Positions 1 to 64,000 are shown, counted from the stretch's first letter. The stretch: DNA of 64,000 nt from Longimicrobiales bacterium (GCA_965116905.1 OZ220732.1:4032001-4096000), one strand, 5' to 3'. Numbers and translations: made by a program. The notes: a model not told the origin generated them from the sequence alone.

Positions 1-337
1 TCGACGTGATGCACGCCGCGCCGTCGAGGAAGTTGTCGAAGACGCAGTCCCACCAGGAGTCGGCCAACGCTTCGTAGGCGGTGTGCACGCGCCCCTCGGA
101 GTCGTAGGCGCGGATCTGGTCGGCGCGCGCGGGAAAGAGGTGCGGGTGCTCGTGGAGCGAGATCATCAGCGTGCGCTCGACGAGGTCCAGGACGCGGGCC
201 TCCTGGGCGGGCGTGAGCGGCACGAGGTACGGCTCGAAGATCGACTCGCCCTCGATCAGGTCGTATTCGGTGAAATCGCGGTGGCTCCGGACGTACTCGT
301 AGGACTTGTAGCCCGAGTAGTTGTGGGTCAGTGGCAA
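1..337 (-). CDS. Membrane dipeptidase (peptidase M19-like), 5' part; runs off the window start
   Basis: Not in ORF track. Manual translation from TTG at 337 (GGAG RBS at 345-348): MPLTHNYSGYKSYEY...MISLHEHPHLFP...GRVHTAYEALADSWWDCVFDNFLDGAACITS, open to the window edge. The SLHEHP metal-binding motif resembles M19 dipeptidases. Confidence 0.6.
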   Translation of the reverse strand, partial: MPLTHNYSGYKSYEYVRSHRDFTEYDLIEGESIFEPYLVPLTPAQEARVLDLVERTLMISLHEHPHLFPARADQIRAYDSEGRVHTAYEALADSWWDCVFDNFLDGAACITS

Positions 338-517
338 GGGGGTGCTCCGGCTGGCGTGGAACCGGGTGTTGGCCGCTCGGCCAATCGACCCGCCCAATAG
401 ACGGCGCGGGGGCGCGGGCCACAACCGGGGGCGGGGCGGACCGTGCTGCAATCCTTCCGGGCGCTGACCCGAGTAGCTAATGTTACCCGGAGCGTAGCGA
501 GTCGAGAGGAGGTTAGC

Positions 518-670
518 GTGGAGACTCCGGTCACGGATGGCCTGATCGCCGGCATGGTGCAGGCGCTCGTGAGCGCGGCCGATCCCGAACAGGTCATTCT
601 TTTCGGATCTCGCGGGCGCGGAGACCAGCGCGAACGATCCGATGTGGACTTGATCGTCGAGGCCCGATGA
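518..670 (+). pseudogene. Truncated minimal nucleotidyltransferase (MNT antitoxin-like) fragment
   Basis: GAGGAGG RBS then GTG. The peptide contains ILFGSRGRGD...SDVDLIV (GSxxRG/DxD motif) but stops after ~50 aa; no HEPN partner follows. Confidence 0.65.
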
Positions 671-722
671 GCGACGCCGCGCCATGCGGTGGTCTGCGTC
701 CGCGTTACCCAGCCCACTCCCC

Positions 723-1622
723 ATGACCGAGTCCCTCTTCGCCTACAAGCCCATCCTGGCCGCCGCCGCCCTGGGCGCGATGTGGCTCATCGAGGGACTC
801 ATCCCCATGTTCGAGGGCCGCAGGGAGCGGGTTCGGCACGACGCCTCGAATGTCGCTCTGGGCATCTTCAATGCGGTCGTCGCTTCGTTGATCTTCGCCG
901 GCGCCACCCTGGTCGCGACCGAGTGGGCACGCGCCAACTCCTTCGGCCTCCTGCACTGGCTCGGGCTCGATGGCGCGTGGGCTTTCGCGCTCGGCTTCGT
1001 CCTCTTCGACATGTGGCAGTACTTCTGGCACCGCCTGAACCACCGGATTCCGTTCCTGTGGCGCTTCCACGCGGTGCATCACGCCGACCGCGAGCTCAGC
1101 GCCAGCTCGGGGCTGCGATTCCACACGGGCGAGATCGTGCTCTCCTCGGTAGCGCGGCTCGCAGTCCTGCCTCTGCTCGGCATGACGGTGGGCCAGGTGC
1201 TGCTGTACGAGGTCGTGCTCCTCCCGATCATCCTCTTCCACCACGGCAACGTAGGCGTGCCCGCGGGTGCGGACCGGTGGCTGCGCTGGCTGATCGTCAC
1301 CCCCTGGATGCACTGGGTGCACCACTCCGACTACCAGCCCGAGACCGACTCCAACTACTCCAGCGTCTTCTCCTTCTGGGACCGGATCTTCGGCAGCTTC
1401 CGCCTGGTCGCGGACCCGCGCGCGCTGACGCTGGGGCTGGAGGACGTCGAGCGGCGGGACTGGGCCACGCTGCCGGGCATGGCGGCGATGCCGTTCAGGA
1501 GGCGGCGGGGACGGCGGCGGGGACAGCGGCGGGGACGGCGGCGGGCCGGGCGGGACGCCGATCGCAGCGCCGTTGACCATCCGGAGGTCCGACCGGACCG
1601 CGCACACCGGCCCGGGCGCTGA
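723..1622 (+). CDS. Sterol desaturase / fatty acid hydroxylase family membrane protein
   Basis: His boxes HRLNH, HAVHH, FHHGN and HWVHH; NYSSVFSFWDRIFGS motif; several hydrophobic segments. Confidence 0.88.
   Translation: MTESLFAYKPILAAAALGAMWLIEGLIPMFEGRRERVRHDASNVALGIFNAVVASLIFAGATLVATEWARANSFGLLHWLGLDGAWAFALGFVLFDMWQYFWHRLNHRIPFLWRFHAVHHADRELSASSGLRFHTGEIVLSSVARLAVLPLLGMTVGQVLLYEVVLLPIILFHHGNVGVPAGADRWLRWLIVTPWMHWVHHSDYQPETDSNYSSVFSFWDRIFGSFRLVADPRALTLGLEDVERRDWATLPGMAAMPFRRRRGRRRGQRRGRRRAGRDADRSAVDHPEVRPDRAHRPGR
1501..1547 (+). repeat. 12-bp tandem repeat (GGCGGCGGGGAC, ~4 copies) encoding an Arg-rich tail
   Basis: Visible directly; encodes RRRRGRRRGQRRGRRR. Confidence 0.8.
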
Positions 1623-1623
1623 C

Positions 1624-2583
1624 ATGTCCGAACGCGCTCATCTCCCGCGTGCAGTCCGCGTCTTCGCCCCCGCGTCGGTGTCCAACCTCGGGTGCGGCTT
1701 CGACATCTTCGGCATGGCGCTGGAGCGTCCCGGTGACGAGGTCGTGGTGCGCGCCGCGAAGGGCAGCGGCATCGTCTCGGTGTCGGTGACCGGTGACGGC
1801 GGACGCGTCCCGACGGATCCCGTGCGCAACGCCGCCGCGCTTGCCGTCGACGGCGTGCTCGACCGGCTGGGGTCCACGGCGGGCGTCGCGATCGAGGTCC
1901 GCAAGGGGATCCCCATGGCGTCGGGACTGGGTGGGAGCGCGGCCAGCGCGGTGGCGGGCGCGGTGGCGGCCGACGCGCTTCTGGGCGGCGAACTCGACCG
2001 GACCGCGTTGCTCGAGTGCGCCATGATCGGCGAGCGCAAGGGCTCGGGCGCCGACCACGCGGACAACGCGGCGCCCTCGCTGATCGGGGGGTTCGTGCTC
2101 GTGCTGCCTGGCCGTCCCCCGAAGATGGTACAGCTGCCGACCCCGGACGATCTCACGGTGGCCGTGGCGCACCCGGCCATGGAGGTGGAGACGCGCCGCG
2201 CGAGGATGATCCTGGGCGACACGATTCCGCTGTCCGCGGGCGTGCAGCAATGGGGGAACGCGGCGGGAATGGTGGCCGGGCTGTTCAGCGGCGACTGGGA
2301 ACTGGTAGCACGGTGCATGCGCGATGCGGTGGCCGAGCCGGTGCGCGCGCAACTCGTCCCCGGGTTTGAAGCCGTGAAGGCGAGCGCCATCGAGGCAGGC
2401 GCAGTCGCGGCCGGGCTCTCGGGCTCCGGCCCGTCGGTCCTGGCGCTTTGCCGGGGACGGACAGCGGCAGAGAGGGCCGCGGCGGCAATGGCGGACGCCT
2501 TCCGCGAGGCGGCGAGTGTCTCGTCGGACCTCGTGGTTTCGAGCGCGAACGCCGAGGGGGCGCGGATCCTGGAGTCAGCGTGA
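1624..2583 (+). CDS. thrB: Homoserine kinase
   Basis: APASVSNLGCGFD, PMASGLGGSAAS (GHMP ATP loop), HADNAAP and SGSGPS motifs. Confidence 0.95.
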   Translation: MSERAHLPRAVRVFAPASVSNLGCGFDIFGMALERPGDEVVVRAAKGSGIVSVSVTGDGGRVPTDPVRNAAALAVDGVLDRLGSTAGVAIEVRKGIPMASGLGGSAASAVAGAVAADALLGGELDRTALLECAMIGERKGSGADHADNAAPSLIGGFVLVLPGRPPKMVQLPTPDDLTVAVAHPAMEVETRRARMILGDTIPLSAGVQQWGNAAGMVAGLFSGDWELVARCMRDAVAEPVRAQLVPGFEAVKASAIEAGAVAAGLSGSGPSVLALCRGRTAAERAAAAMADAFREAASVSSDLVVSSANAEGARILESA

Positions 2584-2636
2584 CCCCCCCTTGTGGTCAG
2601 GTGCGCACGCCCCGTTGATCAGCGGGCGGACTCCCG

Positions 2637-4325
2637 CTAACGCTTCAACTCCAGCGACACCGCGACCACCGGCTTCTCCTCCGAGAGGATCAGATCCTCC
2701 GACACACGCGACATCCCGGACCCGGCGGTGACCGTGACCGCCCGGTAGTCGGCCGGCACGCCACACAGCTGGAATTCGCCGGCCGGGCCGGTTTCCGTCT
2801 GCTCCGAGCGGTACCGGACCCGCAGACGCGGAGGGACATCGAGCCCCGCCGTCCACTGCGCCACGACGGGTATCCCGGGAGCGACCCGCGAATCCGCATC
2901 GGCCACGCGCCCGAGAATCACCCCGCTGTCGGGATCCCACGTCTCCAGGTCCGCTCCACACGCCGTCGCCATGACCTCGCGAGGATCCGGGGCCCGTAGG
3001 CGGACCGCCGTCGTGTCACCGCCCGTGACTCGCACGTGCGTCAGCGCGTAGTCCCGATCCAGACCCATCAATGCGGGGCGCAGATAGGCCAACTGGTATG
3101 AGCCCTCCGGCAGTCCGCGAATCGTGAAACGTCCACGTGTGTCCACGCCTGCCTCCACACCCGTGCCCACCACTGCGACCCGCCCCTCCGGCCGGTCGAT
3201 CTCCCCGGAGACCACGCCCTCCGCCGGTGTGTAGGCCACACGGCGCGTCCGAGCGCCGAACGCCTCCACGACCCGTCCCCCCTCTTCGGCTATCCCGATC
3301 AGTCTCGTCCTCTGCATTCCGAAGACGCCGTCGCGTTCCAGGACCATCAGCGGCATGCGAATGTGCCAGTTCGACACGATCCAGCTTCCGTCCGGCAGTC
3401 CGCGGAAGTCGACGCGGCCGCCGATCTCGTCGCTCCCGTGCTCGTCCAGCAGCCCAGGGAGATCGAGATACCTGAAGTCGAGCCATTCGATCCCGCCCGT
3501 TTCACGGGACAGCCACAGGACCCCCTCGATGTCCGGTCCGCCCGATCCGTCGCGAACGGGGCGGAACTCCAGGCCCAGCAAATCGGGACGCGATGCGTCG
3601 GCGGCGCGCAGCTGCAGGCAGTGCGTGGCGAGGAAGTCGTCGGACAGCAGTACGTCGGCGTCGGGCGCGAAGTAGCGGTTGCCCGCAGGTTCCTCCAGGA
3701 CCCATCCACCGTCCACGAGCAGCTCCACCGGCCGGCTCTCGAAGGGCTGCCGGGTCGTGGTCCGCTTGTGCGCGCGGGTCTCGTTGCGGACCCGGAGCGA
3801 ACCGGGGTCCAGCTCCCGCATGTGTTTTTCCAGATCGTAGACGTACAGGCCCTCCGAGTCCGTGAAGCTCGCCGCGTTCAGCACCTTGCGGGCCTCCTCC
3901 CACGCGCGGTGCGTCGCCGCGCCGAGGTCGGAGCTCAACTCGCAGCGCCGATCCCCTGTCGCACGAATGCCCTCGATTGCAATCGCCCGGTGCGCCACGG
4001 GAATCCTGACCGCCACGGTCTCCTCGGGTCCGACGTCGAGGCCGGCCAGCGTCCGCGTCGCCAGCCCGAGCCGCTCCGCGCGCAACGAGTAGCGCCCGGG
4101 TCGGGGAACAACGAATCGGAAATACCCGTCCGAATCCACCAGGAACCGCTGGAGCCTCCGGTTGTCGGCATCCGAGAGCGAAACCAGCACCGCTGTGACC
4201 GGCGCCTGTGTGGCGGAATCCACCACGACGCCTTCGAGCACCTGCGCGCGGGCGGGCGCAGCAGTTGCCGAGACCGTTGCGGCCGCAGCAAGGACAGCAG
4301 GAATCCACGGAATCCTCGGGGTCAT
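2637..4325 (-). CDS. Secreted protein with carboxypeptidase-regulatory-like (beta-sandwich) domains
   Basis: Signal peptide ending ARA-Q; repeated GVVVDSATQAP...DSDGYFRF...PGRYSLRAERLG and GRFTIRGLPEGSY units; C-terminal GEFQLCGVP. Confidence 0.7.
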   Translation of the reverse strand: MTPRIPWIPAVLAAAATVSATAAPARAQVLEGVVVDSATQAPVTAVLVSLSDADNRRLQRFLVDSDGYFRFVVPRPGRYSLRAERLGLATRTLAGLDVGPEETVAVRIPVAHRAIAIEGIRATGDRRCELSSDLGAATHRAWEEARKVLNAASFTDSEGLYVYDLEKHMRELDPGSLRVRNETRAHKRTTTRQPFESRPVELLVDGGWVLEEPAGNRYFAPDADVLLSDDFLATHCLQLRAADASRPDLLGLEFRPVRDGSGGPDIEGVLWLSRETGGIEWLDFRYLDLPGLLDEHGSDEIGGRVDFRGLPDGSWIVSNWHIRMPLMVLERDGVFGMQRTRLIGIAEEGGRVVEAFGARTRRVAYTPAEGVVSGEIDRPEGRVAVVGTGVEAGVDTRGRFTIRGLPEGSYQLAYLRPALMGLDRDYALTHVRVTGGDTTAVRLRAPDPREVMATACGADLETWDPDSGVILGRVADADSRVAPGIPVVAQWTAGLDVPPRLRVRYRSEQTETGPAGEFQLCGVPADYRAVTVTAGSGMSRVSEDLILSEEKPVVAVSLELKR

Positions 4326-4414
4326 TGGGGGGTCTCCTTTGGTTGACGGCCCTCCGTATGTTTCACCCTACCGTGCCCCATGTTCCCCGACGCGCCCGCA
4401 AGCCCTGCCATGCC

Positions 4415-5746
4415 ATGCACCTGATCAGCACCCGCGGCGGCCCCGCCGGCCACACCTGGACCTTCCAGGAAGCCCTCTTCCTCGGCCAGGCCCCGGACGG
4501 CGGACTCTTCGTCCCGGCCTCCGTCCCGCGTCTGCCGGACGACGACCGCGCGGCCCTGGCCGACCTCTCGTTCCCCGAGCGGGCCTTCGTGGTCGCCCGC
4601 CACCTGCTGGGCCGCGAGATCCCGGACGACACCCTCCGCGAGGCCGTGCACGCCGCGCTCGACTTCCCCGTCCGCCTGCGCGAAATCGAGCCCGGCATCC
4701 ACATGCTCGAGCTCTTCCACGGCCCCACGCACGCCTTCAAGGACATCGGTGCGCGCTTCATGGCCCACATGATGTCGGCGCTTCGCCACACGGACGCGCC
4801 CCCACTCACCATCCTCGCTGCGACCTCCGGCGACACCGGCGGCGCCGTGGCGCACGCGTTCCACGACCTCCCCGGCATCCGCGTCGTGATCCTCTACCCG
4901 CTCGGCAAGGTCAGCCCCCGGCAGGAAGCCCAGTTCACCACGCTTGGCGGCAACATCACTGCTGTCGCGGTCCGGGGCGCCTTCGACGACTGCCAACGCC
5001 TCGCCCGCCAGGCCTTCGCGCACCCCGAACTCCGCGCCCGCGCCCGCCTCACCTCCGCCAACTCGATCAACATCGGCCGCCTCCTGCCCCAGACCTTCTA
5101 CTACGTGCACGCGTGGGCGGAGCTCGCGCGGTCGGAACCGGCGGGGTCGGCCCCGGCGCGGTCGGCCCCGGACTCGGAACTGGTTTTTTCGGTGCCTTCG
5201 GGGAACTTCGGCAATCTCACGGCGGGGCTGATTGCGCGTCGCGCGCTCGGAATGTCCCTCGCGCGCTTCGTCGCCGCGACGAACGAGAACTCCGTTGTGC
5301 CCGACTACCTTGCCGGAGGCGGCTTCCACCCCCGTCCCTCCCTCGCCACAATCTCCAGCGCCATGGACGTGGGCGATCCCAGCAACTTCCGGCGGATCCT
5401 GCACATGTTCGGCGAAGCCCCTCCGCTCACCGGCTCCTCCTGGACGGACCGTGAGACCCGCGACTGTATCCGCAACCTGTGGCGGCGGCGCGGCATCGCG
5501 ATCGATCCGCACACGGCGGTGGGGCTGCTCGGCCTGCGGCATGAACTGGGCCGGTGGCCGCGTGCACGCGGTGTGGTCCTCTCGACCGCGCATCCGGCCA
5601 AGTTCGCGGAAACCGTCGAGCCGTTGATCGGGCAGCCCATCCCGGTTCCGCCAGGGATCGCCCACGTACTGGACAGACCGCGCCGCTTCGTTGAGATCGC
5701 GCCGGAGCTCGGCGCGCTGGGCCGAGTGCTGGCTGCCGATCGTTGA
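4415..5746 (+). CDS. thrC: Threonine synthase
   Basis: APDGGLFVP, ELFHGPTHAFKD (PLP Lys), ATSGDTG, NSINIGRL, VPSGNFGN, DPHTAV and TAHPAKF motifs. Confidence 0.95.
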   Translation: MHLISTRGGPAGHTWTFQEALFLGQAPDGGLFVPASVPRLPDDDRAALADLSFPERAFVVARHLLGREIPDDTLREAVHAALDFPVRLREIEPGIHMLELFHGPTHAFKDIGARFMAHMMSALRHTDAPPLTILAATSGDTGGAVAHAFHDLPGIRVVILYPLGKVSPRQEAQFTTLGGNITAVAVRGAFDDCQRLARQAFAHPELRARARLTSANSINIGRLLPQTFYYVHAWAELARSEPAGSAPARSAPDSELVFSVPSGNFGNLTAGLIARRALGMSLARFVAATNENSVVPDYLAGGGFHPRPSLATISSAMDVGDPSNFRRILHMFGEAPPLTGSSWTDRETRDCIRNLWRRRGIAIDPHTAVGLLGLRHELGRWPRARGVVLSTAHPAKFAETVEPLIGQPIPVPPGIAHVLDRPRRFVEIAPELGALGRVLAADR

Positions 5747-5814
5747 CGGCGCGCGTCCCGGCATCTGGCCGCGTCCGGACATGAGCTGTGTCCCACCATC
5801 TGCAGTGCGACGGT

Positions 5815-5844
5815 TAGTATAGTTTACGCCACAAACTGCACCAA
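5815..5844. promoter_or_regulatory. AT-rich imperfect palindrome, copy 1 (TAGTATAGTTTA-N5-CAAACTGCACCA)
   Basis: 24/30 identical to the reverse complement of 51487-51516; intergenic. Confidence 0.5.
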
Positions 5845-5983
5845 CAGCACGACGGGGGCTGCAGGGGCACATCGAGTGCCCGGTGGAGCCTGACCGTTGT
5901 TCTTGCGGCCCGCGACCACGCAGTCCCACGTTGCGGCACACGCCCAGAAGCGACGCGGCCACCACGCCGAGCTGGAGCCAGCC

Positions 5984-8164
5984 ATGCCGTACCGATTCTT
6001 TCGCATCGCCCCCCGTCTCCGCGCGGCCCGCGACCGCGCGGTTCGCGACGGCGGGGGCGCCGCCCAAGCCGTTCTCGTTGCCGTCCTCACCGTCCTGGCC
6101 GGGGCAGCCTGCTCCCCCTACCCGTCCCCACCGGACACCGCCCGCGACCCGGTCGTGGACACGCTCCATGGCGTCGCCATCACCGACGACTATCGCTGGC
6201 TGGAGGACCAGGACAGCCCGGAAACACGAGCCTGGATCGCCGAGCAGAACGCCTACGCCGAGCAGATCGTGGGCGATACGCCGCTGCGGCGCGGACTGGA
6301 GACCCGTTTGCGGGAGCTGATGAACGCCCCCGGGGCGCTCTTCCCCCGCCGGGCCGGCAACTACGAGTACTTCGCCTTCCGCGCGCCGGACCGCGAGGTG
6401 GGCGCGATCTATCGCCGTCCGGCGCCTGAAGAGCCCCAGCGCGATCCCGTAGAGCCGGGCGACGACTTCGAGCTCGTCCTGGATCCGCTCGACATTCATC
6501 CCGACGGCACCACGAGCGTCAGCATCCGCGACTTCTCGCCGGACGGCAACCTCATGATGTACGCGATCCGGGACGGCGGACAGGACGAGGTCATGATCCG
6601 TATCCGCGACGTCGCGACCGGCGAGGATCTGCCCGACCGGCTGCCCAACTTCCTGTACGGGTCCACCTTCTTCGACCCCGACGGCACAGGCTTCTACTAC
6701 ACGTGGCGGTCGCGCGAAGTCGGCCCCCGGGTCCGCCATCACACCCTCGGCACCGATATCGCCGACGACGCCGAACTGTTCGGCGAGGGACACGGACCCG
6801 AAACGTTCATCAACGCCGTGCAGGGCGGCGACGGCCGCTACATGATCTACACGGTGCAGCACGGGTGGGCCCGGAGCGACGTCTACCTGCACGACCTGGA
6901 GGCCGGGACGGAACCGCGGCCGATCAGCGCGGGCGCGCCCGCGCGCTTCCGCGCCCGCTTCATGGACGACGAGATCTTCCTGCTTACGAACCTGGACGCG
7001 CCGAGGAACCGGGTCGTGGCGGTGAATCTGCGCGATCCGGACCCCGATCCCGCCAACTGGCGCGACGTGATCGCCGAGGCCGACGACCTGCTGACCGGCT
7101 ATCAGATCATCGACGGCGCGATCTACGCGGACTATCTACACAACGTGAGCAGCAGGATCGTGCGCTACGGCATGGACGGGACGCGGACGGGGGAAATCCC
7201 TCTTCCCGAACACCACGTGGCGACGCTGCGCCCGTGGGGTGAAGGCGCGGGGCTGCTCACTCTTCAATCCCTCGTCACACCCACCCATATCGTCCGGCTC
7301 GATCTGGAGACGCACGAGACCGCGCCGTGGCTGCCGTCGGCGGTGCCCTTCGACGGCGAGAACTACGAGGTCAGCCAGGTCTGGTACATGTCGGCGGACG
7401 GGACCGAGGCACCGATGTACGTGGCGCATCGGCGGGGGTACGAGCCCGACGGCGACACTCCGACGCTGCTGTACGGGTACGGCGGCTTCAACAGCAACAA
7501 CATGCCGCGCTTCAACAACGGCGCGGCGGCGTGGATGGAACGGGGCGGCGTCTATGCGCTGGCGACGCTCCGGGGCGGCGGCGAGTTCGGCGAGGAGTGG
7601 CACCGGGCGGGGATGCTCGAGAACAAGCCGAACGTGTTCGACGACTTCATCGCGGCAGCCGAGTGGCTCATCGCGAACGGCTACACGAATCCGGACCGGC
7701 TGGCGATCCGCGGTGTCAGCAACGGCGGGCTGCTCGTAGGCTCGGCGCTGACGAAGCGGCCCGACCTCTATCGGGCGGTCTTTTGCGGCCTGCCCGACCT
7801 GGACATGGTGCGGTTCTACCAGTTCACCGACAGCAACAACATGCCCGCGCTGCTGGAGTACGGGAACGCGGCCGTCAAGGAGGAGTTCGAGGTGCTGCGG
7901 ACGTTTTCGCCGTACCAGAACGTGAGCGATGGGGTGGCGTATCCGGCGGTCCTGCTGACCCAGGGCGACCTGGACACGCGCGTGCCCCCGCTCCAGGCGC
8001 GGAAGATGGCGGCGCGGCTGCAGGCGGCGACCAGTTCGGGGCTGCCGGTGATCCTGGACTACGATCCGCGGGCCGGGCACGCGGGCGGGCGGACGTTCAG
8101 CCGCGGCGTGCGGAACTCGGCAATGGAACTGGCGTTTCTGCTGGGGCAGCTGGGAGTGGAGTGA
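5984..8164 (+). CDS. Prolyl oligopeptidase (S9A), probable lipoprotein
   Basis: DDYRWLED N-terminal motif; YGYGGF; catalytic GVSNGG, GDLDTRV and AGHAGG; LAGAAC lipobox; GGAG RBS before ATG 5984. Confidence 0.93.
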   Translation: MPYRFFRIAPRLRAARDRAVRDGGGAAQAVLVAVLTVLAGAACSPYPSPPDTARDPVVDTLHGVAITDDYRWLEDQDSPETRAWIAEQNAYAEQIVGDTPLRRGLETRLRELMNAPGALFPRRAGNYEYFAFRAPDREVGAIYRRPAPEEPQRDPVEPGDDFELVLDPLDIHPDGTTSVSIRDFSPDGNLMMYAIRDGGQDEVMIRIRDVATGEDLPDRLPNFLYGSTFFDPDGTGFYYTWRSREVGPRVRHHTLGTDIADDAELFGEGHGPETFINAVQGGDGRYMIYTVQHGWARSDVYLHDLEAGTEPRPISAGAPARFRARFMDDEIFLLTNLDAPRNRVVAVNLRDPDPDPANWRDVIAEADDLLTGYQIIDGAIYADYLHNVSSRIVRYGMDGTRTGEIPLPEHHVATLRPWGEGAGLLTLQSLVTPTHIVRLDLETHETAPWLPSAVPFDGENYEVSQVWYMSADGTEAPMYVAHRRGYEPDGDTPTLLYGYGGFNSNNMPRFNNGAAAWMERGGVYALATLRGGGEFGEEWHRAGMLENKPNVFDDFIAAAEWLIANGYTNPDRLAIRGVSNGGLLVGSALTKRPDLYRAVFCGLPDLDMVRFYQFTDSNNMPALLEYGNAAVKEEFEVLRTFSPYQNVSDGVAYPAVLLTQGDLDTRVPPLQARKMAARLQAATSSGLPVILDYDPRAGHAGGRTFSRGVRNSAMELAFLLGQLGVE

Positions 8165-8195
8165 ATGCCGACGCGACACGCCCGGAACATATGTG

Positions 8196-8224
8196 TTGCC
8201 TACCAGCAAGCGGACGTGTATGAT
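8196..8224 (+). promoter_or_regulatory. Putative sigma70 promoter of the precursor gene
   Basis: TTGCCT (8196-8201), 17-nt spacer, TATGAT (8219-8224); strong AAGGGAGG RBS downstream. Confidence 0.6.
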
Positions 8225-8274
8225 TGTCTGAGAGTGTTGTCCTGTGTCGAAGTTCAGAACTAAGGGAGGAAGCT

Positions 8275-8526
8275 ATGAGAAGCGGCGACGAAATGTTGCA
8301 GCAAATCGTGGAGAAGTCCGCGCTGGACACGGAGTTTCGGCAACGGCTTCTTACAGATCCAAAGACCGCGATCAGTGGCGAGCTGGGCATTACGATCCCC
8401 GATTCGATGAACATCAGGGTCCATGAGAGCGACATGCAGACGGTGCATCTTGCGCTGCCGCCGGATCCGAACATCACCGAGGAGCAGCTCGAAGCCATCT
8501 CGGCCGGCCTCTGCTGCTGCTGGTAG
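8275..8526 (+). CDS. srpE: NHLP-leader (proteusin) RiPP precursor, core LCCCW
   Basis: 83 aa. NHase-like leader (IVEKSALDTEFRQRLLTDPK...IRVHE...HLALPP), then ITEEQLEAISAG double-Gly-type cleavage motif, then core LCCCW. Symbol assigned by recollection of the sponge-microbiome srp cluster. Confidence 0.93.
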   Translation: MRSGDEMLQQIVEKSALDTEFRQRLLTDPKTAISGELGITIPDSMNIRVHESDMQTVHLALPPDPNITEEQLEAISAGLCCCW

Positions 8527-8533
8527 AGCCCCG

Positions 8534-8554
8534 TAGTCGGCGAGTAGTCGACTA
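8534..8554 (+). terminator. Stem-loop after the precursor (mRNA stabiliser or attenuator)
   Basis: TAGTCGGC-GAGTA-GTCGACTA (one G-U pair); a second stem CGGCGG..CCGCCG at 8581-8600; no clear U-tract. Confidence 0.4.
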
Positions 8555-8667
8555 ACAACGCATTCGAGATCGCTCCCATCCGGCGGACATGTTGCCGCCG
8601 TGCTGGTGGATCGTACAATCAATCCGTCTTCTCACTCTGGACCCTGCGGCGCGGGAGGTAGCGACGC

Positions 8668-9924
8668 GTGACGGGCCGGTTATGGCGAATCGGGTGGCGC
8701 AACCTCGGCCGTAACCGGAAGCGAACAGTTCTCACCGCGCTCGGCCTCGCGGTCGGCTACTTTTCCGTGGTGTTCATGGTCGGCTGGGCCGAGGGGGTCT
8801 CGACGGGACTCGTCGAGAACGCCACGTCGCTGGTCAGTGGGCAGATCGAGATCCACGACGCCGACTACCGGCCCGAGCGCAGCCTTTACGAGACCATCGG
8901 CGGACGCGAGGGTGCCGACGTGGCGGACCTCCTGCGCACCATCGAGGCCGATCCCTCGGTCGTGGCCGCCGCCCCGCGCGTGTACGCGAGCGGGCTCGTG
9001 AGTTCCGGCGAGGCGACATCGGCCGGCACTCTGCTCGGCGTCGACCCCGAGCGCGAGCTGGCGCTGACACGTTTTCTGGATCCCCTGGCAGCGGGCCGCC
9101 TGCCTGCCACCGGCCAACACGAAGCCGTTGTGGGAGACGAGATGGCGCGGCAGCTCGAGCTGAGCATCGGGGACGAACTCGTCGTCGTCGCCTCGGCGGC
9201 GGACGGCTCGATGGGCAACGACCTGTACACGGTCACCGGCATCTTCCGGACCGGCCTGCTCGAGTTCGATGCCGGCACCATGGTCATTCCGGTCGCAGAC
9301 CTGCAGACGCTCGTGGTCCTCGATCCGGATCGGGTCCACGAAATCGCAGTCAGCACCGACGATCCGTCGCAAGCCGACCTGACCGCGACCCGCCTCGCAT
9401 CCACCCTTGGAGCCCCCGAGCGGGCGATGTCGGTCGCGCCGTGGACCGAGCTCAATCCGGTGCTTGCCCAGTATGTCGCGCTCGCGGATGCGATGTACTG
9501 GATCTTCATCGTCCTCATCTTTTCAGTCGCCAGCTTCGGCATCGCCAACACGACGCTGATGGCCACCTTCGAACGCCGCCGCGAGTTCGCCGTCATGCTG
9601 GCGATGGGTGCATCGCCGCGGTCCGTGGTGGGCACGGTGCTGTCCGAGGCGGTCGCGACCGGCGTCATCGGGCTGGGCCTCGGGACCGCCGTCACGGCGC
9701 CGCTGTTGATCTGGTTCTCCACGGCGCCGCCCGACATCGGATGGCTCTTCGCAAACCTCACCGTAGAGGGCGTCCTGCTGACGCCGAGTCTCCGGGTGGG
9801 GGCCAACGTACCGGCATGGACCTGGGCGACAATCGGCCTCATCGTCACGGCACTCGTCTCCGCCCTCTACCCGGCAATCCGTGCCGCGCGGGTGCCGCCT
9901 GCCGACACTCTCTCGGGCCTGTAG
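8668..9924 (+). CDS. ABC transporter permease, FtsX/LolE/MacB-like
   Basis: WRNLGRNRKRT N-terminus, periplasmic domain, ERRREFAVMLAMGA, and YPAIRAARVPP C-terminus. Confidence 0.9.
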   Translation: MTGRLWRIGWRNLGRNRKRTVLTALGLAVGYFSVVFMVGWAEGVSTGLVENATSLVSGQIEIHDADYRPERSLYETIGGREGADVADLLRTIEADPSVVAAAPRVYASGLVSSGEATSAGTLLGVDPERELALTRFLDPLAAGRLPATGQHEAVVGDEMARQLELSIGDELVVVASAADGSMGNDLYTVTGIFRTGLLEFDAGTMVIPVADLQTLVVLDPDRVHEIAVSTDDPSQADLTATRLASTLGAPERAMSVAPWTELNPVLAQYVALADAMYWIFIVLIFSVASFGIANTTLMATFERRREFAVMLAMGASPRSVVGTVLSEAVATGVIGLGLGTAVTAPLLIWFSTAPPDIGWLFANLTVEGVLLTPSLRVGANVPAWTWATIGLIVTALVSALYPAIRAARVPPADTLSGL

Positions 9925-9926
9925 CC

Positions 9927-11204
9927 GTGCTCCTGCGCGTCCTGGTCCGGCTCGCCCTCAGGAACCTGCGCCGTCATCTGCGTCGCACGGTGCTGACTGC
10001 CTCGGCGATGATGGTCGGCGGCGCATTCCTGGTCTGGTCGATGACGATCGATGACGGCAGCCACGAACAGTGGGTCGATTCCGGTGTGCGCATGGGGAGC
10101 GGACACGTGACCATCGAGCGGCCCGAGTACCGGCTGCGCCGCCAGATCGACGACCGGCTGCCGACGGACGTCAGCCGCGCCGCGGAGCAGGCACTGGCCT
10201 CTCCCGAGGTCGCGCGGCACGTCGTGACCGTGTCCGCCAAACTCGGTATCAACGGCCTGGCGAGTTCGGCGGCCGGTGCCCGCCCGGCGGAGATCGTGGG
10301 GGTCGATCCCGTCGCCGAAGCGGCCTTCGGCACAATCGACGATGCGGTGATCGAAGGGCGCTACCTCGAGCCCGATGATCGGCTGGCGGCCTATGTCGGC
10401 GCCGATCTGGCCCGCAGCCTTGGACTCGAGATCGGATCGCGCTTCGTCGTGCAGGCGCAGGGCACCGATGGCGAGATTGCGGGGCAGCTGCTCTACGTCA
10501 TAGGGATCTTCCGCAGTCGCGTGCCCGCCATCGACCAGGCGACGATTCACGTCACGCTCGCGACAGCCGGCGAGTGGCTCGGTTCCGGTAGCGACGTGAC
10601 CAACGTCGCGGTCGTGCTGCAAGGCAGCGGCAGGACCCGGTGGGTCTCCGACCGCCTGGCGCGGGCGCTGGCGGAGCCGGTGGAACGCGGCGAGGCACGC
10701 GTCGTAGAGTGGCGCGAGGCGAACCCTGTCCTGGCGGCAGGGGTCGCGATCGACGAATTCGGCAACTACGTGATTCAGGGGTTCCTGTTCGTCATCATCG
10801 CGTTCGCGATCGTCAACACGGTGCTGATGTCGGTGATGCATCGCCAGCGCGAGTTCGGCGTGCTTCAGGCGCAGGGGCTGACGCCGGGTCAGACGGGCAC
10901 CGTCGTGCTCATCGAAGGCCTCACGCTATCCGCGGTCAGCGGGCTCGTCGGCGTCGGCCTGGGACTCCTGGGCACCTGGTATTTCTTCGGCGACGGTTTC
11001 GACTCGTCGGTCTTCATGCGGGGTATCGACGAGTTGACATTCTCGGGTGCCGCCGTTGATCCCATCATCGTGCCAATCTTCGGGGTACGACGCATTGTCC
11101 AGGTTGTCGCGTTCATTCTCGGCATTGGCATTCTCGCCTCGGTCTATCCCGCGCTGCGCGCCGCCCGGGTCGACGTTACCGAGGCGATGAAGTTCGATCG
11201 GTAG
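9927..11204 (+). CDS. ABC transporter permease, FtsX/LolC/MacB-like
   Basis: ALRNLRRHLRRT, HRQREFGVLQAQG and YPALRAARVDV; GTG start 2 nt after the previous stop. Confidence 0.9.
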   Translation: MLLRVLVRLALRNLRRHLRRTVLTASAMMVGGAFLVWSMTIDDGSHEQWVDSGVRMGSGHVTIERPEYRLRRQIDDRLPTDVSRAAEQALASPEVARHVVTVSAKLGINGLASSAAGARPAEIVGVDPVAEAAFGTIDDAVIEGRYLEPDDRLAAYVGADLARSLGLEIGSRFVVQAQGTDGEIAGQLLYVIGIFRSRVPAIDQATIHVTLATAGEWLGSGSDVTNVAVVLQGSGRTRWVSDRLARALAEPVERGEARVVEWREANPVLAAGVAIDEFGNYVIQGFLFVIIAFAIVNTVLMSVMHRQREFGVLQAQGLTPGQTGTVVLIEGLTLSAVSGLVGVGLGLLGTWYFFGDGFDSSVFMRGIDELTFSGAAVDPIIVPIFGVRRIVQVVAFILGIGILASVYPALRAARVDVTEAMKFDR

Positions 11205-11210
11205 GAGGTC

Positions 11211-11912
11211 ATGGCAATGAGTAAAACGGCAGCCGCCCGGACCGACGGCGTCTGGAAGGTCTTCCAGCAGGAAGCTGAATCCGTCGAGGCGGTCCGCGAC
11301 GTCAGCCTGACCATAGAGCGTGGCGAGTTCACCGCGCTTGCGGGACCGTCGGGCTCCGGCAAGACGACGCTGCTGAATCTGATCGGTGGCCTGACCAGCC
11401 CCACAAAGGGACGGGTCTGGGTGGCCGGGCACGAGGTGAGCCGCATGTCGACCCGGGATTTGGCGCGGCTACGGCTCGAGGAGGTTGGCTTCGTCTTTCA
11501 GGCCTATAACCTGCTCCCCGTGCTCACGGCATTGGAGAACGCGGAATTCCCGATGCTCCTCCAGGGCGTGCCCGTGAAGGAGCGTCAGGCGCGGGTCCGC
11601 GAACTCTTTGCGCGAACGGGCATGGAAGGGCTCGAAGACCGGCGCCCGGGCAAGCTGTCAGGCGGCCAGCAGCAGCGCGTCGCCGTCGTCCGTGCGGTGG
11701 CTGGCCGTCCGGCCCTCGTGCTTGCGGACGAGCCGACGGCGAACCTCGACTCGGTCACCAGCGAAGCGCTCCTCGATGTCATGGGCGAGCTGAATCGCGA
11801 CCTCGGAGTGACCTTCGTCTTCGCCACCCACGACAGCCGCGTCATGGAGCGGTGCCGGCGTCTGGTCCGCATGGTCGACGGCGCTGTGCGTGACGACGAG
11901 CCCGGATCCTAG
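11211..11912 (+). CDS. ABC transporter ATP-binding protein (LolD-like)
   Basis: GPSGSGKT, LSGGQQQRV, LADEPTANLD and ATHD motifs. Confidence 0.95.
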   Translation: MAMSKTAAARTDGVWKVFQQEAESVEAVRDVSLTIERGEFTALAGPSGSGKTTLLNLIGGLTSPTKGRVWVAGHEVSRMSTRDLARLRLEEVGFVFQAYNLLPVLTALENAEFPMLLQGVPVKERQARVRELFARTGMEGLEDRRPGKLSGGQQQRVAVVRAVAGRPALVLADEPTANLDSVTSEALLDVMGELNRDLGVTFVFATHDSRVMERCRRLVRMVDGAVRDDEPGS

Positions 11913-11933
11913 CAGCCAGCCTGGGTGGCGAGA

Positions 11934-13226
11934 CTAGCAGCCTAGACCCTGGGACACCTGGGCATAGCTGGTAAGCGGGACCGCGCACATCCGATGCCAG
12001 TCCTCCTGGTCGATGACGGGTTGGTTCAACAGTTCAATCATCTCGTCGAAGTCATGGAGCGCGGAGCACCCCACCACCGCCGGGTCCGCTGCCTGCCGGT
12101 GTCGTGGCCAGGCGCGGTCACGAGCATGGCGCCAGAAGCCGCTGTTGTACCTGGAGCCGCACGAGTAGTGCCAGCCGACGAACAGGCCGTAGCGGATCAT
12201 GTTGTTGATGAGGAACCGATTGACCACGGGCGCGTCGCGCTCGAGATGCTCCGGCGGACGGCTGAGGCGCGTCCGGAGCACCATCCCGATCTGCAATTGG
12301 GCGGATACGATCGCCGTTGCCTCGAGCGGCTCCATGAAGGCCGCTGCGTTGCCGATGCGGGCCACGGCACCGTCGTAGATCCGACGGTGGACGAAGTTGG
12401 GAAACCCGATGACGGCGCGCTGCTCAAACTCGGACACGCCGTCGGCCTCGAGGAGCCTGTCAAAATCCGATTCGACGTCGACCAGGCTCGACAGGTTGCC
12501 GTTGAAGACGTACCCGTAGGATGTGTGGGCAGTGAGCGGAATCACGAATACCCAGCCGTGTCGACGCGCAACCGCGCGCGTGTACGTGTGCTGGAGCACC
12601 GGTCCATCCCGCTCTTCGCTGAAGACCGGCGGACAGCGGCGTATGACGGCCGTATCGGTGGGGATGAAGGGAAGGTCGATGTGCTGGTCGGGACGGAGCT
12701 CCCTGGGGAACCCGCGCGCATCGAACACGAGGTCGTACCGTTCCGGCGGCCGGCCCTCGAATTCCACGCGAGCGCCGCCACTCACCCTGGTGATATCGAG
12801 TACCCTCGCATCGATGTGCCGCGCGCGCGTGCCTTCGTGGAGCAGGTCCGCCATCAGGTCGGCGGACAGGTGGTAGGCGTAGGACACCTGCTGCGGCGTG
12901 AAGTAGTGGGTGAAGTCCCGATCGCGTCGGCCCCATCCCTCGAACGCGACACCGTACTTGCGAGTCCCACTCAGGCGCTGCTGTACGGTGTCGTGCGGCA
13001 GACTCGTCAGCTGTTGCAGCTCCCGAACCAGGCTCGGCCAGCTGCCTTCACCGACTCCGATCACCGGGATCCGCGAGTCGTATATGTGGTGCAGCTCGTG
13101 ATCGCTGTCGGGATGAAGACGCGTCACGCTGGCGGCCGCCAGGCACCCTGCGGTCCCTCGCCCCACAACCGCGATCTTCCGTAGGGATTCGCTCTTCCGT
13201 AAGGACTCGGTGCCTGGGTGTATCAC
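11934..13226 (-). CDS. srpI: Flavin-dependent tryptophan halogenase (SrpI-like peptidyl brominase)
   Basis: IAVVGRGTAG FAD motif, IGVGEG, catalytic Lys in GTRKYG, GWVFVIPL (WxWxIP variant) and FMEPLEAT. Start placed at GTG 13226 with a GGAGG RBS. Confidence 0.85.
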   Translation of the reverse strand: MIHPGTESLRKSESLRKIAVVGRGTAGCLAAASVTRLHPDSDHELHHIYDSRIPVIGVGEGSWPSLVRELQQLTSLPHDTVQQRLSGTRKYGVAFEGWGRRDRDFTHYFTPQQVSYAYHLSADLMADLLHEGTRARHIDARVLDITRVSGGARVEFEGRPPERYDLVFDARGFPRELRPDQHIDLPFIPTDTAVIRRCPPVFSEERDGPVLQHTYTRAVARRHGWVFVIPLTAHTSYGYVFNGNLSSLVDVESDFDRLLEADGVSEFEQRAVIGFPNFVHRRIYDGAVARIGNAAAFMEPLEATAIVSAQLQIGMVLRTRLSRPPEHLERDAPVVNRFLINNMIRYGLFVGWHYSCGSRYNSGFWRHARDRAWPRHRQAADPAVVGCSALHDFDEMIELLNQPVIDQEDWHRMCAVPLTSYAQVSQGLGC

Positions 13227-13367
13227 CCCAAATGCCCTCCACGACCGTCGACTGCGGGACTCTTCGATGTGCCGCGGACAGCAAGCTAACACGATCTTCG
13301 CATCATCGCCGTCGGCGCGGCTCTCGTCGTTTCCTTGGGGGACGAGGTCTGCACCGTTCACCCGAGG

Positions 13368-13376
13368 TGTTATACT
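13368..13376 (+). promoter_or_regulatory. Putative extended -10 promoter (TGnTATACT) for the transporter/maturase operon
   Basis: TGTTATACT in the divergent intergenic region, ~55 nt upstream of the HlyD-like gene. Confidence 0.45.
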
Positions 13377-13432
13377 ACCCGGCGAGACCGGTCCGTCCCT
13401 GCTTGATCGTGATGAGGAGTCTGTGTGGAGCC

Positions 13433-13984
13433 GTGTTCAATAACCCGCTTGGTTCGTTTCACAATACCGTTGCCGAAGCAAAGGAAGAACGCGAGCAACT
13501 CGACCGTCTGCTGACGGTTTCCACACCGCGAGAGCGCCTGCTTGTCACAGTCATCGCTCTTGTGTTGGTCATCTTCATCACCTGGCTCTTTTTCGGCAGC
13601 GTAGCCCGTAGCCTTGCGATCGACGGCGTACTCGAGGAGTCCGGCCAAAACCTGTCCGAAGCCGCCCAGTCAGTGCAGGCGCTGGTCTGGATCGAGAACG
13701 ACGTTCTGCCCGAGGTCAGGGCCGGGATGCCGGCGTCGATCGAACTGGGCGGGGCGGATGGAGACGCGGGCACGATTGGCGGAGAGATTACGATGATTTC
13801 CGCTGTCCGCCTGCCCGAGCTTCCAGCGGCCTTCGAGTCCGCAGTGCCGGCCTCCGTCCATCGCGTCCAGATCGCGCTCGACGAAAGCCCCGACTCTTCC
13901 TTCGTTGCGGGCCGGGAATGCCGGATCGTCATCGAAATCGGCACCCAGGCTCCGATCGCACTCCTGCGACTGGGGCAACCATAG
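13433..13984 (+). CDS. Short NHLP-system secretion accessory protein (HlyD-like, internally reduced)
   Basis: EQLDRLLTVSTPR motif plus a TM helix typical of NHLP HlyD N-termini; VRAGMPA..G.I..IS beta-barrel remnant; C-terminal QAPIALL; only ~183 aa. Confidence 0.7.
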   Translation: MFNNPLGSFHNTVAEAKEEREQLDRLLTVSTPRERLLVTVIALVLVIFITWLFFGSVARSLAIDGVLEESGQNLSEAAQSVQALVWIENDVLPEVRAGMPASIELGGADGDAGTIGGEITMISAVRLPELPAAFESAVPASVHRVQIALDESPDSSFVAGRECRIVIEIGTQAPIALLRLGQP

Positions 13985-13985
13985 C

Positions 13986-16199
13986 ATGCCGTCGATCGCC
14001 TTCAGAGGAGTTGGCGACAAGAAAGCCGCCGGGTTCAAGGCAAAGCACAGGATCACCACGCCCATTGTGCTGCAGGTGCATGCGTCGGAGTGCGGTGCCG
14101 CCTGCCTCGGCAGCATCCTCGGCTACTTCGGACGCTGGGTTCCGCTGACCGAGCTGCGGGAAAGATGCGAAGTGAGTCGAGACGGAAGCAGTGCGGCGAG
14201 CATCGTGCGCGCCGCCAGACATTATGGTCTCGAATCCAGCGGACTCAGTTTGCGCGCCGATCAACTGAAAAAGCTGCCGTTGCCGCTGATCGTGTTCTGG
14301 CAATTCAGTCATTTCCTCATCGTCGAGGGGTTCGACGGCCGCAACTTCTATCTCAATGATCCGTCCACGGGACGGCGCAAGCTTTCCGCCGAGGAGTTCA
14401 CCCGGGGCTACAGTGGCATTGCGCTCCGATTCAAGCCGGGCCCCGACTTCAAACCCGGCGGTGAACGGCCCGGACTGGTCAGACAACTGCACGCCCTGCT
14501 CGCCGGATCATGGGGCGTGCTCACCTGGGTGATCGCGTGCGGCCTCATGTTGACGCTGCTGGCCCTCATTGTCCCCGCATCTCTGGGCGCATTCGTGGAC
14601 GATGTGCTGGAAGACCGGGGGCCCTGGGGCGGCATCGTGACGGCACTGCTCGGCGGCGGCGTCCTCGTCTATATCCTGTCCCTGCTCAAGCACCGGTTCC
14701 TGAAGCGACTCGCAGTCCGGATTTCGGTGACCGGCTACAGTCGTGGCTTGTCGCGGCTGCTGCGGTTGCCGGTGGAGTTCTTCGAACACCGGCTCGTGGG
14801 CGATCTGACGGATCGAGTCTCGTCCATCGACAGGATCGCGAGGAATCTGACGGAGCAGTTTCTTGTGCTCGTTATCGACATGGGAATGAGCGCCGTGCTG
14901 CTTGCTGCCATGTTGGTCTACGACGTCCGGCTCACACTGGTCGTGCTCGTTCTGGCCGTTATGCATGGCGTGCTGGCGCACTTTCTGAACGGCGTCAGAG
15001 CCGTTCGAAGCCAGGCGATGAGACGCGAACAGGGACTGCTGATCGGCATCGGCATGCAGATGCTGAGCCATGCCGACAACCTGCGCATGACGGGATCGGA
15101 CGACCATTTCTTTTCGCGGTGGACCGGTCATCAGGCGCGCGAACTGCATGCGCGCCAGCGCTACTCGGAGCTGGGCTCCGTCAATGCCGCGCTTCCGGGT
15201 CTGATCGTCGCCCTTCGAGGCGCGGCGATCCTGGGCATCGGCGGAAGTCTGGTCCTGGCCGGGGAAATGACCCTGGGGGCGCTGGTCGCGTTCTACATCC
15301 TGAGCGAAATGTTCCTGGCGCCGGTCGGGCGATTCCTGGAGTTCGCCGAGAAGCGCCAGGCCCTCGAAACCGATCTGCAGCGACTCGAAGACATCTCCAG
15401 GACCGCCGAGGACCCCGCCCTCATCCGCCAAAGTCAGCACTCCGAGTCGATTCCGACTTTCAAGGGCCAGCTTCAGCTCGCCGGCCGGCTTGAGCTGCGA
15501 GACGTCACCTTCGGGTTCAACAAGAGCCGGCCGGCTCTCATCAAGGACTTCAACCTCCTGATCAGGCCGGGGCAGCGGGTTGCCGTGGTCGGTCCGAGCG
15601 GTTCCGGCAAGTCGACCCTCGCGCGTCTGATTGCCGGTGTCTACCAGCCCTGGTCGGGCGACATCCTGTTCGATGGCTATCCGCGGGATGAGATTCCCGA
15701 TGGGGTGCTGCGGCAGTCCATCTCCATGGTGGATCAGGAGGTGGTGCTCTTTTCCGCGTCCGTGCGCGACAACATCACCCTGTGGAACCCCGCCGTTCCG
15801 GACGAGGCCATCTTCGCGGCGGCGCGCGACGCCCGGATCCATGACGAAATCCTGCTTCGGCCGGATGGGTACGCCACGCGGGTCGATGAGGGCGGCGTGA
15901 ATTTCAGCGGCGGCCAGCGGCAGCGGCTGGAGATCGCCCGCGGGCTGGTGGGCGATCCCACGCTCCTCATTCTGGATGAGGCGACCAGCGCCCTCGATGC
16001 CGCGACGGAGGAATACGTCGATGATGCCCTGCGCCGTCGGGGTGTCACCTGCCTGATCGTGGCGCACCGGCTGAGCACCGTGCGGGACAGCGACGAGATC
16101 ATCGTGCTCGACAAGGGCGTCGAAGTGCAGCGCGGGACGCACGACGAGCTGATGGGGGATCGGGACGGCACCTACTACAAGCTGGTCAGATCCGGCTGA
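13986..16199 (+). CDS. NHLP-type peptidase-containing ABC transporter (C39 + TMD + NBD)
   Basis: QVHASECGAACL (Cys), FWQFSHFLIVEG (His) and NDP; GPSGSGKS, FSGGQRQR and LDEATSALD. Confidence 0.95.
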   Translation: MPSIAFRGVGDKKAAGFKAKHRITTPIVLQVHASECGAACLGSILGYFGRWVPLTELRERCEVSRDGSSAASIVRAARHYGLESSGLSLRADQLKKLPLPLIVFWQFSHFLIVEGFDGRNFYLNDPSTGRRKLSAEEFTRGYSGIALRFKPGPDFKPGGERPGLVRQLHALLAGSWGVLTWVIACGLMLTLLALIVPASLGAFVDDVLEDRGPWGGIVTALLGGGVLVYILSLLKHRFLKRLAVRISVTGYSRGLSRLLRLPVEFFEHRLVGDLTDRVSSIDRIARNLTEQFLVLVIDMGMSAVLLAAMLVYDVRLTLVVLVLAVMHGVLAHFLNGVRAVRSQAMRREQGLLIGIGMQMLSHADNLRMTGSDDHFFSRWTGHQARELHARQRYSELGSVNAALPGLIVALRGAAILGIGGSLVLAGEMTLGALVAFYILSEMFLAPVGRFLEFAEKRQALETDLQRLEDISRTAEDPALIRQSQHSESIPTFKGQLQLAGRLELRDVTFGFNKSRPALIKDFNLLIRPGQRVAVVGPSGSGKSTLARLIAGVYQPWSGDILFDGYPRDEIPDGVLRQSISMVDQEVVLFSASVRDNITLWNPAVPDEAIFAAARDARIHDEILLRPDGYATRVDEGGVNFSGGQRQRLEIARGLVGDPTLLILDEATSALDAATEEYVDDALRRRGVTCLIVAHRLSTVRDSDEIIVLDKGVEVQRGTHDELMGDRDGTYYKLVRSG

Positions 16200-19138
16200 T
16201 GCGGGACACGAGGCCGGAGCACACGTCCATTGCGGAACTCGCCACCAGCGCGGGCGAGTCCGTGCCCTGCGCCGGCAACCTGCCCGTGAAGCTCGACGAC
16301 CCGGACTCCGTCTGGTTCATCGACGAGGGCGCCGTCAATCTGTTCCTGGTCGAATTCAGGGACGGGTTGGATCATGCGGCACCCCAGCACCTGCTCCGCC
16401 GCGAAGCGGGCTGGCTGCTGCCGGGCGTCGCACCCAACGAACCGCACGGGGCGGAAGATACCACGCTCAGCCTGGTCGCCAAGGGATCGCCGGGCACCAT
16501 TCTGAAGCGCCTGCCGGCATCCCTGCTCTCCGAGGTCGATCCGGCGGAGCTGGCGGAACAGACGGAAACCTGGCTGGCCGCGATCACGGACACCCTCTCG
16601 CGCTTTGCGAGTCACCGTCCACGGCCGACGGCGCTGGCCGAGCCCGGTCTGACACGGAGCCTCGCCCCCTGTACGCTCTCCGTACGACGAGGCGTCGTAT
16701 GGGTATCCGAACCCCCACGCGGCGCCAGCCTCTTCATGGACCTGGTCGACCAGGCGGCACTTACCGGAGGGAGCGGCCCGCACGAAGCGCTGATACCGCT
16801 GACGCGGGCAAGCTGGCTCACGCTCTCGGACGAGGTAACGCTCTCGGCCAGTTCGACCGAGACACTGGCACGGCAGGGCACCCTGCTCTCGGCGCTCGCA
16901 TCCTTTCACGCGGTCGCCTTCGCCGTGGAGCGCCTGAACCGCGTACTGGCCGTAGTCGACCACGCGAATCTCGAACGCGCGCGGACCACGAGCCGCTACG
17001 CGGCCGAGAGAACTGCGCGGCAGCGGCTTTTCAACATCTATGACCTGCCGATCGACCGGGACGCGAGTGTCGAGGACACGTCGCTGGCGGACGCGCTGCA
17101 GCCGATCGGACGCCGTGAAGGGATTGATTTCAAGATCCCCGTGCGCCCGGGATCCTCCGGTGCCCCGGTCAGCCTCGTCGACGTCCTCGTCGCTTCAGGC
17201 GTGCGCGCCCGGCGCGTGCGGTTCACGAACGAGGGCGCCTGGTGGCGGGGCGACAGCAACGCGATGCTGGCGTTCCGCGCCGAAGGCGGCCAGCCTGTGG
17301 CGCTCCTGCCGGGATGGTTCGGGCGCTACCGGGAATTCGACCCGGTCAGCAAGCGTAGTGTCCGGATGACGGCGGATCGTGCCGCCGCGCTGGCGGACGA
17401 GGCCTGGGTGTTCTACCGGCCGCTGCCCGAGGGGAACGTGAGGCCGGCGGACCTGCTGAGATTCGCGCTGCGTGGATCGGCCGCGGATCTGGCGCGGCTG
17501 GTGATGGCCGGCCTTCCGGGCGGCCTGATCAAGCTGGTGCCCGCACTCGCGCTCGGGTTCGTCGCAAACCAGACGGCGGGCGGCGGAACCGCCGGAGCGG
17601 TCTATGCCGCGGCCGTGGCGGTGGCGGGCTTCGGCGTGCTCGGCGCCCTGCTGCACCTGCTTCAATCCACGGCGATGACGCGGCTCGAGGGGCGCTCGGC
17701 TTCGCGCGTCGAAGCGGCGTTCTGGGACCGCCTCATGCGCCTTCCGCCAAGCATTCTGCACCGCCATCCGTCGGGCGATCTGGCCATGTCGGGGATGACG
17801 TTCCAGAATCTCCGCGACGGGTTGCAAGGCGTCGTTGCCGACGGCCTGCTATCGATCCTCTTTCTGCTTCCGGTTCTTGGTGTCATCTTCCTCTACGATG
17901 CCACCCTCGGGGCCATCGCCCTCGCCTTCAGCCTGGTTTCGCTCCTGATCACGGTTGTCCTCGGACTGCGCCAGGTTCCCCCCTGCGGGCGGATGATCCG
18001 CGCGGCGCGGCGCGTCTCCGGCCGGTTGTTCCAGATCGTGGGCGGCATAAGCAGACTGCGTGTGGAAAACGCGGAAGCGTCCGCTTTCGCCATGTGGGCG
18101 CGGGACTACCGGGAGCAGAAACGCGCCGAGCTCGAAATGGCCGGGCTCGAGGGACATTCGCGCGCATTCGGCGCCGCGCTCCCCTTTCTTGCCGCCGGGG
18201 TCCTGCTGGCGGTCGTGGCCGTGGGCGACAGGGACCTTCCGGTGGGCGATTTTCTCGTCGTCTACCTCGTCCTCATCGCCTTCCAGTACGCCATCGCCCG
18301 ACTCGGCGAATCCCTTGGCACGGTCGCCGCCATGCTCCCGGGGTTCGACCAGATGCGCCCGCTCCTCGCCGCGGCTCCCGAGACCGAGGCCGAAGGAGCG
18401 CCGGTCGAGTATCTGGGCGGCGACATTCTCTTCGACCGCATTTCCTTCCGGTACGATCCCGACGGGCCGCTGATCCTGGACGATGTCACGATCCGCGCCC
18501 GCCCCGGAGAATTCATCGCGATCGCGGGTGAGTCCGGCGCCGGCAAGAGCACCCTCTTCCGGCTGGCGCTCGGATTCGACCGGCCCACCGCCGGCGCGGT
18601 CTATTACGATGGACGCGACCTGAGGCACCTGAACCTGAAGCAGGTGCGCCGCAGAATCGGCGCGGTGCCGCAATCCGTCGGCCTGCATCCCCTCGATATC
18701 TGGGACAATCTCGTCGGTCACCACGATAAGGTGGCGAGTGACGAGGTATGGGCGGCGGCGCGAGTCGCCAACGTCGAAGAAGAGATCAAGAGCATGCCGA
18801 TGGGCATGATGACCATGGTCGGCACGAGCGGAAGCGTCCTGTCGGGCGGCGAGAGTCAACGTGTCACTATTGCCCGGTCGGTGATCGGCAGCCCGCAGAT
18901 CATGCTCTTCGACGAGGCCACCAACTGGCTGGACAACGAGAGCCAGGCCAATGTCATGCGGAATCTCAACGCCCTGACCTCGACCCGGGTTGTTATCGCG
19001 CACCGCTTGTCCACCCTGGAACAGGCCGATCGCATCTACGTGCTGCAGGCCGGAAAAGTCGTACAGAGCGGCTCCTTCGACGAACTCTTGGAGGGCGACG
19101 GGGTGTTCAGGGAGTTGGTGAAAAGGCAGATCGCCTAG
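16199..19138 (+). CDS. NHLP-system ABC transporter permease/ATP-binding protein (second subunit, no active peptidase)
   Basis: Long N-terminal domain, WWRGDSNAMLAF degenerate C39-like region, TMD, GESGAGKS, LSGGESQR and FDEATNWLD; start overlaps the previous stop. Confidence 0.93.
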   Translation: MRDTRPEHTSIAELATSAGESVPCAGNLPVKLDDPDSVWFIDEGAVNLFLVEFRDGLDHAAPQHLLRREAGWLLPGVAPNEPHGAEDTTLSLVAKGSPGTILKRLPASLLSEVDPAELAEQTETWLAAITDTLSRFASHRPRPTALAEPGLTRSLAPCTLSVRRGVVWVSEPPRGASLFMDLVDQAALTGGSGPHEALIPLTRASWLTLSDEVTLSASSTETLARQGTLLSALASFHAVAFAVERLNRVLAVVDHANLERARTTSRYAAERTARQRLFNIYDLPIDRDASVEDTSLADALQPIGRREGIDFKIPVRPGSSGAPVSLVDVLVASGVRARRVRFTNEGAWWRGDSNAMLAFRAEGGQPVALLPGWFGRYREFDPVSKRSVRMTADRAAALADEAWVFYRPLPEGNVRPADLLRFALRGSAADLARLVMAGLPGGLIKLVPALALGFVANQTAGGGTAGAVYAAAVAVAGFGVLGALLHLLQSTAMTRLEGRSASRVEAAFWDRLMRLPPSILHRHPSGDLAMSGMTFQNLRDGLQGVVADGLLSILFLLPVLGVIFLYDATLGAIALAFSLVSLLITVVLGLRQVPPCGRMIRAARRVSGRLFQIVGGISRLRVENAEASAFAMWARDYREQKRAELEMAGLEGHSRAFGAALPFLAAGVLLAVVAVGDRDLPVGDFLVVYLVLIAFQYAIARLGESLGTVAAMLPGFDQMRPLLAAAPETEAEGAPVEYLGGDILFDRISFRYDPDGPLILDDVTIRARPGEFIAIAGESGAGKSTLFRLALGFDRPTAGAVYYDGRDLRHLNLKQVRRRIGAVPQSVGLHPLDIWDNLVGHHDKVASDEVWAAARVANVEEEIKSMPMGMMTMVGTSGSVLSGGESQRVTIARSVIGSPQIMLFDEATNWLDNESQANVMRNLNALTSTRVVIAHRLSTLEQADRIYVLQAGKVVQSGSFDELLEGDGVFRELVKRQIA

Positions 19139-19265
19139 CAGTCCGTGGATAAACCCACGCGAGCACCGAGAGCGGCGAGGCGCCGGGCCGGATGCATTCG
19201 CCGCTCGAATGCCGCGGGGGTTTGTTCACGGGCTGCCTGATCCGAATCCCTCTCCGGAGACATCG

Positions 19266-20564
19266 ATGAACGGATCGATTGACGCGCACACCCTCGTATC
19301 GAGAGCCGACAAGGACAGCGACTTTCGCGAACGTCTTCTCCGGCACCCCAGGGAAACCGTCGAGAAGGAATTCGGCGTGACGCTGCCGGAAGACCATGAG
19401 ATTCACGTACACGAGGAGACCTATGGCGCGACACATGTGGTGCTTCCGCCGCGGAACAGGTTCAGCGAGGCCGAGCGGGAGGCGGCCAGGACCGGCAGGG
19501 CATCGCTCGAGTATCTTCGGAGTACTCTCCACGATCCCGCACCGCCCCTTCGTTCTCCGGCACCGAAACGAGGCGAAGTCCGAAGCGGCGGGGCCGGCTC
19601 CGAGGCGCTTGCAGAGGCGGCGAGGGAAGGGATCCGCCGAGGGCTTGCCTTCCTGGAATCCACAATCGACGAGAATGGGGCTTGGCACTGCATCCGGTTC
19701 AACGTTGCCGACCCGGACATTCCCAGGCACTTCGAGAGGCCTCCTTTCGTGTCGGCTCTCTGCGCGCTCGCCCTTGAGAGATCCGATGAGCCGCGGGCCA
19801 GGGCGATATGCACGGCGACGAAGGCGTATCTCATCGACACCATCGAGTATCCCGGACTGTGGCGATACTACCGTCACCTGCCCCCGGATCTCGACAGTAC
19901 CTCGCTCTGTGCGATGGTTATCGGGACGCACCCCTGGATCTGGCTCGGACGGAATGTTCCCGGGATACTGGCGAATCGCGACGAGGAGGGCCGCTTCATG
20001 ACCTGGGTGCTGGCGGAAGACGAACCCGATGTCGTGTCGCCGTTTCGCATCGAGGCCGACCCCGTCGTCAATGCGAACGTCATCGCCTGGCTGGGCGACC
20101 GTCCGGAAACCAGGGATGCCCAGCGATGGTTGGAACACCTGGTGACCGATGGGAGCCTGGAGGGCTCGTCGAAATGGTATCCCGACACGATCTCGATCCA
20201 CTATGCGATCGCCCGCGCGACGGTTCGCGCAAAGCCCGCCCTCGAGGCGTTGCGCCCGATGCTCGCAGATCGTATCCTCGGCCTCCGTGACCGGAAGGGA
20301 GGATTCGGCAACGTTCTTCAGACCGCTCAGGCGGTGTCGGCGCTCTACAGTGTCGGAAGCCTCGGGCGCATCGACGTGAAGCGGGAGGTGGAGGGGCTGA
20401 TGAACTCGCAGCGCGGGGACGGCAGCTGGCCGGAGCTGCTCGCGTTCGGCGACCAATCGTTGAAGTGGGGTTTGGTGGGGCAGATCGGGCATGGCTCCGA
20501 GGCCGTGACCTCCGCGTTCTGTATCGAGGCCCTGGAGTGTCTCGTCGAAGGGCTTGGGGCCTGA
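19266..20564 (+). CDS. NHLP-leader-like domain fused to a class II terpene cyclase/prenyltransferase-like alpha-barrel domain
   Basis: N-terminal ~75 aa align by eye with the precursor leader (DSDFRERLLRHPRE...GVTLP...IHVHEE...HVVLPP). C-terminal region has PPDLDSTS (DxDxT), DPVVNANV and QRGDGSW (QW repeat). Confidence 0.75.
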   Translation: MNGSIDAHTLVSRADKDSDFRERLLRHPRETVEKEFGVTLPEDHEIHVHEETYGATHVVLPPRNRFSEAEREAARTGRASLEYLRSTLHDPAPPLRSPAPKRGEVRSGGAGSEALAEAAREGIRRGLAFLESTIDENGAWHCIRFNVADPDIPRHFERPPFVSALCALALERSDEPRARAICTATKAYLIDTIEYPGLWRYYRHLPPDLDSTSLCAMVIGTHPWIWLGRNVPGILANRDEEGRFMTWVLAEDEPDVVSPFRIEADPVVNANVIAWLGDRPETRDAQRWLEHLVTDGSLEGSSKWYPDTISIHYAIARATVRAKPALEALRPMLADRILGLRDRKGGFGNVLQTAQAVSALYSVGSLGRIDVKREVEGLMNSQRGDGSWPELLAFGDQSLKWGLVGQIGHGSEAVTSAFCIEALECLVEGLGA

Positions 20565-20566
20565 GC

Positions 20567-22888
20567 GTGCCCACCGATACGGCGCGCGCGGGCCCACGGC
20601 CCGGGATCCTGGCCCGGACGACTCTCGCGGACCGGGGCATCGTCAAGCTTCCCGCGCTCACCCCGCACCTTCGATTCCACGATATCGGCGAGGGGCGGGT
20701 GCTCCTCGTCTCCGAGTCGTTCAATACGCTGCTGCACGGCAAGCTGTACGGCGACTTGCTGCCGCTGCTCGACGGCCGGCACGCCGGGGACGAGATCGTC
20801 GCGGCCCTCGAGGGCGCCCACGCGCCCACCAACGTCCTGGCGGCCCTGGCCGCGTTCGCCGCCAAGGGGTACCTGGTCTCCGCCGATCACGGGATGGACC
20901 TGTGCCAGGCAGCCTACTGGTCGTCGCTCGGGGCGTCGCCACGCTGGGCCGAGGAGCGGCTGGCGCAGGCGCGCGTCACGGTCGAGGGTGACGACGGCCG
21001 GCTCGCCCGGCATCTGGAGGAGGCCGGCGCCAGCGTGGGAGGCACCGGTCCGGCGCTGACCGTCGTCGTCTGCGCCGACTATCTCGATGCGCATCTCGCC
21101 GAGGTGAATCGGCGCCAGCTCAAGGCGAGAGCGCCGTGGACCCTGGCGCGGCCGAGCGGGATGGAGCCGCTGTTCGGCCCCATCTTCCGCGCTGACGGGC
21201 GGGGGCCTTGCTGGGACTGCCTCGCATGCCGCCTGCGCAGCCACGGGGAAGTCCACGCTTTCCTGCGCAACGTCGCCGGCGAGGAAGCCGCCTTCAGGCC
21301 GTTCGCGGCCCAGCCGGCCGCGCTGGGAGCAGTGTACGGGCTGATCGCGGCGGAGATCGTCAAATGGCTGGTGCTGGATCAGGCGGCCCCGATTCACGAA
21401 CAGGCGATCGCGATGGACATCGCCACATTCACGAGTTCGCAGCACCGGGTCGTGCGCAGGCCGCAGTGTCCGGAGTGCGGCGACGAGGCCCTGCGCCGGC
21501 CGGATCGACCGCCCCTTCCGGTGTCTCTGAAGGCGAGCCCCAAGGCCCATCGCAACAGCGGCGGCGCGCGCGCCGTGCCGCCGGGAGCCACCCTGGCGAA
21601 GTACCGGCATCTGGTGAGCCCGGTCAGCGGCGTCGTCACCTGGCTGTCGCGCACCACCGATGAGACCGACTCCTGGCTGCACGTCTACTGGGCCGGGAGC
21701 AATTCCGGGATGAGAAGCCGAAGCCTGAGTTCGCTGAGGCGCAGCCTGCGCAGCAAGAGCGCCGGCAAGGGCAGCACCCGGCAGCAGTCCAGGGTCAGCG
21801 CGCTTTGCGAGGCGATCGAGCGGCATTCGGGCGCCCGCCATGGGGACGAGATCCGTGTTGCCAGGCGATTCATCGAGTTCGCCGGGCGAGAAGAGGCGAT
21901 CCACCCCAACGATGTGCAGCTGTTCAGCGAGAGTCAGCTCGACGACGCGGAGAGCATCAACGCGAAGGGCCACCCCTACAACATCGTCCCGCCACGTCTC
22001 GATCCCGACGCCGAGATCGATTGGACCCCGGTCTGGTCATTGACGCAGCGGCGGCACCGGTACCTGCCCACGTCCATCCTGTACAGCATGCTGGCCGAGG
22101 AGCGCGGCCCTGCGGACCTGATTGCCGATTCGAACGGATGCGCCGCGGGCAACACCCTTGAAGAGGCGATCCTGCAGGGTTTCTACGAACTGGCCGAGCG
22201 CGATGCGTTCGCCGTCTGGTGGTACAACCGGCTGCAAGTGCCGGCGGTCGATCTTTCCAGCTTCGACGACGAGTACCTCGAATCGGCCGCGGACTACTAC
22301 GGCCGCCATGAGCGGGACCTGTGGATGCTCGACGTCACCTCCGATATCGGCATTCCCACCTTCGTCGCGCTCTCGCGTCGGCCGAACGCCGAAACCGAGG
22401 ACATCATCTACGGCGCCGGCACCCACGCCGACCCGCGGATCGCCGCCCTGCGCGCGCTCTGTGAACTGAACCAGTGCCTCACCTGGCTGCCGCGTCCCGG
22501 GGCGGCGGACGGCCGGCCCAGGATCGACGATCCGCTGGCGCTCCGGTGGTGGAAGACCGCCCGCCTCGCCGAATGTTCCTGGCTGGCGCCGGCGCCGGAC
22601 GAGCCGCTCCGCAGGGCTTCGCAGTATCCGGTGACCGAAGCGGCGGACACGCGCGAAGATGTGGAATACTGCCGCTCGCTTGTCGAAGCCAGGGGCATGG
22701 AGTTCCTGGTGCTCGATCAGACGCGGCCGGATATCGGCATGCCCGTGGCCCGGGTCATCGTGCCGGGCATGCGCCATTTCTGGGCAAGGTTCGCGCCCGG
22801 GCGCCTGTACGACGTGCCCGTCCATCTGGGGTACCGCGAGCACCCGCTCTCCGAAACCGGCCTGAATCCCGCACCTGTGATTGCGTGA
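20567..22888 (+). CDS. srpC: Fused TOMM cyclodehydratase (leader-binding/E1-like C domain + YcaO D domain)
   Basis: GPCWDCLACRL and RRPQCPECG (C domain); SAGKG, SALCEAIER, SNGCAAG and ELAERDA (YcaO ATP motifs); C-terminal NPAPVIA. Confidence 0.93.
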   Translation: MPTDTARAGPRPGILARTTLADRGIVKLPALTPHLRFHDIGEGRVLLVSESFNTLLHGKLYGDLLPLLDGRHAGDEIVAALEGAHAPTNVLAALAAFAAKGYLVSADHGMDLCQAAYWSSLGASPRWAEERLAQARVTVEGDDGRLARHLEEAGASVGGTGPALTVVVCADYLDAHLAEVNRRQLKARAPWTLARPSGMEPLFGPIFRADGRGPCWDCLACRLRSHGEVHAFLRNVAGEEAAFRPFAAQPAALGAVYGLIAAEIVKWLVLDQAAPIHEQAIAMDIATFTSSQHRVVRRPQCPECGDEALRRPDRPPLPVSLKASPKAHRNSGGARAVPPGATLAKYRHLVSPVSGVVTWLSRTTDETDSWLHVYWAGSNSGMRSRSLSSLRRSLRSKSAGKGSTRQQSRVSALCEAIERHSGARHGDEIRVARRFIEFAGREEAIHPNDVQLFSESQLDDAESINAKGHPYNIVPPRLDPDAEIDWTPVWSLTQRRHRYLPTSILYSMLAEERGPADLIADSNGCAAGNTLEEAILQGFYELAERDAFAVWWYNRLQVPAVDLSSFDDEYLESAADYYGRHERDLWMLDVTSDIGIPTFVALSRRPNAETEDIIYGAGTHADPRIAALRALCELNQCLTWLPRPGAADGRPRIDDPLALRWWKTARLAECSWLAPAPDEPLRRASQYPVTEAADTREDVEYCRSLVEARGMEFLVLDQTRPDIGMPVARVIVPGMRHFWARFAPGRLYDVPVHLGYREHPLSETGLNPAPVIA

Positions 22889-22895
22889 GGAGAAC

Positions 22896-24008
22896 ATGGA
22901 TACCGACGCGGCCGTCGCACTGACCCAGGACCGTCTCGCCGAGGAGGGCGACACGATGGGTGAGCTGCTCGGGCACTTCCGAAATCGAATCTCGCCGGTC
23001 CTGATCGGAGATCCGCAGTGGGAGCGCATACTCGAGCGCGCCGGAAAGCTCCCCATCACAATGGGCGCGCTGCCATTCGGTTTCGAACTGCCGCTGCATG
23101 CAAGCGAGCCCAGGGCGGACTTCGGCGTCTCCCTCGCGAGCGGAACGAGAACGGCGGCCTTTTTCCAAGCGCGCGCACGCACCGACGCGACGGATGAGAC
23201 CGCGAGGGTGATCACGCGGCTCTTCGGCCGGATGGAGACGGAAGACTCGCCCCTGCGTGGGATTGTCGGCCGCAAACTGATGCTGGAATACGATATCGGC
23301 TCGGCAGGAGACGGTGAGCGTTCACTTCCGGGAATGTTCCTCCGGCCCGGTGAACGCCCGATTCTCGGCGCCCGCGGCCAGGTGGATGATGTCCGTGCGG
23401 TCGCGGACGCGCTGTTCTCCTGCGCAGGCTGGGAGATGAGCGGCCCCGAGCGCGAGAACATCGAACGGGTCTACCTGGCACAGCCGGGAGACACGCGCAT
23501 GGATTCGTTCGGTGTGTTCCCGTCGCGCTCGCGGTTCATCCGCCTGGCGATCATGGGCTTCAGATCGCGGCACGCGACGTGGTGCTATCTCGAAGACGCC
23601 GGCTGGCCGGGTCATATCCCGGCTGTCGACTCCCTGATCGCGCGCTTCGACGAGCGCGCGAGCATTCGCAGGACCGGGGTGAACATCGATGTGCGGGAGG
23701 AGGGCGTCGGACCGACGCTCGGCCTCACGCTCATCGTCAAGCAACGTTATACGAAGGACTCGCGCTATTGGCTCGACGGCCTGACCGATTGGCAGCCGTT
23801 CCTGGAGGCCCTGGGCCATGAGGACCTTGTCGTTCCGGAGAAGCTCGGGGCGCTTGCCGGCTGGGTCTCGAAGCCGACAACGCTCTTTGGGAAGTCCGGG
23901 CGGTTCGTGCTGCTGCGTGGCATTCACCATATCAAGCTGGTCGTATCCGGAGACCGGCTTCGACAAGCCAAGGCCTACGTGTTCATGGTGCTTTCCGGGG
24001 CGGTGTAG
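22896..24008 (+). CDS. Conserved hypothetical RiPP-associated protein, possible ABBA-fold prenyltransferase
   Basis: GAGGAG RBS directly after YcaO. Alternating alpha/beta pattern with FGFEL..RADF, LEYD, GWPG, NIDV..GPTLGL and HHIKLV..AKAY. Function is inferred only. Confidence 0.5.
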   Translation: MDTDAAVALTQDRLAEEGDTMGELLGHFRNRISPVLIGDPQWERILERAGKLPITMGALPFGFELPLHASEPRADFGVSLASGTRTAAFFQARARTDATDETARVITRLFGRMETEDSPLRGIVGRKLMLEYDIGSAGDGERSLPGMFLRPGERPILGARGQVDDVRAVADALFSCAGWEMSGPERENIERVYLAQPGDTRMDSFGVFPSRSRFIRLAIMGFRSRHATWCYLEDAGWPGHIPAVDSLIARFDERASIRRTGVNIDVREEGVGPTLGLTLIVKQRYTKDSRYWLDGLTDWQPFLEALGHEDLVVPEKLGALAGWVSKPTTLFGKSGRFVLLRGIHHIKLVVSGDRLRQAKAYVFMVLSGAV

Positions 24009-24032
24009 CCCGCCGGCAGCCCGTGGGCGGGA

Positions 24033-26465
24033 TTAGCGTCCCGTCCCGAAGTTCGGCGCGAGCGTCTCGATCCCCGCGGCGGCGCCCGATGCGGTTTCCT
24101 CGATCACCGCGGCGAGCGCATCGAAATCGTCCACCCCGCAGAGGCCGGCGATCGTGGCCCTGGCTCCGGTGGCCGCCGATTCGACCTCGAACCCCTCGTC
24201 CGCGACAAGCCGCAGCGCGCCGCGGAGATTCCGCCACAGCGCCGCCGCCGCCGCGAGCCGCTCGGCGGCATCCTCAGTGATCAACCCACGATCGCCCGCC
24301 GCCCGGAAAGTGTGCTCCGCGTCGCCCGCCGGACGTGCCGCCGCATCGCCGCCGGGCGCCATGCGCAGGAACAGCGCGGCGCGTTCGATGTCTCGAAGAC
24401 CTCCCCGCATCGTGGCGATCGACTCCAGGTCCGGTACGCCGGTTTCGGCGGCATGCTCTCCGGGCTTGCGCAATTCAGCCAGCAGCATCTCGCGAACCGA
24501 AGGTCCGCCCAGCGCCTCGCGCAGCCCTACGGACACCCGTTCCGCAACGTCCTCGTCGCCCGATCCCCACACGCACCGGGCCCGCGCCAGACCCACCGGA
24601 TCCCATCCCGAACCGGGGTTGCGGAGTTGTTCGGCGAATGCGTCAAGCGGCTGGATCTCGCCCGCCCCGCCACGCGTGAACGATTGGGGCGACAGCAGCA
24701 GGTTGTTGCGGGTCAGCGCGCGCAGCGCCTTCCGGAAGCGGCCGCACAGTTTCCGATAGTGCCTGGCCGGGGTTCCCTCGTACACGAACCGGATGTCGAG
24801 CGTCTCGCCCGGCATCGCTTCTCCGCTCGCCAGGGGTCCCTCCACGACGACCGCCACGCCGCCGCTGCCCTGCGGCACACCGCGATCGGCAAAGTCCTCC
24901 TCTACCGCGGACAGCACGGTGGCGATGGAGGCCTCCCCGACGCGTGACAACGCCGTCACCGCCTCGGCGATCGACAAGCTCCCGCGCATCGTGTGCACCG
25001 CGATCTGGAAGACCTTGCCGTTCGACCACTCGCGCGCCGCATCCACCGCCTCGCTGGCGTCCTGCACGTGAGTGTCGGCAAGCTGGGCCTTCATCTCGGC
25101 CACGCCGAGTTCGTGGGTCCAGTACAGGCGTGCCAGTCCGCACCGGGCAATCGCCTCGGATTCCGGGTCCGACAGGAAGCCCTCCGGGAGCTCCAGATCC
25201 GTGAACTCCCGCTCCCTGAGCATGTCGAGCAACACCGGGGCACGGTTGATCCATCCGGCAATGCGAGGAGCGGCGGCGTGAATCTCGGCGATCGCGTCGA
25301 ATGCGTCGGGGCGTGCCGCGAACGCCCGGCTGTCATAGGCGCTCCAGTCCTTGATGTCGGGATAGAACTGCGCCCGCTGAAGATCGAGCAGGGGGTCGAT
25401 GGTCTGGAACCACCGCTTGGGGAAGAGGGCCAGGCCGTTCATCTGAATGTAGCTGCCCGGCAGCTGCGGCGAGGCGGCCTCGTTGTGATGCTGAAGCAGC
25501 GGATAGCGCCGGTTCGACGTGTGGTGGTCGGCGTGGCGCTGCATGTTGTAGTACAGCCAGTTGGTGAACTTGTAGGCCGCGCTCCAGGCGTGCCGCGGCT
25601 TGACGGGCTCGAACCGGCCGGCCGGCGTGAGGACCCGTCGCAACCCGTAGTGCTGCACATAGTTGCTGATCTTCATCGAGAATACGACGTTGCCGCACAG
25701 AACCACGTAGACCAGGGCTGCCCACGGACCGCCCATCCAGAGTATGATCCCGTACCAGAAGATGAGCTGCACGGCGTAGCGCCAGAACGCGTTCGTATGG
25801 TGCCATGCCGGCAACTGGCGACGCGTCAGGCGGCGGCGTTCGAACCGCCAGGCCCCCAACAGGTTGTTCGCCACCTCCGCGGGCAGGTATCGCCAGAAGC
25901 TCAGACCCTTCGGAGAGGACCCCGGGTCCCGGGGCGTGCACACCCACGGATGATGAATGTAGACGTGCTCGGTTGCATAGTGCGGGTAGGAGACGGAAGC
26001 CAGCAGGAACTCGCCGAGGCGACGCTCCCAGAGAGCGCGGCGGTGGACCAGCTCGTGGCCGACGATGAAGACGGTCTGTCCCACCATCGTGAGAATCACG
26101 GCCACGCACCAGACTTCCCACAGCGCCAGATGATCGGAAACCAGTGCCTGCCAGAGCGCGAAGATGAACGTGGCCGGCCAGAGCACCGCCCAGAGCCAGA
26201 GCGAGAGCTTGTACAGAAACAGCTGGCTCTCGCTGGTGGTGGCCGGATCCATGTTCCGCTCCTCCAGGCCGAATATCCTGTCGAAGCGGTCCGCGAGCGC
26301 GTAGAAGACCAGCGGCACCGCGATCCACCAGCCACCGAACACCGCGGCGCACGCGACGAGCGGAAAGATCGCAAGGGGCGCGAAGTGTGGGAGCGCATTC
26401 GCAACGGAAGCCTCGACGATTCTCCGTTCCATGGCCACGGGGGGACTCGTACTGTGTGCTTCCAT
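24033..26465 (-). CDS. AlkB-family alkane 1-monooxygenase-like protein fused to a degenerate GlnE adenylyltransferase-like domain
   Basis: His boxes HELVH, EHVYIHH, NYVQHYG and QRHADHH plus SPQLP. The C-terminal half has GlnE-like segments VAVVVEGPLASGEAMPGETLDIRFVY and MRGGLRDIE. Confidence 0.8.
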   Translation of the reverse strand: MEAHSTSPPVAMERRIVEASVANALPHFAPLAIFPLVACAAVFGGWWIAVPLVFYALADRFDRIFGLEERNMDPATTSESQLFLYKLSLWLWAVLWPATFIFALWQALVSDHLALWEVWCVAVILTMVGQTVFIVGHELVHRRALWERRLGEFLLASVSYPHYATEHVYIHHPWVCTPRDPGSSPKGLSFWRYLPAEVANNLLGAWRFERRRLTRRQLPAWHHTNAFWRYAVQLIFWYGIILWMGGPWAALVYVVLCGNVVFSMKISNYVQHYGLRRVLTPAGRFEPVKPRHAWSAAYKFTNWLYYNMQRHADHHTSNRRYPLLQHHNEAASPQLPGSYIQMNGLALFPKRWFQTIDPLLDLQRAQFYPDIKDWSAYDSRAFAARPDAFDAIAEIHAAAPRIAGWINRAPVLLDMLREREFTDLELPEGFLSDPESEAIARCGLARLYWTHELGVAEMKAQLADTHVQDASEAVDAAREWSNGKVFQIAVHTMRGSLSIAEAVTALSRVGEASIATVLSAVEEDFADRGVPQGSGGVAVVVEGPLASGEAMPGETLDIRFVYEGTPARHYRKLCGRFRKALRALTRNNLLLSPQSFTRGGAGEIQPLDAFAEQLRNPGSGWDPVGLARARCVWGSGDEDVAERVSVGLREALGGPSVREMLLAELRKPGEHAAETGVPDLESIATMRGGLRDIERAALFLRMAPGGDAAARPAGDAEHTFRAAGDRGLITEDAAERLAAAAALWRNLRGALRLVADEGFEVESAATGARATIAGLCGVDDFDALAAVIEETASGAAAGIETLAPNFGTGR

Positions 26466-26572
26466 CGTCGAAACCCTCGGCTTATTGCAATCGCTCCCCC
26501 GCACGTCCGATCCCAACGTATTCTTGCCTGCCGCGCCCCGTCGGTCAACTGTCGTCCTGCGCCCCGCGCCTC

Positions 26573-27811
26573 CTACCCCGGCATCCTCCGGAACAGCCGC
26601 AGCAGCGAAGCGAACGCCAGCGCATACATCACCGCCCCGAGCAGGAACGGCGCCCCCGCCAGCTCCATCGGCGCATCCGGCGAAGTGAAGTAGCTGAACA
26701 GGCCCGCGGTGAAGATCAGCGGCGCCAGGATGCTCGTCAGGCTCATCAGCGACGTGATGCCCCCCTGCACCTTCCCCTGGTCCTCGGGCGGCACCGAACC
26801 GGCGACCAGGCTCTGGATCGCGGGGCCCGCCACACCCCCGATGGAGCCGAAGACGATGAACGCGAACAGCATCCACCCGGCGGTCGCCAGCCCGTATCCG
26901 AGGTAGGTGATGACCGCGACGACGAGGCCGTACAGGATCGCTCGGCGTTCACCGAGCCTGCCTACAATCGGCCGCACCAGTCCCCCCTGGACGATCGCCG
27001 CCATCACCCCGACCAGCATGAGCGAGAAGCCGTTCATCTGCTCGTCCCAACCGAACTTGTGGCCGGTGTAGAGGACCCAGACCGTCTCGAGACCGCGCTG
27101 CGCAAGCACGACGAAGACGAATGCGCCGGTGAGGCCCGCCACCAGCGGATACGACCCGAGCACGTAGAGGCTGCCAACCGGATTCGCCTTCCTCCAACTG
27201 AACGCGTCCCGCTTTTCCGGCGGCAGCGACTCGGGCAGAACGAAGAAGCCGTAGAGCCAGTTCACCAGCGCGAGACCCGCCGAGACAAAGAAGGGGAGCC
27301 GCAGGTCGATCCCTCCGAGGATTCCCCCCAGGCCCGGGCCGAAGATGAAGCCAAGCCCGAACGCCACGCCGATCAGACCGAAGTTGCGCGCCCGGTCCTC
27401 CGGCTTCGACACGTCCGCGATATAGGCGTTGGCGGTGGTGATGCTCGCCCCCATCACGCCGGCGATCAGCCGGCCCACGAAGAGCCAGACCAGGGACGGC
27501 GCGAATCCCATGATGATGTAGTCCACACCGAGCCCGAACAGCGAAATCAGGATCACGGGCCTGCGCCCCACGCGGTCGGACAACGCTCCGAGCACCGGTG
27601 CGAAGATGAACTGGGTGAGCGCGTAGGTGGAGGCCAGGACGCCGAACCAGCGCCCGGCAAGGGTGGTGCTGCCCCCGGCGAAGTCCTTGATCAGTTCCGG
27701 GAGAATGGGGATGATGACCCCAATCCCCAACACGTCGATGAAGACCGTGATGAGGATGAAGATCATGGCGGCCTGACGGCCGCGTCCCGGTACCGGCAAG
27801 AGCACCTCCAC
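26573..27811 (-). CDS. MFS transporter, TCR/Tet (DHA1) family
   Basis: IDVLGIGVIIPILP, GALSDRVGRRPV (motif A), GFIFGPGLGG and LPESL; ~12 TM segments. Confidence 0.92.
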   Translation of the reverse strand: MEVLLPVPGRGRQAAMIFILITVFIDVLGIGVIIPILPELIKDFAGGSTTLAGRWFGVLASTYALTQFIFAPVLGALSDRVGRRPVILISLFGLGVDYIIMGFAPSLVWLFVGRLIAGVMGASITTANAYIADVSKPEDRARNFGLIGVAFGLGFIFGPGLGGILGGIDLRLPFFVSAGLALVNWLYGFFVLPESLPPEKRDAFSWRKANPVGSLYVLGSYPLVAGLTGAFVFVVLAQRGLETVWVLYTGHKFGWDEQMNGFSLMLVGVMAAIVQGGLVRPIVGRLGERRAILYGLVVAVITYLGYGLATAGWMLFAFIVFGSIGGVAGPAIQSLVAGSVPPEDQGKVQGGITSLMSLTSILAPLIFTAGLFSYFTSPDAPMELAGAPFLLGAVMYALAFASLLRLFRRMPG

Positions 27812-27908
27812 GCGATAGTTCAGGAAGGAGCATAGCGGACCCCGGCTGCCCGCGCGCCCTCCGTCTCCACCGAGTTGGCCGAATCGATCCCCCTGGACGC
27901 CCTCCCAT

Positions 27909-28628
27909 ATGGACTTCGAGACCTTCGAGAAGCAGTCGCGCCGTATCTACGAGAGCATTCCGGCGGCCTACCGGGAGGGTGTCGACGGGATGACGGTGCA
28001 TCGGGACGCACTCCCCCATCCGCGGTTTCCGGGCGTGTACACGCTTGGCGAGTGTCTGACGGAGTCCTATCCGTCGAGCTGGGACGGGCCCGACACGCTG
28101 CGGTCCCAGGTCCTCCTCCACTGGGGTTCCTTCCGGGCGCTCGCGGCCGTGGATCCGACATTCGACTGGCAGGAACAGATCTGGGAGACGCTGACGCACG
28201 AGTTGCGCCACCATCTCGAATCGCTCGCCGACAGCGAAGACCTGCTCGGAGTGGACTACGCGATGGAACAAACGTTCCAGCGCCATCAGGGACTGGACTT
28301 CGACCCTGGCTACTATCGGCACGGCGACCGCCTCGCCCCCGGCATCTACGCCGTCGAGGACGAGGTGTATATCGAGCAGTTCTGGAAACGCGGCGATTTC
28401 GAGCGCGCGCCGGAGATTCGCTTCTCGTGGGCGGGGTGCAGCTACGGCATCGGCCATCCCGGCGAACTCGGCGACGTTCACTTCGTTCGAATCGTGGACG
28501 GGATTCCGGCCCCTCCCTACCTTGAACTGGTACTGGTGCGAAGGTCCTCCTGGCTGAACCGGACCCGGGCCGCACTGAGGCGGGAAGACATCGAAGTCTT
28601 CGAGTCCGCGGCGCAGGCGAGGGAGTGA
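27909..28628 (+). CDS. Zincin-like metallopeptidase family protein
   Basis: VYTLGEC and ETLTHELRHHLE (HExxH). Confidence 0.75.
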   Translation: MDFETFEKQSRRIYESIPAAYREGVDGMTVHRDALPHPRFPGVYTLGECLTESYPSSWDGPDTLRSQVLLHWGSFRALAAVDPTFDWQEQIWETLTHELRHHLESLADSEDLLGVDYAMEQTFQRHQGLDFDPGYYRHGDRLAPGIYAVEDEVYIEQFWKRGDFERAPEIRFSWAGCSYGIGHPGELGDVHFVRIVDGIPAPPYLELVLVRRSSWLNRTRAALRREDIEVFESAAQARE

Positions 28629-28696
28629 AGAGAACCTCGGTGCCGCCTGTGGTGTAGACGACGCAGGCCCATGCACCCCAACACCCGAAAGGACCG

Positions 28697-29329
28697 ATGA
28701 TGACGCGGACACGTTCACGGCGACGCGAAGGCTTCCACTCGCACCTTCGGCTTCGTGCCCTGGCGACCGTCGCGGCCATGGCGGTCGCGGTCGTGACCAC
28801 CGGCTGCGCCTCGGGCTCATCCGGTTCGGCGAACGCCGAGAATGACCGGCCCGTGGTGCCCGGCGAACGCCGCACCATCCTCCGCGTCGGCAACTACGAG
28901 CGCCTGGAGATCTTCAACGAGCCGGGGGTGGGCGTACGGACGATCGGCGTGGCGGCCGAATTGGCGTGGCGCGCACTCGGAGGCGTCTACGGCGAGTTGG
29001 GCATCCCCGTGACGTCCTCCAACCCGAACACCATGGAGCTGGGGAATCCCGGCTACTCGGCCCGCCGGGTCGGCGGCGACCGCATGAACACGTTTGTCGA
29101 CTGCGGCAGCGGCCTTTCAGGACCGCTGGCCAACCTGTACGAAGTCACCCTGTCCGTATCCACCAGGCTCACCGCCAAGGGGCCTCAGAGCACCGAGGTG
29201 TTGACCGTGGTCGATGCCTTCGGGGAGCCTCGCGCCGTGAGCGGCAACATGATCCACTGCCAGTCGCGCGGGGTGCTCGAATTGCGGGTCGCGCAGGAGG
29301 TTGCGGAAGCGTTGGGCGTTACGCCCTGA
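28697..29329 (+). CDS. Hypothetical lipoprotein
   Basis: AAAGGA RBS, hydrophobic signal with VTTGC lipobox, and a Cys pair (VDCG...IHCQSRG). Confidence 0.6.
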   Translation: MMTRTRSRRREGFHSHLRLRALATVAAMAVAVVTTGCASGSSGSANAENDRPVVPGERRTILRVGNYERLEIFNEPGVGVRTIGVAAELAWRALGGVYGELGIPVTSSNPNTMELGNPGYSARRVGGDRMNTFVDCGSGLSGPLANLYEVTLSVSTRLTAKGPQSTEVLTVVDAFGEPRAVSGNMIHCQSRGVLELRVAQEVAEALGVTP

Positions 29330-29359
29330 AGGATCGCTCGGCAGGACCGTGGCGGCGCC

Positions 29360-31666
29360 TCAGCAGGACAGGCACTTGTGGTTGTTCTTCGACCCCAGTT
29401 CCTCCAGGAGCGCGACGGTCGCCGGGAAGGGCTGAAGGCGCTGGATCGGGCCGTTGGCCATGTCAGCCGTGGTCTGACCCCTGCGGCTTATCACGGTGAC
29501 GTCCGCGCCGTGCTCGACCAGGTAGAGAACCAGTTCGTTGTCGCCCCGTGAGGCGGCGTGATGCAGCGCGGTGTAGGCGTTCGCGTCGCGCGCGTTGACG
29601 TCGGCGCCACACTCCTCGACAAGGAATCTCACCGCCGCGAGCCAGTTGTCCGGTACGTGGCGGTGCGCATTGCCCGCGAAGGACTGACCGTACCCGACGC
29701 CCGACGCCGCGTGAATCGGGAACATGTGCGGCCCCCCGACGGGAACGGGCGGCACGCCCGATGAATCCTCCTCCGCGCCATTGGCGCCCGGCCGGGGTGC
29801 CTCACCTTCTTCAGCGGCTGACTCACCTTCAGCGTTGCCTGCGGTAGGCGCGGGCTCGCTTTCAGCCACCTCCGCGCCTTCGGTCACCTCCGCGCCCTCG
29901 GTCGCCTCCGAGGCCTCGCCGGCCTCCTTGTCCGCGGGTGCATCCGCCCCCTCCTTCGCCCCCTCCTTCGCCTCCCCTTCCGCCTTTTCCTCTTCCTCCT
30001 CGGAAGGGGGCGGGCGGCGGCGGCGCTGCGGAGGCTTCATGGTGGCGATGGCCGGATCCGCTCCATGCTCCTTGAGCAGCCGCATGGCGTCCACGTCGAG
30101 CGCATAGGCGGCGCGCCAGAATGGTGTCGCTCCCTGCAGGTTGATCCCGCTCCCGCGGAGAACGCCGAACGTGTATTCCATGTACCACAGGTGACTCTTG
30201 AGGCGCGGGTTCGGGTCCGCTCCGGCCTGGAGCAGAGCCTCCAGCACTTCGAGGTGGGTCGTTGCCTGCTGCTCATGCTCGGTGGGGTGGGCGTACGACG
30301 CCCGCGGCGCCCACTGCCGCTCGAGGACCGCGAACAGCGGCGTGGCGCCGGCCGTACTGGCCGCATTGGGGTCGGCACCCCGATCGATCAGCCACAGCGC
30401 CAGGTCGAACTGACCGTTCACCGCCGCCATCAGCAGGGGGGTGGTCGCGTCGCCTTCCGACGGCTGGTCGATGTCGGCTCCGCCCGCGAGCAGCGCCTCG
30501 GCAGCCGCCCGGTGTCCCTGCCGGACCGCGTGGAGCAGCGGCGTGAGCCCACCCCACGAGCCCACCATCTGGGCGTAGGACATCGGGCGCGGCTCCTCGT
30601 CGCCTTCGCCCTCCCCGTCGGCGGGGGACTCTTCGCCGGCGGCGGCGGTCGTGTCCGTGGCCATCGCGGCGGTGGCGGCGGTCGAGGCGGCACTGTCGGC
30701 CGCCTGGCCGTCGTCGCCTGCGCCCTCGCCCTCGCCCTCCTCATCGCCTTCGCCCTCCTCATCCTCTTCGCCGTCGTCCGCCGGATCGGGGACATCCGGC
30801 CACTTGCGCTGGATCTCCCGTGACGCCTCGATCGCGGCCTGCACCTGGCGCGGGGTCGGCTGCCAGTCCGTGCCACCCCCCTCCTTCTCCTTGAACGCCG
30901 CCAGGAACTCGTCGAGTCGCCGCTCCGCGGCCTGATCCGCGTCCGCGCGCTCCTCGACGTCGACCGAATGCGCCGCCAGAGACGGGTCCGCCCCGTGATC
31001 CAGCAACACGCGGATGGCATCGGCCCGGTTGTTGGCCGCGGCAAAGACCAGCGGCGTCTGACCCCACGCGGCCTCGCGCGCGTTCACGTCGGCTCCCGCC
31101 TTCACAAGGGCATCGATCACCGCCGGGTCCCCCGCGCCGGCGGCCAGGTGCAGCGCCGCGGCACCCGAATTGGTGGTGCGCGCGTCCGGGTCGCTGCCCG
31201 CGTCGAGCAGGAGCGCCACGACCTGCCCGTGCGCGGCGCGGGCCGCCAGGTGAAGCGGCGTGTAGTGGCCGATCCGCGTCCCGGCGTCGACCCTCGCCCC
31301 CGCGTACAGGAGGATCTCGGCCAGTTCGCCGTGTCCGTGTTCGGCCGCCCAGTGCAACGCGGTCATTCCGTCTCCCTGGGCGGCGTTCACGTCCGCCCCC
31401 TCGCGCAGCAGACGCCGCACGGCCGTCAGGTCGCCGCGCTGGGCGGCATCGGCCACCGGCGAGTCGAGCGTGGCGTGCGTAGCGCGCATCGTCGATTCCG
31501 CGGCCACCCACACGGCGGCGACCGACTCGGCCGTCGCCCACTCGGCCACCCGCTCGGACGCCGCGGAACTTCCGGGCGCCAGGATCGGAACTGCCAGGCA
31601 AGCCGCAAATCGACACAGGCGACCGGCCCGTCTCAACCCGCCGATCACACCACCGGCCCGCCTCAT
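29360..31666 (-). CDS. Secreted ankyrin-repeat protein with acidic low-complexity inserts
   Basis: Many G-T(P/A)LH.AA repeats (GMTALHWAA, HYTPLHLAA, GQTPLVFAA, TTPLLMAA, YTALHHAA); C-terminal NNHKCLSC. Confidence 0.9.
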   Translation of the reverse strand: MRRAGGVIGGLRRAGRLCRFAACLAVPILAPGSSAASERVAEWATAESVAAVWVAAESTMRATHATLDSPVADAAQRGDLTAVRRLLREGADVNAAQGDGMTALHWAAEHGHGELAEILLYAGARVDAGTRIGHYTPLHLAARAAHGQVVALLLDAGSDPDARTTNSGAAALHLAAGAGDPAVIDALVKAGADVNAREAAWGQTPLVFAAANNRADAIRVLLDHGADPSLAAHSVDVEERADADQAAERRLDEFLAAFKEKEGGGTDWQPTPRQVQAAIEASREIQRKWPDVPDPADDGEEDEEGEGDEEGEGEGAGDDGQAADSAASTAATAAMATDTTAAAGEESPADGEGEGDEEPRPMSYAQMVGSWGGLTPLLHAVRQGHRAAAEALLAGGADIDQPSEGDATTPLLMAAVNGQFDLALWLIDRGADPNAASTAGATPLFAVLERQWAPRASYAHPTEHEQQATTHLEVLEALLQAGADPNPRLKSHLWYMEYTFGVLRGSGINLQGATPFWRAAYALDVDAMRLLKEHGADPAIATMKPPQRRRRPPPSEEEEEKAEGEAKEGAKEGADAPADKEAGEASEATEGAEVTEGAEVAESEPAPTAGNAEGESAAEEGEAPRPGANGAEEDSSGVPPVPVGGPHMFPIHAASGVGYGQSFAGNAHRHVPDNWLAAVRFLVEECGADVNARDANAYTALHHAASRGDNELVLYLVEHGADVTVISRRGQTTADMANGPIQRLQPFPATVALLEELGSKNNHKCLSC

Positions 31667-33075
31667 CGCCCTGTCGCGGCCTCCGCGGGCATCGCCAGCG
31701 AGAACTCGCCCGTCGCGTCACCGAACCGCTCCAGCCCGTCATGACCCAGCCGGTGCAGCAGCGTGGTGAAGACATTGGCCATCGGCGTCCCCGCATCGGC
31801 CTTCAGGTGCACGCCGCCTTCCAGCAGGCCGTTGGCACCGCCCATCAACACGAGCGGACAGCGGCGGTGGTTGTGCAGGTTGGCATCGCCCATCGGAGAA
31901 CCCCAGATGATCATGGACTGGTCCAGCAGGCTCGAGTCCCCGTCCATGGTCTCCTGCATCCGCTCGAGGAAATACGTCAGCTGCCCCGTCCGGTACTGAC
32001 AGATCCGGTTGAACTCCATGATGTTCTTTTCCCTGCCCCCGTGGTGCGAGGCAGGATGGAAGGCCCGGTCCGAGCCGCTCTCGGGAAAGACGCGATTGGA
32101 CGCGTCACGCCCGGTCTTGAAGGCCACGACGCGCGTCGTGTCGGTCTGGAACGCGAGCACCTGGAGATCGAACATGAGCCGCATGTGCTCGCGGAAGGAA
32201 TCCGGCACCCCCGGAGGCGCGCCGGGCAGTTCCCGGGGCTCACCGCTGGTATTGCGCGCCTCAACCTGCTGGATTCGCCGTTCGATCTCGCGCACGCTCT
32301 CCAGGTAGCGGTCGACGCGGCGGCGGTCGACGGCGCCGAGTTCGCGCCTGATGTCGGCCACTTCGCCCACCACCCAGTCCAGAATGCTCCGGTGCGTGTG
32401 TCGCCGCCGCGCGCGCTCCTCGGCGGTGCCCCCCGCCCCGAAGAGCATGTCGAAAGCGGTCCGGGGACTGCGGATCATCGGGAGCGGCGTGGAAGGCGTC
32501 GCCCAGCTGATCGAATCCGTGTACGAGCAGGAGTAGTTGTAGTCGCAGCCGCCCCCCTTGTCCGTCCGCTCGATACAGAGCTGAAGCGAGGGAAGCGCGG
32601 TCTCCTGGCCGAACCGCTGGGCGTGCAGCTGGTCCAGTGACGTGCCGCAGTAGATGTCCGAGCCCTGGGTCTGCCTGGGATGTGCCTGCGTGAGGAAGAC
32701 CGCGCTGGACCGGAAGTGGTCGCCGCCCACCTCCTGCGCCTCGAAGGCCTCCGCCATGCGCACGTCGGTGTTGCTCACGATGGTCAGGTAGTCCCGCCAC
32801 GGCTCGAGCGCCTTCAGCACGTTGGCGTCGACCAGCTCGAAGTCGCGCCCCACCGTGGCGGGAGCGAAGAGATTCTGCTCGGCGCCCCACTCGTTGCAGC
32901 CGGGCACGCCGTGGACCTCCTCGATGCACACCAGCCGCGTGGGCCGATCGGCCAGAGGCGCGGCGCGCAACCGTCCCGCGGGGAACATCGCGTCCAGCAG
33001 GGGAAGGGCGACCGTCGCGCCGGCGCCCCGGAGGAAGGTGCGGCGCGGCATCGACCTGGAGGTGATGAAATGCAT
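31663..33075 (-). CDS. DUF1552 domain protein (Tat-exported)
   Basis: PRRTFLRGAGATVALPLLDAM Tat signal, GCDYNYSCSY, HPASHH and GSPMGDANLH. Confidence 0.85.
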   Translation of the reverse strand: MHFITSRSMPRRTFLRGAGATVALPLLDAMFPAGRLRAAPLADRPTRLVCIEEVHGVPGCNEWGAEQNLFAPATVGRDFELVDANVLKALEPWRDYLTIVSNTDVRMAEAFEAQEVGGDHFRSSAVFLTQAHPRQTQGSDIYCGTSLDQLHAQRFGQETALPSLQLCIERTDKGGGCDYNYSCSYTDSISWATPSTPLPMIRSPRTAFDMLFGAGGTAEERARRRHTHRSILDWVVGEVADIRRELGAVDRRRVDRYLESVREIERRIQQVEARNTSGEPRELPGAPPGVPDSFREHMRLMFDLQVLAFQTDTTRVVAFKTGRDASNRVFPESGSDRAFHPASHHGGREKNIMEFNRICQYRTGQLTYFLERMQETMDGDSSLLDQSMIIWGSPMGDANLHNHRRCPLVLMGGANGLLEGGVHLKADAGTPMANVFTTLLHRLGHDGLERFGDATGEFSLAMPAEAATGR

Positions 33076-33162
33076 GTCGGCTCCGTGTATCAGCTGCGCA
33101 CCCCGCTCAGGCGTCCACAGGGAATCTACGGCATGTCTGCGTCCGGGGCATGCGGCGCATCG

Positions 33163-35598
33163 TCACTCACGCGCCGATGCCCGTGCTTCCCTCATCCGGA
33201 AGGCGTCGCTGCCCACGACGCCCAGGATGAACGAAGACATCCGGTAGCCGTCTTCCGCCGCGGCGTTGGCGATAGCGCGCACGGCCGGCTGGTCCCGGTA
33301 GTCGATCGAGCGCCCGAGCGCGTATGCCATGAGGTTCTGGGTGAAGTTGCGCACCAGCGGAATCGGGCGCTTCAGCAGCACCTCCGACAGGTCGCGCGCG
33401 CTGGCGATGGATGTCCCGTCGTAGTACGTGCCGCGGGTGTCCAGCTCCGCTCCCTGCTCCCGAACGCGCCAGCGCCCGGTGACGTCGAAGTTGTCGAGCG
33501 CCAGCCCGATCGGGTCGATGAAGTTGTGGCACGACGAGCACGCCGGGTTGGCGCGATGCTCCTCGAGCCGTTCCCGCGTCGTGCGGATCCGGCCGTCCCG
33601 GGCGCTCTCCGTCTCCTCCAGCTCCGGGATGTCCGGGGGCGGGGGCGGTGGAGGGGCCCCCATCAGCACTTCCATGACCCACTTGCCGCGCAGCACCGGA
33701 GACGTGCGGTTCCCCAGCGATGTCTGCACCAGCATGCTCCCGTGCCCGAGAACGCCGCGCCGCCGGTCGTCGGGGTAGCGGACTCGCCGGAACGCTTCGC
33801 CGCGCACGCCATCGATACCGTAGTGCCGGGCGAGCCGCTCGTTCGCGAAGGTGTAGTCCGCGCCGTACAACTCGATGAGACTGCGGTCCTCGCGGACGAG
33901 GTCGAGGAAGAAGAGCTCGGTCTCCCGCCGCATGGCCTCGGCAAGCTGACGGCTGTAGTTGGGGAACCGGAAGGCGTCGGGCTCGACGTTTTCGACGTCC
34001 TGCAGGCGCAGCCACATCGCGGCAAACCGCGTCGCCAGCGCTTCGGCGCGCGGGTCCGCGAGCATGCGCCGTGCCTGCGCTTCGAGAACGGACGCGTCCT
34101 CGAGCGCGCCATCGCGTGCCGCCTCCGCAAGCTCCCGGTCCGGCGTGCTGCCCCACAGGAAGAAGGACAGGCGCGCCGCCAGGTCCTCGCCCGCGAGCGC
34201 ATACGACTCCCCCGGCTCGACACCGCCCGGCTCGCGCTCCATGCGGAACAGGAAGTGGGGACTCGAGAGAATCGCCTCCAGCGCGGTCCGGATCCCGGTT
34301 TCGAAGCCGCCATCCTCCGCGCCGAGCTCGTAGAAGTCGACGAGATCGCCGAGTTCGTCACGATCAAGGTCGCGGCCGTAGGCGCGGGCGGCCAGCCGCG
34401 ACAGGATCTGCTCGGCGCACGGCCGCTCTTCGGCGCGATCGGTGGGCCGGCAGGTGAAAACACGCCGCCGCGCCTCGAAGTCCGACACGCCCGTGGGGTT
34501 GTGCGGACCCTCCAGGGTCAGGCTCATGAGGTGGGGGACCGAGGTCGTGCCGTAGCTGGTCTCCGTTCCCGTGAGCGACCAGTCGTGGGGCCGGATCAGG
34601 TCTTCATACGGTCCGTCCATCTGGCGCACGAAGGCCGCCGTCACGCGATGCTCCCCGGCGCGCACCAGCACGGGGTCGGTGCGGAAGGGGAAGTCCTTGC
34701 GCCCCTGGAAGTCGATGTCCCCCCCGTAGCGGAGCAGCGCCACCCGCTCGCCGTCGATCGAGATGTCGATGTCGTGGAAGCGCTCGCCCCATCCGGACAT
34801 GAAGGACATCTCGAAGGTGTACTCGCCGTCCGCCGGGAAGGAGTGGAGGACGCTGATCCCGCCCCGGGTGCCGAACGGCGCCCCTTCCACGCGTTCCCAC
34901 TCGTGCTGGGAGACGGTCGGCGGGTTGGTGTACGTGACCGAGGACGCCGCCGCGTCGCGGTCGCCGACGGCGCGCCGCGCGATCTCGCTCGCCGCGTTCA
35001 GGTACGCGTCCATCAGGGTGGCCGACAGCGTCTGGGCATCGGCGTTGTTGTCGAAGCCCGCCGTGATCCGGTCCTGCGGCAGCCACTCCGCGGGGTCGAT
35101 GGTGAGCCCGAACAGGTCGTACACGACCCGCGCGTACTCGGCGCGATTCAGGCGCTGGAAGGGCCGGGTGCCGGGCCGGGGACTGTCGGCGGCCGCATCG
35201 TCGATCACCTCCTCCATGAGGCCCGCCAGCGCGGACAGCGTGTCGCCGGCCGGCCTGCGAACACCCGGTGGCGGCATCATGCCGGCGCGCAGCTTGCGGA
35301 TCATGCGCTCCGCGGTCTCGGCGTTCTCGTCCGCGCGGGTGACGTCGAAGCCCTCGAGCGTCAGGTTGCCCAGGAGCCGGCGTTCGTTGTGGCACCGAGT
35401 ACAGTAGCGTTCGACGACCTCGGCAAGCGCCGCGGGGTCGGAAGCGGAGAGCGGCCGCACGGGCGCGGCGGGTACTGGAGCGGGTCCCTCGAGCGTCTGC
35501 GGAGATCCGGCGAGCGAATGCACCGCAACGGGTGTCGCGTACGTCCCCGCTACCAGGGTGGCGCCGCCCAGAGCGGCGAGAAGGAAGGCCTTCTTCAT
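33163..35598 (-). CDS. DUF1592/DUF1588/DUF1587/DUF1585/DUF1595 multi-domain c-type cytochrome-like protein
   Basis: YCTRCH and CSSCH heme motifs, KLRAGMMPP, RLNRAEY, RLSFFLWGS.PD, RTSPVLRGKW and YALGR. Confidence 0.88.
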   Translation of the reverse strand: MKKAFLLAALGGATLVAGTYATPVAVHSLAGSPQTLEGPAPVPAAPVRPLSASDPAALAEVVERYCTRCHNERRLLGNLTLEGFDVTRADENAETAERMIRKLRAGMMPPPGVRRPAGDTLSALAGLMEEVIDDAAADSPRPGTRPFQRLNRAEYARVVYDLFGLTIDPAEWLPQDRITAGFDNNADAQTLSATLMDAYLNAASEIARRAVGDRDAAASSVTYTNPPTVSQHEWERVEGAPFGTRGGISVLHSFPADGEYTFEMSFMSGWGERFHDIDISIDGERVALLRYGGDIDFQGRKDFPFRTDPVLVRAGEHRVTAAFVRQMDGPYEDLIRPHDWSLTGTETSYGTTSVPHLMSLTLEGPHNPTGVSDFEARRRVFTCRPTDRAEERPCAEQILSRLAARAYGRDLDRDELGDLVDFYELGAEDGGFETGIRTALEAILSSPHFLFRMEREPGGVEPGESYALAGEDLAARLSFFLWGSTPDRELAEAARDGALEDASVLEAQARRMLADPRAEALATRFAAMWLRLQDVENVEPDAFRFPNYSRQLAEAMRRETELFFLDLVREDRSLIELYGADYTFANERLARHYGIDGVRGEAFRRVRYPDDRRRGVLGHGSMLVQTSLGNRTSPVLRGKWVMEVLMGAPPPPPPPDIPELEETESARDGRIRTTRERLEEHRANPACSSCHNFIDPIGLALDNFDVTGRWRVREQGAELDTRGTYYDGTSIASARDLSEVLLKRPIPLVRNFTQNLMAYALGRSIDYRDQPAVRAIANAAAEDGYRMSSFILGVVGSDAFRMREARASARE

Positions 35599-35944
35599 TC
35601 GCGTTCGTCCCAGCGGCGTGTTCGGGGGCCCTTGACCCTGCCAAGGTAGAAACCCCGACCTGACCTGTCCATTGTCGCCCTGACCGGCAGCCGAGCGCCC
35701 TGGGGGCGGTGATGAGGCGCATCCTGGGGCACCCCCGCGCGAACCAACAGAGACGGTGTCCTGACGCCGGACGAGGAAACAGCTCTGCACGACTTCTTCG
35801 AGGCCCTGCGCGGAATCGACCGAAGACTGGGACGAGGAGTGGCGGACGGGCTAAAGCTGTCCTGCGCGCGGCTGCTGGAGGCGCCCGACGGCGGGAGCGG
35901 CTGAGCGGCACCGAACCATCCGGACGGAGCCAGGCGTCAACGCG

Positions 35945-38900
35945 TCACCGCTCAAGGCGTGCCGCGGCCGTGCCGGCCAGTGCAAGCGCCCGCATCGCCA
36001 ACCGCCATTCCAGGACGGGAGGGGCGTCGGCACGTGGGCGAACCGCTTCCTGACGGTCGGACATGAATGCGGAAACTGCGTCGTCCAGCGCCACACCCGG
36101 ATTGCCGCCGACGATCTCGAGAGCGGCGATTGCGAGAAGATCGCCGATGGCCGCAGCGGTCTCCGACCCGTTGCCCATCGTTCCCGCAACGGCCTCGAAA
36201 GCCTGCAGCGCCGTGCGACGGTCGTCCGCCAGCGTGGCCACCACACCGAGCAGATACCTCACCAGGCGCTCGTCCGGCTCGAAGGGCCGTCCCTGCCCGA
36301 GCGACTCGGGCCACAGCAGCGCGGCCTCGAGGTGGCTGCGCGCCGCCGCGTGATTGCTCGCGTCGATCTCATCGAGCGCCGTGCCGACATGCGCGAGTTC
36401 GTACAGATGGTGGCTCTCGCGTGCGTTTTCGGAGGGAAGGACGTGCGTGCCGGCAAGGATGTCGATGGCCTCGCGGTAGCCGCCCAGATTGAGCAGCGCG
36501 CGGACCTGCAGGAGGGCCAGGTTGAAGTCGTCCGGGAAGATCTCGCGGGCCCGGGCCGACGACTCCAGCGCGGCCGCCCAGCGCCCTTCGCCCTGCAGGT
36601 AGCGAATCAACGCGACCCGCAGGATCCGATCTTCCGGGGCCAGCTCGACCGCGCGTGTGAAGTCGAGCCCAGGGTCGCGGTCGTCCACCTCGCGAAGCAG
36701 GTGGCCACGCGCGGCGTACGCCGGGCCATGCGTGGGTTCGGCCCCGAGCAGCTCGAGCGCCAGGGCCGCTTCCGACTTGCGGTCCAGGGCCCACAGGTTG
36801 AGGCCGAGCAGGTATCGCCAGCCCCAGTGGCTGTCGTGGCGCGCGGCCCAGCGCAAGACGGGAAGGGTCTCGACGCGGAAGGGAAAGGCGTACGCCAGGT
36901 CACCCGGTTCACCGAGCAATGCCGGGTCGTCCGCCAGAAACGCCCGCCAAGCGTGAATCAGCGGCATCGCGGCGCCCACCCGTAGCTCTTCGCCAGCCCC
37001 TGGACCCTCGCCTCCGCCGGCCAACTGCGGCCAGGACCGCCCCCACCTGGCATTCGCGGCCACATCCAGGACGGACATCGCATCCTCGTCGAGCCCCCAG
37101 CCGGCATAGCCCACCGCAAGCTCCAGGAGGGACTGGTCCGGGTATTCGCTCTGCATCGCGGCGGTCAGCGCGGCCGCGTTGTCGGCGGTCGCGTCCGCGA
37201 GGTAGCGCTCCGCCAGCACGAAGTGGTGCAGCGGATCGATCTCCAGCAGGGCATCATGCGCCTCCCTGGCCGCCGCCGGGTCGCCCGAGAGCCGGCCGAG
37301 CACCGCGAGCAGCTGCCAGGCAGGCACGCTGTTGCGGTCGAAGTCGAGCGCCATCCGTGCGTACCTCCCGGCCTCCCCCCACTCCCCCGCCCCGGTCATG
37401 ATCTCGGCCAGGCGCACGTTCGCCGCGGTCCGGAACGCCACCGCGCGGGCCGCCCACCCGAAGGCCTCACGGGCGTCCACGTCACGCCCCAGGGCCCGGT
37501 AGAGGTTCCCGGCCATGAAGTTCGCCGCCGCGTCGTACGTGTCGAGCTGCAGCGCACGGCGGGCGTGCTCCAGTCCCTCCTCGTAGCGCGCCGACCTCAG
37601 GTCCAGATCGGCCATTCCCAGCAGCGCACCCCGATTCCAAGGCTCCAGCGCGGCCGCCGCCTCGAACAGCCCGCGCGCCTGCCCATATCGCCGCCCCTTC
37701 GCCAGCTCCCGTCCCTGGAAGACGAGCCGGTCCGCTTCGGGCAAGCGCTCCCAGGCCTCGGAATCCATCTCGAAGGGACGATCCAGCGCCAGGACCGCAG
37801 GGTCCGACGAGTAGTCCAGGTCCAGCACGGGCAGCACCACCCGGTACGCGCGCCCGGCGTCGATCCCGAAGCTCGTCCGGAACGGCTCCAGCGCGGTCAG
37901 ATCGACGGGCTCGGCCGCGACCAGTTCGTCGCCCGACCATACCCGCACCGTGTCCGTCACGTCGCCGAACGCCTGCACCGTCACGGCAACGCTCGCCCCG
38001 CCATCCTCGAGCACCACGTGCATCGCCCCCTCGCGCGATGCGTCGGTGAGGCCGCCCGTCCCCTCCAGCGGGAACCAGGTTTCGGTCCACACGCTCGCCG
38101 AAATGGGATCGAAAGCGGCCTGGGTGACCGGGTTCACATGGTCGCCCGGCTGGTACTGGACCAGGAGTCGTCCCGCCTGGAACTCCACGTACTGGCCGTC
38201 GGTGTCGGTCAGGAGGTCTTCCCAGATCCCGCCGTCACGCGCCAGCGACCAGAGCCACATCTTCTGCCCCGGCATGTCCTCGTAGCGGGCCCAGTGCCCC
38301 CAGCCGTAGTCGTCGTCGTGGTAGTAGCCGCCGAAGAAGTCGTTCAGCTCGCCGACCACGTGATACGACTTGTTGCCGCCGAACGCGTTGTTCCGGTACA
38401 GCGGCAGGAAGCGGCCCGCCTCGTCGACGGGCCACGGACGCTCGCGCCCCGAATGCTCCAGGTAGGAGCCCCCGGGCACGAAGAGCTCGAGGTCGTCCTG
38501 CGCGAACGCCGCCGCGGTCATCCAGTTGTAGTACGGCTGCTCGAGGGGCGTCGGATTGTACCACAGCGCGTGGGTCTCGAAGTAGGCCTTGTCCGCGGGC
38601 AGCCGGATCTCGACCCGCCAGTGCGTCCGCGAGGGCAGGTCCATGGCACCCACGAAGGTGCTCACGCTCCCGTCCGCGTTTTCGCGCACCGTGTAGTCGA
38701 CCGGCGTGGCGGTAGCCGGGGTGTGGCCGATGACGCCGAAATTGAACTCGACGCCGCCCGAGGTCCACGGTCCGCGCAGCGCGATGTCGCGGAATTTCAT
38801 GACCTCGTTGCGGTAGATGAACTCGTGCCCCGTCTCCTTCACCACCGCGCCCCACACCTTCCCGCCCGCCTCGGGAAGGACGAACACCTCGATCAGGTCG

Positions 38901-39235
38901 TTCTCCATCCTCACGACCTTCCATTCCCGGGGCTCGGAGGTCGGCGAGTAGCCGCGGAAGGCGTGATAGGGATACAGCCGCGGATCGCCGGCCAGGATCG
39001 GGATGGGGTCGGGGTCGGAGAACGGATAGGTGTCGAGCACGCGGACTTCCTCCGAAATGCGTGCCTGGGCCGCAGCCTGCTGCACCCCGGTGGAGGCCTG
39101 GTGCACCCCGGCCGCCGCCTGCTGCACCCCGCCGGCCGCCGATGCCGAGCCCGCGAGCCCGGCCGCCGACAGAACCAGCCCGCACGCGCCGGCGCAACGC
39201 CCGCGGATCGCGGAAAACCGTCGGATCATACTCAT
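35945..39235 (-). CDS. DUF5107 domain + TPR-repeat protein
   Basis: Signal peptide; VLPEAGGKVWG, WTSGGVEFNFG and GQKMWLW...YVEFQAG; multiple TPR-like helices in the C-terminal half. Confidence 0.8.
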   Translation of the reverse strand: MSMIRRFSAIRGRCAGACGLVLSAAGLAGSASAAGGVQQAAAGVHQASTGVQQAAAQARISEEVRVLDTYPFSDPDPIPILAGDPRLYPYHAFRGYSPTSEPREWKVVRMENDLIEVFVLPEAGGKVWGAVVKETGHEFIYRNEVMKFRDIALRGPWTSGGVEFNFGVIGHTPATATPVDYTVRENADGSVSTFVGAMDLPSRTHWRVEIRLPADKAYFETHALWYNPTPLEQPYYNWMTAAAFAQDDLELFVPGGSYLEHSGRERPWPVDEAGRFLPLYRNNAFGGNKSYHVVGELNDFFGGYYHDDDYGWGHWARYEDMPGQKMWLWSLARDGGIWEDLLTDTDGQYVEFQAGRLLVQYQPGDHVNPVTQAAFDPISASVWTETWFPLEGTGGLTDASREGAMHVVLEDGGASVAVTVQAFGDVTDTVRVWSGDELVAAEPVDLTALEPFRTSFGIDAGRAYRVVLPVLDLDYSSDPAVLALDRPFEMDSEAWERLPEADRLVFQGRELAKGRRYGQARGLFEAAAALEPWNRGALLGMADLDLRSARYEEGLEHARRALQLDTYDAAANFMAGNLYRALGRDVDAREAFGWAARAVAFRTAANVRLAEIMTGAGEWGEAGRYARMALDFDRNSVPAWQLLAVLGRLSGDPAAAREAHDALLEIDPLHHFVLAERYLADATADNAAALTAAMQSEYPDQSLLELAVGYAGWGLDEDAMSVLDVAANARWGRSWPQLAGGGEGPGAGEELRVGAAMPLIHAWRAFLADDPALLGEPGDLAYAFPFRVETLPVLRWAARHDSHWGWRYLLGLNLWALDRKSEAALALELLGAEPTHGPAYAARGHLLREVDDRDPGLDFTRAVELAPEDRILRVALIRYLQGEGRWAAALESSARAREIFPDDFNLALLQVRALLNLGGYREAIDILAGTHVLPSENARESHHLYELAHVGTALDEIDASNHAAARSHLEAALLWPESLGQGRPFEPDERLVRYLLGVVATLADDRRTALQAFEAVAGTMGNGSETAAAIGDLLAIAALEIVGGNPGVALDDAVSAFMSDRQEAVRPRADAPPVLEWRLAMRALALAGTAAARLER

Positions 39236-39273
39236 ATCGTACTCATCTGATACTCATCTCAGCCCTCCAGCCC

Positions 39274-41682
39274 TCAGCCCGGTGGCGGCTGAATCTGGTA
39301 GTCCGGCGGCGGATCCATCCCCATGAGGTGTTCCACGAAGTAGTCCCAGCGGCGCCGGATCACGTAGGGCTCCGAGAGGCCGTGCGCCCGGTCCGGCAGG
39401 ATCAGGAAGTCGAAGGTCTTGTTGGCCGCGATCAGCGCGTTGGCGACCTGCAGCGTCATCGCGGGATGCACGTTGTCGTCCATGTCCCCCGTCATGAGGA
39501 AGAGCTTGCCCTTGAGGTTGCCCGCCAGCGACGCGTTCACCTGGTTCGCGTAGTTGTCGGTCCCCTTGATCGTGTCGCGTACCAGCAGGCCCTGGTACTT
39601 CTCGGCGTACGCGGCGTGGTAGCTGCGGTTGTCGTGATTGCCGGCGGTGGACACGGCGACCTTGTAGAAGTCCGGGTAGCGGAGGATCGCGTCGGTCGAG
39701 GCGAACCCGCCGCCGGAATGCCCGTAGATGCCCACCCGCTCCAGGTCGATCCAGGGGTGGCGGGCGCCCAGCTGCTTGACGCCCGCGATGTGATCGGGGA
39801 TCCCGTTGTCGCCCATGTTGCCCCAGTAGTTGTCCTGGATGGCCTTCGAGCGGTAGGGGGTCCCCAGGTGGTCCATCTGCACCACGATGAACCCGAGTTC
39901 GGCCAGCGCGTCCTGGTCGCCGCGCAGCGCGGAGCCCAGCAGCCCTCCGGTGAAATTCCACCGTCCCACGCTACCGATGAACGGACCCGGGTAGATGTAT
40001 TCCACGACCGGATAGACCTTCTCGGGGTCGAAGTCGGAGGGCTTGTAGATCAGCCCGTACATGCTCGTCACGCCGTCGCGGGCCTTGTATTCGAAGACTT
40101 CGGGCGCTGACCACCCCACCTCCTCGAGGCGTGAGACGTCCGCGGTCTCCAGTTCGAGGACCACGCGGCCGTTGCGGTCCCGCACCACGCTGACCGGCGG
40201 GAGGTCGGGCCGCGACCAGGAGTCGACGAAGTAGCGGCCGTCGGGGCTGGCGCTCACCGTGTGGTCCGCGTCCTCGCCGCCGAGATGGGTCAGTCCCGAG
40301 CCGTCCAGGTTGACCGTGTACAGGTCGGCCATGGTGGGGATGCGTCCCGGTTCTCTGCCCCGCGCCGTGAAGACGATGCGCCCGGTGGCTTCGTCGATGT
40401 CGAGTATGTCGCCGAAGGTCCATGCGCCTTCCGTGATGCGGTTCCGCAGTTCGCCGTTGCCGTCGAACCGGTACAGGTGCCCCCAGCCGTCCCGCTCCGA
40501 GAACCAGATCACGTCGTCGCCGCCGTTGATGACGTCCCAGTTGGGGTAGCCGCCGATCAGGTCGAGGTTGAGTTCGACGTGCGTGGCGCGGGTCTCCTCG
40601 ATGATCGTGCGAGCCGCGCCCGTCTCCAGGTCGGCCTCGTACAGCGTGACGCTCTTGCCGCCCCGGGATCCCCGCACGTAGTACAGGCGCTCTCCGCCCT
40701 CCTTCCACTTCACCGTCACCCAGGTGGAATCCCGCATGCCCGTGGCGGTGAAGGTCATGTACGGTTGCGGATCGGTCTGTAGCTTGAGGTTGCCGCCATC
40801 TTCCACGTCGATCACGTGGATGTCGAAGGTCCCGATGATCGAGTCCCCCGGGAGCCCGTACGGGTAGGTGTAGAGCTTGGGCCGCTGGGGGGTGGAGGAG
40901 ATGATCGGCATCCGCTCCACGTTGCGCTCGTCCATGCGCTGGACCGCGATCCGCCGGGAGTCGGGGGACCACTGGAGGACCGGCCGTGCCGGAATCGACG
41001 CGATGATCTGCGAGGGGCGCGGAGCCGTGGTGCCGTAGGACCAGAACTCTTCCCCGTCGGTGGTCAGCTGCGTCGAGTCGCCGCCTTCGACGGAACGGAT
41101 CCACAGATTGTGCTCGTGCACGAAGGCCTCGGTGCGGCCATCCGGGGAGCGCACGAACGGAACGCGGCTGACCAGGGTGTCGCCGACCACGCAGTCGTAG
41201 GCGCGGATGTCGCAGGTGAACCCGCGCTCGTTGGCGTTGAAGCGGATGGTGCCCTCGTCGGCCGCCGCCCCGTTGGCCGCTCCCCCGTCGGCCGCTCCCC
41301 CGTCGGCCTCGCCGAACTCGAAGGTGCGAAACGGCAGCTTGCTCCCGTCGAAGGCGGTGTCCGCGGCGAGCGACATGGCAGCCGCCAGCCGGTTGTGGTC
41401 GAAGAGCAGCGTCCGTGAGCGCTGTTCCGGATCGGCCACGACGAATTCCGCCCCGGATGCCGTCTGGTTGCGGTACCAGAAGCGGCTTCCGCCCGCCATC
41501 CATGTCGGCGACACCGGGCCCCCGCTGATGAGCGGATCGACGTTCCAGGCCAGCAGGCGCTCTGCTCGGTGGTAGCGGGTGACATCCATCTGCTGGGCGG
41601 ACGCCAGGCTCGCCGTCGAACCCGGGCCTAAGGCGGCCATGAGGACGAGCGGAAGGCGGAAAGACCGGACTCTGGGCCGCAT
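39274..41682 (-). CDS. Dipeptidyl-peptidase IV-like S9B peptidase
   Basis: SERDGWGHLY propeller motif; catalytic GHSGGG, GDMDDNVH and DRAHG; AGGAG RBS before ATG 41682. Confidence 0.92.
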   Translation of the reverse strand: MRPRVRSFRLPLVLMAALGPGSTASLASAQQMDVTRYHRAERLLAWNVDPLISGGPVSPTWMAGGSRFWYRNQTASGAEFVVADPEQRSRTLLFDHNRLAAAMSLAADTAFDGSKLPFRTFEFGEADGGAADGGAANGAAADEGTIRFNANERGFTCDIRAYDCVVGDTLVSRVPFVRSPDGRTEAFVHEHNLWIRSVEGGDSTQLTTDGEEFWSYGTTAPRPSQIIASIPARPVLQWSPDSRRIAVQRMDERNVERMPIISSTPQRPKLYTYPYGLPGDSIIGTFDIHVIDVEDGGNLKLQTDPQPYMTFTATGMRDSTWVTVKWKEGGERLYYVRGSRGGKSVTLYEADLETGAARTIIEETRATHVELNLDLIGGYPNWDVINGGDDVIWFSERDGWGHLYRFDGNGELRNRITEGAWTFGDILDIDEATGRIVFTARGREPGRIPTMADLYTVNLDGSGLTHLGGEDADHTVSASPDGRYFVDSWSRPDLPPVSVVRDRNGRVVLELETADVSRLEEVGWSAPEVFEYKARDGVTSMYGLIYKPSDFDPEKVYPVVEYIYPGPFIGSVGRWNFTGGLLGSALRGDQDALAELGFIVVQMDHLGTPYRSKAIQDNYWGNMGDNGIPDHIAGVKQLGARHPWIDLERVGIYGHSGGGFASTDAILRYPDFYKVAVSTAGNHDNRSYHAAYAEKYQGLLVRDTIKGTDNYANQVNASLAGNLKGKLFLMTGDMDDNVHPAMTLQVANALIAANKTFDFLILPDRAHGLSEPYVIRRRWDYFVEHLMGMDPPPDYQIQPPPG

Positions 41683-41871
41683 TTCGGTGCTCCTGTGGAC
41701 TCGATGGGGCTTTGGACGGAACCGACAGGCCCTCGATGGACATTTCGGTGTCTCCATGCATGTATTCTCCTGTTGAAGGCGGATCGTCAAGCGGGAAGGG
41801 CGATTCGCGGGGCACCGCAGACGGACGGTCCGGCGTCGCGGGCAGCGTCACCGGGAAAGGGGGACAGGCGA

Positions 41872-42513
41872 ATGAGCAAGCACCTGTGGGGAGGATGGAC
41901 CTTCCTGGCCACCGTCGCCCTTGCGGTCTGCGGTCCCCCGGCCCACGCCCAGAACCTCGGCCGGCTCACCGGCGGCTTCGCGGGCCGGACGCAATCGGAA
42001 ATGCTCTGGAGCCCGCCGGTGGAGACTTCACTGCGCTCCGGCTTCCTGGCGGGCGCGTTCGCCGATGTCCCCACCCCTGTCTCCTGGTTGCGGATGAGGG
42101 CGGACGGCGGACTGGCCCAGCGCGGAGGCTTCGTGTCGACCGACACCCGCGGCAACCCGGTCGACGGGGAGGTGCGAGGCGACTACCTGAGCGTCCACAT
42201 CGAGGCCAAGGCGGGTGTGTCGCTCGGGCCCGCGCATGTGTTCGCGGCGGCGGGACCCGTCATCGACTACCTGTTGCGCAACCGGGAGGATCCCGTGCTG
42301 GCGCAGGTGTTCACGGAGGAGCGCGGAACGGTTCTGGGCGTCGCGGCGGGAGCCGGCCTCGGCGTGCGCGTGATGCGCGCCTGGGTGATCGAGGCGGAAG
42401 CGCGCTGGGTGAGAGGGCTGAGCGAGGCATACTCGGGCTCGGGCCTGCAGGTGCGGAACCGGTCGCGGGAGTGGGTCGTGCGCCTCTCGCGCGTGGCCGG
42501 GGACTCCGGGTGA
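41872..42513 (+). CDS. Outer-membrane beta-barrel (PorT/OmpA-like) protein
   Basis: Signal peptide ending AHA-Q; amphipathic strands (GFLAGAF, DYLSV, AGPVIDYLL, EARWVRGL). Confidence 0.6.
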   Translation: MSKHLWGGWTFLATVALAVCGPPAHAQNLGRLTGGFAGRTQSEMLWSPPVETSLRSGFLAGAFADVPTPVSWLRMRADGGLAQRGGFVSTDTRGNPVDGEVRGDYLSVHIEAKAGVSLGPAHVFAAAGPVIDYLLRNREDPVLAQVFTEERGTVLGVAAGAGLGVRVMRAWVIEAEARWVRGLSEAYSGSGLQVRNRSREWVVRLSRVAGDSG

Positions 42514-42519
42514 CTGCCA

Positions 42520-42542
42520 TTGACATGCAACCGTTTAGTTGC
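42520..42542 (+). promoter_or_regulatory. TTGACA -35 box adjoining a GCAAC-N6-GTTGC operator-like palindrome
   Basis: TTGACA at 42520-42525; GCAAC at 42527-42531 and GTTGC at 42538-42542, upstream of the SRPBCC gene. Confidence 0.55.
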
Positions 42543-42574
42543 TGCGATTCCACCTGCACGGAGAGGACTGACAG

Positions 42575-42988
42575 ATGAGCGAGCGCATGGTCGAGAAAGT
42601 GCTGGAACTCGACGTTCCGGTGGAGCGCGTGTGGCGTGCGATCACGGATCCAGGCGAGTTGGCGCGCTGGTTCGGGGACGAAGCCGAGGTCGACCTGCGG
42701 CCAGGGGGCGACGCGGCCATGATCTGGGAAAACCACGGCCGCTATGCGATGCGCATCGAAACGGTCGATCCGCCGCGACGGCTGGTCTGGAGCTGGCTAC
42801 ACGAGCCGGGTGCGGCCTTCGAGGAGGCCTCCGCGACCCGGGTCCAGTGGACGCTGACGCCGCGCGACGACGGCGGCACCACGCTGCACCTGCTCGAAAC
42901 CGGCTTCAGGACCGATCTGCACCGCGGACAGAACGACGAGGGATGGGACGCGGAGCTGGGCGAGCTGGCTCAGCTGCTGCGAGGTTAG
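42575..42988 (+). CDS. SRPBCC/AHSA1 (START-like) domain protein
   Basis: PVERVWRAITDP..LARWF, VDPPRRLVWSW, GGTTLHLLETGF and GW. Confidence 0.88.
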   Translation: MSERMVEKVLELDVPVERVWRAITDPGELARWFGDEAEVDLRPGGDAAMIWENHGRYAMRIETVDPPRRLVWSWLHEPGAAFEEASATRVQWTLTPRDDGGTTLHLLETGFRTDLHRGQNDEGWDAELGELAQLLRG

Positions 42989-43178
42989 CCGCGGGCAGAC
43001 CGGCCTTGTGGGTGGGGATGCGCGGACGCGAAGAGAGTTTCAGCTGAAACGCTTCCGCCCACTTCGGTCCGCTGGGATCGGATCATGCGGGCGCACGTGC
43101 TAGGGCACCGGGGTTTTCCTCCACCGGTTGCCAGCCTTACCTTCCGCAACGCTCGGTCACCCCTTATGAAGAGGCAGC

Positions 43179-44372
43179 ATGAAGATGGTACGCACCGGTT
43201 CCATACTCGTCGTTTCGGCCGCACTGCTCGCGGCCTCCGCCCCCGCCTGCGCCCAGTCCGACATCCAGCAATCGGACATCCGGCAGTCGGACATCCACCG
43301 GACGGCGCTCCACGATTACCGCGTGGTCACCGTCGCCGACGGCTTCGTGGTGCCCTGGTCGATGGCGTTCCTGCCCAACGGCGACATGCTGGTCACCGAG
43401 CGGGGAGGCACACTGCGCATCGTCCGCGACGGCATGCTTCTGCCCGACCCGGTCGAGGGCATCCCCGAGGTGGTCGCACGCGGACAGGGCGGCCTCCTGG
43501 AGGTGCTCCCGCACCCGGACTTCGCGACCAACCGCCTGATTTACATCAGCTATTCCAAGGCCACCGGCAACTCGCCCGGCGGCACGACGTCGGTGATCCG
43601 CGGCACCTTCGAGAACGACCGCTTCACGATGACCGACCAGATCTTCGAGGCCGTTTCCGAGGGCAACGGGCACTACGGGTGCAAGCTCGCCTTCGACGAC
43701 GACGGCTACCTGTTCCTCACGGTCGGCGACCGTCAGGCTCGCCCGGCAGGCGACCTCGCCGCCCACCCGGCCCAGGACATCCGCAACCACCACGGCGTCA
43801 TCGTGCGGCTGCACGACGACGGCAGCATTCCCGACGACAACCCGTTCGTGGGCCAGGTGGACGCGCGGCCCGAGATCTGGAGCTACGGCCACCGCAACCC
43901 GCAGGGGCTCGCGATCCAGCCCGGCACCGGCGCCGTCTGGTCCACCGAGCACGGCCCCCAGGGCGGCGACGAGGTGAACGTCTCGACCCCCGGCGCAAAC
44001 TACGGCTGGCCGGTGATCGGCTACGGCGTGAACTACCGCTCCGGCAGCGCCATCCATGAAGCGACGCACATGGAGGGGATGGAGCAGCCGATGCACATCT
44101 GGGTGCCCTCGATCGGCGCGTCCGGGCTGGCCTTCTACACGGGCGACAAGTTCCCGGAGTGGCAGGGCAACCTGTTCGCCGGCGGCCTCGCGGGTCAGCG
44201 CATCGACCGGCTCACCATCGAGGACGGGCGGGTCGTCGCGAGCGAGACGATTCTCCAGGGGATGGGCCGCGTGCGCGACGTGCGCCAGGGCCCGGACGGG
44301 TTCATCTACGTCGCCCTCGAGGCGCGTGGCGACGGCGAGACCCCGATCGTGAGGCTGGAGCCGGTCGGCTAG
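43179..44372 (+). CDS. PQQ-dependent glucose/sorbosone (aldose sugar) dehydrogenase
   Basis: PWSMAFLPNG.MLVTER, GQGGLL, YGHRNPQG, EHGPQGGDEVN, NYGWP and GRVRDV.QGPDG. Confidence 0.92.
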   Translation: MKMVRTGSILVVSAALLAASAPACAQSDIQQSDIRQSDIHRTALHDYRVVTVADGFVVPWSMAFLPNGDMLVTERGGTLRIVRDGMLLPDPVEGIPEVVARGQGGLLEVLPHPDFATNRLIYISYSKATGNSPGGTTSVIRGTFENDRFTMTDQIFEAVSEGNGHYGCKLAFDDDGYLFLTVGDRQARPAGDLAAHPAQDIRNHHGVIVRLHDDGSIPDDNPFVGQVDARPEIWSYGHRNPQGLAIQPGTGAVWSTEHGPQGGDEVNVSTPGANYGWPVIGYGVNYRSGSAIHEATHMEGMEQPMHIWVPSIGASGLAFYTGDKFPEWQGNLFAGGLAGQRIDRLTIEDGRVVASETILQGMGRVRDVRQGPDGFIYVALEARGDGETPIVRLEPVG

Positions 44373-44421
44373 GAGCCATCACGCCGGTTTCGGGACGAGA
44401 TCCGGAGAGAGCACGTTGCCC

Positions 44422-46449
44422 TCACATCTTCCCGAAACGCACCCCCTTCGTCCGGCCGTTCGACACGGTAAACCCGGTCACCGCGCCGCCGCCGGAGCGC
44501 TCGAACGCGATGGTGTTCAGGAAGATGAGTTCCGTCGAGAACTCGTCGCCGTCCGTGTGCTGCATCGCCAGCGGCTCAGCCATCTCGATATGGCTCAGGA
44601 CCAGGCCGCCGTCCTCGACCGCGACTTCGTAGAAGGTCTCCAGCTCCTCCGAGTAGTAGCGGCCGACGTACGCGGCGAGGTCCTCTTCGGCGAGTCCGGT
44701 CCGATCCACGCGCCGCATGGATATCTCGAGTCCGGACTGGACCAGCGTGCCCGTGCTCGTTGTGCCGTCGGCGTCGAAATCGAAGGTGAACTCGGCGCTG
44801 ACCGATGCGATCTCGAGGGTCGAGTCCGATGTCGGCCGCGCCGCGGTCCGGCCCTGCCCCTGCACGTCGACGAAGACGTCACCGTCCTCCACGGCAACCG
44901 TCATGGCCAGGGTGATGCCCTGCGTCTCGAGCACCCAGTCCCCCCTGATTGCCAGCTTGCGCGCGTCCGACATGCCCTCGTCCCCGGCCGACTCGTCCGC
45001 CGCGTCGTCGGCGTCGGCCTCGGCGGCGTCCTCCGCTTCGTCGTCGCCTTCGGCTTCGTCGAAATGCTCCGCGAAGAACATCTCGCCGATCTCGCCGCCG
45101 ACCGACAGGTCGAAGGCCGCGTTGTTGCTCATGAGGATCACGCCGCTCTCAAGCTCGGGGTAATAGCTCAGATAGGCGCGGTGCGAGACATCGCCGCCCG
45201 TGTGCGTGTACAGGGTGCGGCCGCCCTGTTCGCCCAGGCCGAGCCCCAGCCCGTAGCCGGTTGAGTCGCCCGACTCGAGGACCGCCGTGGTGGCGATGGC
45301 CTCGATGGCCTCCGGCCCGCCCACCGTCGCGTCGCGGTAGTTGAGCATCCAGCGGGTCAGGTCGTCCACCGTGGTGTAGACGCCCCCGGCGCCCGCCGAC
45401 GATGCGAGATCCCGCGTCGTCCGGTACCCGCCGCCTGCCTCCGGGCTGTAACCCTGGGCGCTGCCGGGAATGAGTTCGCCCTGCACCATCTTGACGCGGG
45501 TGTCCACCATGCCCAGCGGCTGGAAGACGTTGTCGCGCATGTAGTCCGCGAACGACTGCCCGCTCGCCCGCTCGATCGCCAGGGAGACGAGGATGTAGCC
45601 GGTGTTGTTGTAGTTCCACTCGGTGTTCGGGAGCGCCTGCAGTTCCGGCTGGCGCTGCACGATGGCGATCGCGCGCTCGCGGGAGAACGCGTCCTCGCCC
45701 TGGTGGCCGCCGATCGGCAGCAGGTTGTAGATCTCCCGGTAGCCGCCGGTGTGGTTGAGCAGGTTGCGGATCGTGACCGGGGTTCCGAAGTCGCGAAGCT
45801 CGGGGATGTGCGTCCGGATGTCGTCGTCGAGCGACATCTTGCCCTGCGCCTGGAGCGTCAGCACGCCCATCGCGGTGAACTGCTTGGTGACCGACCCGAT
45901 GTTGGAGATGGTCCCGCGCTGCCAGGGGATCCCGTGCGACAGGTTGGCCATCCCCACGGTGTGCACGTGCGCCAACTCGCCGTTGTCGACCACCGCGGCG
46001 ACCGCGCCGGGCCGGCCGTCGCCGTCGTAGACCGCCATCATCTGGTCGAGCCGCGCCGACGGATCGGTGGCAATGGGCTCGGACCGCAGCACGCTGAATC
46101 TGAACTCGCCGGCCTCATCGGTCGTGTCGTTGGCGGTAATCGCGACTTCGTAGGCGCCCGCCGCTTCGGTCTCGAACCGGATGGTCTCGACTCCGCGCGT
46201 GCGGCCGTCCACCTCGCTCACCGTTTCGCCGTCGGGGCCCGTGACGGTGACCGTGAAGTCGTTGGAGACCTGGTCCACCTCGGCCAGAAAGAACGTCTCC
46301 GCGTCCAGGTCGAAGGTGTGGACCTGACCGTCCGACTGCATCGGGGGCATGTCCGGGGCAGCGCAGGCCGCGGCGAGCGCGCCAAGCGCGGTGAGCGCGG
46401 TGAGCAGGATCAGGGTCGCAGGGGTGGCAGTGCTTCGCATCTTCATCAT
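44422..46449 (-). CDS. Serine hydrolase (beta-lactamase/PBP family) lipoprotein with N-terminal PPC-like domain
   Basis: LAAAC lipobox, GSVTK (SxxK), YNN (YxN), LLNHTGG and HTGG. Confidence 0.88.
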   Translation of the reverse strand: MMKMRSTATPATLILLTALTALGALAAACAAPDMPPMQSDGQVHTFDLDAETFFLAEVDQVSNDFTVTVTGPDGETVSEVDGRTRGVETIRFETEAAGAYEVAITANDTTDEAGEFRFSVLRSEPIATDPSARLDQMMAVYDGDGRPGAVAAVVDNGELAHVHTVGMANLSHGIPWQRGTISNIGSVTKQFTAMGVLTLQAQGKMSLDDDIRTHIPELRDFGTPVTIRNLLNHTGGYREIYNLLPIGGHQGEDAFSRERAIAIVQRQPELQALPNTEWNYNNTGYILVSLAIERASGQSFADYMRDNVFQPLGMVDTRVKMVQGELIPGSAQGYSPEAGGGYRTTRDLASSAGAGGVYTTVDDLTRWMLNYRDATVGGPEAIEAIATTAVLESGDSTGYGLGLGLGEQGGRTLYTHTGGDVSHRAYLSYYPELESGVILMSNNAAFDLSVGGEIGEMFFAEHFDEAEGDDEAEDAAEADADDAADESAGDEGMSDARKLAIRGDWVLETQGITLAMTVAVEDGDVFVDVQGQGRTAARPTSDSTLEIASVSAEFTFDFDADGTTSTGTLVQSGLEISMRRVDRTGLAEEDLAAYVGRYYSEELETFYEVAVEDGGLVLSHIEMAEPLAMQHTDGDEFSTELIFLNTIAFERSGGGAVTGFTVSNGRTKGVRFGKM

Positions 46450-46509
46450 TCCTTCCCGACTGTTGTGAATGGGCCGGCCGGCCGTCGCGGCGAACGCGAC
46501 AGCGCGGAG

Positions 46510-47169
46510 TCAGCCGCTCTCTCTCCAACGAACCACCTCGATCGCATCCGCCCCTCCGCACTGGCTCGCCAGGGTGATTGCGCCCTCGACCACCACCTCG
46601 TCGCCGGGACTCAGTCCCTCCAGGTCGCCGCTCAGCGCGTACATGTACTGGTCGTTGTCGCGCAGCGTGACGCACCCCAGCCCCTCGTCCGTGATCCGGC
46701 CCGTCCGCTGCACCATCCCGTTCTCGTCGGTCACGTGGAACGGGTCCGAAATGCCGATGGGACTGAAGACGCCGTTGAAGACGATGAAGACCAGCGGACG
46801 CTCCCAGTTGGCGTAGCCGGGCACCCTGACCGTCGCCGACACTTCGCCCCAGATGTCCTGCGTGCCTTCGGCGAGCGCCTCGAAGCCCGCGCGCATCGCG
46901 CCGACCCCGACGTGGATCCTGGCCTGGGGCGGCAGGTTTTCGGTGTAGATCTCGACAACCGTGCCTGAAGGGCCGATCCTGGGCTCGACCGACTGGATGT
47001 GCCGGAGCGAGTCGATGGTCGCGTAGACGCGCTCGCGCTGGGCGGCGGCATCGGGGGCCGTGACGGCGGCGAGGAGCGGCAGCGTGGCCAGGGCGAGCAG
47101 GCCGCGGCGGGTCGCGGGTCGGATGCGGCGGGCGGGGCTTGGAATCGGGCGGGACTGGCGGGCGATCAT
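46510..47169 (-). CDS. Hypothetical secreted protein
   Basis: RR-containing signal; C-terminal GRITDEGLGCVTLR...Y.L.G...GD.V.V.G...SQC small OB-like domain. Confidence 0.55.
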   Translation of the reverse strand: MIARQSRPIPSPARRIRPATRRGLLALATLPLLAAVTAPDAAAQRERVYATIDSLRHIQSVEPRIGPSGTVVEIYTENLPPQARIHVGVGAMRAGFEALAEGTQDIWGEVSATVRVPGYANWERPLVFIVFNGVFSPIGISDPFHVTDENGMVQRTGRITDEGLGCVTLRDNDQYMYALSGDLEGLSPGDEVVVEGAITLASQCGGADAIEVVRWRESG

Positions 47170-47299
47170 CGGGGCACCTCCAACTGCGCAGGGCTTGGGC
47201 CGTGGCGCGACAGCGCACCGTGTCAACTTGTGGCGGCGGGGCGCGGGAAGCTAGTGTGCGCGCCGAGGCACGTGTCGGCCGAACAATGGAGAGGTGTTT

Positions 47300-48523
47300 G
47301 TGAACAAGAGAGCGGCGTTAGTCAACCGGAGAGAGGCCCTGGCGCTGATGGCGGCGGGTGTGGGCACGGCCGCCTGCGCGCCCGAGGGCGCGACAGACGG
47401 CGGTTCGGGGCCTGGCGAGGGCTCGAGCGTGGCACCCGGAGCGGGCGCTGGAAGCGGGGGTGACGGCGCGGCCGGGATCTGGGTGAAGGATCCCTCCCGG
47501 TTCGTCCAACACGGCACCAACCTCGAGACCCGCCTGGAGGACCTCGAAGGCTTCCTCACCCCGAACGACCTCTTCTTCGTGCGCAACCACGCGCCGACCC
47601 CGGTGATTGATCCGGCTTCGTATGTGCTGAGCGTGGGCGGGCCGGGGGCGGCGTCCGAGGTCCAGCTGACTCTGGACGATCTGCGCGCGCTGCCCAGCCA
47701 GACCCTGATCGCGTACATCGAGTGCGCGGGGAACTGGCGCGGCTTCTTCCAGTCGGTTACGGGGCGCACGGCGGCGGGCAGCCAGTGGGGCACGGGGGCG
47801 ATCGGGTGTGCCGAGTGGACCGGTCCCAGCCTCGCCGACGTGCTGGCGGTCGCGGGTGTGCGCGACGATGCGCTCGAGGTGAACGTGATCGGGCTCGACG
47901 ACGGCGCGTGGGAGCGCCCGATGCCGCTCGAGAAGGCACTCGACCCGGCCACGATTCTGGCCCTCACCATGAATGGCGAACCTCTGCCGCCCGATCACGG
48001 CTTTCCCGTGCGCGCGGTGGTCCCCGGCTGGGTGGGGTCGTCCAGCGTGAAATGGGTGGGGCGCGTCGAGGTGGCCACCGAGAAGGTGTGGGTGCGGGCG
48101 AACACGTCGTCGTATGTGCTGGTGGGCGAGGAGTGGCCCGCGGACCGGTACGCGCCCGCCGACGGCGCACCGATCACGACGGGCAGCGTGAAGAGCGCGT
48201 TGGCGTTGCCGCGGCCGGCTCGGCTGGCCCCCGGGACGCACAGGCTGAGGGGGTTCGCCTACTCGCCGCGAGGACCGGTGGCGAGCGTGGAGTGGAGCGC
48301 GGACGACGGACCGTGGGCGCCGGCGCGTCTGATCGGGGCGTCGGCCGATCATCCCTACGCCTGGAGCCGCTTCGAGTTCGAGTGGGAGGCGGGGGCGGGC
48401 GCACACGTCTTGCGCACTCGGGCCACCGACGCGTCGGGAGACACCCAGCCGCTGGAAGGCGTCTACAACGAGAAGGGCTACCTGCTGAACGTGGCGCTGC
48501 CACACCCGGTGGAAGTGGGGTGA
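47300..48523 (+). CDS. Sulfite oxidase family molybdoenzyme (SorA/SoxC-like), Tat-exported
   Basis: NRREAL Tat motif, FFVRNH, ECAGN (Mo-ligand Cys), DHGFPVRAVVPGWVG..SVKW and C-terminal Ig-like dimerisation domain. Confidence 0.9.
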   Translation: MNKRAALVNRREALALMAAGVGTAACAPEGATDGGSGPGEGSSVAPGAGAGSGGDGAAGIWVKDPSRFVQHGTNLETRLEDLEGFLTPNDLFFVRNHAPTPVIDPASYVLSVGGPGAASEVQLTLDDLRALPSQTLIAYIECAGNWRGFFQSVTGRTAAGSQWGTGAIGCAEWTGPSLADVLAVAGVRDDALEVNVIGLDDGAWERPMPLEKALDPATILALTMNGEPLPPDHGFPVRAVVPGWVGSSSVKWVGRVEVATEKVWVRANTSSYVLVGEEWPADRYAPADGAPITTGSVKSALALPRPARLAPGTHRLRGFAYSPRGPVASVEWSADDGPWAPARLIGASADHPYAWSRFEFEWEAGAGAHVLRTRATDASGDTQPLEGVYNEKGYLLNVALPHPVEVG

Positions 48524-48915
48524 ATGCCGCCAGGGGCCTCCGGCGTGCGCTGCCGATCGCCTCGACCTGCTGGCTCGTTGGCTGCTCTCCCGACGCCGAA
48601 GCGCCCGAGACCCCCGCGGTCGACGGCGAATGGGCCTACACGGTGCGCTGCAGCTACTGCCACGAGGTGCCGAACGGCATCGGGGCCGCCGTCACGCCCG
48701 GCGTGCTGGCGGCGTATTCCACGGTGGGGCAGCTCGACCGCTATCTCAGGGTGGCCATGCCGCACGAGGCGCCCGGCAGCCTGCCGGACGCCGAGTACGA
48801 CGCGATCCTCCGGTACCTGATCGAGAGCCGCGAGATGGTGCCCGGAGCGGCTGGCGACTGGCCGCTGCCGGATTCGACGCGGCTGCGGTCGTTGACCGGA
48901 CCGGGCGATGGATAG
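48520..48915 (+). CDS. Monoheme cytochrome c lipoprotein (SorB-like partner)
   Basis: GTG start overlaps the upstream stop; LVGC lipobox, CSYCH heme motif and distal AMP..APGSL. Confidence 0.8.
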   Translation: MNAARGLRRALPIASTCWLVGCSPDAEAPETPAVDGEWAYTVRCSYCHEVPNGIGAAVTPGVLAAYSTVGQLDRYLRVAMPHEAPGSLPDAEYDAILRYLIESREMVPGAAGDWPLPDSTRLRSLTGPGDG

Positions 48916-48935
48916 AGGTCGCGATAGTCCAGTTT

Positions 48936-50153
48936 CTACTCAGGCAGGCTGGTCAGACGCCTGACCTCGGCGCGGGGAACATCGAAGACGTTCACGCGGC
49001 GCAGCAGAAGCAGGTCTCCAGTCGCGTCGAGCAACCTGTCCTCTCCTTCCATCCTGACCGTGAAGAGGAGTTGTGCCCGATCAATGTCCCACACCCGCCA
49101 GGTTACACTATCCTGATCCGGGAGGCGGTAGTCCCTCACCCAGAGTCTCGCGTCAAAGTCCGTCAGGAGCGTGTCGATCGGGGGCGCGACGTCGTTGATC
49201 GGCCAATCCGAATACTTTTCCGCTATTTCGGCGTCGTCCACACCTCCGGCGCCTTCGGGCAGCTGACCTCTTTCGGCGGCTCTTCTGAAGAACGCCATGA
49301 ACTCCTGCTCCTGCGTAACACGCAACTCCCGCCCAGCCTGCACCTGTGCCGCGGACAATCTCACGCCGGCCGGCATGGGAACCTCCGCAACCTCATTGCC
49401 GCTCCAATCCAGCACCGCGATGGCTCCGCGCTCGGTGTCGGCGATGATGAGACGGTCTTCCGTCGCGGCCTCGAAGGTCCGGTGCCCCATTGTCACGGCG
49501 TCGCTTCGATGATCTCCGTAGTACATCTCCTTGCCCTTCGCCTCTGCGATTCGATGGAGTTCGCCGTTGTCCAGGACCGCGACATACCAGGCCGGGTCCG
49601 AGAGGCGACCCATGCCAAACTCCATGAATCTGCCGGGCCCGTCACGAAAGACGATGTGGCCGTCAGTGCCAACGCCCACAGGACGGGAAGAGAAGACATC
49701 CTGAAACGGCACCTGCCTGTAGCTCCGCGAACTCAGAAACTCGCCGTCGTAGGCAATGAGCACCACGCGACGGCGAGGGAAGTCCCAGACCAGGATGCCC
49801 TGCGGCGCGTGGTTTGCGCGCGAGACGTGGCCGAACTCCTCTGGACCCTCCCCCCTCCGTCCGACCACACGAGTTTCACCGGACATGAGGTCGACCATGT
49901 GGATCTCGCCTCGCTCCACCAGCGCGAGGCCGCTGTCCGGCAGAAAGAGGCCGCCCACGATACCAGGTAGTTCGGAAAGGTCCGGATGCTCCGAGGAATC
50001 GAAGATGGACTCGCCCACCGTGCGGGTGGGAACGCCGTTTTCGGCAACGGCATCAGACCCGTCGTGAGTGACCGGGCCATTGGGTCGCAGGAGCACAATC
50101 GCGAGCACCCCCAGAACTGCGATCCCGACGATCCACTTCCTTCGGTCAGCCAT
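48936..50153 (-). CDS. Hypothetical 6-bladed beta-propeller-like protein
   Basis: N-terminal TM anchor, VGRRGEGPEEF motif, DARLWVRDY...W.V.D and C-terminal D.FDVP. Confidence 0.65.
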   Translation of the reverse strand: MADRRKWIVGIAVLGVLAIVLLRPNGPVTHDGSDAVAENGVPTRTVGESIFDSSEHPDLSELPGIVGGLFLPDSGLALVERGEIHMVDLMSGETRVVGRRGEGPEEFGHVSRANHAPQGILVWDFPRRRVVLIAYDGEFLSSRSYRQVPFQDVFSSRPVGVGTDGHIVFRDGPGRFMEFGMGRLSDPAWYVAVLDNGELHRIAEAKGKEMYYGDHRSDAVTMGHRTFEAATEDRLIIADTERGAIAVLDWSGNEVAEVPMPAGVRLSAAQVQAGRELRVTQEQEFMAFFRRAAERGQLPEGAGGVDDAEIAEKYSDWPINDVAPPIDTLLTDFDARLWVRDYRLPDQDSVTWRVWDIDRAQLLFTVRMEGEDRLLDATGDLLLLRRVNVFDVPRAEVRRLTSLPE

Positions 50154-50166
50154 GATCCAGCTTGCC

Positions 50167-50207
50167 AATCGTGCATATTTGCAAATCAAATGCAAAAATG
50201 CGAGATT
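50167..50207. promoter_or_regulatory. AT-rich 17-bp inverted repeat upstream of the AAA-DUF4143 gene
   Basis: AATCGTGCATATTTGCA-N7-TGCAAAAATGCGAGATT; 14 of 17 positions are complementary. Confidence 0.6.
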
Positions 50208-50245
50208 CAGAAGCACCAGTCGGCGTTCTTCCACGTGACACGGTC

Positions 50246-51466
50246 ATGACGAAATATATCCGCCGATCCCTCGAGCCGGTCCTCCAAAGAGCCGCCACGG
50301 AGTTCCCGGCCGTTGTGCTAACCGGCCCCAGACAATCCGGAAAGACCACGCTGCTCAAGCACCTGTTCGCCGGCAGCCACGGTTACGTGTCCCTCGAGCT
50401 TCCCGACATTCGGGCGTCCGCCGAGGGAGACCCGCGGTCCTTTCTCGCCCGCTTTCCCCCGCCGGTCATCTACGACGAGGTCCAGTTCGTACCCGGCTTG
50501 CTCCCCTACATCAAGGAACTCATCGACGAAGACCGCAGCCGGGCCGGACAGTTCCTGCTGTCCGGATCCCAGAACCTGCTTCTCAACGAGAGGATTACGG
50601 AGTCGCTACCTGGGCGTGCTGCGATCCTCCACCTGCTGCCGATGTCCGGACGTGAGGCCGTGGGCAAGGTCGACGCGCCCCTGGTATGGGAGGCGGATAG
50701 CGGGACCGGATCCAGACAGTCGCTGTCGCCCCGGGATCTCTGGCAACGATTCCTTCGAGGCAGCTACCCCGAGCTTGTGGCGAATCCCGAACGCGACCTT
50801 CATCTCTGGCACTCCAGCTACATCCAGACCTATCTCGAGCGGGATGTGCGCACCCTGCGCCAGGTCGGCGACCTCACCCGGTTCCAGAGCTTTCTGAGGG
50901 CGATCGCAGCGCGGACCGGGCAACTCCTCAACCTGAGCGACGTCGCCCGGGATCTGGGCGTCGCCGTGAACACTGCGAAGGCCTGGCTCTCCGTCCTGGA
51001 AGCGACGTATCAGGTGTTCATCGTGAGGCCCTATTTCGCCAACATCGGCAAGCGGCTGGTGAAGTCCCCGAAGGTCTACTTCGCCGATCTCGGCACGCTC
51101 TGCCACCTCACGGGCCTGAGGGACCCTGACCATGCCGCCTTCGGTCCCCTGGCCGGACCGCTAATGGAGGCTGCGGTGCTTGGTGAGATTGTGAAGACCC
51201 TGACGCACCGCGGCGAACGCCCGCACGTGTACTTCTGGCGAACCTCGGCCGGGGCGGAAGTCGACTTCATCGTCGATGCCGGTCGCGAGCTCATTCCCAT
51301 CGAAGTGAAGACGACGGCTACGCCACGCCCGGCGATGACCCGGGGAATCCGGGGCTTCCGCAACGACCTCGGCGAACGGTGCGGTCCGGGCTTCCTCATT
51401 CACGCCGGGCAGGGCCGGTTGCCAATGGCATCGGGCGTCACCGCCGCCGGATTCGCCGACCTCTAG
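50246..51466 (+). CDS. AAA+ ATPase with DUF4143 domain (AAA_14 family)
   Basis: GPRQSGKT, YDEVQ, SGSQ, ESLPGR, RGSYP, YLERD, KSPKVYFAD.G and EVDF...PIEVK. Confidence 0.92.
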   Translation: MTKYIRRSLEPVLQRAATEFPAVVLTGPRQSGKTTLLKHLFAGSHGYVSLELPDIRASAEGDPRSFLARFPPPVIYDEVQFVPGLLPYIKELIDEDRSRAGQFLLSGSQNLLLNERITESLPGRAAILHLLPMSGREAVGKVDAPLVWEADSGTGSRQSLSPRDLWQRFLRGSYPELVANPERDLHLWHSSYIQTYLERDVRTLRQVGDLTRFQSFLRAIAARTGQLLNLSDVARDLGVAVNTAKAWLSVLEATYQVFIVRPYFANIGKRLVKSPKVYFADLGTLCHLTGLRDPDHAAFGPLAGPLMEAAVLGEIVKTLTHRGERPHVYFWRTSAGAEVDFIVDAGRELIPIEVKTTATPRPAMTRGIRGFRNDLGERCGPGFLIHAGQGRLPMASGVTAAGFADL

Positions 51467-51486
51467 CTCCGCCACTCGTGTCAGCA

Positions 51487-51516
51487 TTAGTACAGTTTAG
51501 CGCGTAAACTAAACTA
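51487..51516. promoter_or_regulatory. AT-rich imperfect palindrome, copy 2 (TAGTACAGTTTA-N5-TAAACTAAACTA)
   Basis: Arms are 10/12 complementary; 24/30 identical to 5815-5844 in inverted orientation; lies between convergent genes. Confidence 0.5.
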
Positions 51517-51636
51517 TGAGCCACACGGCACAGGAGCACACCTCTAGCAGGCACCCCGGGTGAGGTCCCGGCCGCAGCGGGCAAGCCGACCCAGCCGTGC
51601 CCCACCCCTCCGCCCTCCTACCCAAAAGCCCCCTCC

Positions 51637-53490
51637 CTAGCGCCCCTCCATCCACGCGGTCGACACCCCCTCGGGCGCGTTGTCCGCCACGTGCGCCGCC
51701 ATCTGGCGGACGAGATCGGCGTTGGTGAAGGGCGACCAGCCGTGGCCCTTCATGGGGGCGCCGTGGATGAACTCGCCGGCGTAGTAGGGATCGGTCGTGC
51801 TCTCCAGGAACTCCTCCATCAGGTAGACCGCGTACGGCAGGTAGAAGTGGTCCATCTCGGGGTTGTAGATCTTGATCTTGCCGACCAGATCCGGGCCGAT
51901 CCGCGACCAGTTCTCCTCGGCGTAGTGGCGCAGGTCGTAGCCGTTGTCGCGCATGTAGTACGCCACCTCGCGATCGATGATGCCGGTGTCCAGGTCCCAC
52001 AGCCGCTTCGGATAGCCGTCGTCATCGGTGGGTCCGTAGGCCGCATGCCAGGCGTCGAGCTGCCCGGCGCCGCGCCCCCGCGAGCCCTGCGCCACCTCCA
52101 GCTGGCTGATCTGGCGGTTGCTGCCCACCGGCTGTCCCTCGACCGTCCGCTGAAACATGCGCTCGGGAGCGCCAGGCACCGAACCCGGCACGATGAACGC
52201 GCTCTCGTCCTCGTAGATGTTCACCAGCTGGTAGCGCCGGAAGTCGATCGGATCGGGGTAGTAGGTCCACGTGCCGCCGTAGTACGTGGGGTAGTGGAGC
52301 ATCTTGGCGAGCGAGATCCAGCCGCCGGTCGAACCGCCGGTCATCACGCGCGCATACGGTTCGCCGATCAGCCGGAAGTTCTCCTCGATGTACGGGATCA
52401 GCTCTTCGTGGATGGCGTCGCCGTAGGGTCCGTTGTTGGCCGAGTTGAGGCCGTAGGAGTCGTCGAAGTAGGGCGTCGGATGCTGCAAGATGACCGCGAC
52501 CACGCGTGGGAAGTCCTCACCCATCCATGCCTGCGCGAATTCGTACCCCGACTCGCGCATTCCTCCCGCCTCGCGCCGCATCTGCGAGAAGAGCGCTTCG
52601 CCGGACGGCGGCTCGGTCGTGAACCCGAAGACGGGGTCCAGCTGGAAATGCCCCTCTTCGATCACGAGCGGGTAGCGCATGTCAGGGTTCTCGTCGAAGC
52701 CCCGTGGCAGCAGCACGACCGCGCCCAGGTACATGGGGTGGCCCCACCATTCGGACAGGATGTCGCTCTGGATCCTGACGCGCTTCACCCATTCCGTGTC
52801 GGGCGGCACCTCGATCGGCGGGAGCTCGCCGGTGAGTTCGAAGGTGATCACCTCGTCGCTGGCCGGATCGATCCGGACCCGGCGAGGCTCGCTGAAGTAG
52901 TTGCCCGGCGAGAAGGCCCAGCGCTGGCCCTCCCACTGGTCCTGCGGCGCCCAGATCGTGTGCCCGTCGGCACGGTTGTACTCGGTGTACACGTGAAGGA
53001 TCGCCTGCACCCAGTAGTCGCCGGCGGGGAGGCCGCCCAGTCGGCGGTACGGGTAGCCGTCGGCGCCCGCGTCGATGACCATGGCGTCGCCCGGGGCGGC
53101 CTGCTCGACATCGGCGGAGAAGAAGGGGACCTCGCCGTTGCGCTGGCGGGCCGAATTGTATCCGGCGATGCGCGGCTCGGGGTCGTTGGACGGCGCGAAG
53201 ACCGTGAACAGCCGGCCTGTCAGCGGGCCGTCGTGGAGCGCGGCGTCGTGCGTGACCTCGATACGGAGCTGGGCGGGCGCTGCGTCTCCCGAAGCCGGGT
53301 CGCCGGATGCGCCCCCGCCAGCCTGGGGCGCGGGCTGGCAGGCCGCGGCGGCCAAGGCGATGGCGGCCACGGCGGCGATGCGGGCGATGGGCCGGGCCGG
53401 GCGATCGGCGGGCGAGCGGGCGGGCATGTGGGCGGGCGTGCGAACGGGCGAGTGGGCGGGCGAGCGGGCGGGCAAGGACAGGGCGCGCAT
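51637..53490 (-). CDS. Putative esterase (alpha/beta hydrolase) lipoprotein
   Basis: LAAAAC lipobox, VLLPRGF...YP, NSANNGPYGDA, nucleophile motif GGSTGGW and GHGW; GGAGG RBS. Confidence 0.8.
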   Translation of the reverse strand: MRALSLPARSPAHSPVRTPAHMPARSPADRPARPIARIAAVAAIALAAAACQPAPQAGGGASGDPASGDAAPAQLRIEVTHDAALHDGPLTGRLFTVFAPSNDPEPRIAGYNSARQRNGEVPFFSADVEQAAPGDAMVIDAGADGYPYRRLGGLPAGDYWVQAILHVYTEYNRADGHTIWAPQDQWEGQRWAFSPGNYFSEPRRVRIDPASDEVITFELTGELPPIEVPPDTEWVKRVRIQSDILSEWWGHPMYLGAVVLLPRGFDENPDMRYPLVIEEGHFQLDPVFGFTTEPPSGEALFSQMRREAGGMRESGYEFAQAWMGEDFPRVVAVILQHPTPYFDDSYGLNSANNGPYGDAIHEELIPYIEENFRLIGEPYARVMTGGSTGGWISLAKMLHYPTYYGGTWTYYPDPIDFRRYQLVNIYEDESAFIVPGSVPGAPERMFQRTVEGQPVGSNRQISQLEVAQGSRGRGAGQLDAWHAAYGPTDDDGYPKRLWDLDTGIIDREVAYYMRDNGYDLRHYAEENWSRIGPDLVGKIKIYNPEMDHFYLPYAVYLMEEFLESTTDPYYAGEFIHGAPMKGHGWSPFTNADLVRQMAAHVADNAPEGVSTAWMEGR

Positions 53491-53589
53491 GGGTCCTCCG
53501 GGGCTGCGGTGAACCGTCAAGGTGCGGGGGTGGCGAACGCGGCGGCAAGGGCGAGCCGGCCCTCCAGCGGCGCGCGGCCTGCGCCCCGC

Positions 53590-55095
53590 CTACTTCGGCC
53601 GCGGTGTCATCTCCGGCATCCGGTCGAACCAGGGACGCGCGCGCTCGAGCTGTCCGGCAAGCCGCAGAAGCGTTGCCTCGTCGCCGGCGCGGGCCACGAA
53701 ATGCACGCCCACCGGCAGCCCCGTCCCGGTCCAGTGCAGGGGCACCGACATGGCCGGCTGGCCGCTGATGTTGAAGACGGGGGTCCAGGGCGTGTACTCG
53801 AACGCGCTGTCGGCGATGCGGTCCAGCAGCCGGCCCGCCTTGACCAGGTGCCCCGATCCGATTGCGCCCACCAGCCGCAGCTGGAGGTGCTCGAACCGAC
53901 TCGGCGGCAGGGCCCCGATCTTCGGCGGCGGCGTCGCGACGGTGGGCGTCAGCAGCACGTCGTAGTCGGTGAAGAACTGCGCGACGGCCTTGCCGCAGCG
54001 CTCGAGCGTGCGCAGCGAGACGGCCAGTTCCCTGCCCGAGACCGCCCCGGACACCAGGCCGAGCGCCCAGGTCAGCGGCTCGAGTTCCGTCCGGCGGGGC
54101 CGCCTGCCGAGGATCCGCGCGAGGTCCTCGAACTCGGCGCCGACCTCGCCCGCGACCATGACCATGAAGGCACGGGCGAAGGCCTTGCCATCGATGCGGG
54201 GCGTGGCTTCGGTGACGCGGTGGCCGAGTCCTTCCAGCAGCTCCGCCGCCTCGGCCACGGCCCGGGCGCAATCCGGATCGGGCAGGGTCGATCCCACGAG
54301 CGGCCCGGTCGTCCACGCGACCCGCAGGCGCCCGGGCTCGGCGTCCACCTCGTGCGCGTATGGTGCCGCCGGCGGCGCGATCCTGTACGGGGCGCCCGGT
54401 TCCGGGCCGTGGGTGGCGTCGAGCATCGCCGCGCTGTCGCGCACCGAGCGCGTGAGCACGTGCTCGGCCACCGATCCCCGCCACGACTCCGCGTCGCTCG
54501 GCCCCGGCGGGATTCGTCCCCTCGTCGGCTTCAGTCCGAAGAGGCCGCAGCACGATGCCGGCATGCGGATCGAGCCCGCACCGTCGCCGCCACCCGCCAT
54601 CGGCACGATCCCCGCAGCGACCGCCGCCGCCGAACCCCCGCTCGACCCGCCGGGCGTGCGATCCAGCGCCCAGGGGTTCCGGCAGGGCCCCCACAGCTCC
54701 GGCTCCGTGTACGGCAGGAGGCCGAATTCGGGCACGTTGGTCTTGCCCAGGATCGAGACCCCGGTCGCGCGCACGCGCCGCACCAGCTCCGTGTCTTCCT
54801 CGACGACGACATGCCTGGCCACCCGGCTCCCCCCGGACGTGGGGTGTCCGGCATAGCCGCTGAGCAGGTCTTTGGCAAAAAATGGCACGCCTGCGAATAC
54901 GGCGTTGCGGTCGATCCCGGCGGCGCGCTGGCGAGCCTCCGCGTCCATCCGGTACACGACTGCGTTGATCGCCGGATTGACCTCTTCGAGCCGCCGCATC
55001 GCGACCTCGATCAATTCCAGCGTCGTGACCTCGCCGGTGCGCACGAGCCTGGCCAGCGCCGTGGCATCGCAGCGCACGTATTCGTCGTGGGTCAT
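53590..55095 (-). CDS. Amidase (amidase-signature family)
   Basis: GVPFFAKD, GKTNVPE, GGSSGGS, GDGAGSIRMPA and FNISGQPAMSVP. Confidence 0.93.
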   Translation of the reverse strand: MTHDEYVRCDATALARLVRTGEVTTLELIEVAMRRLEEVNPAINAVVYRMDAEARQRAAGIDRNAVFAGVPFFAKDLLSGYAGHPTSGGSRVARHVVVEEDTELVRRVRATGVSILGKTNVPEFGLLPYTEPELWGPCRNPWALDRTPGGSSGGSAAAVAAGIVPMAGGGDGAGSIRMPASCCGLFGLKPTRGRIPPGPSDAESWRGSVAEHVLTRSVRDSAAMLDATHGPEPGAPYRIAPPAAPYAHEVDAEPGRLRVAWTTGPLVGSTLPDPDCARAVAEAAELLEGLGHRVTEATPRIDGKAFARAFMVMVAGEVGAEFEDLARILGRRPRRTELEPLTWALGLVSGAVSGRELAVSLRTLERCGKAVAQFFTDYDVLLTPTVATPPPKIGALPPSRFEHLQLRLVGAIGSGHLVKAGRLLDRIADSAFEYTPWTPVFNISGQPAMSVPLHWTGTGLPVGVHFVARAGDEATLLRLAGQLERARPWFDRMPEMTPRPK

Positions 55096-55136
55096 GCCCT
55101 GGCAGCTCCGCGTTGCTCTGGTACGACTCCCGCCTA

Positions 55137-55170
55137 CTACATTGGTGACACGTCTACATTGGTGACACGT
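55137..55170. repeat. Perfect 17-bp tandem direct repeat CTACATTGGTGACACGT x2
   Basis: Visible directly in the divergent intergenic region. Confidence 0.85.
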
Positions 55171-55213
55171 CGCCGAAGTTCGGAAGATGCTGACGGAATC
55201 ACCCGGAGTGCGC

Positions 55214-55780
55214 ATGTTCGCCAACGTTCAGGTGCCAACCGATGCCCTGCCCCACGCGGAGCAGGTCGACTGGCAGCCGCTGCATGCCCGGTTCGCGCGG
55301 CGCCTGCAAGCCGGCGTGCTCCTCCGCATCCTCGTGTTTGCGGGAGTAGGGGCGGGCCTGCACTACGGCGTCGCGACCGGGGGCCTGTCGGCGGTGATCA
55401 GGGCCGCCCCCTCGCTGCCGACGACCGCGTGGACGGTGTTCGGGGTGCTTTCTCTCTGGGCGCTGGCATGGCCCGCGATCGCGGTGCGCTACCGCGGCTA
55501 CGCCGTTCGCGACCGGGACTTGCTGTACAGGTCGGGCGTGCTTTGGCGTTCCGTGCGGGCCGTCCCCTTCAATCGCGTCCAGCACACCAGGACCGACAGC
55601 ACGCCCCTGGACAGGAGATTCGGCCTGGCGAACCTGTCCGTCTTCCCCGCCGGCGGCGGCGCTCACAAGATCCGCGGGCTCGGCGGAGAGACGGCGGAAC
55701 GGCTGCGCGCCTTCGTTTCGGCACGCATCGAGGCCGAGACCGCCAAGGCCACGGACTCCGGCGTTGGCGACCCGGCCTGA
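55214..55780 (+). CDS. YdbS-like bacterial PH-domain (bPH_2) membrane protein
   Basis: Two TM helices, then SGVLWR...VPFNRVQH...PLDRRFGLANL. Confidence 0.85.
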   Translation: MFANVQVPTDALPHAEQVDWQPLHARFARRLQAGVLLRILVFAGVGAGLHYGVATGGLSAVIRAAPSLPTTAWTVFGVLSLWALAWPAIAVRYRGYAVRDRDLLYRSGVLWRSVRAVPFNRVQHTRTDSTPLDRRFGLANLSVFPAGGGAHKIRGLGGETAERLRAFVSARIEAETAKATDSGVGDPA

Positions 55781-57395
55781 CTTCGGCGTCTGGCGGCGGA
55801 CCTCGCCGTTCGCGATCGCGTTCTTTCTCGGCGCCACGATCAAGACGATCGCCGGGAGCTACATCCAGCTCGTCGCCTCCTTCGGCGCCATCGCGTACTT
55901 CACGCGCTTCGATTTCCTGCCCAGTGGCTCCTTGCCGTGGGCGATCCTGCTGGCCGTCCTGGCCATAGGCGCCGCGGCGCTGCTCCGGTACTGGTTCTTC
56001 CGGTTCAGGCTCGAGGAAGACCGCATCCTCATCCGTCAGGGGTTCGTGAAGCGGACAGCGCTCGACCTGCCCTTCGACCGCGTACAGGGGATCAATGTCG
56101 AGCGTTCGCTGGTCGACCGAATCCTGGGCCTCGTCACCGTTCGCCTTGACACGGCGGGCACAGCCACCGCCGAGGGACGGCTTCCCGCCGTCAGCACCGG
56201 GCTGGCCGACTGGCTGCGGACCCGGGTGGACCGTGGGGAGCCCGGGGAGCGGGTCGGCGACGGCGAGGACGGCCGCGGGCGCGCGGAGGGCGAGCGGGAC
56301 GCCGGCGCCGAGAGCCCGTACGGAGCGCCAGAGAGCGCGCTGACTCCCGCCAGCGGCGAGATCCTCGTCGCACTCACCATCAGAGACATGCTTCGGATTG
56401 GCCTCGCCGACCGGAAGGCGCTGGTGCTGGCCGGTGCGCTCGCGGCGCTGGCACAGGCGGCCGAGCCCTTTGAGGATGCCGTCCTCGCCGTACTGGACGG
56501 GCTGCAGACCGCGGTCGCCGACCTCGGCACCTTCAGTCAGGCGACGGCTGTCATCCTCGTGGTGCTCGCCATCCTGCTGGCGCTGTTTCTCGCGGTCGTC
56601 ATCGGCGCGTTCCTTCGTCATCACGACTTCACGCTGTGGCGGCAGGGGACCGCGTTCCGCTCGCGCGGCGGTCTCCTCACCCAGAAGGAAGTCGTCGTCG
56701 AGGCGGCCAAGATCCAGCAGCTCAGGCTGTCCCGGAACCTGGTCCTGCGCTGGCTGGGCCGGTATCGGTTCGAAGCGCTCCCCGCCGGCGCGATACCGGT
56801 GCCCGGAAACGAGGGCCCCGGGAATCTCGAGATCGCGGAAAACCTGACCGTACCGCTGCTCGATGGTTCGGCCGCCGAGACGATGCGGCGTCAGGTGTTC
56901 GCGGCGGAGGCGACGGGACTCACGCTCCTCCCGGCCAGCCCGGGCTTCCGGCGCGTATCACCGTACTACATCCGGGCGCTCGTGCTTCGGTCCGTTGCCG
57001 TCCCGGTCCTGGGCGGCGCGGTGTTCGCCCTTGCGCAGTGGGGTCCGGCGGCGATCGCGAGCGCGCCCTTTGCCGCCTGGTGCCTCCTGTGGCTGGTGTT
57101 GTCGGGACTGATCGGGCTGCAGAGCTGGCGTCGACGCGGCTATCTCCACGACGACGAGGGAATGGCGAGCCGCAGAGGGCTGCTCGGCAGCAGCGTCGAT
57201 GCGTTCCTCTTCCGCAAGGTGCAGGGCGTGACGGTGAAGCGGTCTCCGCTGCAGCGCCGCAGGGGACTGGCGACGCTGGAAGTGCATCTGTCGTCGGGCG
57301 TCGTCACGGTTCCATATATCGCGCGGGACACCGCCACGGGGTTGCGGGACTACATCCTCTACAAGGTGGAGTCGACCCGCTTGCCCTGGCACTGA
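55764..57395 (+). CDS. YdbT-like multi-PH-domain membrane protein
   Basis: Three bPH_2-like units (LPFDRVQG, KIQQL, KVQGV..SPLQRRRGLATL) separated by TM pairs; overlaps the previous gene. Confidence 0.85.
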   Translation: MATRPDFGVWRRTSPFAIAFFLGATIKTIAGSYIQLVASFGAIAYFTRFDFLPSGSLPWAILLAVLAIGAAALLRYWFFRFRLEEDRILIRQGFVKRTALDLPFDRVQGINVERSLVDRILGLVTVRLDTAGTATAEGRLPAVSTGLADWLRTRVDRGEPGERVGDGEDGRGRAEGERDAGAESPYGAPESALTPASGEILVALTIRDMLRIGLADRKALVLAGALAALAQAAEPFEDAVLAVLDGLQTAVADLGTFSQATAVILVVLAILLALFLAVVIGAFLRHHDFTLWRQGTAFRSRGGLLTQKEVVVEAAKIQQLRLSRNLVLRWLGRYRFEALPAGAIPVPGNEGPGNLEIAENLTVPLLDGSAAETMRRQVFAAEATGLTLLPASPGFRRVSPYYIRALVLRSVAVPVLGGAVFALAQWGPAAIASAPFAAWCLLWLVLSGLIGLQSWRRRGYLHDDEGMASRRGLLGSSVDAFLFRKVQGVTVKRSPLQRRRGLATLEVHLSSGVVTVPYIARDTATGLRDYILYKVESTRLPWH

Positions 57396-57406
57396 AGGAG
57401 GAGCGG

Positions 57407-58342
57407 ATGAAGCCGCGGCGCACCGGACGCCTGCGACCGAGGGGCTACGACATCACCGTCGACCTCGGGCTCTTCGCGACCGCCCTGATATGGGGACTCA
57501 ACTTCCCCGTCGTGAAGGCGGCGCTGCGCGAAATTGGCCCGCTCGCCTTCAACGCGCTGCGATTCCCGTGTGCCGCACTGGCCGTCTGGGTTCTGCTGCG
57601 CGTACAGGGCCGCCGGCTCATGCCGGCCCGAAAGGACTGGCTGCCGGTCCTCGGGCTGGCGGTCTTCGGCCACGTCACCTTCCAGATCGGCTTCATCTAC
57701 GGACTGGCCTGGACACTGACCGGCAACGCGGCCCTGCTCCTCTCCACGAGTCCGGTGTGGGTCCTGCTCCTGGGCCTGGCGGTGGGAAGGGAACGGTTTA
57801 ACCCGCGCATCCTCGCCGGCGTCGTCGCCACATTGGCCGGCACGGTCGTCCTGATCACCGGAGGCGGCGGCGAGGTCGGTGGAGCGCGGTGGGGCGACCT
57901 GATGGTGCTTGGGGCCGCAGTTTCCTGGTCGGTCTACACCGTCTACGGCCGCCGGATGACCAAGCGGCGCGGCGTCCTCGAGATGACCGCGTGGACGCTG
58001 TGGGCCGCGATGCCCATCCTGGTGCTCATGGGCGTCCCCGAGCTGGTGCGCATGGATTGGGCGGCGGTCTCACTGGAAGCCTGGCTGGGGGTCGTGTACG
58101 CGGGAATCTTCGCGATCGCGGTCGGATACCTGCTCTGGTATCGGGGTGTGCGCGTGATTGGCCAGAGCCGCACCTCGGTGTACCAGAATCTGGTTCCCGT
58201 GATCGCCCTTGGGGCCGCCTGGTTGTGGCTGGGCGAGACACCGAACCCGCAGCAACTGATCGGCGCGGCCGTGATCCTGTCGGGGGTCGTGGTCGCCCGG
58301 AGGTCGGGGTCGGTCACCGCGTCCCGGTCGCGCCGGCGTTGA
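57407..58342 (+). CDS. DMT/EamA family transporter
   Basis: IWGLNFPVVK, FNALRF and GDLMVLGAAVSWSVYTV; ~10 TM segments; AAGGAGGAG RBS. Confidence 0.9.
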   Translation: MKPRRTGRLRPRGYDITVDLGLFATALIWGLNFPVVKAALREIGPLAFNALRFPCAALAVWVLLRVQGRRLMPARKDWLPVLGLAVFGHVTFQIGFIYGLAWTLTGNAALLLSTSPVWVLLLGLAVGRERFNPRILAGVVATLAGTVVLITGGGGEVGGARWGDLMVLGAAVSWSVYTVYGRRMTKRRGVLEMTAWTLWAAMPILVLMGVPELVRMDWAAVSLEAWLGVVYAGIFAIAVGYLLWYRGVRVIGQSRTSVYQNLVPVIALGAAWLWLGETPNPQQLIGAAVILSGVVVARRSGSVTASRSRRR

Positions 58343-58364
58343 CGGAGTATGCGCGAGAACCCGA

Positions 58365-58400
58365 GTTTTGTCCGATATTGTCGTATCTTGCGACAAAAAC
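58365..58400. promoter_or_regulatory. Operator-like inverted repeat upstream of the methyltransferase
   Basis: TTGTCG-N7-CGACAA (58378-58396) within a GTTTTGTC...GACAAAAAC frame. Confidence 0.35.
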
Positions 58401-58432
58401 GGCGATCCGTCTCCCCAAACCCTCCACGAGTC

Positions 58433-59272
58433 ATGATCGATATCAACGAAATCGGCGCGACCGCCTTCGTCATCGCGTCCATCCGGGCCCTCGAGCCCGA
58501 AAAGCCGCATCCCCTCTTCAACGATCCCTACGCCCAGTGGTTCTCGAACGACCGCGCCCGCGCGGCGGCGGAGCAACTGGACGCGGTCTTTCCGCCTTCC
58601 ACCAGCATGGTCCGGTTCCGCACGCGCTACTTCAACCGTTTCGTCGAGCAGGAGATCGCGGCGGGAGCCCGGCAGGTGGTCCTGCTCGGGGGCGGCTTCG
58701 ACATGCGCGCGCACATCTATGCCGACGCGGACGCCGACTTCTTCGAGGTCGATCAGAAGGCGGTCGTCGAATTCAAGCGCGTGATCCTGGGGCGCAACGG
58801 GATCGCGCAGCCGCCGTCGCTCCCGGCCAACTACCTGGAGGCCGATGTGTCGGGCGGCCTGGCCGACCTCGGCTTCGATCCCAACGCCTCCACGCTGATG
58901 GTCTGGGAGGGCAACACCATGTACCTGCCCCCCGAGAGCATCATGCCTTTCCTCAACCGACTCGCCGACACGATGACCTCGTTTCGCATCGCTTTCGACT
59001 ACTTCGCCGTCGACCTGCAGAGCCGCGACTTCGAAACCGACGAGGACAGAAAGCGGCTCGAGGGCGTCGAGAAGGCGATGGGCGCCTCGTTCCCCACCGG
59101 ATTCGCCGACCTGGCCGTCTTCGAGGAGCAGGCGCCGTTCAGGGTGGTCGACGACGGCTCCTTCGCCAGCCTGGCCAAGGAGTTCGGGCTGGGCGAGATG
59201 GTGGCCAACTACCCCGAGGACTGGCGGGAGACACTCAAGCTGTACCGGTACTGTGTCCTGGAACGGCGCTAA
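58433..59272 (+). CDS. SAM-dependent methyltransferase (LCM/TIGR00027-like)
   Basis: TAFVIASIRA.E, LFNDPYA, RTRYF, QVVLLGGGFDMR, FEVD and WEGNTMYL. Confidence 0.88.
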   Translation: MIDINEIGATAFVIASIRALEPEKPHPLFNDPYAQWFSNDRARAAAEQLDAVFPPSTSMVRFRTRYFNRFVEQEIAAGARQVVLLGGGFDMRAHIYADADADFFEVDQKAVVEFKRVILGRNGIAQPPSLPANYLEADVSGGLADLGFDPNASTLMVWEGNTMYLPPESIMPFLNRLADTMTSFRIAFDYFAVDLQSRDFETDEDRKRLEGVEKAMGASFPTGFADLAVFEEQAPFRVVDDGSFASLAKEFGLGEMVANYPEDWRETLKLYRYCVLERR

Positions 59273-59309
59273 TGTGCGTCACCAATGCGCGGCGCTAATG
59301 CGCGTCACC
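59264..59309. repeat. 20-bp direct repeat (period 26) duplicating the convergent stop-codon junction
   Basis: CGGCGCTAATGTGCGTCACC and CGGCGCTAATGCGCGTCACC (1 mismatch). Confidence 0.8.
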
Positions 59310-62300
59310 CTCCGTCCGCGATGATCACCATGCCGCGCGCCCTGAGCATTTCGTTCAGCGCGGCCACCTCGTCCGCGACCAGCGCGTCCAGCGCCTCCAG
59401 GTGCTCCCGCAGCTGCTCGTGCAGCAGCACCTTCACCTCCAGTTCCTGGTCGGTGGGCGGAAAGTCGGCCACCGAGATCGCGCCCGTCAGGTAGCCGAGC
59501 TTCTGCAGCAGCTTCGCCTCGAAGCGCACGCCGTCCTGGCCCTGACCCGTGAGACGCAGGTCGACCATGTTGCTCTGCAGGTCGACGAGCTGGTCGCGCA
59601 GCGTGGCCATCGCCTCGGTGAGCGCGTCGTCGTCGGCGAAGCGTGACATGGTCGCGAGCTGCACCCGGATCGCCTCGACCCGGTGGACCGCCTCGCCCGC
59701 CGCGACCACGTCGTCGCGGACCTCGCGGATGAAGGCGACCTGGGCCGCGATGTCGGCTTCGGTGCCTGCCGAGTGGGGGTCCTTGATGACCGTGAGGGGC
59801 TGCTCCTGGCTCTCGCCGGCCGCGTTGAGCCTCACCGTGTAGCGCCCGGGCGGGAGCAGAATCGAGATCTGCCGCGCCCCCGGTGCTCCCCGGCCCTCCT
59901 CGCCGACGGCGATGTGTTCCGCGTACATCGGGCTGGTCAATAGCCGGATGGGCCCGTTGGGCTCGTCCCGCAGGTCCCAGTGGATGCGGTTGACGCCGGC
60001 GTTGCTGGTGCCGGCCAGCGTTCGCACGACCTCGCCGGCCGCGTCGAGGATCTCGACCGTGGGTGCTTCGGCCGCGCCGCTAGCCGCCGCTTCGGCCGCA
60101 GTCTCCCCCAGCCAGTAGTTGATCGACGCGCCGTACTCGGGGTCCCTCCCCTCGGTGGGGTCGCTGTAGGGGACCGACGGCGGCGTGATGGCGCGGAAGC
60201 GGTAGGCGTCACGGGGCACGAAGAGGTGTGAGGACGAGGCCATCACCTCGGGCGTGAGCTGCTGGAGCGGCGTGAGGTCGTCCAGGATCCAGAAGCCCCG
60301 GCCGTATGTGCCCACGACCAGGTCGCCGAAGTGCTCCTGCACGACCAGTCCCGACACCGGCGCCGCGGGCAGGTTGTTCTGCAGCGGCTGCCAGTTGTCG
60401 CCGTCGTCGAACGACACGTAGAGCGCGTTTTCGGTTCCCACGTACAGCAGCCCCTGCCGCTTCGTGTCTTCGGCGATCACCTTCGTGTAGCTGAGCATGC
60501 TGGGCGGAATCCCGTTCGTGATCTTCTCGAACGAGGCGCCGTAGTCCCGGGTCCTGTAGACATAGGGATCGCGCACATTCACCTGGTGGCCGTCAATGGC
60601 CACGTAGGCCGTCCCGGCGTCGTAACGGGACACCGCGATCGACCGGACCGCCATCCACTCCGGCAAACCCGGCATGTTGCCCGTGACGTTCGTCCACGTG
60701 GCGCCGCCGTCCCGGGTGACCTGGAGCAGCCCGTCGTTGGTGCCCGCCCAGATCAGCCCCTCCTCGACCGGCGACTCGGCGATGCCGAAGACCGTGCCCG
60801 CGTACTCCACCCCGATGTTGTCACCCGTCAGGCCGCCCGAGAGCCCCATGCGGCTGCGGTCGTTCAGCGTCAGGTCCGGGCTGATCACCTCCCAGCTCTG
60901 CCCGCCGTTGCGGGTCCGGTGCACGTGCTGGCTCCCCACGTACACGGTGTTGTTGTCGTGCGGCGAGATGTGGATCGGCGCGTCCCAGATGAAGCGGTAG
61001 CGCACGCCCGACGCCGCGCCCCGGCTCTGCTCCGGCCACACCTCGACGGCGCGGTACTGGCGCCGGTCCTCCTCGTAGCGCACCACGATGCCCCCCACCA
61101 TCCCCGATCCCGAAGCCGAGGACCAGACAATGTTCGGATCGGTCGGATCCGGCGTGGCCCACCCGCTCTCGCCGCCGCCCACATGGTGCCACATGCCGCG
61201 CGGAATCCCCGTGATCCGGCGCTGGCCCTGGATGCGGCTGTTGCTGGGCCCCCGGTAGGTCGGCTCGTCCTGTTTGTTGCCGAGCACGTTGTACGGGATC
61301 GCGTTGTCCACCGTCACGTGGTACATCTGCGCATTGGTGAGCCGCTGGCGGAACCACGTCTTCCCCCGGTTGATCGAGATCGACAGCCCCTGGTCGTGCG
61401 CGACGATCATGCGGTTCGGGTTGGTGGGGTCGATCCACATGTCGTGGTGGTCCCCGCCGGGCGCCTGGGGCCGCGGCGTCACGTCCAGCGTCCGCCCGCC
61501 GTCGGTCGAGGTCGTGAACGAGGCGGTGAGGAAGTACGCCTCGTCCTCGTCGTTGGGCGAGATGACCACGCGCGAGTAGTAGTGCGGCCGGCCCATGGCG
61601 TTGCGGTTGCGGGTGATCAGCGCCCACGTGCGCCCTCCGTCCTCCGAGCGCCAGAGCTGACCGTCCTCGGTCTCGCGTCCCTCCCACGGAATCCCGTCGC
61701 CCGTTTCCAGCATGGCGTAGACCCTGTCCGGATTCGACGGCGCGACCGCCACCGCCACCTTCCCGACCGGCTTCTCGGGCAGCCCGATCCCGTTGTCCGG
61801 CCCGTTCAGCTTCGTCCAGGTGTCCCCGCCGTCCCGCGAGACGTGCAGGCCGCCGCCGGGCCCGCCGGAGGTCCGCCCCCACGTGTGAATCTCCAGCTGC
61901 CAGGTGCCCGCAAACAGCACACGCGGGTTGGACGGGTCCATGGCGATATCGGAACATCCGGTGTCCTCGTCGACGAACAGCACCCGCTCCCACGTCGCGC
62001 CGCCGTCGGTGGTGCGGAACACGCCGCGCTCCGGCTGAGGGCCATACGCATGCCCCAGCGCGCACATGAACACGATGTCGGGGTTGGTGGGATGAATCGC
62101 CATCCGCGGAATCCGCCCGGTCTGCTCCAGTCCCATCAGCCCCCAGGTGGCCCCGGCATCGGTCGACTTGTAGACGCCCTGCCCAAGCGACACATGGCTG
62201 CGAATCTTCCCCTCGCCGGTCCCGGCCCAGACAATGTTCGGATCGGCCTGCGCCACACCCAGCGACCCGATCGACTGCACCGGCTGGTCGTCGAAGATGG

Positions 62301-62559
62301 CGTCCCAGTGCACGCCTCCGTCCGTCGTCTTGTAGATCCCGCCCGACGCGGCGCCGACGTAGTACGTGTGCGGATCGCCGATGATCCCGGCCGCCGCCGA
62401 AAAGCGGTTGCCCTCGGGGCCGATGTGCCGCCACTCGAGCGCGGTGTAGGCGGCGGGGTCGGGGGCCTGCTGGGCCGTGGCGGTATGCCGATCGACCGCC
62501 GCGAAGAGCAGGACTGCGGGGGCGACGAGGAGCCAGAGTCGGGAGCGATGGGTGTGCAT
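59305..62559 (-). CDS. Secreted VPS10/sortilin-like BNR (Asp-box) repeat glycosyl-hydrolase-like protein
   Basis: Signal peptide, WRHIGP and repeated S/T-x-D-G-G-x-T-W Asp boxes; GTYGRGFWILDD. Confidence 0.85.
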   Translation of the reverse strand: MHTHRSRLWLLVAPAVLLFAAVDRHTATAQQAPDPAAYTALEWRHIGPEGNRFSAAAGIIGDPHTYYVGAASGGIYKTTDGGVHWDAIFDDQPVQSIGSLGVAQADPNIVWAGTGEGKIRSHVSLGQGVYKSTDAGATWGLMGLEQTGRIPRMAIHPTNPDIVFMCALGHAYGPQPERGVFRTTDGGATWERVLFVDEDTGCSDIAMDPSNPRVLFAGTWQLEIHTWGRTSGGPGGGLHVSRDGGDTWTKLNGPDNGIGLPEKPVGKVAVAVAPSNPDRVYAMLETGDGIPWEGRETEDGQLWRSEDGGRTWALITRNRNAMGRPHYYSRVVISPNDEDEAYFLTASFTTSTDGGRTLDVTPRPQAPGGDHHDMWIDPTNPNRMIVAHDQGLSISINRGKTWFRQRLTNAQMYHVTVDNAIPYNVLGNKQDEPTYRGPSNSRIQGQRRITGIPRGMWHHVGGGESGWATPDPTDPNIVWSSASGSGMVGGIVVRYEEDRRQYRAVEVWPEQSRGAASGVRYRFIWDAPIHISPHDNNTVYVGSQHVHRTRNGGQSWEVISPDLTLNDRSRMGLSGGLTGDNIGVEYAGTVFGIAESPVEEGLIWAGTNDGLLQVTRDGGATWTNVTGNMPGLPEWMAVRSIAVSRYDAGTAYVAIDGHQVNVRDPYVYRTRDYGASFEKITNGIPPSMLSYTKVIAEDTKRQGLLYVGTENALYVSFDDGDNWQPLQNNLPAAPVSGLVVQEHFGDLVVGTYGRGFWILDDLTPLQQLTPEVMASSSHLFVPRDAYRFRAITPPSVPYSDPTEGRDPEYGASINYWLGETAAEAAASGAAEAPTVEILDAAGEVVRTLAGTSNAGVNRIHWDLRDEPNGPIRLLTSPMYAEHIAVGEEGRGAPGARQISILLPPGRYTVRLNAAGESQEQPLTVIKDPHSAGTEADIAAQVAFIREVRDDVVAAGEAVHRVEAIRVQLATMSRFADDDALTEAMATLRDQLVDLQSNMVDLRLTGQGQDGVRFEAKLLQKLGYLTGAISVADFPPTDQELEVKVLLHEQLREHLEALDALVADEVAALNEMLRARGMVIIADGG

Positions 62560-62764
62560 GACGGACCTTGGGTGGGGGAATGAGAGCGAACGCGTCCTTG
62601 CGGTGAGTCGAACCGCGCCACGCGGCAAGATGCTGCGGCGCGGCACGAAGGAGAGCGTACACTCCGTTTCGGGAGGGTGTGGCGCAAGTGGCTTCCGGGT
62701 CGGATGCGGCCGGAGTCCCCCATTTGGTCTTTGCCATATTGTCGACTATATTCATGCCGACATC

Positions 62765-62802
62765 CATGATAATTATATGCTAAACTATCAGATAATATCA
62801 TG
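62765..62802. promoter_or_regulatory. AT-rich inverted repeat overlapping a putative -10 box and the start codon of the second AAA-DUF4143 gene
   Basis: CATGATAATTATATG-N9-CAGATAATATCATG; TGcTAAACT extended -10-like element at 62778-62786. Confidence 0.55.
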
Positions 62803-64000
62803 TCATATTCTCAGATCAATGGCACGGGCTATCGGCCGAGGATCGTTGACGACGAGCTTGTTGAGAGACTCGCGGCAATCGGTGCTGTTGTCCTGGAAGG
62901 TCCCAAGAGCTGTGGCAAGACGGCCACCGGCCGGCACCACGCCGCCAGCGAAGTACTCCTCGACGTGGACCGAAACGCTCGGCACATGGTCGGCATCGAT
63001 CCCGGTGCCGTGCTGCGTGGGGAGACTCCGCGGCTGATCGACGAATGGCAGACCGAACCGGACATCTGGAATCATGTTCGGCGTGCCGTGGACGACCGAC
63101 GCGCACCCGGACAGTTCATCCTGACCGGCTCCGCCGTCCCCGCCGACGACGTGACCCGCCACACGGGCGCGGGCCGGCTCACCCGACTGCGGATGCGTCC
63201 GTTCTCGCTCTTCGAGGCCGACCAATCAACAGGCGAAATCTCGTTGCGGCACCTGCTCGAGGGGGCTCGACAGCGCGCTGAACGATCTGATCTGCCGGTC
63301 GCGAACCTGGCGGAGTTGGTCTGCAGGGGTGGATGGCCGGGCCACTTCCAGTATCCCCTGGCCCGTGCCCTGCGCCTGAATCGGGACTATCTCAACGAGA
63401 TTCGCCGCGTCGACATCTCGAGAGTCAGCAGCCGAAGGAGGAATCCCGTAAAGGTGGGACGTCTGCTCCGATCCCTTGCCCGCAACACGGCGACCCCAGC
63501 CTCGATCCGGACGCTTGTCGCCGATGTGCGGGGACGGGGCACGACCCTGGCATGGGAAACGGCCTCGGAATACCTCGAAGCCCTCGAACGACTCATGGTC
63601 GTGGAGGACCTGCCGGCCTGGTCCCCGCACTTGCGCTCGCGGACCACGCTGAGGACGACCCCTGTCCGTCACTTTGTCGATCCATCTCTTGCGGCTGCGG
63701 CGCTGCACGCATCCCCGCAGCGATTGATGGACGACCTTGAGTACTTCGGCTTTCTCTTCGAATCGATGGTCATCCGCGACCTCCGCGTCTACGCCCAGCC
63801 CATCGAGGCCGAAGTGTTCCATTACCGCGAGAAAGGGGGCCTGGAGGTGGACGCGGTCGTGGAAGCCTACGATGGTCGCTGGGCTGCTTTTGAAGTGAAG
63901 CTCGGAGGCCGCTGGGTCGACAAGGGCATGGCCAACCTGCGGAAACTCGCTCGTCGCATGCAGAAAGGCGGCCGCGGCGAGCCCTCCGCTCTGGCGGTGA
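62800..64000 (+). CDS. AAA+ ATPase with DUF4143 domain; runs off the window end
   Basis: Not in ORF track. Manual translation MSYSQINGTGYRPRIVD...EGPKSCGKT...LIDEWQ...LTGSA...HTGAGR...GGWP...HFVDPSL...FESMVIRDL...EVDAVV...AFEVKLG, open to the window edge. Confidence 0.9.
   Translation, partial: MSYSQINGTGYRPRIVDDELVERLAAIGAVVLEGPKSCGKTATGRHHAASEVLLDVDRNARHMVGIDPGAVLRGETPRLIDEWQTEPDIWNHVRRAVDDRRAPGQFILTGSAVPADDVTRHTGAGRLTRLRMRPFSLFEADQSTGEISLRHLLEGARQRAERSDLPVANLAELVCRGGWPGHFQYPLARALRLNRDYLNEIRRVDISRVSSRRRNPVKVGRLLRSLARNTATPASIRTLVADVRGRGTTLAWETASEYLEALERLMVVEDLPAWSPHLRSRTTLRTTPVRHFVDPSLAAAALHASPQRLMDDLEYFGFLFESMVIRDLRVYAQPIEAEVFHYREKGGLEVDAVVEAYDGRWAAFEVKLGGRWVDKGMANLRKLARRMQKGGRGEPSALAV

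Follow-up and report, generated by a model that had tools for sequence, protein, structure and literature searches.

The window, the whole 64-kb stretch of DNA that we analysed, contains a precursor gene on the + strand (8275..8526; ATG at 8275, TAG at 8524-8526) whose 83-aa product is of the SrpE type, with an NHLP leader (TIGR03793, 1.3e-19), the I-x4-L motif ITEEQL, an Ala-Gly cleavage site of the double-Gly type and the core LCCCW. Its C-terminal end reads ...ITEEQLEAISAGLCCCW, which places the cleavage site between AG and LCCCW, and it is the single such precursor in the 4.2-Mb genome. The - strand carries a flavin-dependent tryptophan halogenase (11934..13361; PF04820, 1.3e-41), assigned by family to the SrpI type. 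A fused E1-like/leader-binding/YcaO cyclodehydratase of the SrpC type is encoded on the + strand (20567..22888; GTG start at 20567, stop TGA at 22886-22888) and comprises TOMM leader-binding, winged-helix and YcaO domains (PF02624 9.3e-95, TIGR03882 1.9e-41, TIGR03604 5.5e-80, PF21084 9.2e-9). It stands between the genes of a cyclase-like protein (19266..20564, +) and a prenyltransferase-like protein (22896..24008, +). All parts named in the earlier note, namely the LCCCW precursor, the YcaO, the Trp halogenase, the cyclase-like protein and a possible prenyltransferase, are present where it had placed them, and the gaps of 2 nt (cyclase TGA at 20562-20564 to GTG at 20567) and 7 nt (YcaO TGA to ATG at 22896) are as it had given them.

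Downstream of the precursor, the + strand encodes a MacB/FtsX-type ABC permease (8668..9924; PF12704 3.5e-20, PF02687 1.1e-15), a second FtsX-type permease (ORF as listed 9441..11204, true start probably near 9900; PF02687 8.9e-17, residues 447-577) and the ABC ATPase of a MacB-type system (11211..11912; PF00005 3.2e-36). A MacB/FtsX-type permease also adjoins the srp genes in two Gemmatimonadota relatives (L093 and L094). A short ORF (13232..13984, +) without a Pfam match has a weak HlyD-like stretch (TIGR03794, 7.9e-5 over just 52 residues) and is possibly the remnant of a membrane-fusion protein. It is followed by a C39-peptidase ABC exporter (13905..16199, +; PF03412 3.7e-34, TIGR03796 833 bits), predicted to cleave the leader and export the product, and by a second NHLP-type ABC exporter subunit (16199..19138, +; TIGR03797 666 bits). 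On the - strand, an AlkB/fatty-acid-desaturase-like membrane di-iron domain is fused to a GlnE-like nucleotidyltransferase domain (24033..26876, true start probably near 26438; PF00487 3.5e-22, PF03710 2.4e-10, PF08335 2.8e-5). This fusion, which had been missed by the earlier note, is a conserved cluster member and occurs in 54 of 80 related loci, mostly flanked by the cyclase-like gene and the YcaO.

Identity and spread of the cluster

The cluster in the window is a complete copy of the srp proteusin cluster, a known type of sponge microbiomes. Such clusters, with the SrpE precursor, the SrpC YcaO and the SrpI Trp brominase, were reportedly presented by Nguyen et al. in JACS in 2021. SrpE, SrpC and SrpI are described in the accessible parts of PMC10858898, PMC10286304 and bioRxiv 10.1101/2023.06.09.544420. 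As far as the available text of PMC10858898 and PMC10286304 goes, homologues of the proteins studied here act on the LCCCW core in two ways: the YcaO forms thiazolines from its three Cys, and the halogenase adds bromine to its C-terminal Trp with the leader still attached; SrpC and SrpI are the only activities reported within the cluster. The core and the predicted YcaO and halogenase chemistry of the window agree with this description, as given in the same portions of PMC10858898 and PMC10286304. In the accessible parts of the srp literature, the original 2021 description aside, neither prenyl nor terpene is mentioned.

The window shares with srp clusters the LCCCW core, the NHLP leader, an ITEEQL-type I/L-x4-L motif ahead of the cleavage site, the fused YcaO, the Trp halogenase, the NHLP-type ABC exporters and the spread over many bacterial phyla; there are no essential differences, and the cluster of the window is a member. 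The earlier note had proposed a hybrid in which two chemistries are brought together in this cluster. This proposal is not supported, since the cyclase-like and prenyltransferase-like genes are standard srp members across many phyla, and the locus is therefore an ordinary copy of the canonical, already published cluster.

We found 80 related loci at 74-93% identity in metagenome-assembled genomes (MAGs) of Gemmatimonadota, Acidobacteriota, Alpha- and Gammaproteobacteria, Binatia, Opitutales and Thermodesulfobacteriota, whose sponge origin is taken from the literature and from record names. Of these loci, 67 contain the cyclase-like gene, 66 the YcaO, 25 relatives of the halogenase (76-82% identity) and 59 an LCCCW or LCCSW precursor, with LCCCW as the core in 58 and LCCSW in the remaining one. 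Where full 10-kb flanks were available (52 loci), the cyclase-like gene adjoins the prenyltransferase-like gene in all but one (51/52). Hence both genes do accompany LCCCW precursors elsewhere, and the lack of such co-occurrence, by which the earlier note would have been refuted, is not seen. Relatives of the prenyltransferase-like protein are encoded by 351 species genomes from many phyla, and the searches with the two conserved unnamed proteins gave 1024 and 1093 matching protein clusters. Gemmatimonadota clusters are arranged with the precursor and the halogenase 10-14 kb upstream of the YcaO block, with the AlkB/GlnE gene downstream on the opposite strand and with an inserted MacB/FtsX system.

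The two conserved unnamed proteins

The cyclase-like protein, whose ORF could also start at 19209, begins with an NHLP leader-like domain (approximately residues 9-80), which is followed in the same polypeptide by a class II terpene-cyclase-like domain with DLDST at residues 208-212. The leader-like domain, absent from the earlier note, matches TIGR03793 (5.4e-13), aligns with the precursor at 34% identity across 71 aa (E 2e-17) and has Thr-Gly where the precursor has Ala-Gly. The remainder matches SQHop_cyclase_C weakly (1.6e-5; 24.5 bits, under the Pfam cut-off of 26.1) and aligns with drimenol synthase (PDB 9mhs_B; E 1.1e-4, query 96-317 on chain 317-524), with DLDST falling on DLDTT, the DxDTT acid motif of AsDMS. 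The middle Asp of this motif is essential in AsDMS according to the accessible part of PMC9128629. All 67 homologues (66-89% identity) keep D-L-D-S, in the form DLDST in 62, DLDSS in 4 and DLDSA in 1, a variant with Ser for Asp/Thr at position 4. An AlphaFold2 model built from 23 close sequences was unusable for fold assignment (pLDDT 42.6). The Atlas feature neighbours of the protein are single-domain SQHop_cyclase_C/AstC-like_C clusters (0.92-0.97). Judged by its sequence, the domain resembles a class II terpene cyclase of the single beta-domain type (AsDMS/AstC/MstE-like) with an acid motif, which bears out the earlier suggestion of a terpene-cyclase-like protein. With AsDMS and the AstC-type HAD-fused class II cyclases, as represented by PDB 9mhs and the available part of PMC9128629, it shares significant sequence similarity over approximately 210 residues. 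It differs from them in its partner domain, which is an NHLP leader-like fold instead of a HAD phosphatase, and in its predicted substrate, which would be a peptide-bound chain instead of free FPP; moreover, the first Thr of the AsDMS motif is Ser in the window protein.

The prenyltransferase-like gene starts with ATG at 22896, preceded by GAGGAG, and its product belongs to a family without a Pfam model. Searches of Pfam, NCBIfam and PDB sequences with the protein gave no match, the Pfam prenyltransferase families (Trp_DMAT, PTase_Orf2 and related) match none of the 96 family members, and a profile of the family found nothing among PDB sequences. Its AlphaFold2 model has a pLDDT of 95.2, a pTM of 0.93 and five alpha-alpha/beta-beta units. 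Foldseek returned 102 matches at E ≤ 1e-3 (E from 4e-6), and all 41 among the matches listed are aromatic prenyltransferases; the TM-scores are modest (0.38-0.53), with 7-16% identity to solved enzymes. VIA-align found 133 chains at Z of at least 8, and all 50 among the matches listed are ABBA aromatic prenyltransferases. The best structural matches are MpnD, DMATS1, 6-DMATS, CymD and FgaPT2, with Z of 15-17 over approximately 300 residues (MpnD: Z 16.9, rmsd 4.3 Å, 301 residues). According to this confident model, the protein has the ABBA (PT-barrel) prenyltransferase fold, a barrel of ten strands built from repeating alpha-beta-beta-alpha units, with indole prenyltransferases as nearest structural matches, and at the level of fold the earlier guess of a possible prenyltransferase was right. 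Because the Pfam and PDB sequence searches came back empty, we file the protein as one that folds like these enzymes and not as a member of their families; isoprenoid transfer by this family is predicted from the fold, and a shared fold alone shows no function. The protein is similar to bacterial DMATS-type indole prenyltransferases (MpnD, 6-DMATS, CymD, IptA, PriB) in size (approximately 350-370 aa) and in a structural match over the whole barrel. However, it has only 7-13% sequence identity to them and no match to Pfam Trp_DMAT, and its presumed substrate is a leader-bound peptide, whereas theirs is a free amino acid or small molecule. The alignment of 96 family sequences, whose columns average 30% identity, contains 20 columns with conservation of 90% or more; among them are E64, R211, R216, H345, K347, K359 and Y361, on or near predicted strands. 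By residue type, this combination of Glu with basic and Tyr residues may correspond to the set that ABBA enzymes use, in which a Glu acts as base and Arg, Lys and Tyr line the barrel for the diphosphate. As a lead only, the Atlas neighbours of the protein include Trp_DMAT at 0.90. Furthermore, an 851-aa cluster representative, perhaps the result of a merged gene call, joins a YcaO domain to the prenyltransferase-like family.

A Gemmatimonadota relative (L089, 9778-11943) encodes both domains in a single 721-aa protein. Its N-terminal part belongs to the prenyltransferase-like family (profile E 7e-29; BLASTP 5e-8), and its C-terminal part matches SQHop_cyclase_C (4.2e-8) and aligns with the window cyclase up to DADST versus DLDST (E 1e-4); the same locus contains an IPP isomerase gene (NF002995, 163 bits). 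Fused prenyltransferase-cyclases are reported to act on proteusins. A fused enzyme of this layout, NctPC, was reportedly presented by Hubrich et al. in Chem in 2024. As described in the accessible part of PMC13290415, NctPC is a bifunctional RiPP prenyltransferase-cyclase whose ABBA-barrel P domain geranylgeranylates Trp and whose MstE-like C domain cyclises the chain, with Trp as the only acceptor given. Likened by description, the predicted logic of the window is the same, an ABBA-fold prenyltransferase together with a single-domain class II cyclase, here alongside an NHLP precursor peptide with a C-terminal Trp. In contrast to NctPC, whose fused P-C layout recurs in the L089 relative, the window encodes the two domains in separate genes on either side of the YcaO, the cyclase has an N-terminal NHLP leader-like domain, and the core is predicted to be also cyclodehydrated and brominated. 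Since a relative fuses the two domains, the earlier description of a split version of a fused prenyltransferase-cyclase is fair at the family level.

Both folds might also have been kept while the chemistry was lost, in which case the ABBA barrel would bind peptides or act as a scaffold, and the alpha/alpha domain with its leader would serve in binding, as a chaperone, in immunity or as exported cargo. The final product would then be no more than the brominated tris-thiazol(in)e pentapeptide, possibly in oxidised form. We regard this as quite unlikely. Compatible with it are the empty searches for membership in any prenyltransferase family, a cluster without a donor synthase, the full leader-like domain with Thr-Gly on the cyclase, as a C39-exporter cargo might have, and the report of SrpC and SrpI activities alone in the accessible parts of PMC10858898 and PMC10286304. 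However, D-L-D-S is invariant in the 67 homologues of 66-89% identity, the 20 conserved columns of the prenyltransferase-like family argue for retained function, and the L089 relative fuses both domains next to an IPP isomerase.

Proposed pathway and the prenyl acceptor

We lean towards the reading that the two conserved unnamed genes of this srp copy serve to prenylate the peptide and, likely, to close rings in the attached chain. The YcaO would convert the three Cys of LCCCW into thiazolines and the halogenase would brominate Trp with the leader attached. The 22896-24008 protein would transfer an isoprenoid, with the diphosphate donor coming from housekeeping synthases. It speaks against this reading that no prenyl-diphosphate synthase was found in the 64-kb window; two are present in the genome, 0.65 and 2 Mb away from the cluster. 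Ring closure would be started by the 19266-20564 protein, in which the central Asp of DLDST would donate a proton to the chain's terminal double bond, and the cyclase's own NHLP domain would bring it to whatever recognises the precursor leader. The AlkB-like/GlnE-like fusion would oxidise or otherwise finish the product, and leader removal after Ala-Gly as well as export would fall to the C39-peptidase ABC exporter. A more specific version, which we put forward only tentatively and as the less likely outcome, is that the srp product is a peptide-terpenoid in which the ABBA prenyltransferase loads bromo-Trp, the class II cyclase folds the chain, and the cyclase's leader domain joins it to the leader-recognising machinery or the exporter. 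If this is true, the srp clusters of sponge microbiomes go beyond a brominated tris-thiazoline pentapeptide, and a cyclase with a copy of its substrate's leader would be a natural "leader-in-cis" tailoring enzyme. In any case, the two conserved unnamed genes provide a testable guess at the final product of the srp cluster.

The most likely acceptor is the Trp indole, because the nearest structural neighbours are indole prenyltransferases. Trp need not be the acceptor, since Trp-less variants retain a prenyltransferase-like gene: two genomes of the same genus have clusters with the core LCCCG in which the YcaO, the exporters, the AlkB/GlnE fusion and a prenyltransferase-like gene are all retained. 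The ABBA protein may prenylate the N-terminal amine that leader cleavage exposes, the C-terminal carboxylate or a thiazoline-derived atom, and the cyclase would act there. We consider such an acceptor unlikely. The LCCCG-type protein is 39% identical to that of the window and falls into a separate, well-supported clade, so that its specificity may differ, and among solved structures, indole and Trp prenyltransferases come closest. Moreover, neither cyclase nor halogenase was found in the LCCCG-variant genomes; among five genomes of the genus, both were found solely in the two with LCCCW, a covariation with Trp that covers five related genomes with the precursor read in three of them (G000, G304 and G353). 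Beyond the genus, distant members of the prenyltransferase-like family directly adjoin other NHLP precursors, with Trp in five of six distinct cores; the sixth, which lacks Trp, would fit another acceptor.

These distant loci also bear on the very improbable case that a small terpenoid or indole-terpenoid, separate from the peptide and unattached to it, is what the pair makes or modifies, and that the pair travels with srp as a unit of the island. As the island is shared by many phyla at 74-93% identity, co-occurrence could reflect joint transfer and not joint function. Attachment to the peptide, which we prefer, is favoured by the physical fusion of the cyclase to a leader-type domain, by the 851-aa YcaO and prenyltransferase-like representative, if it is not a merged gene call, and by the NHLP precursors that neighbour distant prenyltransferase-like genes in otherwise different loci.

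The srp cluster and its spread

Our analysis identified the cluster in the window as an ordinary copy of the already known srp cluster, since its two extra genes are common across related loci. The NHLP precursor of 83 aa with the C-terminus ...ITEEQLEAISAG-LCCCW (8275-8526, + strand) is followed by two FtsX/MacB permeases with an ABC ATPase (8668-11912, +), a Trp halogenase (11934-13361, -), a C39-peptidase ABC exporter with a second NHLP-type ABC subunit (13905-19138, +), the cyclase-like gene (19266-20564, +), a fused leader-binding/YcaO cyclodehydratase (20567-22888, +), a family-less protein of 370 aa (22896-24008, +), and a gene that fuses an AlkB/desaturase-like domain with a GlnE-like nucleotidyltransferase (24033-26876, -). 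The genes that the earlier note had observed are thus confirmed, and the gaps of 2 and 7 nt that it had reported around the YcaO gene are exact. The source genome is a single contig of 4.2 Mb (97% complete), of which the window covers positions 4,032,001-4,096,000 with a G+C content of ~68%, and the closest relatives of the window are Gemmatimonadota/Longimicrobiales MAGs.

The LCCCW core, the YcaO enzyme (SrpC) and the leader-dependent Trp brominase (SrpI) correspond to the srp system as described in the accessible parts of two publications (PMC10858898, PMC10286304); the supplements of the former do not name the srp genes. The portions available of a further study (bioRxiv 10.1101/2023.06.09.544420) describe ITEEQL as a variant recognition motif and rank srp clusters near the top of the biosynthetic clusters in sponge microbiomes, both in distribution and in transcription. 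Within the accessible srp literature, activities are known for only two cluster enzymes, and no natural product has been assigned.

The 370-aa protein, here called prenyltransferase-like, was matched by 1024 of the 7997 candidate clusters that were scored. The best 120 of these are 77-93% identical across the greater part of the query; only a few of the 120 have a named source, in each case an Acidobacteria or Gammaproteobacteria MAG. For the cyclase-like protein we found 1093 matching clusters. Scanning a single genome for each species revealed relatives of the 370-aa protein in 351 stretches. Among the best 80 of these (tblastn, at least 50% coverage), many absences reflect contig ends, and 52 loci have full 10-kb flanks. 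The cyclase-like gene and ABC2 are each present at 67 of the 80 loci (51/52 with full flanks), YcaO at 66 (46/52), the AlkB/GlnE fusion at 54 (37/52), the C39 exporter at 45 (35/52) and the halogenase at 25 (19/52). The precursor was found at 59 loci (39/52), with an LCCCW core in 58 cases and LCCSW in one. Thus, the co-occurrence with such precursors in other genomes, on which the earlier note had made its proposal depend, is present. The idea that this particular cluster is a special hybrid is not supported, because the prenyltransferase-like and cyclase-like genes recur across srp loci.

The AlkB/GlnE fusion mostly lies between the cyclase-like gene and YcaO in related loci. The interval between precursor and halogenase also differs: the window carries the MacB/FtsX ABC system, whereas in proteobacterial versions (related locus L058, 11707-13835) a LolA-like outer-membrane lipoprotein-sorting protein and a DUF1302-like protein separate the two. 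NHLP export systems usually include a full HlyD-type membrane-fusion gene. A 250-aa ORF at 13232-13984 (+), which overlaps the next gene and is HlyD-like over 52 residues only, may be a remnant of such a gene. Further downstream, 29360-31666 (-) encodes a 768-aa protein with many ankyrin repeats; eukaryote-like proteins of this kind are often reported from sponge symbionts.

The prenyltransferase-like and cyclase-like proteins

The 370-aa protein has no match in Pfam or NCBIfam and none in the PDB, either by sequence or by profile. Likewise, Pfam matches are absent from 96 of 96 family members and from 10 longer ones. An exhaustive search nevertheless defined a family of 483 representatives at the 50% identity level (E <= 1e-3, down to 25% identity). 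AlphaFold2, supplied with 96 family sequences, gave a model of five alpha-alpha/beta-beta units (pLDDT 95.2, pTM 0.93). Foldseek matched this model to 102 PDB entries at E <= 1e-3, and all of the best 41 are ABBA aromatic prenyltransferases (E from 4e-6, TM-scores 0.38-0.53), with 6-DMATS, NphB/Orf2, AmbP1, IptA, TleC, EpzP, PriB, DMATS1 and FgaPT2 among the names listed. VIA-align placed MpnD first (Z 16.9, rmsd 4.3 A over 301 residues), followed by DMATS1, 6-DMATS, CymD, FunA, AnaPT and FgaPT2 at Z ~15, and found 133 chains at Z >= 8. Based on both comparisons, the modelled protein has the fold of an indole-type prenyltransferase, and prenyl transfer is its predicted activity. Identity to the structural matches is only 7-16%.

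The cyclase-like protein combines two domains. Residues ~9-80 (window 19266-19510) adopt the NHLP leader fold (TIGR03793, 5.4e-13) and form a near-complete copy of the precursor leader, with 34% identity over 71 aa and Thr-Gly at the position of the cleavage site, where the precursor has Ala-Gly. NCBI records label homologues 'nitrile hydratase subunit alpha'. We know of no natural RiPP enzyme that is fused to the leader domain of its own substrate. The remainder matches drimenol synthase in its class II cyclase domain (PDB 9mhs_B, E 1.1e-4), and PPDLDSTSL aligns with PDDLDTTSM of that structure. In the drimenol synthase AsDMS, the DxDTT motif supplies the proton and exchange of the middle Asp for Asn abolishes cyclisation, according to the passages available of PMC9128629. 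D-L-D-S is conserved in 67 of 67 cyclase-like homologues. An alternative reading would be that the prenyltransferase-like and cyclase-like folds are both retained without the chemistry.

The Atlas feature neighbours of the cyclase-like protein are single-domain proteins of 320-360 aa annotated as SQHop_cyclase_C or AstC-like_C. Since the AlphaFold2 model, based on 23 close homologues, was poor (pLDDT 42.6), a barrel fold is inferred from sequence only. LanC-like Zn sites (conserved Cys and GHG) were also considered for the alpha/alpha domain and dropped, as the significant sequence matches are to terpene cyclases only.

Fused relatives and other family contexts

By profile search, the prenyltransferase-like family was detected in 30 of 401 Gemmatimonadota genomes, including 9 of the 23 that belong to the window's genus (the window's own genome not counted). 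In one genome of this genus (G324:C72:21211-22314), the match contains a TGA, which may mean that this copy is broken or that the sequence contains an error.

We fetched 12 genomic contexts of family members. In genome G310 (locus L089, 9778-11943), prenyltransferase-like and cyclase-like domains are joined in one 721-aa protein. Its N-terminal part is a member of the prenyltransferase-like family (profile E 7e-29, BLASTP 5e-8); its C-terminal part matches SQHop_cyclase_C above the Pfam cut-off and aligns to the window's cyclase up to DADST, which corresponds to DLDST. This layout is the same as that reported for NctPC, a fused RiPP prenyltransferase-cyclase, in the part consulted of a review (PMC13290415), and supports the view of the window's pair as a split version of such an enzyme. 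The surrounding locus (8027-13533) also encodes an IPP isomerase (NF002995, 163 bits), two PqqD-like proteins, a transglutaminase-like protein, an HPr-kinase-like protein and a Nif11-like small ORF. It resembles a lasso-peptide locus, and its product could possibly be a terpenylated peptide of another class. A dxr gene close to the fusion adjoins a peptidase_M50 gene, which looks like ordinary housekeeping linkage and was not counted as evidence.

At six further loci, a distant family member directly adjoins an NHLP precursor that has a double-Gly site and an unrelated core. Trp is present in five of these six distinct cores, and LanM-like genes occur at two of the six loci. In L086 (8380-15336) and L087 (5524-11022), the combination of family members, NHLP precursors and LanM-like genes (DUF4135, in some cases together with LANC_like) may point to prenylated proteusins of the lanthipeptide type. 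Among family proteins of 707-2015 aa, the only fused form was P0391 (lengths of 649-706 aa fell outside both bands searched). This protein of 851 aa carries a YcaO domain and a family part (43% identity at 65% query coverage); it could be a genuine fusion or result from two genes merged in annotation. For another distant member, P0292, a scan of metagenomes for its gene surroundings returned a single weak and partial match.

Predicted pathway and the Trp-less variant

In homologous systems, three thiazolines and Trp-6 bromination are introduced on the leader-bound peptide, as stated in the accessible parts of PMC10858898 and PMC10286304. In the window's cluster, the barrel protein (22896-24008) would transfer a prenyl group, the leader-bearing cyclase (19266-20564) is predicted to start cyclisation by protonation, and the AlkB/GlnE fusion (24033-26876) could contribute a putative oxidative or nucleotidyl step; cleavage after Ala-Gly and export are likewise predicted. 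The window encodes no polyprenyl synthase, and the prenyl donor would be provided by two such synthases elsewhere in the genome. Alternatively, the prenyltransferase-like and cyclase-like pair might make a separate free terpenoid.

In our literature search, no publication connected srp clusters with prenyl transfer or with the cyclisation of terpenes; Nguyen 2021 and Hubrich 2024 lay outside its scope as full texts and may bear on this point. Neither 'prenyl' nor 'terpene' occurs in PMC12537861, and the srp passages of PMC12615548 mention neither prenylation nor terpenes. The cluster itself is known, and its predicted chemistry would be a variation on that of NctPC. If true, the real srp product would be a lipidated, polycyclic bromo-indole peptide, and chemists would have target masses for the analysis of sponge extracts. 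Moreover, RiPP terpenylation would no longer be limited to the fused enzymes of cyanobacteria but would include a split system present in hundreds of symbiont species, the large unannotated prenyltransferase-like family would gain a function, and the leader-bearing cyclase would represent a new substrate-finding route for tailoring enzymes.

The prenyl acceptor could also be a group other than Trp. Two genomes of the same genus carry a cluster with an LCCCG core (L091 7240-19800, L092 787-13106), which includes YcaO (62-65% identical), both exporters, the AlkB/GlnE fusion (70-72% identical to the window's) and a prenyltransferase-like gene (39% identity; at 9670-10770 in L091). As the latter persists without a Trp core, Trp need not be the acceptor, a result that counts against the earlier note. 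However, cyclase and halogenase accompany the Trp core, which fits indole chemistry. Both are absent within 10 kb of the LCCCG clusters. Genome-wide searches of five genomes with the window's cyclase domain and halogenase detected neither in G304, G353 and G247 (96-97% complete) and both in G132 and G000; this covariation covers few and related genomes, and the precursor was read in three of them (G000, G304 and G353). A quick tree (106 rows) separates the LCCCG-type prenyltransferase-like proteins, as a distinct clade, from the srp clade. Upstream of the LCCCG cluster, L091 carries an FAD_binding_4 oxidase and a DDE transposase.
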